From Paracoccaceae bacterium (GTDB taxonomy: Bacteria > Pseudomonadota > Alphaproteobacteria > Rhodobacterales > Rhodobacteraceae): DNA of 32,125 nucleotides. Every line of letters starts with the position of its first letter. Positions within the stretch are counted from its first letter, which is position 1. This document shows, one piece after another, positions 1-32,125 of this stretch. The notes below the pieces were generated by a model. That model had not been told where the DNA came from and searched no databases. It was given only the letters and a program-made list of their open reading frames with translations. Position numbers and translations under genes: made by a program. Where the stretch lies: assembly GCA_020441345.1 (NCBI GenBank), contig JAGRMK010000004.1, positions 1 through 32,125 of the forward strand. The letters are read 5' to 3'.

Positions 1-55
1 CGGTTTCATAGGCGTTCAGCCGGCATCCCAGCGTGGTGAAAACGGGTATGGTCAT
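1..55 (-). CDS. mtaB: tRNA t6A37 methylthiotransferase MtaB, N-terminal fragment (runs off the window)
   Basis: Reverse strand reads [18 protein letters not shown], the TLGCxxN motif of the methylthiotransferase N-terminal domain. Its ATG overlaps the dapF stop (ATGA, 52-55); dapF-mtaB adjacency is common in alphaproteobacteria. Confidence 0.85.
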
Positions 56-882
56 GAGGCGGCCAGAAAGCCGGGCGCAAGGGTCGCGGTGAACACCTCG
101 GCCACCGGCCCGGTCAGCCAGACACCATCCGCGCGCCAGTCGGCAATCAACGTGCCACCGTCCAGCTCCATCGCCACACGCCGCCCGGTCAGCCCGCGCA
201 GCGATGCTGCCACCGCCACCGCGCAGGCGCCCGATCCGCAGGCCAGCGTGACCCCCGTGCCCCGCTCCCAGACCCGCATCCGCAGATGGTCAGGGCCGAT
301 CAGACTGGCGAATTCGACATTGGTGCGCTCGGGGAACAGGGCATCATGCTCGATCAACGGCCCCTGCGTTTCCAGCGCGACAGCTTCGGCGTCGTCCACC
401 AGAAAGACGCAATGCGGGTTTCCCATGCCGACCCCGACCGGATCGCCCGGTAGCGGCAGATGCAGCGTATCCTGCGCGGCATTCAGCGGAATCCCCTGCC
501 AGTTGGTCAGCGGCGCACCCATGTTGACCCAGACCTGCCCGTCCAGCATCCGCGCGTGCAACAGTCCGCGCGTGGTGCGTATGGTCAACGCATCGCGCCC
601 GGTCTGCATCATAACCAGCCAGGCGACACAGCGGGTCGCGTTGCCACAGGCCCCGGCCCGCGTGCCGTCGCTGTTCCAGAAATCCAGCACCAGATCGGCG
701 TCGTCGGCATCGCGCAGTTCCGCCAATTGATCATAGCCGACCCCGCGATGCCGGTCGCCCAGCGCCCGCGCCAGCGCAGGCGTAGTCACCGCCCCGCGCC
801 CCCGCGAGTCGATGATGACGAAATCATTGCCTGCCCCATGCATCTTGCGAAAGGTCAGGTCAGGGGTCTGCGCGGTGTTCAT
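52..882 (-). CDS. dapF: Diaminopimelate epimerase (276 aa)
   Basis: [12 protein letters not shown]-terminus, catalytic CGNATRC and ACGSGAC motifs, GNPHCV and RVWERG. Start placed at ATG 882, not at the ORF-track start 1230. Confidence 0.97.
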
Positions 883-954
883 ACCCGGCGATATAGGCGA
901 ATTCCCGGGACCGTTCCAGTGGCGGCTGCTATGCTGCGTGCAAAGGAGTGTCAG

Positions 955-1962
955 ATGCGCATAGCGATCTTCGGGGCCGGGTCTGTGGGCTGCTATATCG
1001 GCGGGCGGCTTGCGGCGGGCGGCGCGCAGGTCACGCTGATCGGGCGCGCGCGGCTGCGCGACGACCTGGCGACTCATGGTCTGCATCTGAGCGACTATCG
1101 CGGCGGCGAAGATCACGTTCGGGATATCCCTTTTGCACTGGAGCCCGAGGCCGCGGCAGGCGCGGCGCTGGTTCTGGTCTGCGTCAAATCCCAGCACAGC
1201 GCAGAGGCCGCCCGCAGCCTGAAGCCGCATCTGGCCGCGGGGGCGCAGATCGTCAGCCTACAGAACGGTGTGACCAACACCGCAACCCTGTCCGAAGGGC
1301 TGAATCGCCCGGTTCTGATGGGTATGGTGGGGTTCAACGTCGCGGCGCAGGGGGACGGGCGGTTCCATCAGGGCACGCAGGGCGATCTGCATCTTGAACG
1401 CAGCCCGGGCATGGTGCCGTTCCTTGGGGCGTTTCAACGGGCCGGCCTTGCGATCATCCAGCATTCCGACATGCGCCCGGTCCTCTGGGCCAAGCTGATG
1501 CTGAACCTCAACAACGCGATCAACGCGCTGGCCAATATCCCGCTGCGCGCCGAACTGGCACAGCGCGGGTTTCGCCTGTGCCTTGCCTTGGCGCAGCAAG
1601 AGCTTCTGCAGCTCACGGCGGGGGCCTCGTTGCCCCGCTTTGCCCGCCTGTCGCCCCTGCCCGCCGCCTGGATCCCGCCCGTGCTGCGCCTGCCGGATCC
1701 GGCTTTTCGCGTCGTGGCGAGCAGCATGTTGCGCATCGACCCGCTGGCGCGGTCGTCGATGTCGGACGATCTGGCATCGGGCCGCCCGCCCGAGGTCGCG
1801 TGGATCAACGGCGCGGTCGTGCGCCTGGCGGAAAACCAGGGCCGCGACGCCCCGGTCAACCGCCGACTCTGCGCCTTGATCGACGAGGCGGCCCACGCCA
1901 CCAGCCGCCCGACCTGGACCGCCGCCGAGCTGCTGGCCGACCTCACCACCGCTGCGCATTGA
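955..1962 (+). CDS. panE: 2-dehydropantoate 2-reductase (PanE/ApbA family, 335 aa)
   Basis: [17 protein letters not shown] Rossmann motif, CVKS, SLQNGV, WAKLMLN, SSMSDDL..GR..E...ING. AAGGAG RBS precedes ATG 955. Confidence 0.9.
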
Positions 1963-2082
1963 CCCCGGTGCGCAGCCTTGCCGCTGCCCTCGCGCGGGGC
2001 GTTTCCGGCTTTCCATGCCGTCGCCGCGTTGCTAAGCCGGGGGCGGAACTTTCCGCGAGCGCGACAAGGCAAGGACAGGCAG

Positions 2083-2940
2083 GTGACAGACGGCGACAGG
2101 CCCCGCAGCGATGGCGCCCCCCCGACCGGTCGGGTTCCGGCGCTGGTCTCGCCCTGGGTGATCGTCTCGCGCCATTTCGAGCTGATCCGTGCGCTGGTCG
2201 AACGCGATATCGAATCGCGCATCCGGGGCACTGTCCTGGGCAAGGTCTGGATCGTGTTCGGGCCGCTGTTCATGCTGGCGGTCTATACGCTGGTGTTCGG
2301 CCTGATCCTGAACTCGCGCTGGCAGGACCGCACCGACGACGCATTCCTGTTCCCGCTGATCTATTTTTCCGGTCTCGTGCTGTTCAACTTCTTTTTTGAA
2401 AGCATCTCGCGCGCGACCACTCTCTTGCGCGACAACCAGTCGTTCATCACCAAGATCGTCTTTCCGCTCGAAGCGTTCTGCTATTCGGTGGTGGGCTCGT
2501 CGCTGGTGCGCTTTGCGATCGGGTTCGTGATTCTGGGCGTATTCTACCTGCCCCTGCAAGGGCTGCCACCCCTCGCCGCGCTGGCCTATCCGCTGCTGTT
2601 CCTGGGCCTTGCGCTGTTTGCTGTCGGGGGCACGCTGGCGCTGGCGGCGCTGGCGGTCTATCTGCGCGACCTCGCGCATCTGATGCAGCCGCTGTCGATG
2701 CTGCTGCTGTTCCTGTCGCCGCTGTTCTACCCGCTGGATCGGGTGCCCGAGGCGTTTCGCCCGCTGGTGATGCTGAACCCGCTGGCCTATCCGCTGGAGG
2801 CCACGCGCAACGCCTTGTTTTTCGGCGAATGGCCGAACCCGCTGGGTGCCGGGCTTTATCTGGTGCTGGGCTGGGTCAGCGCAGCAGCAGGCTATGCCCT
2901 TTTCATGCGCCTCAGGGCCGGGTTCGCGGATGTCGTCTGA
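2083..2940 (+). CDS. wzm: ABC-2 type polysaccharide/glycolipid exporter permease (Wzm-like, ~285 aa)
   Basis: RDIESRIRGTVLGKVW, KIVFP, RDL.HL, LFLSPLFYP, LNPL motifs and about six hydrophobic segments. GTG 2083 chosen as start (after AAGGAC/AGGCAG); start uncertain. Overlaps the next ATPase gene. Confidence 0.9.
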   Translation: MTDGDRPRSDGAPPTGRVPALVSPWVIVSRHFELIRALVERDIESRIRGTVLGKVWIVFGPLFMLAVYTLVFGLILNSRWQDRTDDAFLFPLIYFSGLVLFNFFFESISRATTLLRDNQSFITKIVFPLEAFCYSVVGSSLVRFAIGFVILGVFYLPLQGLPPLAALAYPLLFLGLALFAVGGTLALAALAVYLRDLAHLMQPLSMLLLFLSPLFYPLDRVPEAFRPLVMLNPLAYPLEATRNALFFGEWPNPLGAGLYLVLGWVSAAAGYALFMRLRAGFADVV

Positions 2941-4207
2941 TGTCGCGATCCGGGTTCAGGGGCTTGGCAAGGCCTATCGCCGCCACGCCAGCGAAGGCGC
3001 GCGGCTGCGCGACGCGCTGTTCAAGACCGGCTCGGGCGAAGAAACCTGGGTGCTGCGCGACGTATCCTTCGAGGTGCGCCGGGGCGAGGCGCTGGGCGTC
3101 GTCGGCCGCAACGGCGCGGGCAAATCGACGCTGTTGAAGATCATCTCGAAAACCCTCACCGCCAGCACCGGCACCGCCACGGTGCAGGGTCGGGTGGCAA
3201 CACTGCTGGAACTGGGAGCGGGGTTGCATCAGGACTACACAGGCCGCGAGAACGCACGATTTTCTGCAACCATCATGGGCATGAGCCAGCGCGAGTTCAC
3301 CGCCGTCATCGATGACATCGAAAGCTTCGCCGAGCTGGGTGAATTCTTCGACCGGCGGATTTCGGAATATTCCAGCGGGATGTATGCGCGGCTCGCGTTC
3401 TCGATCAACATCCACTGTCGGCCCGACATTCTGATCGTCGACGAGATCTTGTCCGTCGGCGACATCGCATTCCAGATGAAATGCCTCGAATTCCTGCGCG
3501 GGTTCTGCGCCGCGGGCGGCACGTTGCTGTTCGTCTCGCATGACGATGCGGCGGTGCGGGCGTTGTGCGACCGGGCGATCTGGCTTGAGGGTGGCGCGCT
3601 GGCGGCGGCCGGCGCCACCGACAAGGTCTTGCGGCGCTATCACACGACGACATGGCAACGCCAATCCCGAACAGCCGGGTTCGAGATCCACGACACCGAC
3701 ACGCCCGACACCGCGCCCCCTGCCCCGGATGCGCCGCGCGGCTTCAACCCTGAAACCCTGCCGGACGCACCCGTGCCCGGTGCCGTGACCGTCGTCGATC
3801 TTTTCGATGCCACCGGGCGGCAGGTGGCGCTGCTGCATGGCGGCCAGCGCGTCGAAATCCGCATCGGGTTTCATGCGGAAACGGCAATCGGTGCGCCATC
3901 AGTCTGCTTCCTGGTGCGCAACCGCATGGCGCAACTCCTGTTCGGCGCCCGCACCGAGGTCGCGCCTCCCCTCGCCGCCGGAACCGGTGCCGAAGCGCGG
4001 TTTGCCTTCGTGCTGCCCTACATGCCCTCGGGCGAGTATACGCTGGCGCCGCTGGTGCTCGATGGCGGCGCGGGTGCCGAGCGCGTCGTGCTGCGGTCTG
4101 ACCCTGTCGTGCTGGCAGTGCACACGGTCCATATCTCGCAGGGGCTGGCCAATGTGCGGATGCGCGCGGTGCGCATCGAACGCACCCCGGACGCGCGAGG
4201 GGCCTGA
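2930..4207 (+). CDS. wzt: ABC exporter ATPase with C-terminal Wzt_C-like domain, copy 1 (425 aa)
   Basis: Walker A GRNGAGKST, Wzt-type signature YSSGM, Walker B ILIVDE, H-loop VSHD; beta-rich C-terminal extension ending in LPYMPSGEY. Confidence 0.92.
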   Translation: MSSDVAIRVQGLGKAYRRHASEGARLRDALFKTGSGEETWVLRDVSFEVRRGEALGVVGRNGAGKSTLLKIISKTLTASTGTATVQGRVATLLELGAGLHQDYTGRENARFSATIMGMSQREFTAVIDDIESFAELGEFFDRRISEYSSGMYARLAFSINIHCRPDILIVDEILSVGDIAFQMKCLEFLRGFCAAGGTLLFVSHDDAAVRALCDRAIWLEGGALAAAGATDKVLRRYHTTTWQRQSRTAGFEIHDTDTPDTAPPAPDAPRGFNPETLPDAPVPGAVTVVDLFDATGRQVALLHGGQRVEIRIGFHAETAIGAPSVCFLVRNRMAQLLFGARTEVAPPLAAGTGAEARFAFVLPYMPSGEYTLAPLVLDGGAGAERVVLRSDPVVLAVHTVHISQGLANVRMRAVRIERTPDARGA

Positions 4208-4210
4208 GCC

Positions 4211-5500
4211 ATGACGCAGCCCAGCCTTCGCGCCACTGGCCTTGGCAAACGCTACATGCTGGACGCTACACCGCTACAGCACCTGTCGAACGCGCTGTTC
4301 GGTCGCAGCACCGGTACGCCGTTCTGGGCCTTGCAGGCGATGGACCTGGAAATCGGAATGGGCGATTCGCTGGGTGTCATCGGCCGCAACGGGTCGGGCA
4401 AATCGACGCTTTTGCAACTCTTGATGGGCACGCTGGCACCCAGCACCGGCAGCGTTTCGGTGCAGGGGCGCGTCGCGGGATTGCTGGAACTGGGCGCGGG
4501 GTTCAACCCCGATTTCACCGGGCGCGAGAACGCCGCCCTGAACGCCGCCAACCTTGGGCTGAGCGCGCGCGAGATCGCGCGGCGGATGCCCGCCATCGCA
4601 GCTTTCGCGGACATCGGTGCCTATATCGACCGGCCGGTGCGCGAATATTCCTCGGGCATGTATTCGCGGCTCGCTTTCTCGGTGGCGATCCATGTCGATG
4701 CCGATGTGCTGATCGTCGACGAGATCCTGTCGGTCGGGGACAGCGAGTTCCAGCACCGCTGCCATGCCTGGATGCGGCAGTTCCGGGCACGGGGCGGCAC
4801 GCTGGTTTTCGTGTCGCAGAACGCGCTGGAAATGGCCTCGATCTGCGCGCGCGCGATCTGGCTGGATCGCGGCAAGATCGTCGCTCAAGGCCCCTCGGAC
4901 GAGGTTGCCACCGCCTATCAGGCCGCGCTGCTGGGGCCCTACAAGGCCGCCGAGACCGTCACCACCGCGGTCGGTGGCACGGCCGCGGACACGGCGCGGT
5001 TCGTGCAGCCGATGCGCGTTGCGGTGGGGCCGTTCCAAACCCAGGCCCCGCAGCACGGGGCGGGCGGCGCAAGGGTCGTCGGGGTCGCATGGCAGCACCC
5101 CGGCGGCGATACCGTTCAGACGTTCGACGGCGGCGAAGAGATCGAATTGCGCATCACCGTGCGCGCCGAAACCGCGTTGCACCGGCCGATCCTCGGCTTC
5201 ATCCTGCGCGATGCGCGCGGTCAGAACCTGTTTGGCGACAACTCGTTTCTTGCCACCGCCGAAAACCCGCCCCGGGTGGCGCCGGGCGAACAGATTTCGG
5301 CGGTGTTCCGGTTTCGCTTTCCGTATTTGCCGCAAGGCACTTATCAGCTTGCGCCGTCGATTCTGGAGGGCACGCAAGACGACCACGTGCATCTGCACTG
5401 GATGGAAGAGGCGATGGCGCTGCGCGTGACCGAAAGCCCGGTCGAATTCGGTCTGGTTGGCGTGCCGATGATCCACGCAACGCTGACCCCCTGCGACTGA
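4211..5500 (+). CDS. wzt: ABC exporter ATPase with C-terminal Wzt_C-like domain, copy 2 (429 aa)
   Basis: Walker A GRNGSGKST, YSSGM, VLIVDE. H-loop reads VSQN (His replaced by Gln). C-terminal domain with GFILRDARGQNLFG and FPYLPQGTY. Confidence 0.92.
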   Translation: MTQPSLRATGLGKRYMLDATPLQHLSNALFGRSTGTPFWALQAMDLEIGMGDSLGVIGRNGSGKSTLLQLLMGTLAPSTGSVSVQGRVAGLLELGAGFNPDFTGRENAALNAANLGLSAREIARRMPAIAAFADIGAYIDRPVREYSSGMYSRLAFSVAIHVDADVLIVDEILSVGDSEFQHRCHAWMRQFRARGGTLVFVSQNALEMASICARAIWLDRGKIVAQGPSDEVATAYQAALLGPYKAAETVTTAVGGTAADTARFVQPMRVAVGPFQTQAPQHGAGGARVVGVAWQHPGGDTVQTFDGGEEIELRITVRAETALHRPILGFILRDARGQNLFGDNSFLATAENPPRVAPGEQISAVFRFRFPYLPQGTYQLAPSILEGTQDDHVHLHWMEEAMALRVTESPVEFGLVGVPMIHATLTPCD

Positions 5501-5506
5501 CGCCCC

Positions 5507-6877
5507 TCAGCGCGGGTCGATGACCGGCGGCAGCGGTGCCTTGCCCTGCGCCGCGACAACCAGCGCATCGAACAGCGCCGGCACGACCTGCTCCCAGGTC
5601 GGCCACGAAAAGCCGGCGATCCGCGCGACCAGACGCGCGTGCTCGTCGGGATCCTCAAGCGCCAGCAGAGCTTCGGTCAGGCTATCGGGCGTGGTATCGA
5701 AATAGGCGCCGAAATCGCCCAGAACCTCGGTCGCGATCTCGGACCGATTGGCCAGGACCGGCGTGCCATGCGCGGCGCATTCGACCAGAGGCAGGCCGAA
5801 CCCTTCGACGGTCGAGGCATGGATCAGCGCATGCGCGTGCTCATAGGCATAGGCAAGTTCGGCATCGGTGGTATCGCGCAGCCAGACCACCTTGTCGCGG
5901 TGTGGCGTGGTGGCGATGGCGCGGACGATCTCGTCATACATCCAGCCTTTGCGCCCCAGAATAACAAGCGACCGCGTGCTTTGCCCGCCTGCCCAAAGCG
6001 ACTCAATCGCCGCCAGAACCATGCGGTGCCCCTTTTTCGGTTCGATCGTGCCAACCATCAGGTAGGGGCGGTTGTCGGCAGGAAACAGCGCCGCCAGCCG
6101 GTTTCCGCCCTTGGCCCCGTCCAGCAGCGGGTCCAGCCCGTTGTGACAAACGGTGATCGTGGCCTGTGCGGCTTCGTCGGGGAACAGCCGACGCAGCATC
6201 GACGCGGTATAGCCCGAGATCGTCACCACGCCCGAGAAATTGCGCAGCGCGGCGCGCGCATTCTCGCGGAACTGGTCACGCCAGGGCGCGCGATACAGTT
6301 CAGGGTGCGAAACCGGGATTACGTCATGCACCAGCGTGTAAATTGCCTTCATCCGGCCGCGAAACCGGGCATAGGTCTGGGGCGAGACATCGTGCCAATA
6401 GGCCGGGCAGAACAGGATATCCTCAGGGCCGGGCTCAATGCGAACCGTCTGCATGTAGCGTTGCCAGAACCGGCTGGCGGGCCGTTCCAGCACCTCGAAC
6501 ACCCCCTCCAGTCGTTGCGCCAGCGCCTCGGGGCGGGCCGGTGTGCCGCGCAGCCGGTCGCGCAGCCGCAAGCCGAACCACGGCACCGCGAACAGCGCGT
6601 AAGCGATCCCCAACGCGACATAGTGCAGCGCCAGCAACACCATCGGCCAAGGCCGCGACCGCGACATCGACCGCGGCAACCCGTCGGGATGCGGGAAATT
6701 TGCCGAGCGGCGTTGCAGGACCAGATCACCGTCGGAAATTGCCACCGGCAGAACCTCGACCCCGCGCGCGCGTCCAAAGCCATAACCCAGCACCAGGTAA
6801 TTGCGCACCACGCGCGGAATGCCCGTCAGCGGGCGCCCATGCAGATTGATTGCGGTGGTGTCGATAAGTAGACGCAT
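5507..6877 (-). CDS. GT4 family glycosyltransferase (WbpX/WbdA-like mannosyl/rhamnosyltransferase, 456 aa)
   Basis: TGIPRVV, VHDVIPVSHPE, MVGTIEPKKGH, EGFGLPLVE (EX7E). Start at ATG 6877 (MRLLIDTT). Confidence 0.9.
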   Translation of the reverse strand: MRLLIDTTAINLHGRPLTGIPRVVRNYLVLGYGFGRARGVEVLPVAISDGDLVLQRRSANFPHPDGLPRSMSRSRPWPMVLLALHYVALGIAYALFAVPWFGLRLRDRLRGTPARPEALAQRLEGVFEVLERPASRFWQRYMQTVRIEPGPEDILFCPAYWHDVSPQTYARFRGRMKAIYTLVHDVIPVSHPELYRAPWRDQFRENARAALRNFSGVVTISGYTASMLRRLFPDEAAQATITVCHNGLDPLLDGAKGGNRLAALFPADNRPYLMVGTIEPKKGHRMVLAAIESLWAGGQSTRSLVILGRKGWMYDEIVRAIATTPHRDKVVWLRDTTDAELAYAYEHAHALIHASTVEGFGLPLVECAAHGTPVLANRSEIATEVLGDFGAYFDTTPDSLTEALLALEDPDEHARLVARIAGFSWPTWEQVVPALFDALVVAAQGKAPLPPVIDPR

Positions 6878-7017
6878 GGGCAGGGGCGCACCTGTCTGAA
6901 ACGGGGTCGCCCGGTCTTGGCCCGGTGCCTGGAAGCTGTCAAGCGCAAGCGGGGCGGGTGCCTCGACTTCGCCAGGCGGCGGTGATAGCTGGTGGCGCCG
7001 ACGCAAACGGGGATGCC

Positions 7018-7944
7018 ATGCGGGTCTTTCAGCACATCGACGCGCTCTGGGGGCGTTTTTGGCCGCTTCTCGCGCTGCCGCCGCTGGTGCTGGCCGGGTA
7101 TGTCGTCACCGGGCAGGCCAGGATCGAGCATTACGTCGTGATCCTGGGCGTCATCGTGTTTTCGGTTGCCAGCCGCTTGACCCGCGACCTGCTGCTGGCG
7201 GTCATTCCGGGGATCGGCATTTTCCTGGGCTACGAGGCCGTGCGGGGTCTGCGCCCGCTGTTCGTGACCCCCGACCGTGTCCTTGCCTGCCAGTTTCGAG
7301 ACCTGGACGCCGCGCTGTTCGGCTTTGGCACGGGCATGACCCCGGCCGATTTTTTTGCCCTGCATCACAGCCCGCTCGCGGATCTGATCTTTGCCCTGCC
7401 CTATACGGTCTTCTGGGCCGTCGTGATGGCCTATTGCGGGGTGTTGTTCCTGATCTCGCGCGGGCGGCTCAGGCGCTACCTGTGGGTGCTGGCCCTCACG
7501 CATCTGGTGGCTTTTGCGATCTGGATGGCGCTGCCCGCCGCGCCGCCCTGGTATGTGCGCACGGTTGGCTGCGGGATCGACACCGCCGTGCCCCCGCAGG
7601 CGGCGGCGCTGTCACGCCTCGATGCGCGGTTCGGCATCGGGTATTTCGAGGCCTTCTACAGCCGCGCGCCCACCGTGTTCGGGGCCTTCCCGTCGCTGCA
7701 TGTCTCGTTCCCGGCGGCGGCGATGGTGACTGGCTGGCGCTGGTTCGGCCCCCTGGGGCGGACAGTGACCGCGACCCTGACCCTGTGGATGATCGCGGCC
7801 AGCGTCTATCTGGACCATCACTGGCTGGTCGATGGCCTTGCGACGCTTGTCATCGTCGTCGCGCTGCACGCGCTACTGGTGCGGCTGTGGCCAGCCTATC
7901 GCACGCCCGCCCCCCGAACGGTCTGGCGCGAGGGGCCGCGATGA
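7018..7944 (+). CDS. Aur1-like inositol phosphorylceramide synthase (PAP2 superfamily, 308 aa)
   Basis: Polytopic membrane protein with LPAAPPWY, FGAFPSLH and YLDHHWLVD, matching the conserved domains and His/His/Asp triad of fungal Aur1-type IPC synthases. Confidence 0.85.
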   Translation: MRVFQHIDALWGRFWPLLALPPLVLAGYVVTGQARIEHYVVILGVIVFSVASRLTRDLLLAVIPGIGIFLGYEAVRGLRPLFVTPDRVLACQFRDLDAALFGFGTGMTPADFFALHHSPLADLIFALPYTVFWAVVMAYCGVLFLISRGRLRRYLWVLALTHLVAFAIWMALPAAPPWYVRTVGCGIDTAVPPQAAALSRLDARFGIGYFEAFYSRAPTVFGAFPSLHVSFPAAAMVTGWRWFGPLGRTVTATLTLWMIAASVYLDHHWLVDGLATLVIVVALHALLVRLWPAYRTPAPRTVWREGPR

Positions 7945-9110
7945 CTCTGACCGTGACCCCCGTTGAAACCCGCCGCGCGCTGCGGCGTTTCATCGACCTG
8001 CCGCCGGTGCTGTATCGCTGGTTTCCCGACTATGAACCACCGATGCGCATGGACCGGACGATGCTGCTGGACCCGCGCAAGGGGGCGTTCTTTCGCCACG
8101 GCACGGTGCAATACTGGCTGGCCTGGCGCGACGGCGTGCCGGTCGGACGGATCTCGGCGCAGATGTCGCCGGATCGGCCGGTCGGGGTGCCCGAAGACAC
8201 CGGGATGTTCGGCTGCCTCGATACCATCGACGACCCCGAGGTCGTCGCCGCGCTGATCGCCGCCGCCGAGGCATGGCTGGCCGCGCGCGGATGCCGCCAT
8301 GCCTTCGGGCCTTTCCTGCTGAACATGAGCGGCGAGCCCGGATTGCTGATCGACGGCTTCGACCGGCCGCCGATGACCATGACGCCTTGGCACCCGCCCT
8401 ATCTGCGTGCGCATCTGGAAACGCTGGGCTATGCGAAATGGCGCGACCTGCATTGCTGGACGCTGGACCTGCGCACCGTGGACGGCGCGGCTCTCGGCCG
8501 GTCGTTGCGGCTGGACCGGCGCCGGACCGACATCACCTCGCGCGCGATCACACGGCGCACGCTCCGGGCGGACCTGCCGCTTCTGCGCGATCTTTACAAC
8601 GACGGCTGGCGCGACAACTGGGGGCATGTTCCGCTGACGCTGCGCGACATGCAGGGGCTGCGGCTGCTGGCACCGTATCTGCCGCGCCAGGCCGGGCGCG
8701 TGTTCGAGTTGGGCGGCAAGCCGGTGGCGGTCCTGCTGGCCATTCCCAACATGTTCGAGCTGACGCGCGGGCTTGGGCCAAAGCCCTCGCTGCTGGGCTG
8801 GTTGCGGCTGGGATGGCGCGCGCTGCGCTTTCGACCCCGCAGCGCGCGTATCGTCATGCTGGGCATCGCCGAACAGCTTCGGTTCAGCGCCGCCGGGGCC
8901 GCGATCATGCTGGCGATGATGGACGAATTGCTCGCCGAGCAGCGAACGCTGGATCTCGACGCGATCGACGGCGGCTGGGTTCTGGAGAACAACGTCGCAT
9001 TGACACGGTTCCTGGATCGTTACAACTTTACCACAACACGGATTTTTCGCATCTTCGGGAAACAGCTCGGCGGTGCGCAGGAGAGGCCAGATGACAACAG
9101 ACAGCCCTGA
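7941..9110 (+). CDS. GNAT-fold N-acyltransferase, YghO/bacterial ceramide synthase (bCerS)-like (389 aa)
   Basis: FIDLP..LY, LAWRDGVPVGRISA, AAEAWL..RG, GLLIDGFDRPP, HPPY, WVLENN fit the YghO-like tandem GNAT family. ATGA overlap with the upstream gene. Ceramide synthase role inferred from family and context. Confidence 0.75.
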   Translation: MTLTVTPVETRRALRRFIDLPPVLYRWFPDYEPPMRMDRTMLLDPRKGAFFRHGTVQYWLAWRDGVPVGRISAQMSPDRPVGVPEDTGMFGCLDTIDDPEVVAALIAAAEAWLAARGCRHAFGPFLLNMSGEPGLLIDGFDRPPMTMTPWHPPYLRAHLETLGYAKWRDLHCWTLDLRTVDGAALGRSLRLDRRRTDITSRAITRRTLRADLPLLRDLYNDGWRDNWGHVPLTLRDMQGLRLLAPYLPRQAGRVFELGGKPVAVLLAIPNMFELTRGLGPKPSLLGWLRLGWRALRFRPRSARIVMLGIAEQLRFSAAGAAIMLAMMDELLAEQRTLDLDAIDGGWVLENNVALTRFLDRYNFTTTRIFRIFGKQLGGAQERPDDNRQP

Positions 9111-9447
9111 AATCAACACGGAACCCCCCGTCGAGGACACCCGCCCGCCGGCACCGACAACCTGGCCGACCTTGCCCGAAGAGGGCATGCTGGACACGAT
9201 CCTCAAGATCATTGCCGACGAAGGCAAGGTTGATGCCGCCGATGTCGTGCCCGAAGCGACGCTGGAAACGCTGGGTCTGATCTCTATCGACGTGATCAGC
9301 ATCCTGATGGGCATCGAGGAACAATTCGATGTCTATCTGCCGATGAGCGACGAACTGTCATCGGCCCGCAACCTGGCCGAACTGATCGAGGTCATGGTCG
9401 CCCAGATGCAGCCCGACGAACTCAAGAGCATCGGCCCCGCGAAATAA
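9091..9447 (+). CDS. Specialised acyl carrier protein (118 aa; alternative start 9187)
   Basis: Small acidic protein, TLETLGLISIDVISILMGIEEQFDV matches ACP helix II with Ser at the phosphopantetheine position. GGAGAGG RBS; TAATG coupling to the ketosynthase. Confidence 0.85.
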   Translation: MTTDSPEINTEPPVEDTRPPAPTTWPTLPEEGMLDTILKIIADEGKVDAADVVPEATLETLGLISIDVISILMGIEEQFDVYLPMSDELSSARNLAELIEVMVAQMQPDELKSIGPAK

Positions 9448-10661
9448 TGGCGCGGGTCGCAATCACCGGGATGGGCGCGGTCAGCGCCGCGGGCATTGGC
9501 GCTGACACGCTGTGGATCGCGGCGCGCGATGGGGTTTCGGGCGTCCGCCCGCTTGACATACCGCGCGACGAAACCCTGCGCGTGCGCATCGCGGCCAGTG
9601 TTCCCGATTTCGACGCGGCCGCGCTGCTCGGGGGGGCCGTGCCGCGCACCAGCGAGCGGTTTACCCAGTTCGCCCTGGTCGCCGCTGCCGAAGCCGTCGC
9701 GCAGGCGGGCATCGCACCTGCCGACCTGACCGGGCGGCGCAGCGCCGCGATCATCGGCACCGGTGTCGGCGGGGTCGGCACCATCGACGACAACTGCTAC
9801 CTGTTTTATGGCACCGAGGTCGTGGCACGGGGCGAGCCGATGTCGGTGGCGCGGGTGATGCCCAGTTCGGCGGTCTCGCATGTCTCCATTGCCTATGGCA
9901 TCACCGGCCCCAGCTTTGGCATCGTCAGCGCCTGCGCCTCGGGCGCGCAGTCGATCGGCGTGGGCGCACAGATGATCCGTGCCGGCATGGTGGATCGCGC
10001 GTTGGTCGGCGCCTCGGAAGCCTGCATCACCCCGGTGACAATGCGCGGCTGGGAGATGCTGCGCGTCCTGTCGCCGCGCGCCTGCCGCCCGTTTTCGGCG
10101 GACCGCACCGGCATGGTGCTGGGCGAAGGGGCGGCGGTGTTCCTGCTTGAATCCGAGGACTCGCTGCGTGCCCGCGGCGGCACGCCGCTGGCCTGGCTCG
10201 ACGGTTACGGCACCAGCAGCGACGCGCGCGACATGATCCAGCCCGATGTCGAGGGCGCGGCCACGGCGATGCGCGAAGCGATCGACGACGCAGGCGTCGC
10301 GCCCGCAAAGATCGGCTATGTCAACGCCCATGGCACCGGCACCGTGCTGAACGACGCGAACGAGGCCGCCGCCCTGCGTCTCGTGTTCGGCGATCATCTC
10401 GACGTGCTCCCGGTCTCGTCCTCGAAGCCGATCCTGGGGCATACGCTGGGTGCGGCCGGGGCGCTCGAACTGATCGTCGCGGTTCAGGCGTTGCGCCACC
10501 AGACGGTGCCGCCGCAAGCCAACTACTCAAAACCCGACCCGAAATGTCCGCTGTTGCTGCCCGTCGATGGCGCGGTTCCCGCGGATCTCGATGCGGTCCT
10601 TTCGAACTCGTTCGCCTTTGGCGGTATCAACGCAACCTTGCTCGTGCGCCGCGCGCGATGA
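9447..10661 (+). CDS. Beta-ketoacyl-ACP synthase (FabF/NodE-like, 404 aa)
   Basis: RVAITGMG, SACASG (catalytic Cys), NAHGTGT and KPILGHTLGAAG (two His), SNSFAFGG.N. Confidence 0.93.
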   Translation: MARVAITGMGAVSAAGIGADTLWIAARDGVSGVRPLDIPRDETLRVRIAASVPDFDAAALLGGAVPRTSERFTQFALVAAAEAVAQAGIAPADLTGRRSAAIIGTGVGGVGTIDDNCYLFYGTEVVARGEPMSVARVMPSSAVSHVSIAYGITGPSFGIVSACASGAQSIGVGAQMIRAGMVDRALVGASEACITPVTMRGWEMLRVLSPRACRPFSADRTGMVLGEGAAVFLLESEDSLRARGGTPLAWLDGYGTSSDARDMIQPDVEGAATAMREAIDDAGVAPAKIGYVNAHGTGTVLNDANEAAALRLVFGDHLDVLPVSSSKPILGHTLGAAGALELIVAVQALRHQTVPPQANYSKPDPKCPLLLPVDGAVPADLDAVLSNSFAFGGINATLLVRRAR

Positions 10662-11107
10662 CGACGGCGCAAGCAGAGATCGGCGCACGGCCAGTCGGGG
10701 TGTTCCCGGTCTCTGTCGATGCGCAAGCCGTGGTCGCGTTTGCCGCGGCGCTGGGGCGGACCGACCCCTCGGACACCAAAGCGCCGGTGCCCCTGACCTT
10801 TCCGCTGCGCTGGTTCTCCGACCCCGCGATACGCGCCGCGCTCGTCGCCGCGTCCTTGCCCGATGCCGCAGGAACCCAGGCGATGCTGCCTGTCCACATC
10901 GAACAGCGCATCGCGCTGACCGAACCGCTGCGCATCGGTGCGGCGTATCGTCTGACGACTTCGGTGATTGGGCCCGACGCGCGCAACATCCTGCGCGTCA
11001 CCGCGACCCTGAGCGATGACCGGGGCAACCCGGTCGGGTCGCTTGCTTCCGGATTCCTGCTGGTTTCGACCGATGCCGGCCAACCCCCCGCCACGAGGCA
11101 CCGATGA
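10658..11107 (+). CDS. MaoC-like hot-dog fold protein, probably non-catalytic partner subunit (149 aa)
   Basis: AFAAALG, PLTFP, VHIEQRIALTEPLRIG resemble the FAS1-like/MaoC N-terminal dehydratase region; no hydratase-2 motif. ATGA overlaps at both ends. Confidence 0.6.
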   Translation: MTTAQAEIGARPVGVFPVSVDAQAVVAFAAALGRTDPSDTKAPVPLTFPLRWFSDPAIRAALVAASLPDAAGTQAMLPVHIEQRIALTEPLRIGAAYRLTTSVIGPDARNILRVTATLSDDRGNPVGSLASGFLLVSTDAGQPPATRHR

Positions 11108-11484
11108 TCGGCACGCGCCTGCCCGCCGTGGATTTGCCCGTCGCGGATCACGCGACAATCGCCGCCTATCTCGCCGCCTCGGGCGATGACAACCCGTTGC
11201 ATCGCCTGCCCGACCTGGCACAGGCGGCGGGGTATTCCGACATCCTGGTGCCGGGGATGCTGATCATGGGCCAGATGGCCGAGGCGTTGCAGGCCTGGCC
11301 AACCTGCGCCGCGATCGACTGGATCCTGTGCCGCTTCGTCGATCCGGTCGTGGTCGGCACCGCCCTGCGCTGCGAGGGGCGGATCCTGGCCGCCGATCCA
11401 TCGGGCGGGGTTGTCGTGCGGCTGACGGCGGGAGTAGGGCGGCGCTATTCGGTCGTCTGCGAGGCGGTCATTCATCTTGCCTGA
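11104..11484 (+). CDS. MaoC family (R)-specific dehydratase (126 aa)
   Basis: Hydratase-2 motif YLAASGDDNPLH, then A..AGY..ILVPGM and RFVDPVVVG. Confidence 0.88.
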   Translation: MIGTRLPAVDLPVADHATIAAYLAASGDDNPLHRLPDLAQAAGYSDILVPGMLIMGQMAEALQAWPTCAAIDWILCRFVDPVVVGTALRCEGRILAADPSGGVVVRLTAGVGRRYSVVCEAVIHLA

Positions 11485-12604
11485 GGGCCCTCAATCGGCC
11501 TCTCACCCGCCAGTGTTCGACCCCAAGCACAAGCCCGCACCCGGCCAGCAACACGACCGGCAGCCCCCAGGCTGCCGTCAGCGGCGACAGGCGTTCGTAT
11601 TCCCCCAGCGCGGAAAAGACATTGCCCGCGATGTGCAACGAATAGGCCGCGCCCACGATCACCAGCGGCACCAACAACCCGCGACGCGCGGCCATCCAGC
11701 GCAGGCTCAACGCAGCGACCAGCAGGGCCAGCGCAAGACTCCCGGCAATTGCCGCCCATCGTTCGTGCAGCGCCGCCCGATAGGCCCCCTGCGTCGGCAC
11801 GCCGCTTTCGGCGGCGGCAATCCGCCGCAACACGGGTTGCGGCAGGAATCGCGGCGCGACCCCGGCATAAGACAGCCAGTCGGCGTTCATCATCAGTGGC
11901 ACCAGGGCGCCCGTATCGCCCTCGGCGGGCCACGAGGCATGGTCGCCCTCCAGCATCAACCCTGCCTCGGTAGGGCGCGCGGCATCGGTCCAGATCACGC
12001 GCAACAACCGGTCGTCGGCATCAAACAGGAACAGGCGGGCATTGACCAGCACCGGCCCGTCGGCGGCAAAACGAATGCCCGCGTAGATCAGCGTATCGCC
12101 GAAATCGCGCCAGGCGCGCGGCGCGGTTCCGGCACGGAATCGAGAGCCGTAGAAACGGAATCCGGCCTCGCCCTGGGCGGCAACGGCGTAGGGCCGGACA
12201 TGGGCCTGAAGCGCGTATTGTCCAAGCCCGACAGCCAGCCCGACGACAAGCGCGGGCACCAGCGACAGGCCCGGTGCGCGCCCGGTGTTGGCGATCATCG
12301 ACCGCTCATAGCCCTGGGTCAACCGGACCTCGACCCACAAAATTCCGATCGCCAGCGCAATCGGCAGGATCGCAGGCAGGTTATACGCGGCACGCAGCCA
12401 CAGGTAATAGACCAGACGCAGCGCACCGTCGGGGGTTTCGACGATCCCCTCGGCCGACAGCACGCGGTCGAACCGGCCCGCCAGATCGAGCGCCAGCACC
12501 AGCGCCAGCACCAGCGCCGCCACCAGCAAAGTGTGCAACAGATAGAGCCGCGCGACGTAGCGCGTCTCAAGCCCGAACAGAGCAAGGGGAAACCGCCGGA
12601 TCAC
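11468..12604 (-). CDS. LptF/LptG family permease (LptG-like, 378 aa)
   Basis: RYVARLY start, three N-terminal TM helices, beta-rich periplasmic region, three C-terminal helices ending in LSPLTAAWGLP; third gene of lptB-F-G run. Divergent from canonical LptG. Confidence 0.8.
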   Translation of the reverse strand: MIRRFPLALFGLETRYVARLYLLHTLLVAALVLALVLALDLAGRFDRVLSAEGIVETPDGALRLVYYLWLRAAYNLPAILPIALAIGILWVEVRLTQGYERSMIANTGRAPGLSLVPALVVGLAVGLGQYALQAHVRPYAVAAQGEAGFRFYGSRFRAGTAPRAWRDFGDTLIYAGIRFAADGPVLVNARLFLFDADDRLLRVIWTDAARPTEAGLMLEGDHASWPAEGDTGALVPLMMNADWLSYAGVAPRFLPQPVLRRIAAAESGVPTQGAYRAALHERWAAIAGSLALALLVAALSLRWMAARRGLLVPLVIVGAAYSLHIAGNVFSALGEYERLSPLTAAWGLPVVLLAGCGLVLGVEHWRVRGRLRALRQDE

Positions 12605-13794
12605 AGGTGCATCCTCTGCGGCAGAATGGAACCCGGCAACAGCCGCCCCATGACCAGCGCCACCGTCAGTGCCACCGCCAGCGTCGCAGCCAGCGCAATC
12701 GCCATCGCGGGTGCCGGACCCAGTCCGACCAGAAATTCCGCCGCTGGCGCGACCCCCAACCCGCCGCCCAGCACGACGCCCAGCGCGGCGGGCAGCGCCG
12801 CAAGCCGCATCCGTCCCCGAGTCGCCACCAACCCCAGCCCGGCCAGCAACGGCGCGACAAAGGCCAGCGCCATGCCCAGCAACCGTTCCAACGTGGCGCG
12901 GCCGGCGTCGGTCTCGCCCTCAAGCCAGCGGATCACCAGTTCTGGCAGCATCGCGCCGCGCGTAACGCCGCCGCGCGCCACCGCGTCAGGCAGGGCGATC
13001 GGCACGCCGCCGACACGCAGGTGTTCGACACCGATTTGCACGCTGGGTGTCCGCTCTTGTCCTTCGCCACGGGTAAAGGCGATGACCCTTGCCCCGTCCA
13101 GGTCCAGAGATCCGATTTCGTCGCCCATCGTGTAATTCAACCTTGAGCGCGCGGCGGTGACGACCTGCTCCTCATCCGGCGACGGCGCGAGAAACACGAA
13201 GGTTCGTGCCCCGCCCGCATCCTCGCCCGCATCCTCGCCCGCATCCCCGCTCTCAGGTCCGCCATCGGTCCGGGGTTGCTGGTAGAACGTCGTCGTGCCG
13301 ATCGTCAGGAACTGCCCAGCCGTCAGTTGCCCCTGTTGCACCGCCTCGAACCGCCCCTCGATCAACCGGGTCGCCAACTGGCGGGCCGCCAGCGGCTCGA
13401 TGAACCCGCGCAACCCGCCCGCCAGCGTCAGCGCCAGCAGTCCGAGACCCAGGCAGAACCCGACCAGCGCACGCGGCGCGACCCCTGCCCCGGCGAGAAT
13501 GACGAAATCCCCGGCTTCACGCCGCCGCAACAGCGCGAAATAGACCGCGATGACCACCGCGATCGGAAAGCCGACCGACAGGATCTCGGGCGCGGCCAGC
13601 ACCAGGGTTTCAACCAGAAAGCCCACGCCCAACTGGTTGCGCAGCGCATCGAACAGAAGATGCGTGACCATCTTGTCAGACAGATACAACGCCTCGACCG
13701 CCAGCAGCATCAGCGCCATCTGCCGCACGACCTCGACGGCAAAAGACACCAGATACCGCCGTGGAAGGCCGACGCGGCGCGAGGCTTTGCGCAT
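12601..13794 (-). CDS. LptF/LptG family permease (LptF-like, 397 aa)
   Basis: RRYL, PEILSVGFPIA, GDFVILAGAGVAP (cf. E...l.A.GvS), F.EP, GQF; GAGGGG RBS before ATG 13794. Confidence 0.8.
   Translation of the reverse strand: MRKASRRVGLPRRYLVSFAVEVVRQMALMLLAVEALYLSDKMVTHLLFDALRNQLGVGFLVETLVLAAPEILSVGFPIAVVIAVYFALLRRREAGDFVILAGAGVAPRALVGFCLGLGLLALTLAGGLRGFIEPLAARQLATRLIEGRFEAVQQGQLTAGQFLTIGTTTFYQQPRTDGGPESGDAGEDAGEDAGGARTFVFLAPSPDEEQVVTAARSRLNYTMGDEIGSLDLDGARVIAFTRGEGQERTPSVQIGVEHLRVGGVPIALPDAVARGGVTRGAMLPELVIRWLEGETDAGRATLERLLGMALAFVAPLLAGLGLVATRGRMRLAALPAALGVVLGGGLGVAPAAEFLVGLGPAPAMAIALAATLAVALTVALVMGRLLPGSILPQRMHL
13213..13246. repeat. 12-bp tandem repeat (GCCCGCATCCTC x ~2.8) within the lptF-like gene
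   Basis: Read directly; encodes DAGEDAGEDAG in the predicted periplasmic domain. Confidence 0.9.
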
Positions 13795-13801
13795 CCCCTC
13801 T

Positions 13802-14548
13802 CTACCCCGCGAATTCCGGGCCGAGCCAGAGCGCGCGCAGCGCCGGGTCGTCCAGCACCACCGCCGGCGCGGCATCCCGCAGGATGATCCCGCCCGCGAT
13901 GACAAGGGTGCGGTCACAGATCGACAGGGTGTCGTGGATGTTGTGATCGGTGATCAACACGCCAATGCCACGCGCGGCCAAGGTGCGGATCTGCTCCTTG
14001 ACCTGACCGATCGACAGCGGGTCCAGCCCGGTAAAGGGTTCATCCAGCAGCAGATAGCGCGGGCGCACCGCCAGCAGCCGGGCGATCTCGCAGCGCCGCC
14101 GCTGCCCGCCCGAAAGCTGGCCGGGCCGGTGGTTGCGGATCCCGTTCAGGTCCATCTCTTCCAGCAGGATTTCCAGCCGCGCCGCGCGCTCGGCCCTGTC
14201 GGGTTCATGGTTTTCCAGCGCCAGCCGGATGTTGTCGGCAACGCTCAGCCCGCGAAAGGCCGAAGGATCCTGTGGCAGATAGCTGAGACCGCAGCGCGCG
14301 CGGGCATAGGTCGGCAACCGGGTCACATCGAGCCCGTCCAGCGTGATCCGCCCGCCATTCGGCGGTTCGGCCCCGATCAGCATCCGGTAGAGGGTCGTCT
14401 TTCCCGCGCCGTTCGGTCCCATCAGGGACACGATTTCGCCACGGGCGACGGTAAAGCTGGCGTCCGCGACCGCCTGGAAGCCCCGGTATCGTTTGGACAG
14501 GCCGACTGCCGCCAGTGCATTCTGGCCTTCCGCACCCGCTGGCATCAT
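13802..14548 (-). CDS. lptB: LptB-like ABC ATPase (248 aa)
   Basis: GPNGAGKTT, YLPQDPSAFRGLSV, LSGGQRRRCEIAR, LLDEPFTGLDP, GVLITDHN and C-terminal LWLGPEF all track LptB. Confidence 0.88.
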   Translation of the reverse strand: MMPAGAEGQNALAAVGLSKRYRGFQAVADASFTVARGEIVSLMGPNGAGKTTLYRMLIGAEPPNGGRITLDGLDVTRLPTYARARCGLSYLPQDPSAFRGLSVADNIRLALENHEPDRAERAARLEILLEEMDLNGIRNHRPGQLSGGQRRRCEIARLLAVRPRYLLLDEPFTGLDPLSIGQVKEQIRTLAARGIGVLITDHNIHDTLSICDRTLVIAGGIILRDAAPAVVLDDPALRALWLGPEFAG

Positions 14549-15573
14549 GGCGTCGTTTTCGCCCGCGCGGGGCAGGTCGCCACCGCAAGTCCCGCCGCGC
14601 CGATGATCAAGGTCGAGACCAGCATCATCGCCTGGTGCAGCACCGCGACCGATATCGCCTCGGCGGCCGGGGTTCCGAGCGCGGCATAGGTTGTGAAAAC
14701 CGCCAGCGCCTGCGGGCCCAGGTGCACCGGCGCAAGCGGCAAGAGCGACACAAGGCTGACCGAAGCCACCGCGAGAATCGCCAGCGCGGGTGTCCCGTCG
14801 ATGCCCAGCGCGCGCTGGATCGCATAGGCCGACGCGATCTCTAGCCCTTTTTTCAGCACCGCAAGCAGCGCCGCAGGCAGCACCACCCGGACCGATCCAA
14901 GCCGCCCGAGATCCCCCGCAAAGCGCGCGACCGCCGCGCCCAGCCGCGCACCCAGCGCGCTCCGCAAGGCGCGCCGGAACCGGCCCAGACCGGCCAGCAG
15001 CAGGCAGGCAACGCCCAGTGCCGCGCCCAGCACAAGGCTAGCGTTGCGTACCGGCGCCGGCACCGGCGCCATCGCCAGCGCAAGGACCAGAACAAGCAGC
15101 TTCGTGCCCCCTGCCAGGATCTGATCGACGGTCATCACGCTGGCCGCCTCGGCGGCCGTAAGCCCCGCATGGGTGTGAAGCGCCGCCCCGCCCGAGGCAA
15201 CGCCGCCGAGCCCCGAGATCGTAAAGCGCGCGCCGATGGACAGCGCGACCACCTGTGCCATGACCGGCCAGCGCACAATGCGCAACGGCGCGGCAATATG
15301 TCGCCACTGCCAGACCCACAGGGGATAGACCACCAGGCTCGCCGCCAACGCCAGCGCCAGCACGCCCCAGTTCGCGGCGGCCAGCGCAATAGTGACCTGT
15401 TCCCAAGGCGATAGGGCTATGGCGAGAACCAGCAACACCAGCACCGACACAACCACGGCACCGGTCAGCAGACGCCGCCATGACGGCCCAGCCCATCGGC
15501 GCGCCGTGGCACCACCGGTGACGGCGTGCGCCACAGGGCCCTGTCTTGCCGTGTCACGATGTCCTCGCAGCAT
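14545..15573 (-). CDS. Lysylphosphatidylglycerol-synthase-TM / flippase-like (UPF0104) membrane protein (~342 aa)
   Basis: Highly hydrophobic; W..V...LAAANW, WQWRHI, GG, DQI, LPLAPVHLG (cf. P.tPgglG), LG....A pattern. ATGA overlap with lptB. Start uncertain (15573 or 15621). Confidence 0.72.
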   Translation of the reverse strand: MLRGHRDTARQGPVAHAVTGGATARRWAGPSWRRLLTGAVVVSVLVLLVLAIALSPWEQVTIALAAANWGVLALALAASLVVYPLWVWQWRHIAAPLRIVRWPVMAQVVALSIGARFTISGLGGVASGGAALHTHAGLTAAEAASVMTVDQILAGGTKLLVLVLALAMAPVPAPVRNASLVLGAALGVACLLLAGLGRFRRALRSALGARLGAAVARFAGDLGRLGSVRVVLPAALLAVLKKGLEIASAYAIQRALGIDGTPALAILAVASVSLVSLLPLAPVHLGPQALAVFTTYAALGTPAAEAISVAVLHQAMMLVSTLIIGAAGLAVATCPARAKTTP

Positions 15574-15652
15574 GCCGACGCTACCAATTCTCTGGTGGTG
15601 GGGACATTGCCCTGATAACAACCATCCTTAGTGAATTAGGCTTGAGATATCA

Positions 15653-16744
15653 ATGAACGGGAATACCATCCGTGTCGCAATCGTAGGCATCGGCAATTGC
15701 GCATCGTCCTTCGTTCAGGCGCTCACGTTTTATCGCGGGAGCCCCGAAGACATCAGTGCCATGACCGGCCTGATGCATGACGAACTCGGTGGCTACCGCA
15801 TCGACGACATCGAGGTCGTCGCGGCTTTCGACGTGCACGCCGGCAAAGTCGGCCAGGATTTGTCCGACGCGATCCATTGCCCGCCCAACAACACCCTGCG
15901 CTTTGCCGATGTGGCACCGCTGGGCGTCACGGTCCAGCGCGGCCCGACGCTGGATGGAATCGGAACCTATGTCGAAGACATGGTGCCGTTGTCCGATCTG
16001 CCTGATGTCGATGTCGCGCAGGTGCTCAAGGACAGTGGCGCGCAAGTCCTGATCAACTATCTGCCCGTGGGGTCCGAGGCGGCAACCCGGTTCTATGTCG
16101 AGCAGGCCCTTGAAGCAGGCTGCGGCGTCATCAATTGCATTCCGGTGTTCATCGCCTCGGACCCGGTCTGGTCGGAACGGTTTCGCGCGGCCGGCCTGCC
16201 GATCATCGGCGACGATATCAAGAGCCAGGTGGGCGCCACCATCGTGCACCGGACACTGGTCAACCTGTTCAAGGATCGCGGCGTGCGCGTCGACCGGACC
16301 TATCAGCTCAATTTCGGCGGCAACACCGATTTCAAGAACATGCTGGAACGTCAGCGCCTTGAATCAAAGAAGATCTCGAAAACCCGCGCGGTCTCCAGCC
16401 AGACCGCCAACGCTTTGGCGGACAAGGACATCCATGTCGGACCCAGCGACTATGTGCCCTGGCTCGATGATCGCAAATGGGCGCAGATCCGCATCGAGGG
16501 CACCGGCATCGGCGGTGCGCCGGTCAATATCGAACTGAAGCTGGAGGTCTGGGATTCCCCCAACTCGGCCGGCGTCGTGCTGGATGCGGTGCGTTGCCTG
16601 AAGCTGGCCTTCGACCGGGGGATCGCCGGATGCATCGAGGCGCCGTCAAGTTTCTACATGAAATCGCCCCCCGTGCAGATCGAAGACAAGGACGCCATGC
16701 GGCGCTTGCAGATCTTCATTGACGCGACCGCGACGAAAGCCTGA
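15653..16744 (+). CDS. ino1: Myo-inositol-1-phosphate (inositol-3-phosphate) synthase (363 aa)
   Basis: [58 protein letters not shown]. Confidence 0.97.
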
Positions 16745-16789
16745 CAACGCCGTCGGGTTGAGGACGCGCAAATCCATGGGACAGCGCAA

Positions 16790-18019
16790 ATGGCCGATAC
16801 GGCAAAGGTGAAAAGCTCGTTCAACGACGTGATGGCGCGGCGGTTTTCGCGCACCTTCCAGCGCGCGGCCCAGGGGCTCAGCGCCGAGGATATCGCCCAG
16901 TCGGGCGCCCGCGATGCCTTCTTTGCACCGGTCGATGCGCTGGCCGCCGATGTCCAGGCAAAGGGCGGCGCTTTCCTCAGCTTTGGTCACTACGATTACC
17001 TTGGCGTGTCCGGTCATCCCGCGGTGATCGAGGCCGGGGTCGCCGCGCTGCGTCAGTTCGGCGCCGGCGCCGGGGCCTCGCGGCTGGTGGGCGGCGAGCG
17101 GTTGGCACATCGCGCCCTGGAACAGGCCATGGCGGGCTTTCTGGGCGCCGAAGCGACGCTGATGATGATCAGCGGATACCTCGCCAACCTGTCGCTCATC
17201 CCGCATCTGCTGACTGCGCAAGACCTGCTGATCATCGATTCGCTTGCGCATAACTCGATTGCCAGCACCGCGCGCACCGGCGGATATGACTGCCGGACCT
17301 TCGCACATAACGATTGCGACGCGCTGGAGCGTATTCTAGAGGCCGAGCGCGGCAATTATCGCCAGGTTCTGATTGTCACCGAAGGCCTGTTCTCGATGGA
17401 TGGCGACATCCCCGATCTGCCGCGCCTTCTGGCGATGAAAGAACGGCACGACGCTTGGCTGATGCTGGACGAGGCGCATTCCTATGGCGTTCTGGGCGCG
17501 ACCGGGCGCGGGATTACCGAGCATTTCGGCATCGACCCCCGGCGCATCGACATTTCGGTCGGCACCCTGTCCAAGAGCTTCGGCGCGTCCGGCGGTTTCA
17601 TCGCGGCGGCCGCGCATGTGATCGAATGGCTGCGCTACACCCTGCCCGGCTTCGTGTTCAGCGTCGGCCTGTCACCGGCGACGGTGGCGACGGTCCGCGC
17701 GGCGCTGGAGCTGCTGGTCGCCGAGCCCGAGCGCCTGGACCGCCTGCGCGAAACATCGGCCTATTTCCTGCGCCGCGCACGGGACGCGGGGCTGAACACC
17801 GGCCCAGCGATCGGTATTGCGGTGGTGCCTGTCCTCTTTGACAGCACGGCGCAGACGATGAGGATGGCAAAACGGTTGCGCGATGCGGGGATCTACGCCC
17901 CGCCGGTTGCCCAGGTCGGCGTGCCGGTGGACAGCCCGCGCATCCGGTTCTTCCTGACCGCGAACCATACGCGCGCGGACATCGACCGCGTGATCGGGTT
18001 GCTTGCACAGCCGGACTGA
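16790..18019 (+). CDS. PLP-dependent alpha-oxoamine synthase, candidate serine palmitoyltransferase (409 aa)
   Basis: YDYLG, ASRLVGG, SGYLAN, HNSI, EGLFSMDGD, DEAHS, GTLSKS (PLP lysine). Family is secure; SPT specificity is inferred from context. Confidence 0.8.
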   Translation: MADTAKVKSSFNDVMARRFSRTFQRAAQGLSAEDIAQSGARDAFFAPVDALAADVQAKGGAFLSFGHYDYLGVSGHPAVIEAGVAALRQFGAGAGASRLVGGERLAHRALEQAMAGFLGAEATLMMISGYLANLSLIPHLLTAQDLLIIDSLAHNSIASTARTGGYDCRTFAHNDCDALERILEAERGNYRQVLIVTEGLFSMDGDIPDLPRLLAMKERHDAWLMLDEAHSYGVLGATGRGITEHFGIDPRRIDISVGTLSKSFGASGGFIAAAAHVIEWLRYTLPGFVFSVGLSPATVATVRAALELLVAEPERLDRLRETSAYFLRRARDAGLNTGPAIGIAVVPVLFDSTAQTMRMAKRLRDAGIYAPPVAQVGVPVDSPRIRFFLTANHTRADIDRVIGLLAQPD

Positions 18020-18829
18020 TCAGCGCGGCAAATCGTCCGGGGCCAGCCCCGTGTGCCTGAGGCTATAGGTCAGGATACGGTCAACCACCGGCGCCGGGGC
18101 AATCGCCCCCAGCGCGACCGCCAGCCGCAACGGCCAGGGAAAGGCGCTGATCCGGGCGCCGCGCGCGACATCGCGGGCGATGCGGTCGGCGGCGCGCTCG
18201 GGGGTCCAGAGCCAGGGGCGCGGCGTTGTCAGGGACTGGCTCATCGGCGTGTCGACAAACCCGGGCAGCACCAGGGTCACGGTCACGCCCTGCGGTCGCA
18301 ACAGCCGCCGGGTGGCATCGGCGTAGATCTTCAGCGCGGCCTTGGACGCCGAGTAGACCGGCGATTGCGGCAGGCCGATCCCGCCCTGGATCGAGCCGAC
18401 GATGACCACGTGCCCCGCCCCGCGCCGTGCCATGCGCGGCTGCAAGGGCGTCACGGTATTCAGAACACCCAACGTGTTCACCGACATCAGGTCACGCGCC
18501 TGTGCGCCGTTTTCGCCCCCCCTCGCCGCCAGGGCCCGATTGCCGCCCAACCCCGCCGCCGCGATCACCATATCAACCGGATGCGCCGCATCGCGCGACT
18601 CGATCCAGGGTTCCAGTGTCGCGTGATCCGTGACATCGATCTGCGCGGCCGCGATCTCGGCCCCCAACGCGCGACAGGCAGCGGCGACCGCGTCGAGCCG
18701 GTCGGCATCGCGGCCGATCAGCGACAACAGGCGACCGGGCGCGGCATAGCGCAACGCCAGGGCGCGGCCGATGCCGCTGCTGGCGCCGGTGATCATCACA
18801 TGCGTCGGATTATCCCGCCGCCCCGCCAT
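18020..18829 (-). CDS. Short-chain dehydrogenase/reductase (269 aa)
   Basis: ITGASSGIG, catalytic Ser (GSIQG), YSASK, PGFVDTPM. Confidence 0.92.
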   Translation of the reverse strand: MAGRRDNPTHVMITGASSGIGRALALRYAAPGRLLSLIGRDADRLDAVAAACRALGAEIAAAQIDVTDHATLEPWIESRDAAHPVDMVIAAAGLGGNRALAARGGENGAQARDLMSVNTLGVLNTVTPLQPRMARRGAGHVVIVGSIQGGIGLPQSPVYSASKAALKIYADATRRLLRPQGVTVTLVLPGFVDTPMSQSLTTPRPWLWTPERAADRIARDVARGARISAFPWPLRLAVALGAIAPAPVVDRILTYSLRHTGLAPDDLPR

Positions 18830-18959
18830 CGCCGCGCGCCTCCTGCCGGTTTCCCGGTTCTTCTAGCATGTCCGCCTGTCGCCGTGCCAGTCCAGCCTGC
18901 GGGGTGGCGGCGGCGGATCACCCCGGCTATCCTGCTACCGCAAACCCCGAGGGAAAACC

Positions 18960-19562
18960 GTGCGCATTCATGAACCCTTCATCACCCCTGTCGCGCGCCG
19001 CCTTGCCGGTGGCCCGCTGACCCCGAATGCGGTCACGCTGGCCTCGGTGCCGCCGGCGTTGCTGGCCGGGGTCTGCGCGGCGCTGGGCTGGTTCGAGGGT
19101 GCGGCGCTCTTGTTCGGGCTCAGCGGGGTGCTGGACCTGCTCGATGGCGCGCTGGCCCGCGCGTTGGCCCGGCGCACGGATTTCGGCGCGTTGCTGGATT
19201 CATCGCTGGACCGGGTGGCGGATGCCTGTGTGCCGATCGGGCTGGTGGTCTATTACGCGCCGCACGGCATCGTCGCGGCGATCCCGGCGCTGTTCCTGCT
19301 GGCCTCGCTGTGGATTTCCTACATCCGCGCGCGGGCGCAATCGCTGGGCCTGGACCTGCCCCGTCTGTGGATGCGCCGCGAGGACCGGTTCGTTGCGCTG
19401 GTTCTGGCCTTGCTGCTGGCGCGCTGGGTCGCGCCGGGGGCCGCCCTGCCCGCGCCGCTGCTGTTGTGGGTTCTGGGGATCGTTGCCGTCCTGGGCTTTG
19501 TCGCCGGGGCGATGGCGCTGGCCCATGCCGCGCGTCAGGCCCGTCAGACCCCGCCCCAATAG
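18960..19562 (+). CDS. CDP-alcohol phosphatidyltransferase, phosphatidylinositol(-phosphate) synthase-like (200 aa)
   Basis: TPNAVT and signature DLLDGALAR...FGALLDSSLDRVAD; SYIRARAQSLG and RREDR resemble PIP-synthase motifs. GTG start after GAGGG. Confidence 0.88.
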   Translation: MRIHEPFITPVARRLAGGPLTPNAVTLASVPPALLAGVCAALGWFEGAALLFGLSGVLDLLDGALARALARRTDFGALLDSSLDRVADACVPIGLVVYYAPHGIVAAIPALFLLASLWISYIRARAQSLGLDLPRLWMRREDRFVALVLALLLARWVAPGAALPAPLLLWVLGIVAVLGFVAGAMALAHAARQARQTPPQ

Positions 19563-20428
19563 GGCGCGAAGGCCGCGATCGCGGCGGCGTCGTTCTGGCC
19601 TGAACGGTTTGGCCCATCGGTCAGCGCCTGAACGGCCGAGCCTGGGGTCTCGACCGGGAAGCGGCGCGTCGGCACCACCACCCGCCGCACGCCGCGCCGT
19701 GCCAGATGGCCCGAGATCCAGACGTCATCCACCCAGCGCACCGCCTCGGGATAGCCTGAGAAATCCTGCACCGCATCGTCGAGCGCGCCAGGCGGCAGCA
19801 GATAGCCCCAGGTTCCGAACAGGATATCGACCGGAACGGGCGCAGAGATCGCGCTGCACAGCACATGCGCCAGTGCCGGGAATGACACGCCCGGCGCCAC
19901 GCTTACCCCGCGCAGACCGACGGCGGCAGCGGGATCGGCCCGGTGCGAGGCAAGAAGCCCGGCCAGAAAATCGCGCGGATAGATCACATCGTCATCGACC
20001 ACCACGATCCGCGCCTTGGGTTCGGCGCGCAGCGTCGGCAGCAGTTTCGACGCCGGCCCCGCATCGGTGCAGCGCAGAACCTCGACCCCCTCGGGCAGCG
20101 CCAGTGTCGCGGGGGCGGGATAGGGCTGACCAGTGCGGCGCGACACCTCGGGCAAACACAGCACGATCCGGTCGGCGGGCTCGGTCTGGTCGATGAGGCT
20201 GCGCAGCGTGGCGCGCAGACGGTGCGCCCGCGCGGGAATCGTGGTCAGCGTCACCACCACCCGTTCGGGCCGGGGTTCGGGCCGGGGCTCGGGCGACGGG
20301 CGACGCGCCGGATCGCGCCAGGCCAGTTGCAGCGCCCGCGCATAGACCCCGGCGATCTGGCCCAGGCCAGGATTGCGATAGCGTGCAAGGGTGCGCGCGA
20401 TGTTCTGCGAGAGCGGAACCTTGCTCAT
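19544..20428 (-). CDS. GT-A fold glycosyltransferase (GT2-like, 294 aa)
   Basis: VVVTLTTIPAR, LRSLIDQT, GPASKLLP, VVVDDDVIYP (DXD), DDVWISG. ATGA overlap with upstream GT32 gene. Confidence 0.8.
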   Translation of the reverse strand: MSKVPLSQNIARTLARYRNPGLGQIAGVYARALQLAWRDPARRPSPEPRPEPRPERVVVTLTTIPARAHRLRATLRSLIDQTEPADRIVLCLPEVSRRTGQPYPAPATLALPEGVEVLRCTDAGPASKLLPTLRAEPKARIVVVDDDVIYPRDFLAGLLASHRADPAAAVGLRGVSVAPGVSFPALAHVLCSAISAPVPVDILFGTWGYLLPPGALDDAVQDFSGYPEAVRWVDDVWISGHLARRGVRRVVVPTRRFPVETPGSAVQALTDGPNRSGQNDAAAIAAFAPYWGGV

Positions 20429-21204
20429 CCGCCCTGCCCCCAGACCGCGGCCGCGGGGCTCCAGACGGGGGCGGCAAACGGATTGACCGGGCGGTTGCGT
20501 TCGATCCAGCGGCGCCTGAGCGAGCCAGGTGCAAGGTCGGCGGCTTTCCAGCTTCCGTGGGTTTCGTGGCGCGCGACCATGTGCCGGTTCACGGGCCAGA
20601 CATTCGGATAATCGAGCGGTGCCATCAGCTGAATTTGCGACCCGACCCAGACATCGGGCCAGACGCGGTCCTGCAACAGACGGGTCAACATGCGCGGGCC
20701 GGTGATGTCCTCGATCCGGTCGCGGGTCACGGCGGGCGCGGCGTCGAACAGGGCAAACGCCCGATCCAGCGCGGCGCGCAGAAACGGGTGGCCCGGCTCT
20801 GCGGCCAGAATGCAGTTGGCGATCTGGATGCCCCGGCGATAGCCCAGTTCGCGCTGGCGCTGGCGGCCAAGATGCGCCTCGATGGACACCGAGCAAGGGC
20901 GCGCGAACAGATCCTGTGGCAGGGGGCGCAGGGGCTGCATGTCGATATCGGCGTAAATCCCGCCATCGCGCAACAGCACCGCCAGCCGGAACACATCGGC
21001 GCGCATCACGCCAAAGGGCATCGCGTCATAGGCTGTCATATGCTCGGGCGATACCTCGGCAATCACCGCCCGGCTGGCGGCATCGTCATAAAGCCGCAGG
21101 GTCAGCGCCGGGTTCAGCCGCGCCCAGGCCGCGCGCAAGGCTTCGGCGCGGAGCGGCAGCCCGGCGGTTTTCCAGGTCTGTGACAGGATGCGAGGCAGGG
21201 ACAT
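20425..21204 (-). CDS. GT32 family (Och1/Sur1-like, DXD) glycosyltransferase (259 aa)
   Basis: LPRILSQTWK, RADVFRLAVL..DGGIYADID, AAEPGHPFL, TGP..LT, H...GSW. Confidence 0.88.
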   Translation of the reverse strand: MSLPRILSQTWKTAGLPLRAEALRAAWARLNPALTLRLYDDAASRAVIAEVSPEHMTAYDAMPFGVMRADVFRLAVLLRDGGIYADIDMQPLRPLPQDLFARPCSVSIEAHLGRQRQRELGYRRGIQIANCILAAEPGHPFLRAALDRAFALFDAAPAVTRDRIEDITGPRMLTRLLQDRVWPDVWVGSQIQLMAPLDYPNVWPVNRHMVARHETHGSWKAADLAPGSLRRRWIERNRPVNPFAAPVWSPAAAVWGQGG

Positions 21205-21336
21205 CGAGGCCGGTTCAATGACGAACCGCGACGATAGGGCGTTGCGCGCAGGGTTACAACCGGCGCGGCACCGGCGCCGATTGCCTTTCCCCGCGCCCCT
21301 GCGGTAGTTTCGCAAAGCCAAGTCAAAGGACGCCCA

Positions 21337-22056
21337 GTGCCACCCAGCCGCATCGCCTATATGACCGTCGACGCCGAGCCCGATTGCCCGCCGTTCCTGT
21401 GGACCTGGCGTGGGATAACCGAGGGGATGCCCCGGCTTCTGGCGCTTTTGGCCGAAGAGGGCGTGCCCGCGACCTTCTTTACCACCGGCGCGACGGCTGA
21501 AACCCACCCCGGCACCGTGACCGAAATCGTTGCAGGCGGACATGAACTGGCGTGTCACGGATATTCGCACACCAATTTCAAGACGATGGATGCCGCGACC
21601 GCGCGCGATGAGATCGCGCGCACGAATGCCATCCTGCGTCGGCACGCGCCGGTCACGTCGTTCCGCGCGCCCTATCTTTCGTTTCCCGAAGCCTATGTGC
21701 CGATCCTGGCGGATCAGGGGTTCACGGTGGACAGTTCACGCGGCGCCTACAAGCGCAACGAGCCCCGCAACGCCACGGCGGGTATGCCGTTCCGGCTGGA
21801 TGCCTCGGTCACGTCCAGCGTGCTGCGCATCCCGCATCTGGTGCGCGATCCCTGGTTTGCGATGCTGAAAAGCCCGGTGACCCTGTTTGTGCACCCTTGG
21901 GAATTCGTCGATCTGACGCAGACCGGGATCCGCTATGACTGCCGGTTCCGCACCGGCCAGCCCGCCCTGGACCGGCTGCGCAGCGCGCTGCGGTGGTTCA
22001 AGACGCGCGGCTTCGAGTTTCGCCTGGTGCACGAGGCCCCGACCCTAGCCGCCTGA
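21337..22056 (+). CDS. Polysaccharide deacetylase (CE4/NodB-like, 239 aa)
   Basis: TVDAE, ATFF, HELACHGYSH, FRAPY, HPWE. No signal peptide evident. GTG start after AAGGAC. Confidence 0.9.
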   Translation: MPPSRIAYMTVDAEPDCPPFLWTWRGITEGMPRLLALLAEEGVPATFFTTGATAETHPGTVTEIVAGGHELACHGYSHTNFKTMDAATARDEIARTNAILRRHAPVTSFRAPYLSFPEAYVPILADQGFTVDSSRGAYKRNEPRNATAGMPFRLDASVTSSVLRIPHLVRDPWFAMLKSPVTLFVHPWEFVDLTQTGIRYDCRFRTGQPALDRLRSALRWFKTRGFEFRLVHEAPTLAA

Positions 22057-23121
22057 ACACAAACGGGCGTAAAGCGCCAGATGCGTTTGCGCCACGACCG
22101 CCCAGTCATAGCGCGCCAGTGCGGGGCGCGGCCCGGCCAACCGCCGCCACAGCGCGGGGTCGCGGGCCAGCCGCAGCGCAGCCTCGGACATGGCCGAATC
22201 GTTGGCGCACAGGAACCCGTCCTCGCCGTCGCGGATGAACTCGGACAGCCCGTTGCCTGCGCGGCCGATCACCGGCAGCCCGGCGGCGCGCGCCTCGAGC
22301 GCGGCGATGCCAAAGGATTCGTGCCGCGATGGCAGGACAAAGGCATGCGCCCCGCGATAGAGAGCGCGCAAGCCGCTGCGGTCCAGCCAGCCCGGCGTCG
22401 TCACCCCGTCACCCAGCCGGGCATGGCGACGCCCCGTGCCCGCGACCACCATCTCAACCGGGTGATCCAGCGCGCGGGCAACCGTGTCACGCACCGACAG
22501 CAAGACCTGCGGGCGTTTCTTGCGTTCCAGCCGCATCGCCGAGACCAGCCGAAAGGCTTTGGCCGGGGCCTGTGGCGCGCTGTCTGCCATCCAGAACCCC
22601 GCATCGAACCCGTTGGGCAACACCAACGGCCGAGAGCCCGGCACAAGCGCCCCAAGATGATCGGCGATCCGCGCGTTGACAGCTGTCAACGCCACTCCCG
22701 ACAGCCGCGCCCCGGCCAACCGCCCGGCGAAGGCCAGGAGCGGCGCCATCGCCGAAAGATCGGAATGCGCGGTGATCACGACCGGCAGGCCCGACTGGCG
22801 CGCGGCAATCAGCCCCGCGACGCAGGCCGGAGCAACGATGCTGGCGTGGATATGCACGACATCCGGCGCAATGGCGTGCAGCGCGGCGCGGGTCCGTCGC
22901 ACCAGCAGCGGCGACACCGCCAGATCAAGGCCGGGCAGACGCGCCCCGTGAAGCCGGTGAACCGGGACCAGATCGTCCTGCGCGTGCGGCTGCGGGGTGA
23001 TCACGTTCACCACGGCCCCGGCCGTCGTCAAGGCCCGCGTGAGCCCTGTCAACTGGCTCTCGATGCCGCCCCGACGCGGGGCAAACCAGTCGCTGATCTG
23101 TGCGACCCTCACGCGCCGCAC
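22045..23121 (-). CDS. GT4 family glycosyltransferase (PigA/PimA-like N-terminus, ~358 aa)
   Basis: SDWFAPRRGGIE, DVVHIH, TAHS, PNGFD, RLERKK, ESFGIAALEA (EX7E). Start GTG 23121 or 23112. Confidence 0.88.
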   Translation of the reverse strand: MRRVRVAQISDWFAPRRGGIESQLTGLTRALTTAGAVVNVITPQPHAQDDLVPVHRLHGARLPGLDLAVSPLLVRRTRAALHAIAPDVVHIHASIVAPACVAGLIAARQSGLPVVITAHSDLSAMAPLLAFAGRLAGARLSGVALTAVNARIADHLGALVPGSRPLVLPNGFDAGFWMADSAPQAPAKAFRLVSAMRLERKKRPQVLLSVRDTVARALDHPVEMVVAGTGRRHARLGDGVTTPGWLDRSGLRALYRGAHAFVLPSRHESFGIAALEARAAGLPVIGRAGNGLSEFIRDGEDGFLCANDSAMSEAALRLARDPALWRRLAGPRPALARYDWAVVAQTHLALYARLCSGG

Positions 23122-23426
23122 CAGCCGAAGGGATGCGAACCTACCCTGGTTGACCTCATGAAAACCCCTTCCAAGCCCGAGCAGACGCGCCTGTCACCGC
23201 GCGCATCCTACCTGCACAGGCCACCCGGTTGCCAGCGGCCAGGCAAACAGATCGCGCCGCGCTGATGCATCCATGCCCCAGCCGGTCACGGAAATAGGCG
23301 CCGCATTTGAACTGATCGGCTTGCATGTTACGATGTCGGCCCGTTTCGGCGTGCCTGGCGCTCCGAATCATTCAGTGCCGGGCATGCGATAATTGCCCTA
23401 CCAGGTCAGCAGGCAGGGAGAATGCC

Positions 23427-24041
23427 ATGCATACGAAACGTCTTGTCCGCTGGCAGGAATGGGTCTTTGTCCGGTGCGGGGTTGCGCTGCTTGTCTGTGT
23501 GATGCTGGTTTCGCCGGTTCGCGCCCAGGATTGGTCCTATCAGGCCTGGGGCGCGGTGATGACCGACAACGATTTCGAGGAATTGCTCCGCCTGCGCAAC
23601 CTCGCGTTGCTGGATTCAGGCCTGATCGGGATCGCCGTGCATCGCCGGTTCGGGCCCGATATCGAGATCCCGTTCGGCAGCCTGAGGTTCGAGGTCGAGG
23701 CGCAGCTTGTCCGGCATTTCGGGTTGCAGGATCATTGGGAGGTCAATCTGCCGATCGGGATCCGGTTCACGCCAGATCGCCGCAGGCTGGGTATCGACAG
23801 CATCGCCTTCGGGATCGGGCCATCGTTTGCATCGGAACTCCCGCCCATCGAGTTGCGCCGGGGCAGCGGATCCGGCTCGCGCGAGTTGATCTATTTTCAT
23901 GTCGAAACGGAGCATGTTCTGCGGTCTCACCCGGACACACGGATCTTCTTTCGCGTGCATCACCGGTCGGACGGATACGGGCTGATCGCCAACGCCGTCG
24001 GCACGAATGCCCTGGCGATCGGGTTTCGGCGATCCTTCTGA
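23427..24041 (+). CDS. Small outer-membrane beta-barrel protein, PagL-like (204 aa)
   Basis: Signal peptide ending VRA|QD, alternating amphipathic strands, RVHHRSDGYG...GTN resembling the PagL H-x-S...N catalytic arrangement, terminal Phe (GFRRSF). GGGAG RBS. Confidence 0.6.
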   Translation: MHTKRLVRWQEWVFVRCGVALLVCVMLVSPVRAQDWSYQAWGAVMTDNDFEELLRLRNLALLDSGLIGIAVHRRFGPDIEIPFGSLRFEVEAQLVRHFGLQDHWEVNLPIGIRFTPDRRRLGIDSIAFGIGPSFASELPPIELRRGSGSGSRELIYFHVETEHVLRSHPDTRIFFRVHHRSDGYGLIANAVGTNALAIGFRRSF

Positions 24042-24067
24042 TCTCCGGTCCCTCTGACCGCGTTTCG

Positions 24068-25201
24068 TCAGGGCCGGCCCGCGACGGCAGGCGCCGCGCG
24101 CACCGTTCCAAACAGGCGGCGCAGAAACCGCTGGGCCGGGCGTTCGCACAGCACCAGACCGATCTGGGCCAGCACCAGGATCAGCGCCAGGTAGAGCAGG
24201 AAGAACCACGGTGACAACACCGGCAGCGACACCCCGGCCCGATCCGCCAGAAGGACAACGGCCAGTTGCAGCGGGAAATGCAGCAAGAACACACCATAGC
24301 TGAGATCCCCGAGCCGCTGGAACGCGGCACCCAGCCAGTCGGGCAAGCGGCGAAGACTGGCGGCGGCAAAGCACAGCGTCGGGATGACGACCAGCAGAAC
24401 GGTGTGAATCACCGGAACCACCACCACATCGCCCCAGAACCAGGCCACCACGCCAAAGACGCCCAGCACACCGACGGCCAACCGCCGCAGCGCAGGCCCA
24501 TAGCGCCCGTCGCCATGGCGGAACAGGACAATCGCACCGATCCCCCCGGCAAAGAAATGCGCGGCGCATTCCAGGATTCTGGCGTCGGGAAAGGCCGCGT
24601 AAAACAGACTCGCGCCAACGACCATCCCCAGGTTGAGCCTGATCGACAGACCCCGCCGCCAGACCATCGCGAAAAAGACGGCATAGACCGGGATCAGGAC
24701 CGACAGCGACCAGACCGGCCCGTTATAGGACATCCCCGAGCCGGGCCACCAGGCGGACGCCATCGCCAGGCTCAGCAGAGCGTGCAACAGATCGTTGTCC
24801 TGATAGACGAAATCGACGCCGTTCAGCCAAACGTGGATGCCTTGCAGAACCCCGACGATGGCAAAGGACAAAAGGTAGAGCGGATAGAGCCGGGCCACGC
24901 GATCCAGAAAGAACCGGCGCGGCCGGAGGGAATGCGCGGCGATCACGCGTCCGTAGACCAGGAATAGCGCAAAGCCGCTGATGCTCCAGAAGGTCTGCAC
25001 GCGAAAACGCCCGCCATGTTCGTAGAACAGGCTGGCCCAGCGATAGAACGGTTGTTGCGTGACATCGAAATCCGGCAGCGCGTGGCCGACAAAGCTGAAG
25101 TGCTGATAGTGCCAGATCGCGATCGCAAGACAGCCCAGGAACCGGATCAGATCAATCGCCTCATAGCGTCTCGACGGCATGATCGGGGTTTGCGGATCCA
25201 C
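24068..25201 (-). CDS. Acyltransferase family 3 (OafA-like) membrane O-acyltransferase (~377 aa)
   Basis: IDLIRFLGCLAIAIWH, FWSISGF, RVARLYP, WSLSV, LGDLSYGVFLLHFP, ERP. Start GTG 25201 or ATG 25180. Confidence 0.9.
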   Translation of the reverse strand: MDPQTPIMPSRRYEAIDLIRFLGCLAIAIWHYQHFSFVGHALPDFDVTQQPFYRWASLFYEHGGRFRVQTFWSISGFALFLVYGRVIAAHSLRPRRFFLDRVARLYPLYLLSFAIVGVLQGIHVWLNGVDFVYQDNDLLHALLSLAMASAWWPGSGMSYNGPVWSLSVLIPVYAVFFAMVWRRGLSIRLNLGMVVGASLFYAAFPDARILECAAHFFAGGIGAIVLFRHGDGRYGPALRRLAVGVLGVFGVVAWFWGDVVVVPVIHTVLLVVIPTLCFAAASLRRLPDWLGAAFQRLGDLSYGVFLLHFPLQLAVVLLADRAGVSLPVLSPWFFLLYLALILVLAQIGLVLCERPAQRFLRRLFGTVRAAPAVAGRP

Positions 25202-25289
25202 GGGCTCGGCCCCCCATTCTGTCTTTTTGGTCGGAGGCCGCGGCACCGAGCACCCGGCGCGAACACAGCCACAGGATACAACCTTAAGC

Positions 25290-25328
25290 CCCCTGTCGCC
25301 TGCGCCCCTGTCGCCTGCGCCCCTGTCG
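25290..25328. repeat. 15-bp intergenic tandem repeat (CCCCTGTCGCCTGCG x 2.6)
   Basis: Exact copies at 25290-25304 and 25305-25319, partial copy at 25320-25328. Confidence 0.9.
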
Positions 25329-25492
25329 GCAAGACGAGGTCCGAGGAACGGAGTTTGGCTTAGCGCGTCTGCGATGCGGGCACAAGGCGCCTGACCTGCC
25401 TGCGATCCGTTGCGCGGGCCGCAGGCAGCGCGCCGCCTCTTGCCACAATCCCCGCGCCACGCCATCCTGCGCGCCAAAGGGAGATCAAGACC

Positions 25493-26467
25493 ATGGCCAA
25501 GACTGTCATCATTTCCAAACACGGCGGACCCGAAGTCCTGACGATTGCCGAACGCCCGGTGGGCGCCCCTGGCCCCGGCCAGATCCGTATCCGGCACGCA
25601 GCCTGCGGGCTTAATTTCATCGATTGCTACCAGCGTTCGGGACTTTACCCAATGCAACTGCCCGCCGCGCTGGGCATGGAGGCCGCCGGCGTGATCGAGG
25701 CGGTCGGCGAGGGTGTCACGCATCTCAAGCCCGGCGACCGCGCCGCCTATGCCGCGCAGCCCCCCGGCGCCTATTGCGAGCAACGCGTGATGCCCGCCGC
25801 CCAGGTCTGCCCGTTGCCCGATGGCATCAGCTTCGAAACCGGCGCCGCGATGATGCTCAAGGGCATGACCGTGGAATATCTGTTCCATCGCACCGTGCCG
25901 TTGAAGGCCGGGGATACCGTGCTGTTTCACGCCGCCGCAGGCGGTGTCGGTCTGATCGCCTGCCAATGGGCCCGGTCAGAGGGGATCACGCTGATCGCGA
26001 CCGCAGGATCCGATGCGAAATGCCAGCTTGCCCTGGACCACGGCGCCAGTCACGCGATCAACTACAACACCGAGGATTTCGCGGTGCGAGTGCGTGAGAT
26101 AACCGGCGGGCGCGGCGTCGATGCGGTGATGGATTCCGTGGGTGCCTCGACCTTCGAAGGCTCGATCGACAGTCTACGGCCGCTGGGAATGATGATCTCG
26201 TTCGGCAATGCCTCGGGTCCGGTGCCGCCGGTGAACCTGGGCACGCTGGCCGCCAAGGGCTCGTTGCAGATCACCCGCCCGACGCTGTTCACGCATATCG
26301 CGCCGCATGAAACCTGCCAGGCGATGGCCCGGCACCTGTTCGACAAGGTGCTGAGCGGGGACGTGACGATCCGAATCGACCAGCGGTTCCCGTTGGACGA
26401 GGTGCGCGCGGCGCATGAGGCGCTGGAGGCGCGCAAGACCACCGGCTCGACGATCCTGACGCTGTAA
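25493..26467 (+). CDS. qor: NADPH:quinone oxidoreductase (zeta-crystallin/MDR family, 324 aa)
   Basis: HGGPEVL, GLNFID.YQRSGLYP, LGMEAAG, HAAAGGVG, FGNASG, RKTTGS; AAGGGAG RBS. Confidence 0.95.
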   Translation: MAKTVIISKHGGPEVLTIAERPVGAPGPGQIRIRHAACGLNFIDCYQRSGLYPMQLPAALGMEAAGVIEAVGEGVTHLKPGDRAAYAAQPPGAYCEQRVMPAAQVCPLPDGISFETGAAMMLKGMTVEYLFHRTVPLKAGDTVLFHAAAGGVGLIACQWARSEGITLIATAGSDAKCQLALDHGASHAINYNTEDFAVRVREITGGRGVDAVMDSVGASTFEGSIDSLRPLGMMISFGNASGPVPPVNLGTLAAKGSLQITRPTLFTHIAPHETCQAMARHLFDKVLSGDVTIRIDQRFPLDEVRAAHEALEARKTTGSTILTL

Positions 26468-26469
26468 AA

Positions 26470-26540
26470 GGGGGCGTTGCCCCCCGCCCTGCGGGCTCCC
26501 CCCAGGATATTTTCAGACAGATGAGGGGGATCAGCCCCCT
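26470..26540. repeat. REP-like palindromic element between convergent qor and cobB
   Basis: Hairpins GGGGGC-GTT-GCCCCC, GCCC-TGC-GGGC and AGGGGG-ATCAG-CCCCCT around an AT-rich GATATTTT core. Only one copy in this window. Confidence 0.55.
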
Positions 26541-27226
26541 TGTGCCAGGAGGGAGTCGACCCAGGCCGGAACGACCTCGGTTGCGGGCCCGATGTGCTGT
26601 GCATGGAACATGGCGGCGAGATCGGAACGTTCGAGGTTCAGCTCGACGCAATGCGCACCGTTCCGGCGGGCGCTCTTGACGAACCCGGCGGCAGGCCAGA
26701 CCTGACCCGAGGTGCCGATCGCGGCGAAATGCGTGGCGCGGTCGAGAGCGGCGGCGATGTCGTCCATCCGATAAGGGATTTCGCCGAACCAGACGACATC
26801 GGGTCGGGTGGCGGCGCGCCGGCACGCCGGGCAGCGGTCGGTCGGGGACATCGTAGCAGGCGCGGGCCAACGATGCCCGCATTCCGCGCAAAGGGCGCGC
26901 ATCAGGGCGCCGTGCATCTGGATCACCGCCCTTGACCCGGCGCGGGCGTGCAGGTCATCGACGTTTTGCGTCACCAGCGTCACCTGCCCCGGCAGCGCCG
27001 CTTCGAGCCGGGCCAGCGCGCGATGCGCGGCATTGGGCGTGGCGGCGGCGCAGTTGGCGCGCCGGGCATTGTAAAAGGCGTGCACCAGGTCCGGGTTGCG
27101 GGCGAACCCCTCTGGCGTGGCGACCTCTTCAAGGTCGTATTGCGACCAGAGCCCGCCCGCGTCGCGGAATGTTCCCAGGCCGCTTTCGGCGGAAATCCCC
27201 GCACCGGTCAGAATCACGATCTGCAT
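26531..27226 (-). CDS. cobB: NAD-dependent protein deacylase (sirtuin, 231 aa)
   Basis: GAGISAESGLGTFR, TQNVDDLH, HG, CxxC...CxxC zinc ribbon, RPDVVWFGE, GTSG.V.PAA. Confidence 0.95.
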   Translation of the reverse strand: MQIVILTGAGISAESGLGTFRDAGGLWSQYDLEEVATPEGFARNPDLVHAFYNARRANCAAATPNAAHRALARLEAALPGQVTLVTQNVDDLHARAGSRAVIQMHGALMRALCAECGHRWPAPATMSPTDRCPACRRAATRPDVVWFGEIPYRMDDIAAALDRATHFAAIGTSGQVWPAAGFVKSARRNGAHCVELNLERSDLAAMFHAQHIGPATEVVPAWVDSLLAQGG

Positions 27227-27227
27227 C

Positions 27228-28133
27228 TCAGCCCCTTTGCAGCTTTACCGGCTCGGTCCGTGCCAGCCGCAGGAAATGCGCCATGAAGGGTTTCGTTGCG
27301 TCGTCCGACCGGGTCGCGGCGTAGAGGCGTTTGGTCATGCCATGTTCGGTCAGTGGCAGGGTCACGTAATCGGACGAGGACCGGACCTCGCGCAGCACCC
27401 AGTCGGGCAGCACCGAGACGCCGCGCCCGCTTGCCACCAGCAGCAGGATTACCGCTGTCAATTCGACCTGCCGCACCGACCGGGGTTCGACGCGCGCCGG
27501 GCCCAGAAGCCCGGAAAAGATATCCAGCCGCCCGCGATCCATCGGGTAGGTGATCAGCACCTCGTCGCGGAAATCCTCGGCATCGACAAAGGGTTTTTTC
27601 GCCAGCGGATGCGAGGAGGCGGCGATGAACCGGGGTTCGTAATCGAAAAGCGGCGTGAACACGACGCCCTCCATCGCCTCGGGGTCCGAGGAGATCACAA
27701 GGTCAACATCTTCGCGGGCCAACGCGGGCAAGGCCCCGAAAGCCAGACCCGGGCGGATATCGACATCCACATCGGGCCAGGCGTGGCGGAACTTTTCCAG
27801 CACAGGGAACAACCATTCAAAGCAGGCATGGCATTCGATCGCGATATGCAGGCGCCCGGATTTGCCCGCGATCAGCGCGCGGAACTCGTCTTCCAGGGCG
27901 TCGATGCGCGGCAGCACCTCGTCCGCGAGCCGAAGCAGTTTCATCCCCGCCGCCGAGAGACGCAGGGGCTTGGTGCGGCGCACGAACAATTCGACGCCGC
28001 ACTGTTCCTCGAGCCCCTTGAGCTGATGACTGAGCGCCGATTGCGTGATGTTCAGAAGATCGGCGGCCCGCCCGACACCGCCCGCCTGATGGATCGCGCG
28101 AATTGTGCGCAGATGCCGGAATTCGAGGTGCAT
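27228..28133 (-). CDS. metR: LysR family regulator MetR (301 aa)
   Basis: MHLEFRHLRT, TQSALSHQ HTH, MetR-typical IAIECHACFEWL; divergent from metF. Confidence 0.93.
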   Translation of the reverse strand: MHLEFRHLRTIRAIHQAGGVGRAADLLNITQSALSHQLKGLEEQCGVELFVRRTKPLRLSAAGMKLLRLADEVLPRIDALEDEFRALIAGKSGRLHIAIECHACFEWLFPVLEKFRHAWPDVDVDIRPGLAFGALPALAREDVDLVISSDPEAMEGVVFTPLFDYEPRFIAASSHPLAKKPFVDAEDFRDEVLITYPMDRGRLDIFSGLLGPARVEPRSVRQVELTAVILLLVASGRGVSVLPDWVLREVRSSSDYVTLPLTEHGMTKRLYAATRSDDATKPFMAHFLRLARTEPVKLQRG

Positions 28134-28167
28134 TATGCGACAAACCTCATAGTTATGATGAAAACAA

Positions 28168-28180
28168 TGAATTTGTCTCA
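28168..28180. promoter_or_regulatory. Probable MetR binding site
   Basis: TGAATTTGTCTCA is a one-mismatch fit to TGAA-N5-TTCA, in the AT-rich 92-bp metR/metF divergent spacer. Confidence 0.6.
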
Positions 28181-28225
28181 CATTACTGCACGTGCGACAA
28201 GAGCCTCAGTTTACAGGAGCCCAGC

Positions 28226-29095
28226 ATGTCCGCACCGCGTATTTCCTTCGAATTCTTCCCCCCCAAGACGCTGGAAGCCAGCTTTCGTCTGTGGGACACG
28301 GTGCGCATGCTGGCGCCGCTGAACCCGGATTTCGTCTCGGTCACGTATGGCGCCGGCGGCACCACCCGGCAGTTGACGCATGAAGCCGTGACCACGATCG
28401 GGCGCGAGTTCGGCCTGACCGTCGCGGCGCATCTGACCTGCGTGGATGCCACCAAGGCCGAAACGCTGGACATCGCGCGCAGCTATGCCGCCGCCGGGGT
28501 GCGCGAGATCGTGGCACTCCGCGGCGATCCGCCCAAGGGCCAGGGCCAGTTCCGCGCCCATCCCGAGGGGTTCGCCGATTCCGCCGCGCTGATCGAGGCG
28601 CTGAAGGCCACCGGCGACTTCACCATTCGCGTCGGCGCCTATCCCGAGCGGCATCCCGACGCGACCGATGCCGGTGCCGATATCGCCTGGCTCAAGCGCA
28701 AGTTTCAGGCCGGCGCGGACAGCGCGATCACCCAGTTCTTCTTTGAGCCCGAGACCTTCCTGCGGTTCCGGGATGCCGCCGACAAGGCCGGGATCGACGC
28801 CAGCAAGATCACGCCCGGCATCATCCCGATTGAAAACTGGTCCGGCATCCGGCGGTTTGCGCTGGCCACCGGCGCCAGCGTTCCGGCCTGGCTGGATGAC
28901 GCTTTCGCCAAGGCGGCGCGCGACGGGCGCGAGGATCTTCTGGCCACGGCGTTGTGCACCGAGATGTGCGACACGCTGCTGGGAGAAGGGGTTCCGGCGC
29001 TGCATTTCTACACGCTCAACCGCCCGACCCTGACGCGCGATGTGTGTTTTGCACTGGGGGTTACGCCAAGCGTGGAATTGCAGAACGTCGCCTGA
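28226..29095 (+). CDS. metF: 5,10-methylenetetrahydrofolate reductase (289 aa)
   Basis: SFEFFPPK, FVSVTYGAGG, AHLTC, ALRGDPP, AYPE.HP, ITQFFF, HFYTLN; CAGGAG RBS. Confidence 0.97.
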   Translation: MSAPRISFEFFPPKTLEASFRLWDTVRMLAPLNPDFVSVTYGAGGTTRQLTHEAVTTIGREFGLTVAAHLTCVDATKAETLDIARSYAAAGVREIVALRGDPPKGQGQFRAHPEGFADSAALIEALKATGDFTIRVGAYPERHPDATDAGADIAWLKRKFQAGADSAITQFFFEPETFLRFRDAADKAGIDASKITPGIIPIENWSGIRRFALATGASVPAWLDDAFAKAARDGREDLLATALCTEMCDTLLGEGVPALHFYTLNRPTLTRDVCFALGVTPSVELQNVA

Positions 29096-29114
29096 TCGAC
29101 GCGGGAAAAACGAC

Positions 29115-29143
29115 AAGGGCGCGACCGTGAGGACCGCGCCCTT
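29115..29143. terminator. Probable bidirectional intrinsic terminator
   Basis: Perfect 9-bp stem AAGGGCGCG/CGCGCCCTT between convergent metF and the large ORF; short T run on + side and A5 run just upstream. Confidence 0.7.
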
Positions 29144-29168
29144 TGGCCGTGCTGCGGTCGCGCCGGGC

Positions 29169-32125
29169 TTAGCCGCCGATTTCCAGAACCTCGTTGCGCC
29201 CGTTCTTGGTATAGCGCAGTTCGTTTTCGCCGATCGCGGTCACTTGCCCGCCGTCCACCCGGTCGCCGACCTGCACCCGCACGACGCGGCCACTGGACAA
29301 CCGCACCAAGGCGCGCCGATCCTCTGGGGTGCCGAAAACCCCGATCAGGTTCACGTCGCGCAAGTTGATCGCGTCGGTTTCCGTGGCCTGCCGGGCGACC
29401 GAGGCCGAACTGGGGATCGCCGGTTGCGCGGCGGCGCTGGCGGTCTCGCCCTCATCATCCTCGAGGTCGGTCGCGCCGGCTTGTCCGGCGTCCGCGCTCG
29501 CAGCCGTGCGCGCGCGGGCTGCGGCAAGTGCGGCCTGCGCCCGTTCCGAGACATCGCTAGGCCGGGCGCTGGGGATCAGGGAGGCGACGACCGCCTCTGG
29601 GGTGGCATCCGCATCGTCAACGACGACTGCGGCGGTGGCGGCGGTGGTGGCGTCATCGGGTGCCGTGGAATCGGCAGCCCCGGCCGGGGGAACCAGATCG
29701 GTTGGCCGCGTCTGCGGGCGGAACCCGGCAAGCGAAACCCCTCCTGGCGGAGGGGTTTCAAGCGCAGCGGTGTCTGGCCCGGCCGGATCCGCAGCGGCAT
29801 CTTGCTGCGTCTGGGGCTCGGCGGGTTCGGGTTCTGGTTCCGGAGCGGCGGGCGCCAGTTGCTCGCCGATCGCCCTCACCCGCGCGCTGCGGGGTTGCGG
29901 GCGGGCCGCAGCCAGCGCCGGATCCGCGCGCGGCGTGTCATCGAACACAACATCGGCGGGGTCCGCTGCGGCGGTGGCCGCCGCGGGGTCAACCGGCGCT
30001 GGTGCCGCCACCGGTTCCGCCGGTGCGGGCGGTTCGGACGCAGCCTGTTCAGGCGCGATGCCAGCAGGGCGCACCGCAGGCACGACATCCGGGCGACCGG
30101 CAAATACCGTTACCCCCGAGGGCGTCAGAGCCCCCTCTGGCGTCGCCTCGACCAGTCCGTCGTCGTTGAAGGTGAACTCGGTTCCGAACGGCGGCGGCGG
30201 CGGTGGCGGCGTAAACGCGACCTCGTCGACAGCCGGAACTTCGATGCCAGCCGGCAAGGACAGCCGCGGGTTGGTCGTGGCAACCCCCGCCGCAACTTGG
30301 GGCGTATCCGACGCCCCTTCGGGCGTGGCCGCCGCGGCGCTGGCTTGCGCGGTTCCCGATTGCGGCGTCGCCTGCGCGGCAGCGGTGGCGGTGGCGGCAC
30401 CGGTGGCGGTATCCGCAACGGCATCGGCAGCGGTGGCGGTGGCGGCCGCTGCGGCGGTGGCGGCCGCATCGGCCTGATCCAGCGCAACGTCAGGCAGCGC
30501 CTGGGTCAGGGCCTCTTGCACCAGCGATTCGAGCAGCCGGTCAGGATCGGCGACCGCGCCCGCATCGGCGGCCGCTTGCGGCGCGGGTGCGGGCGCGGTG
30601 GTGGTGCCCGCCGCATCGGCCAGCGCGCCATCGCCGACCGCCCCGGAATCACCCGCCAAATCACCCGCCGAGTCACCCGCGGCATCAGCCGGATCGGCAC
30701 CGGAATCGAGCGCCAGATCGGGCGCCAGATCGGGCGCGTCGGTTTGTGCCCCGGCGTCGGCGGCATCCGGCGCACCGGTGTCGGTGACGCCAGAGTTGTC
30801 CGGTAGCGCGTTCAACGCCGTTGGGGCGCTGATGTCGGTCGCGGGATCGAGCTGGTCCGGCGCGGCGATCTGCGGCATCGCCTGGGTCGCGACCGGATCG
30901 CCCTGGGCCATTTGGGTCGTCTGGTCCTCACCGCTGAAATACAACACCCAAACGGCAACCGCGACCAGCAAGAGCAACACGCCGCCCGCAGCCATCAGGC
31001 CACGCCGGGCAAGGCTGGGCGCAGCCGGGATATTGCCGCGCGCGCCAAAAATCGTCAGCGCCTCGGCCTCGATGGCCTTGTCGCGTTCGGACGCGGGCGG
31101 GCGCGAAGCGGGAACGATGGCACCGGACGGGGCAGTTTGTCCCTGCCGCCCCGCAGCGGGCTGCATCCGTCGTCCTGTGCCGGGCTCGGCAGGCGACATT
31201 CCGGGCACACGCGCCAGAACCGCGCGTTGCGTGCGCTTGAGGCGACGCTTGAGCCGCGTGGCCAGATCGGGTTCTGCCTTCGCTTGTTTGGCGCCCATCA
31301 CGGCCAGCCGCCCACCCGGGGTTGCAGCCCCTGGAGCCAAGCCGTCACCCGATGCCGCGACTTCTGGAACCGGACGGCGCCGCGACGCAAAGGCCACGGG
31401 CGCTTCGGCGGGAGTTTTCACCGGCGGCTCGGCGGCTTTTGCATCGAGGCTGGTCAATCCGGCGGCCGGTCGCGCGGCCCCCGCAGGGATTGCCGTGCCC
31501 GGTGACGGGCGCACGTCAGAGCGCGGTGCCGGGCGCGCTGCCGCACCAAGCGAAGGACGAGCGGTTGCGGCGCCCGAGCCGGCTCCGGTTGTCGTGCCCG
31601 AAGCGGCCCCACGCGGCGCCGGAAGCGCGGCGCCCGTTGCAGGGCCAGCGGGCTTTGGCGCCGGGCCAGTTGCCGGATCCGATGTCGGCGCTTGCCGATC
31701 AACCGGCGCAACGACCGGCTTGACAACGGGTTTCGCGCCGAAAGCCCCGGAGTCCTGTGCCTGTTCGCGACGCAATCGTGTGCCCATGCGGCGCACCAAA
31801 TTGCCGACCTTGGCCAGAGGCTCGATCGGGGCGGCGGGCGATTTGGGTGCAGACGTCTGTGCGGGTGTCTGAGCCGGCGCCTGGGCGGGACGCGCCCGGT
31901 CTGCCGGGCGTGGCTGAGCCTCGACCCTGGGGCGGTCGGGCTGCGCCGCAGCGACAGTGGCGCCTCGGGCGTCGGGTCGCGCCGATGGCGTATCGGGTTT
32001 CGCGGCGACAAGGGGATCTGGCCGCTTGGCACCTTGCGCTTCGGCCTCTCTCGCGGTCTGTTCGGGTTCGGGTTCGGGGAACGGCGCGGCCTTGGCGGCG
32101 GTCTTTTCAGAACCACTGTCGGCGC
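29169..32125 (-). CDS. Large Ala/Pro-rich single-pass membrane protein with C-terminal PilP/GspC-like beta domain (5' end outside window)
   Basis: Frame is open from the window end to the stop at 29169 (checked codon by codon above 31799). One TM segment GGVLLLLVAVAVWVLYF; acidic low-complexity linker; C-terminal LIGVFG....RALVR....V.VGD.VDGG.V.AI domain. Confidence 0.75.
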   Translation of the reverse strand, partial: ADSGSEKTAAKAAPFPEPEPEQTAREAEAQGAKRPDPLVAAKPDTPSARPDARGATVAAAQPDRPRVEAQPRPADRARPAQAPAQTPAQTSAPKSPAAPIEPLAKVGNLVRRMGTRLRREQAQDSGAFGAKPVVKPVVAPVDRQAPTSDPATGPAPKPAGPATGAALPAPRGAASGTTTGAGSGAATARPSLGAAARPAPRSDVRPSPGTAIPAGAARPAAGLTSLDAKAAEPPVKTPAEAPVAFASRRRPVPEVAASGDGLAPGAATPGGRLAVMGAKQAKAEPDLATRLKRRLKRTQRAVLARVPGMSPAEPGTGRRMQPAAGRQGQTAPSGAIVPASRPPASERDKAIEAEALTIFGARGNIPAAPSLARRGLMAAGGVLLLLVAVAVWVLYFSGEDQTTQMAQGDPVATQAMPQIAAPDQLDPATDISAPTALNALPDNSGVTDTGAPDAADAGAQTDAPDLAPDLALDSGADPADAAGDSAGDLAGDSGAVGDGALADAAGTTTAPAPAPQAAADAGAVADPDRLLESLVQEALTQALPDVALDQADAAATAAAAATATAADAVADTATGAATATAAAQATPQSGTAQASAAAATPEGASDTPQVAAGVATTNPRLSLPAGIEVPAVDEVAFTPPPPPPPFGTEFTFNDDGLVEATPEGALTPSGVTVFAGRPDVVPAVRPAGIAPEQAASEPPAPAEPVAAPAPVDPAAATAAADPADVVFDDTPRADPALAAARPQPRSARVRAIGEQLAPAAPEPEPEPAEPQTQQDAAADPAGPDTAALETPPPGGVSLAGFRPQTRPTDLVPPAGAADSTAPDDATTAATAAVVVDDADATPEAVVASLIPSARPSDVSERAQAALAAARARTAASADAGQAGATDLEDDEGETASAAAQPAIPSSASVARQATETDAINLRDVNLIGVFGTPEDRRALVRLSSGRVVRVQVGDRVDGGQVTAIGENELRYTKNGRNEVLEIGG

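What the first reader, a model, noticed from the sequence alone, without database searches (positions are those of the whole stretch)
2083..25201. Near-complete cluster for making and exporting a eukaryote-like glycosyl-inositol-phosphorylceramide in an alphaproteobacterium
Seen in sequence: 23 tightly packed genes including Ino1, a CDP-alcohol phosphotransferase, an Aur1-motif protein, an alpha-oxoamine synthase, a YghO-type GNAT, an SDR, ACP/KS/MaoC pair, four GTs, a deacetylase, an acyltransferase and three transport modules. Established: fungi use SPT, ceramide synthase, Aur1 and the GT32 Sur1/Csg1 to make mannosyl-IPC. Bacteroides thetaiotaomicron makes inositol-phospho-dihydroceramide with MIPS, a PIP synthase and an Aur1-like enzyme. 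Caulobacter makes ceramide with Spt, a dedicated ACP and a GNAT ceramide synthase. Inference: this locus joins all these parts and adds glycan extension and export, giving an MIPC/GIPC-like surface lipid. I know of no described bacterial pathway with this combination, but cannot confirm novelty without a search.
Basis: partly seen in the sequence, partly recalled or inferred. Interest (0 to 1): 0.93.

Follow-up and report, generated by a model that had tools for sequence, protein, structure and literature searches.

The report
Inositol-ceramide glycolipid synthesis and export island
This 24-gene island in an uncultured alphaproteobacterium likely builds a sugar-capped inositol-phosphate ceramide, a lipid type typical of fungi, plants and protozoa, and likely ships it to the outer membrane through its own second Lpt pump; the same gene set is fixed in the Phreatobacter family, which has cultured species, but no lipid has been measured.

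Summary
The genes are real (24 ORFs, not 23; an independent 33-kb contig spans the window). The inositol-phosphoceramide core is well supported: an Ino1, a PIP synthase, an Aur1-fold enzyme, a YghO/bCerS-type acyltransferase and an alpha-oxoamine synthase of the SgaB/RkpG clade, a clade with one biochemically proven serine palmitoyltransferase. Relatives swap this enzyme for a canonical SPT plus a KdsR-like reductase. Ino1+Aur1+AOS+GNAT+LptG co-occur in 18 of 27 related loci, with GT32 in 12. The Aur1-like gene is in 21 of 22 Phreatobacter-family genomes and in 0 of 400 sampled genomes of the window's own family. The yeast-MIPC reading is weaker. GT32 is accessory and Och1-like. The conserved sugar enzymes are a GT4, a KfiA-like alpha-GlcNAc transferase and a deacetylase, which with a flippase resemble gpgSDF/hexSDF. 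These look cytoplasmic while the Aur1 site looks periplasmic, so an amino-sugar, GPI/GIPL-like head is more likely than MIPC. Every module has a precedent; the combination was not found in ten literature searches. This scan noted the same system earlier on other DNA (e1-5259563, e1-2074130). No lipid data exist.

The parts
2083..2940 (+). Wzm-type ABC-2 permease (accessory)
   Evidence: PF01061; 4 of 27 loci
2930..4207 (+). Wzt-type ATPase with Wzt_C domain, copy 1 (accessory)
   Evidence: PF00005+PF14524; intact ABC motifs
4211..5500 (+). Wzt-type ATPase with Wzt_C domain, copy 2; switch His replaced by Gln (accessory)
   Evidence: 5 of 27 loci
5507..6877 (-). GT4 glycosyltransferase a, travels with wzm/wzt (accessory)
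   Evidence: PF00534; 5 of 27 loci
7018..7944 (+). Aur1/BT_1522-like inositol-phosphoceramide synthase, 8 predicted TM helices, catalytic loops predicted periplasmic
   Evidence: PF14378, NF052609 101/480 bits; the only PDB hits are yeast Aur1 (E 2e-28, TMq 0.68); topology
7941..9110 (+). YghO/bCerS-type GNAT, likely ceramide synthase
   Evidence: 33.7% over 377 aa to E. coli YghO in its sphingolipid locus; 27 of 27 loci
9091..9447 (+). dedicated acyl carrier protein
   Evidence: PF00550; Ser65 motif; 19 of 27 loci
9447..10661 (+). FabF-type ketosynthase
   Evidence: PF00109/PF02801, TIGR03150 377/494; Cys-His-His motifs; 20 of 27 loci
10658..11107 (+). probable MaoC/HadA-like hot-dog partner subunit
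   Evidence: only weak PF13452, E 0.12; weak match to the positional equivalent in relatives
11104..11484 (+). MaoC/HadB-like dehydratase
   Evidence: PF01575, hydratase motif; 19 of 27 loci
11468..12604 (-). LptG paralogue (second set)
   Evidence: PF03739; canonical lptFG are on C311; 22 of 27 loci
12601..13794 (-). LptF paralogue (second set)
   Evidence: PF03739; 20 of 27 loci
13802..14548 (-). LptB paralogue (second copy)
   Evidence: TIGR04406 274/240 bits; another lptB on C87, 48% identical; 21 of 27 loci
14545..15573 (-). LPG_synthase_TM (GpgF/HexF/BT_1521-like) putative flippase
   Evidence: PF03706; 24 of 27 loci
15653..16744 (+). myo-inositol-1-phosphate synthase, actinobacterial type
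   Evidence: PF01658; 467 bits to solved Ino1 1gr0; 25 of 27 loci
16790..18019 (+). alpha-oxoamine synthase of the SgaB/RkpG/WcbT clade, likely serine palmitoyltransferase
   Evidence: tree, clade support 100/99; best PDB hit is an SPT, 8guh; below all NCBIfam SPT cut-offs
18020..18829 (-). SDR of the SgaC/WcbP type, likely 3-ketosphinganine reductase
   Evidence: PF00106; 40% to the SDR of a Pseudomonas PKS-AOS cluster
18960..19562 (+). phosphatidylinositol-phosphate synthase-type CDP-alcohol phosphotransferase
   Evidence: best NCBIfam hits are archaetidylinositol-P and PIP synthases, PgsA only 33 bits; best PDB hits are PIP synthases; 23 of 27 loci
19544..20428 (-). KfiA/PmHS2-like GT-A enzyme, likely alpha-HexNAc transferase
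   Evidence: profile E 9e-6 to 1e-4; model pLDDT 86.5, top folds KfiA and PmHS2; 21 of 27 loci
20425..21204 (-). GT32 DXD glycosyltransferase (variable)
   Evidence: PF04488; best PDB hit Och1, E 4e-14; 14 of 27 loci
21337..22056 (+). CE4 (NodB-fold) deacetylase, no signal peptide
   Evidence: PF01522; metal and catalytic motifs conserved; 20 of 27 loci, always with GT4b
22045..23121 (-). GT4 glycosyltransferase b, BshA/PimA-like
   Evidence: 24 of 27 loci
23427..24041 (+). signal-bearing ORF, possible PagL-like outer-membrane barrel (accessory)
   Evidence: no Pfam hit; nearest named Atlas cluster PagL, 0.93 with only 143 shared features; 1 of 27 loci
24068..25201 (-). OafA-family membrane acyltransferase (not conserved with the cluster)
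   Evidence: PF01757; 0 of 27 loci

Best explanation
The island likely makes an amino-sugar-capped inositol-phosphoceramide and likely exports it to the outer membrane alongside ordinary LPS. Predicted steps: (1) Ino1 makes inositol-phosphate; the PIP synthase joins it to CDP-DAG; a PgpA encoded elsewhere removes the phosphate to give PI. (2) The SgaB-clade AOS condenses serine with an acyl-ACP, the SDR reduces the product and the YghO-type GNAT N-acylates it to ceramide. The ACP/FabF/MaoC set would supply a special, perhaps very long, chain. (3) On the cytoplasmic face GT4b and the KfiA-like enzyme would add HexNAc or hexose to the inositol, the CE4 enzyme would deacetylate one HexNAc, and GT32/GT4a would extend it in some strains. 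(4) The LPG_synthase_TM flippase (or Wzm/Wzt here) would move the lipid across. The Aur1-like enzyme, with its active site predicted to face the periplasm, would move the inositol-phosphate head from DAG to ceramide. (5) A second LptB2FG would extract the product. Shown: gene content, family assignments, motifs, co-occurrence and paralogous Lpt sets. Inferred: every activity, the sugars and the order.
For: Aur1 fold and motifs. BT_1522 is a proven PI-DHC synthase clustered with MIPS, PIP synthase and PgpA, with an LPG-synthase-type gene nearby (PMC9246714 passages). The same four genes cluster here; PgpA is in 16 of 21 related loci. The AOS sits in the clade of PKS-linked SgaB/RkpG/WcbT enzymes, and PfSgaB is a proven SPT with a KDSR-like SgaC (PMC12134224 sections 8-9). 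In 12 of 27 loci the same slot holds a canonical-clade SPT (NF047599 456-470/500 bits) with a KdsR-like SDR. The GNAT matches YghO, the E. coli homologue of the Caulobacter N-acyltransferase. LptF2/G2 in the Caulobacter sphingolipid locus are needed for sphingolipid transport (bioRxiv 2026.04.12.717747 parts 1-2). Here they are a second set beside canonical lptFG and lpxC. GT4b-flippase-deacetylase are contiguous in 11 of 21 loci and in the same order in the 7 stretches, matching gpgSDF/hexSDF, which make amino-sugar lipids. The deacetylase never occurs without GT4b (20 of 20). Positive-inside analysis of 39 sequences puts the catalytic loops and two invariant Cys outside; the GTs and deacetylase lack signal or TM segments.
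Against: No lipid, enzyme or expression data. The window AOS scores best to BioF (340/426) and below every SPT cut-off. PfSgaB itself was not in the tree, only a syntenic Pseudomonas stand-in at 37% identity. The Aur1-like protein is below the PI-DHC synthase equivalog cut-off (101/480). GT4b is not a GpgS orthologue (68/480) and fails the PIGA Pfam test, so its donor sugar is unknown; PimA (mannose) scores about as well as BshA (GlcNAc). GT4b occurs without an intact deacetylase in 4 of 24 loci. No Aur1-type enzyme is known to me to transfer a glycosylated head group. 16 of the 27 loci belong to one family, so the counts are not independent, and the score thresholds were set by hand. LptC/A/D partners are not in the cluster.
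Confidence: 0.58

Rival explanations
1. Two parallel products: a plain inositol-phosphoceramide, plus a separate amino-sugar glycerolipid (GlcN-PI or GlcN-PG as in gpgSDF) made by GT4b, the deacetylase and the flippase.
For: The SDF triad acts on glycerolipids in both characterised cases. The GTs look cytoplasmic while the Aur1 site looks periplasmic, so they need not meet the ceramide product.
Against: The triad stays inside the sphingolipid/inositol cluster through many rearrangements. The KfiA-like GT sits beside the PIP synthase or Aur1 gene in most loci.
Confidence: 0.15
2. The inositol-ceramide is the anchor of a longer polysaccharide (capsule- or O-antigen-like) built in the cytoplasm and exported by Wzm/Wzt.
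For: The closest AOS and SDR relatives lie in rkp/wcb-type capsule clusters. wzm-wzt-wzt-GT4a directly follow the PKS-AOS pair in G402, G404 and G405. Both Wzt copies carry a glycan-binding Wzt_C domain.
Against: Wzm/Wzt are in only 4-5 of 27 loci and in none of the 16 Phreatobacter-family loci. None of the 24 ORFs hits a Kps-type capsule export or anchor family. Only one extra GT travels with them. This may hold for the window's sub-type without being the general function.
Confidence: 0.12
3. One reading: yeast-like order, IPC first, then GT32 adds mannose as Sur1/Csg1 does, giving MIPC-like lipids.
For: GT32 is in the same family as Sur1/Csg1 (recalled) and is kept in 12 of 16 Phreatobacter-family loci and in G401 and G407. 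Its best solved match is a mannosyltransferase, Och1.
Against: GT32 is absent from 13 of 27 loci that keep the other GTs (some are contig-limited). It has no membrane anchor. Orthology to Sur1 could not be tested.
Confidence: 0.1
4. No sphingolipid link: the Aur1-like protein is a PAP2 phosphatase and the AOS is BioF-like, so the island makes only glycosylated PI.
For: The AOS's top NCBIfam score is BioF, no other BioF-like gene was found in the 65%-complete genome, and the window lacks PgpA.
Against: Aur1 is the only significant structural match, far above LpxE and PgpB. PgpA and the Aur1-like gene coexist in 16 of 21 loci. The GNAT is in 27 of 27 loci, and a canonical SPT fills the AOS slot in 12.
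Confidence: 0.05

Closest known systems
Bacteroides thetaiotaomicron inositol-lipid cluster BT_1522-BT_1526 (Heaver et al. 2022, PMC9246714; passages read)
   Same: MIPS, PIP synthase, PgpA-type phosphatase (in relatives), Aur1-like PI-DHC synthase and a neighbouring LPG-synthase-TM gene.
   Different: There the SPT is unlinked and no glycosyltransferases, deacetylase or Lpt set are described in the passages read. Here Ino1 is of the actinobacterial type and PgpA is missing from the window.
Caulobacter crescentus ceramide locus with LptF2/G2/C2 (PMC9393093 passages; PMC9386255 passages; bioRxiv 10.64898/2026.04.12.717747 parts 1-2 of 4)
   Same: bCerS/YghO-type GNAT, dedicated ACP, second LptFG pair inside the locus.
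   Different: Caulobacter uses a canonical Spt, an acyl-ACP synthetase and CerR, makes a phosphoglycerate head and shares the LPS LptB. Here there is an SgaB-clade AOS, an SDR, FabF/MaoC, an inositol head, a dedicated LptB and no LptC2.
Pseudomonas fluorescens MYb115 SgaABC (PMC12134224, sections 8-9 and passages) and the rkp/wcb PKS clusters (PMC3908369 passages)
   Same: AOS clade and KDSR-like SDR; five related loci keep the PKS next to the AOS.
   Different: The window has no PKS; a discrete ACP/FabF/MaoC set stands in. It adds a ceramide synthase, inositol genes and Lpt. 'Inositol' does not occur in that paper's main text.
gpgSDF (P. aeruginosa, PMC12713373 parts 1-3 of 5) and hexSDF (C. 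difficile, PMC10128005 abstract)
   Same: GT4 + deacetylase + MprF-like flippase triad giving an amino-sugar lipid.
   Different: Not orthologous by HMM score; there the acceptors are PG or a glycosyl-diradylglycerol.
Fungal IPC/MIPC and eukaryotic GPI/GIPL cores (PMC12942302 passages; GPI and GIPL chemistry recalled)
   Same: Aur1-fold synthase; a predicted sugar-inositol-phosphate-ceramide product.
   Different: bCerS is unrelated to eukaryotic ceramide synthases (PMC11087976 abstract and opening text). The GTs lack membrane anchors, PIG-A/PIG-L orthology is not met, and export is by Lpt.

Membership tests
BT-type inositol sphingolipid cluster | MIPS | tested here: met
BT-type inositol sphingolipid cluster | PIP-DAG synthase | tested here: met
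   best HMM and PDB hits are PIP/AIP synthases, though below the equivalog cut-offs
BT-type inositol sphingolipid cluster | clustered PgpA-type PIP phosphatase | tested here: not met
   absent from the window, present on C144; clustered in 16 of 21 relatives
BT-type inositol sphingolipid cluster | Aur1-like PI-DHC synthase | tested here: met
   motifs, profile and fold; below the NF052609 cut-off
BT-type inositol sphingolipid cluster | PI-ceramide detected and gene-dependent | not testable with these tools
   needs lipidomics
Caulobacter-type ceramide locus | canonical Spt | tested here: not met
   SgaB/RkpG clade instead; canonical clade in 12 of 27 related loci
Caulobacter-type ceramide locus | bCerS/YghO GNAT | tested here: met
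Caulobacter-type ceramide locus | CerR epimerase and acyl-ACP synthetase | tested here: not met
   no such family among the 24 ORFs; no match to the E. coli locus epimerase
Caulobacter-type ceramide locus | second LptF/LptG pair in the locus | tested here: met
SgaABC PKS-sphingolipid cluster | iterative type I PKS next to the AOS | tested here: not met
   absent from the window; present in G402, G404, G405, G407, G419
SgaABC PKS-sphingolipid cluster | SgaB-clade AOS and SgaC-like SDR | tested here: met
   using a syntenic Pseudomonas cluster (L116) as stand-in for PfSgaB/C
Yeast MIPC pathway | Sur1/Csg1-orthologous GT32 | tested here: inconclusive
   GT32 yes; only Och1 matched in PDB; no Sur1 sequence was available
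Yeast MIPC pathway | membrane-anchored GT on the same side as the Aur1 active site | tested here: not met
   no TM or signal segment in GT32; Aur1 loops predicted outside (hydropathy-based prediction)
gpgSDF/hexSDF amino-sugar lipid module | GT4 + deacetylase + MprF-like flippase together | tested here: met
   all three in the window; contiguous in 11 of 21 relatives
gpgSDF/hexSDF amino-sugar lipid module | GpgS orthology | tested here: not met
   NF053787 68/480 bits
GPI early pathway (PIG-A/PIG-L) | PIGA domain over the cut-off | tested here: not met
   3 of 14 members at best E 0.029; 0 of 22 and 0 of 5 genomes over the cut-off; 4 of 120 listed homologues carry PF08288
GPI early pathway (PIG-A/PIG-L) | PIG-L-family deacetylase | tested here: not met
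   the deacetylase is CE4/PF01522
ABC-exported capsule or O-antigen cluster | Wzm/Wzt with Wzt_C | tested here: met
ABC-exported capsule or O-antigen cluster | Kps-type anchor and periplasmic/outer-membrane export genes | tested here: not met
   none among the 24 ORFs

The most novel reading that the evidence does not exclude
A family of alphaproteobacteria builds a GPI/GIPL-like glucosamine-inositol-phosphoceramide by convergence. It makes HexNAc-PI on the cytoplasmic face, deacetylates and flips it, swaps DAG for ceramide with a periplasm-facing Aur1 that accepts a glycosylated head, and sends it out through a fully dedicated LptB2FG running in parallel with LPS. The SPT step is modular: canonical SPT, PKS-fed SgaB, or ACP/FabF-fed SgaB.
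Probability: 0.3. Interest if true: 0.88.

Novelty: new variant of a known kind. Interest (0 to 1): 0.68.

Why it matters
Bacterial inositol sphingolipids are on record for Bacteroidetes and Myxococcus, and tentatively for Novosphingobium (PMC9246714). My searches found no glycosylated form and no pathway for one in bacteria. A single cluster that covers backbone, head group, sugars and export, and is near-universal in a family with cultured species, makes several open points testable in one strain. These are whether bacteria make GIPC/GIPL-like lipids, how an Aur1-type enzyme is fed across the inner membrane, what a sphingolipid-specific Lpt with its own ATPase recognises, and whether PKS-free SgaB/RkpG-type enzymes are SPTs. 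The last point bears on the unknown lipid made by rkp/wcb clusters.

Tried and rejected
LPS replacement: rejected; lpxC is in 19 of 22 Phreatobacter-family genomes and in G000, and canonical lptFG coexist with the cluster pair. PIG-A orthology of GT4b: not met. Recent foreign island: no GC or GC3 offset and no telling repeats. The same-genus genome G298 (100% complete) has the flanking genes but not the island, and its flanks are on different contigs, so no empty site could be read. The promoter and terminator scan of 1900-21500 was at chance level. GNAT versus PDB: no meaningful hit. Expression: no RNA holder listed. Kiss et al. 1997 on rkpGHI is not held. Phreatobacter lipid descriptions were not found. 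Complex prediction and the 1.84-billion-protein profile search were not run. The 59 non-alphaproteobacterial loci were left out of the 27-locus table and scored separately. Of 223 confirmed stretches only the best 80 were returned.

Full report
Observation. The window is contig C238 of a 3.13-Mb, 64.7%-complete genome. Its housekeeping flanks are 78-79% identical in DNA to G401, titled Rhodobacteraceae. Between 2083 and 25201 lie 24 intact ORFs in about 12 strand-alternating units. One 33-kb contig from an independent run spans 226-32125. Eight runs, from wastewater, activated-sludge and soil metagenomes, hold half or more of the sampled words.

Inositol half. Ino1 scores 467 bits against a solved actinobacterial-type enzyme. 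The CDP-alcohol phosphotransferase matches PIP and archaetidylinositol-phosphate synthases best and PgsA poorly. A 39-sequence profile of 7018-7944 finds only yeast Aur1 in the PDB, with the PAAPPWY, FGAFPSLH and YLDHH motifs aligned. Its model (pLDDT 94) matches Aur1 at E 1e-8, against 0.03 for LpxE. PgpA is missing from the window but is in 16 of 21 related loci and on contig C144. This reproduces the B. thetaiotaomicron set, where BT_1522 was shown by knockout to make PI-dihydroceramide (PMC9246714, passages).

Ceramide half. The GNAT is 33.7% identical over 377 residues to E. coli YghO, which lies in a locus with spt, acp and lptFG and is listed as the homologue of the Caulobacter N-acyltransferase (PMC9386255, passages). 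The AOS is ambiguous by HMM: BioF 340/426, SPT models 207-282, all under cut-off. In a 24-row tree it falls in a 13-row clade (100/99) with PKS-linked enzymes from S. meliloti, Paraburkholderia and a Pseudomonas plasmid, apart from a 9-row canonical SPT clade. The Pseudomonas cluster has the same PKS-AOS-SDR locus-tag spacing as MYb115 sgaABC, whose SgaB is a proven SPT (PMC12134224, sections 8-9). PfSgaB itself was not available, so this is a stand-in. The window SDR is 40% identical to that cluster's SDR. In Phreatobacter-family loci the same slot holds a canonical-clade SPT (456-470 of 500 bits) and a KdsR-like SDR. Five loci keep a full PKS beside the AOS. In two of these (G402, G419) the ACP/FabF/MaoC set coexists with the PKS, and in the window it is co-transcribed with the GNAT, so it may feed the N-acyl chain (inference).

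Distribution. The Aur1-like gene was not found in 400 sampled genomes of the window's family or in 400 sampled across the class, but is in 21 of 22 genomes of the family of G413, titled Phreatobacter. A GTDB scan confirmed 223 stretches and returned the best 80. I scored 27 alphaproteobacterial-type genomes, 16 from that one family and four with under 19 kb of sequence, using hand-set thresholds. Counts: GNAT 27, Ino1 25, flippase 24, GT4b 24, PIP synthase 23, AOS of either type 22, LptG 22, LptB 21, KfiA-like GT 21, deacetylase 20, GT32 14, Wzt 5, Wzm 4, the OMP-like ORF 1, OafA 0. Ino1+Aur1+AOS+GNAT+LptG co-occur in 18 (6 of 11 outside the family); with GT32 in 12 (1 of 11 outside). G420 also carries the pips-GT-GT32-deacetylase-GT4b block on another contig. 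G826 and G827 hold the whole set in about 20 kb on a contig as long as the genome. The other 59 loci, mostly titled Myxococcota, pair Aur1 with a CDP-alcohol transferase, MMPL, PgpA or MIPS but show no GNAT, AOS or Lpt match within 10 kb.

Sugars. GT32 is variable and matches only Och1 clearly. The conserved enzymes are different. The 'GT2' matches KfiA and the GlcNAc-transferase domain of heparosan synthase by profile and by fold. GT4b is BshA/PimA-like; it is neither a GpgS orthologue nor PIG-A by Pfam. GT4b, flippase and deacetylase are contiguous in 11 of 21 loci, like gpgSDF and hexSDF, which make amino-sugar lipids (PMC12713373 parts 1-3, PMC10128005 abstract). The deacetylase occurs with GT4b in 20 of 20 loci and with the KfiA-like GT in 17 of 20. 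Genome-wide checks agree: G403 has the KfiA-like GT but no GT4b or cluster-type deacetylase, and G408 has GT4b and deacetylase but no KfiA-like GT (incomplete genomes). Against a fixed amino-sugar head, G402, G404, G405 and G407 keep GT4b without an intact deacetylase.

Topology and export. Across 39 sequences the short loops and termini of the Aur1-like protein are Lys/Arg-rich, while the loops with the catalytic motifs and two invariant Cys are not, which predicts a periplasmic active site. The GTs and deacetylase show no signal or TM segment. The simplest order is therefore sugars on PI inside, flip, head-group transfer to ceramide outside, then Lpt extraction. IPC flipping back inward would give the same product by another order. 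This step is inference. The cluster's LptBFG is a second set: G000 and most family genomes also have canonical lptFG and lpxC. Caulobacter's LptF2/G2 are required for sphingolipid transport but share the LPS LptB (bioRxiv 2026.04.12.717747, parts 1-2); here LptB is duplicated too. Wzm/Wzt/GT4a mark a sub-type and may flip a longer glycan.

Novelty. Ten searches of the open library returned no paper on this cluster or on a glycosylated inositol-phosphoceramide pathway in bacteria. I saw most hits only as listings, supplements were not opened, and most subscription papers, including bacterial lipidomics, are not held. Each module has a precedent, so I file it as a new variant of bacterial inositol-sphingolipid synthesis. 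Earlier notes of this scan describe what appears to be the same system on other DNA (e1-5259563, e1-2074130); I saw them after forming my reading and do not count them as support. Added here: the near-fixation in a family with cultured members, the interchangeable SPT types, the SDF-like amino-sugar module and the topology argument.

Verdict. Observation confirmed; interpretation partly supported. My probabilities: inositol-phosphoceramide core about 0.85, glycosylated and Lpt-exported product about 0.6, MIPC specifically about 0.1. Interest 0.68.

Noticed in passing
L004:8134-8742, L098:6433-7044 and 10 more loci: A DUF4833 gene is in 12 of 21 related clusters but not in the window; it is a candidate for an unassigned lipid-handling step.
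   Followed up: partly
L011-L081 (59 mostly Myxococcota loci): The nearest Aur1-like relatives outside Alphaproteobacteria sit with a CDP-alcohol transferase (40 loci), an MMPL transporter (37), PgpA (21) and MIPS (12): a candidate pathway for the myxobacterial ceramide-phosphoinositol.
   Followed up: partly
L112:15828-19161; L135; L136: A stand-alone GNAT-SDR-AOS triad of the window's AOS subclade, with no adjacent PKS annotated, lies beside capsule genes on an Acidisoma plasmid and at second sites in G408 and G409. This suggests ceramide-anchored capsules.
   Followed up: partly
L113:4280-14043: The S. meliloti PKS-AOS-SDR capsule locus (rkpA/G/H-like, names recalled) groups with SgaB-type enzymes, implying a sphingoid product.
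   Followed up: partly
L007, L089, L090 (G405): The record is titled Flavobacteriaceae but is collinear, flanks included, with the Rhodobiaceae genome G404; probably mis-binned or mislabelled.
   Followed up: no
window 4211-5500: The second Wzt has Gln in place of the switch His, as in G401 but not in G402-G405; it may be a degenerate site in a Wzt heterodimer.
   Followed up: partly
L043:801-1769 and 6 more loci: An HpnA-like NAD-dependent epimerase sits between ino1 and GT4b in Phreatobacter-type clusters; it could be a ceramide reductase or a sugar epimerase.
   Followed up: no
G837:C1:3936044-3970308; G836:C3:384663-390499: The G837 cluster is split by about 34 kb; in G836 several cluster genes align in pieces, from frameshifts or sequencing errors.
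   Followed up: no
window 26468-26530: A short intergenic element between qor and sir2 has many copies in the same-genus genome G298 and in G401; REP-like.
   Followed up: no
window 29169-32125: A long Ala/Pro-rich low-complexity ORF with a weak C-terminal PilP-like match follows metR/metF; unrelated to the island.
   Followed up: no

What the first reader, a model, noticed from the sequence alone, without database searches (positions are those of the whole stretch)
7018..9110. Aur1-like IPC synthase translationally coupled to a ceramide-synthase-type GNAT
Seen: the two genes overlap by ATGA (7941-7944) and lead an operon with the ACP/KS genes; the first has PAAPPWY, AFPSLH and HHWLVD. Established: these motifs define Aur1-type enzymes, and bacterial ceramide synthase is a GNAT unrelated to eukaryotic CerS. 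Inference: consecutive steps (N-acylation, then inositol-phosphate transfer), and the strongest local evidence that the acceptor is ceramide.
Basis: partly seen in the sequence, partly recalled or inferred. Interest (0 to 1): 0.75.

Follow-up and report, generated by a model that had tools for sequence, protein, structure and literature searches.

The report
Alphaproteobacterial inositol-ceramide lipid synthesis genes
Two overlapping genes in an uncultured Rhodobacteraceae bacterium encode a relative of the yeast enzyme that caps ceramide with inositol phosphate and a relative of bacterial ceramide synthase, and they sit in a rare gene island that likely makes and exports a fungal-style inositol sphingolipid, although no lipid has been measured.

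Summary
Observation confirmed. Gene A (7018-7944) is Aur1-type: its only solved-structure matches are yeast Aur1, it keeps the H-H-D triad, and it lacks the phosphatase motifs. Gene B (7941-9110) is a tandem GNAT of the bCerS/YghO family (34% to Caulobacter bCerS over 382 aa). The ATGA overlap is weak evidence: 6 of 12 tight junctions in the island overlap by four bases, and the two genes are adjacent in only 6 of 17 relatives that have both nearby. Better evidence for ceramide as acceptor is co-occurrence: bCerS in 65 of 67 genomes examined that carry A-relatives, against 62 of 400 Alphaproteobacteria. A PIP synthase lies beside 65 of 80 A-relatives, pointing to an inositol donor. The island (about 1978-25180) also holds MIPS, a RkpG/SgaB-type oxoamine synthase, an SgaC-like reductase, a private ACP/KS/dehydratase line, LptBFG paralogues and glycosyltransferases. 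Likely product: inositol phosphoceramide, perhaps hexosaminylated, with the two steps on opposite membrane faces. The chemistry is known from Bacteroides; this gene combination in Alphaproteobacteria was not found in my paper searches. The scan noted the same island type earlier in another genome. No enzyme or lipid was tested.

The parts
7018..7944 (+). Aur1/BT_1522-type lipid phosphotransferase (predicted inositol-phosphoceramide synthase), 308 aa, triad H228/H268/D272
   Evidence: Pfam PF14378 E 1.3e-14; NF052609 101.7 bits, cut-off 480; yeast Aur1 E 2.6e-11; model matches Aur1 at E 1.9e-8
7941..9110 (+). bCerS/YghO-family tandem GNAT (predicted ceramide synthase), 389 aa
   Evidence: 34% over 382 aa to Caulobacter bCerS allele; E 4e-47, 98% cover at database size 1e8; tandem GNAT fold; tree
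7941..7944 (+). ATGA stop/start overlap, preceded by a GAGGGG ribosome-site-like hexamer
9091..9447 (+). dedicated acyl carrier protein with N-terminal extension (Ser65)
   Evidence: PF00550 E 2e-7; follows the GNAT in 5 of 5 relatives that have it
9447..10661 (+). FabF-like ketosynthase, C163/H295/H332 present
   Evidence: PF00109/PF02801; TIGR03150 377 bits, below cut-off 494
10658..11107 (+). probable hot-dog dehydratase partner (assignment inferred from position; no family hit)
   Evidence: no Pfam hit; conserved between KS and MaoC in 4 related loci
11104..11484 (+). MaoC/HadB-like dehydratase
   Evidence: PF01575 E 4e-12
11468..13794 (-). LptF and LptG paralogues (12601-13794, 11468-12604)
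   Evidence: PF03739; another LptG-like gene lies on contig C311
13802..14548 (-). second LptB ATPase
   Evidence: TIGR04406 274 bits, over cut-off 240; another LptB on C87, 48%
14545..15621 (-). LPG-synthase TM / flippase-like protein (start uncertain)
   Evidence: PF03706 E 3e-19; in 18 of 24 alpha-type loci
15653..16744 (+). myo-inositol-phosphate synthase
   Evidence: PF01658; TIGR03450 511 bits, cut-off 638
16790..18019 (+). alpha-oxoamine synthase of the RkpG/SgaB-like clade (predicted serine acyltransferase)
   Evidence: 40% to PKS-linked enzymes, 33-34% to Caulobacter/E. coli Spt; clade 100/100
18020..18829 (-). classical SDR, SgaC/RkpH-like (predicted 3-ketosphinganine reductase)
   Evidence: PF00106; 40% to the SDR of the Pseudomonas PKS-AOS cluster, its best hit in the genome
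18960..19562 (+). CDP-alcohol phosphotransferase, PIP-synthase-like
   Evidence: NF040950 115 bits, NF045883 97 bits, both below cut-off; DxxDGxxAR...GxxxDxxxD motif; near 65 of 80 A-relatives
19544..20428 (-). GT2-like glycosyltransferase
   Evidence: PF13641/PF00535 weak; in 14 of 24 alpha-type loci
20425..21204 (-). DXD glycosyltransferase (PF04488), not conserved in related loci
   Evidence: 0 of 80 loci
21337..22056 (+). NodB-type polysaccharide deacetylase
   Evidence: PF01522 E 6e-24; in 12 of 24 alpha-type loci
22045..23121 (-). GT4 glycosyltransferase; best full-length solved relative is PimA
   Evidence: PF00534; PimA E 2e-12 over residues 5-355; in 16 of 24 alpha-type loci

Best explanation
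Gene B encodes a bCerS-family tandem GNAT that likely N-acylates a long-chain base to (dihydro)ceramide on the cytoplasmic face, and gene A encodes an Aur1-type membrane enzyme that likely transfers inositol phosphate from phosphatidylinositol to that ceramide on the periplasmic face. Steps: MIPS makes inositol phosphate; PIP synthase and a PgpA-type phosphatase (elsewhere in this genome) give PI; the RkpG/SgaB-type oxoamine synthase condenses serine with an acyl-ACP; the SgaC-like SDR reduces the ketone in the cytoplasm, so reduction would precede N-acylation as in eukaryotes; B acylates, probably from the private ACP/KS/dehydratase line; lipids cross the membrane (flippase-like protein, inferred); A forms a phosphoinositol-His268 intermediate, releases DAG and His228 activates the ceramide hydroxyl; glycosyltransferases may decorate the head and LptB/F/G paralogues would move it to the outer membrane. 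Shown: sequence, family membership, catalytic residues, fold, gene context, co-occurrence. Inferred: every substrate, the order of steps, topology and export.
For: A: only PDB sequence hits are yeast Aur1; only fold hits at E<=0.001 are Aur1, phosphatases score E>=0.03; S226/H228/H267/H268/D272 match Aur1 S253/H255/H293/H294/D298 and are invariant in 60 of 60 homologues; only NCBIfam hit is the B. thetaiotaomicron PI-DHC synthase model. B: 34% to Caulobacter bCerS, 33% to E. coli YghO, passes the published homologue cut-off; nested among homologues from Caulobacter, E. coli, Roseomonas and Sphingomonas. Donor: PIPS near 65 of 80 A-relatives, 55 of those 65 just upstream; PgpA near 43 of 80. 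Acceptor: bCerS local in 17 of 80 loci and elsewhere in 48 of 50 further genomes searched; 24 of 24 alpha-type genomes against 62 of 400 sampled Alphaproteobacteria; in a Myxococcota sample 12 of 12 A-positive against 59 of 138 A-negative genomes. In L022 and L038 the order is PKS, oxoamine synthase, bCerS, SDR, A, GT4, flippase-like. SgaB was shown to be a serine palmitoyltransferase (PMC12134224); LptF2/G2 are implicated in sphingolipid transport in Caulobacter.
Against: No lipid, enzyme or transcript data. A scores 102 bits on NF052609 against a cut-off of 480, and is 26% identical to a Prevotella BT_1522-type protein. B forms its own subclade (SH-aLRT 99), sister to the Caulobacter/E. coli group with only 83 support in a quick tree; no member of that subclade has been assayed to my knowledge. 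The oxoamine synthase fails the published Spt cut-off against Caulobacter Spt (E 4e-50 against 1e-70) and its link to SgaB rests on a syntenic Pseudomonas plasmid cluster, not on SgaB itself. No PgpA, LptC or LptA was identified in the island. Two of 50 genomes searched had no bCerS match. An A-like gene also lies next to a ketosynthase and SDRs on a Streptomyces clavuligerus plasmid, so the family may have other uses. Related genomes are not independent samples.
Confidence: 0.74

Rival explanations
1. A transfers inositol phosphate to another acceptor, for example an already glycosylated sphingolipid (as yeast Ipt1 does; recalled) or a glycan anchor, and B's product reaches A only after decoration.
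For: The island carries four glycosyltransferases and a Wzm/Wzt exporter; GT4 abuts A in L022 and L038; the oxoamine synthase and SDR are of the type found in capsule loci.
Against: Myxobacterial and Prevotella relatives of A sit with PIPS, PgpA and GtrA as in BT_1522-1525 and lack these GT homologues; Wzm and the upstream GT4 are near 1 of 80 relatives each.
Confidence: 0.1
2. B acylates a non-serine amino-alcohol made by the divergent oxoamine synthase (alanine, glycine or another amino acid), so the product is a sphingolipid-like amide rather than true ceramide.
For: The synthase lies outside the canonical Spt clade and is about equally distant from Spt, Kbl and BioF (33-36%); B is in its own subclade.
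Against: The synthase groups 100/100 with PKS-linked enzymes of the SgaB type, and SgaB makes 3-ketosphinganines from serine; a C1 hydroxyl is needed for A to act; best PDB hit is a Sphingobacterium-type SPT entry, by a small margin (219 against 206 bits).
Confidence: 0.07
3. A is a phosphotransferase for another head group (ethanolamine, glycerol or choline phosphate) onto ceramide.
For: The H-H-D triad does not fix the donor; an earlier AI note proposes an ethanolamine-type group of Aur1-like proteins (e1-9954919, unchecked).
Against: PIPS is near 65 of 80 relatives and MIPS is in 17 of 24 alpha-type loci; Labilithrix has MIPS-PIPS-GtrA-A-PgpA in a row.
Confidence: 0.05
4. A is only a lipid phosphatase, for example the PIP phosphatase that the island otherwise lacks.
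For: It has Pfam PAP2 hits and no PgpA lies in the window.
Against: KX6RP, PSGH and RX5HX3D, the phosphatase signature (PMC6581854), are each absent from 60 of 60 homologues and A has no lysine at all; the fold matches Aur1 six orders of magnitude better than LpxE or PgpB; 43 of 80 relatives have a PgpA beside A and this genome has a PgpA fragment on C144.
Confidence: 0.04

Closest known systems
Bacteroides thetaiotaomicron BT_1522-1526 inositol lipid cluster (PMC9246714, PMC8791184)
   Same: Aur1-like PI-dihydroceramide synthase with MIPS, PIP synthase and, in many relatives, PgpA; an LPG-synthase-like gene nearby in both.
   Different: A is 26% identical to a Prevotella orthologue and far below the family cut-off; here ceramide synthesis, a private acyl line, Lpt paralogues and glycosyltransferases are in the same island; PgpA and GtrA are not in this window.
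Saccharomyces cerevisiae Aur1 (PDB 9vj3/9vj4/9ivc; PMC13133130)
   Same: PAAPPWY, PSLH and HHxxxD motifs; H-H-D triad; same fold (TM-score 0.64-0.65 by query).
   Different: No Kei1 partner identified; H157/F158 of the aureobasidin site align with F132/W133; two invariant cysteines (C91, C185) in the bacterial clade.
Caulobacter crescentus bCerS (CCNA_01212/CC_1154) and E. coli BL21 YghO, with Spt, CerR, AcpR, AasR, LptF2/G2
   Same: Full-length homologue (33-34%), shared NDAWxxNWG-type block and C-terminal WVLE; LptF/G paralogues alongside.
   Different: No CerR, AasR or AcpR orthologue found in this 65%-complete genome; non-canonical oxoamine synthase and a classical SDR instead; own LptB; inositol instead of phosphoglycerate head genes; cerS shares an operon with an ACP/KS line.
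Pseudomonas fluorescens MYb115 SgaABC PKS-sphingolipid cluster (PMC12134224) and Sinorhizobium rkp-type PKS-AOS-SDR locus
   Same: Oxoamine synthase and SDR are of this type (40% each to a syntenic Pseudomonas cluster); four alpha-type relatives of A carry the full PKS.
   Different: This window has a dissociated ACP/KS/dehydratase set in place of the PKS, and adds bCerS, Aur1 and inositol genes. The names rkpG/rkpH are recalled; the record does not use them.
Pseudomonas aeruginosa GpgSDF (glucosaminyl-PG; PMC12713373)
   Same: Same functional trio: glycosyltransferase, deacetylase, predicted flippase.
   Different: Analogy only: the GT4 scores 68 bits on NF053787 (cut-off 480), no better than on other GT4 models; direct comparison with GpgD/GpgF was not made.

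Membership tests
Aur1-type IPC synthase | H-H-D catalytic triad (Aur1 H255/H294/D298) with auxiliary S253, H293 | tested here: met
   H228/H268/D272, S226, H267 by alignment; invariant in 60 of 60
Aur1-type IPC synthase | Aur1-type motifs in place of the phosphatase signature | tested here: met
   Px[AS]PPWY, PS[LM]H, HHxxxD 60 of 60; KX6RP, PSGH, RX5HX3D 0 of 60
Aur1-type IPC synthase | Fold closest to Aur1 among solved LPT/PAP2 enzymes | tested here: met
   Foldseek E 1.9e-8 and 5.7e-8 to Aur1; next 0.031; model pLDDT 94
Aur1-type IPC synthase | Transfer of phosphoinositol from PI to ceramide | not testable with these tools
   needs an assay
Bacteroidetes PI-DHC synthase equivalog (NF052609, BT_1522) | Score at or above curated cut-off 480 | tested here: not met
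   101.7 bits; a Prevotella orthologue in a BT-type operon scores 394, myxobacterial and Phreatobacter relatives 121-153. Homologue, not a member of this equivalog
Bacteroidetes PI-DHC synthase equivalog (NF052609, BT_1522) | Clustering with MIPS, PIP synthase and PIP phosphatase | tested here: met
   MIPS and PIPS in the window; PgpA not in the window but on C144 and beside 43 of 80 relatives
PAP2 lipid phosphatase (PgpB/LpxE type) | KX6RP - PSGH - SRX5HX3D | tested here: not met
Bacterial ceramide synthase (bCerS/YghO) | BLASTP to bCerS at E<=1e-30 and cover>=50% (database size 1e8; PMC11334938) | tested here: met
   E 4e-47, 98% with the Caulobacter allele as query; E 4e-58 with YghO
Bacterial ceramide synthase (bCerS/YghO) | Tandem GNAT fold | tested here: met
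   best fold hits are tandem GNATs, E about 1e-12; no solved bCerS appeared among them
Bacterial ceramide synthase (bCerS/YghO) | Placement inside the clade of homologues from ceramide producers | tested here: inconclusive
   own subclade, sister to Caulobacter/E. coli/Roseomonas at SH-aLRT 83, Sphingomonas and Bacteroides further out; quick tree only, midpoint root
Bacterial ceramide synthase (bCerS/YghO) | Reciprocal best hit with Caulobacter bCerS | tested here: inconclusive
   B is the only hit of the Caulobacter allele in this genome; the reverse was run only on four metagenome loci, not a whole Caulobacter genome
Bacterial ceramide synthase (bCerS/YghO) | N-acylation of a long-chain base | not testable with these tools
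   needs an assay
Canonical Spt-bCerS-CerR pathway | Canonical Spt (E<=1e-70) and CerR, with AcpR/AasR | tested here: not met
   oxoamine synthase E 4e-50 to 3e-54, outside the Spt clade; best CerR hit 30% over 65%; genome 65% complete
SgaABC-type sphingolipid cluster | PKS-type oxoamine synthase plus SDR reductase | tested here: met
   40% each to the syntenic cluster in L090; clade 100/100
SgaABC-type sphingolipid cluster | Iterative type I PKS | tested here: not met
   no full-length PKS match in this genome; present in L022, L038, L039, L063

The most novel reading that the evidence does not exclude
The island makes a hexosaminyl-inositol-phosphoceramide, chemically like the core of GPI anchors and plant/fungal GIPCs, by a eukaryote-order route (SgaB-type SPT, cytoplasmic SDR reduction, bCerS, Aur1), with a PimA-like GT4 adding HexNAc to inositol, a NodB-type enzyme removing the acetyl group, and a private LptB2FG pump sending it to the outer membrane. 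It would be a portable module shared with myxobacteria and scattered over Rhodobacterales, Hyphomicrobiales and Stellaceae, testable in cultured Phreatobacter.
Probability: 0.3. Interest if true: 0.75.

Novelty: new variant of a known kind. Interest (0 to 1): 0.5.

Why it matters
The genes for bacterial inositol sphingolipids have been tested only in Bacteroides in the papers I could search. This island names a complete candidate route in Alphaproteobacteria, joins three modules studied apart (BT_1522-type head transfer, bCerS, SgaB/C-type base synthesis) and offers tests of open points: whether bCerS can act after a cytoplasmic reductase (the order is disputed in Caulobacter; PMC11087976, PMC11324152), which acyl donor bCerS uses, and how sphingolipids are flipped and exported. 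The same Aur1 clade in Sorangium, Polyangium and Labilithrix gives candidate enzymes for myxobacterial inositol ceramides (reported for Myxococcus xanthus, cited in PMC9246714). The two-gene overlap alone is ordinary.

Tried and rejected
Pfam and NCBIfam gave no hit for B; the Caulobacter allele has no Pfam hit either, so this is no evidence against. PDB sequence search for B gave only chance hits. No sigma-70-like promoter match in 6700-11700, 0 found against 0.5 expected. No RNA holder listed among 19 runs: no evidence on expression. GC and GC3 of island genes match the flanks, so composition gives no sign of recent transfer. The careful tree for B did not finish; the quick tree is reported (73 rows: about half of the 98 homologues, 15 locus proteins, 8 references, B). 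The A tree left out L063 and about half of the myxobacterial rows. The original bCerS paper (Stankeviciute 2022) and the Sorangium lipid paper were not held, so their data and supplements, including the published bCerS sequence set, were not seen. Deacetylase and GT4 searches in the plasmid collection found no informative homologue. A paper search for Phreatobacter lipids found nothing relevant. I did not run a complex prediction, because I do not claim that A and B bind. The Sur1/Csg1-like reading of the DXD glycosyltransferase (recalled) was set aside as strain-specific: 0 of 80 related loci have it.
Full report
Observation. The window is the whole of contig C238 of a 3.13-Mb, 65%-complete genome; the nearest named relative of gene A is from a Rhodobacteraceae MAG (76%). 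They lead six overlapping genes ending at 11484. One contig of run X4 spans 6600-26500 with 65 differing letters. Near-identical DNA is listed in wastewater, activated-sludge and soil runs (four of them laid).

Gene A. Pfam gives PAP2_3 and PAP2; the only NCBIfam hit is the PI-dihydroceramide synthase model, 102 bits against a cut-off of 480. The only PDB sequence hits up to E 1 are two yeast Aur1 entries, E about 3e-11. The model (pLDDT 94) matches Aur1 at E 2e-8 and 6e-8; SMSr and LpxE follow at 0.03 and PgpB at 0.29. H228, H268 and D272 align with the Aur1 triad shown essential in PMC13133130 (passages), and are invariant in 60 of 60 aligned homologues, as are S226, H267, C91 and C185. The phosphatase signature KX6RP-PSGH-SRX5HX3D (PMC6581854, passages) is absent from all 60; A has no lysine and has Ser262 at the C3 arginine position. 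Hydropathy, model helices and basic loops (147-154, 240-249, C-terminus) put the catalytic loops 172-228 and 265-270 outside; this is inference, in line with the luminal site of Aur1 and the periplasmic site of LpxE. Aur1 H157/F158, whose substitution confers aureobasidin resistance, align with F132/W133, with a one-residue gap ambiguity.

Gene B. To get a reference I took the bcerS primer from the supplement of PMC11087976 and scanned metagenomes: 4 matches, 3 of them full bcerS genes; L004 matches both published primers exactly and L005 also matches the spt primer. This is a Caulobacter allele, not proven identical to CCNA_01212. B is 34% identical to it over 382 aa, 33% to E. coli BL21 YghO (named as the homologue of CC_1154 in PMC9386255, passages), 37% to Roseomonas, 28% to Sphingomonas and 26% to Bacteroides homologues; Caulobacter against Bacteroides is 28%. 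It passes the cut-off used in PMC11334938 (passages). All 8 reference proteins hit only B in this genome. The model (pLDDT 93.5) is a tandem GNAT. In a quick tree B lies in a 36-row subclade (SH-aLRT 99), sister at 83 to Caulobacter/E. coli/Roseomonas. An Ensifer GNAT without sphingolipid neighbours is 28-29% to both B and Caulobacter bCerS, so the family has looser members; B is not among them.

The coupling. Six of 12 tight same-strand junctions in the island overlap by four bases, and B has its own GAGGGG. A bCerS homologue lies within the fetched flanks of 17; it directly follows A in 6, and the overlap is kept in 2 of those 6. B is followed by ACP and KS in 5 of 5 loci that have the ACP, two of them with A elsewhere. 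PIP synthase is near 65 of 80, just upstream in 55. So the overlap is one arrangement among several. Caulobacter bCerS is cytoplasmic and peripheral (PMC11087976, abstract and first results), so A and B probably face opposite sides.

Better evidence for the acceptor. Of the 63 genomes without a local bCerS, 50 were searched and 48 have one; 13 were not searched. All 24 loci I class as alpha-type by title or gene content (two carry non-alpha labels, L012 and L041) have it, against 62 of 400 sampled Alphaproteobacteria. In a Myxococcota sample, 12 of 12 A-positive genomes have it against 59 of 138 A-negative ones, leaving out the centre genome. Kin are not independent, so I give no weight to P values. 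In L022 and L038, PKS, oxoamine synthase, bCerS, SDR, A, GT4 and flippase-like genes stand in a row.

The island. From about 1978 to 25180 the window holds Wzm/Wzt/Wzt, GT4, A, B, ACP, KS, two dehydratase-like genes, LptG/F/B, a flippase-like gene, MIPS, an oxoamine synthase, an SDR, PIP synthase, GT2, a DXD transferase, a deacetylase, GT4, an unknown protein and an acyltransferase-3. The one same-genus genome matches the flanks but not this block. A was not found in 300 family and 400 class genomes searched. Among the 24 alpha-type loci: PIPS 19, flippase-like 18, MIPS 17, bCerS 17, GT4 16, PgpA 15, GT2 14, LptB 13, deacetylase 12, oxoamine synthase 11, SDR 8 (flanks are limited to 10 kb and by contig ends). 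The oxoamine synthase is 40% to PKS-linked enzymes of Sinorhizobium and Pseudomonas and 33-36% to Spt, Kbl and BioF, and groups with the former at 100/100. The Pseudomonas cluster has the same locus-tag spacing as MYb115 sgaA/sgaB/sgaC, where SgaB is a shown SPT and SgaC a proposed reductase (passages of PMC12134224). The SDR is 40% to that cluster's SDR. A full PKS (4 loci) and the dissociated KS (7 loci) were not seen together, so the ACP/KS line may feed the oxoamine synthase as well as B. No CerR, AasR or AcpR orthologue was found, in an incomplete genome. LpxC and a PgpA fragment are present elsewhere. The alpha-type A proteins share a 100/99 clade with myxobacterial ones; direction of transfer was not tested.

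Comparison and novelty. The head-group step is that of BT_1522 (PMC9246714 and PMC8791184, passages); the amide step that of bCerS (PMC11324152, introduction and passages); export resembles Caulobacter LptF2/G2, which borrows the LPS LptB, whereas this island has its own (bioRxiv 10.64898/2026.04.12.717747, abstract and first part). PMC9246714 reports an IPC-like lipid in Novosphingobium acidiphilum without these genes, so inositol sphingolipid in an alphaproteobacterium is not unheard of. Searches (listings only) showed no paper on this gene set; the library lacks most subscription papers. The GT4-deacetylase-flippase trio parallels GpgSDF (PMC12713373, abstract, introduction and methods), and the GT4's best full-length solved relative is PimA: a lead for a hexosaminyl-inositol head, not a test. 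Earlier AI notes of this scan describe the same island type in another genome.

Verdict. Real, correctly identified pair in a rare inositol-sphingolipid island; the overlap adds little. New variant of a known kind, interest 0.5.

Noticed in passing
window 23427-24041 (+): Unannotated 204-aa protein ending in Phe; Atlas neighbours are unnamed clusters (0.98), nearest named cluster is PagL-like (0.93). Possibly an outer-membrane barrel; absent from the 80 related loci.
   Followed up: partly
window 1978-5500 (+) and 5507-6877 (-): One Wzm with two Wzt ATPases, both with a Wzt_C domain, plus a GT4; seen near A only in the Rhodobacteraceae loci L008 and L014. May export a glycan polymer built on the lipid, or be a separate locus.
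   Followed up: partly
window 9091-9447: ACP has a conserved Pro-rich N-terminal extension (PAPTxWPxL) and a GLxSI/MD motif instead of the usual GxDSL (recalled consensus) in 5 relatives.
   Followed up: partly
L091 9828-25095 (Acidisoma plasmid): bCerS-like gene (39% to B), SDR, oxoamine synthase (52%), sterol-desaturase-family gene, LTA-synthase-family gene and capsule export genes together: suggests a ceramide-anchored capsule.
   Followed up: no
L089 2280-12043 (Sinorhizobium meliloti) and L090: PKS-oxoamine synthase-SDR trios in capsule loci are homologous to the window's pair, hinting that such capsule anchors are long-chain bases.
   Followed up: partly
L094 3322-10456 (Streptomyces clavuligerus pSCL4): An Aur1-like gene (37% to A; 128 bits on NF052609) sits between a ketosynthase and two SDRs; role unexplained.
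   Followed up: no
L043 579-2218, L058 6822-11445: In Phreatobacter the bCerS gene abuts a PgpA gene; Labilithrix has MIPS-PIPS-GtrA-Aur1-PgpA, the same gene set as BT_1522-1526.
   Followed up: yes
L012, L041: Records labelled Flavobacteriaceae and Archangium carry islands nearly identical in order to Rhodobiaceae and Phreatobacter ones: probably mis-binned or mislabelled contigs.
   Followed up: partly
window 24068-25180 (-): Acyltransferase-3 family membrane protein at the island's right edge, not conserved in related loci.
   Followed up: no
G325 (genome of L049): Two Aur1-like matches in one myxobacterial genome, and two bCerS-family matches in several Sorangium genomes.
   Followed up: no
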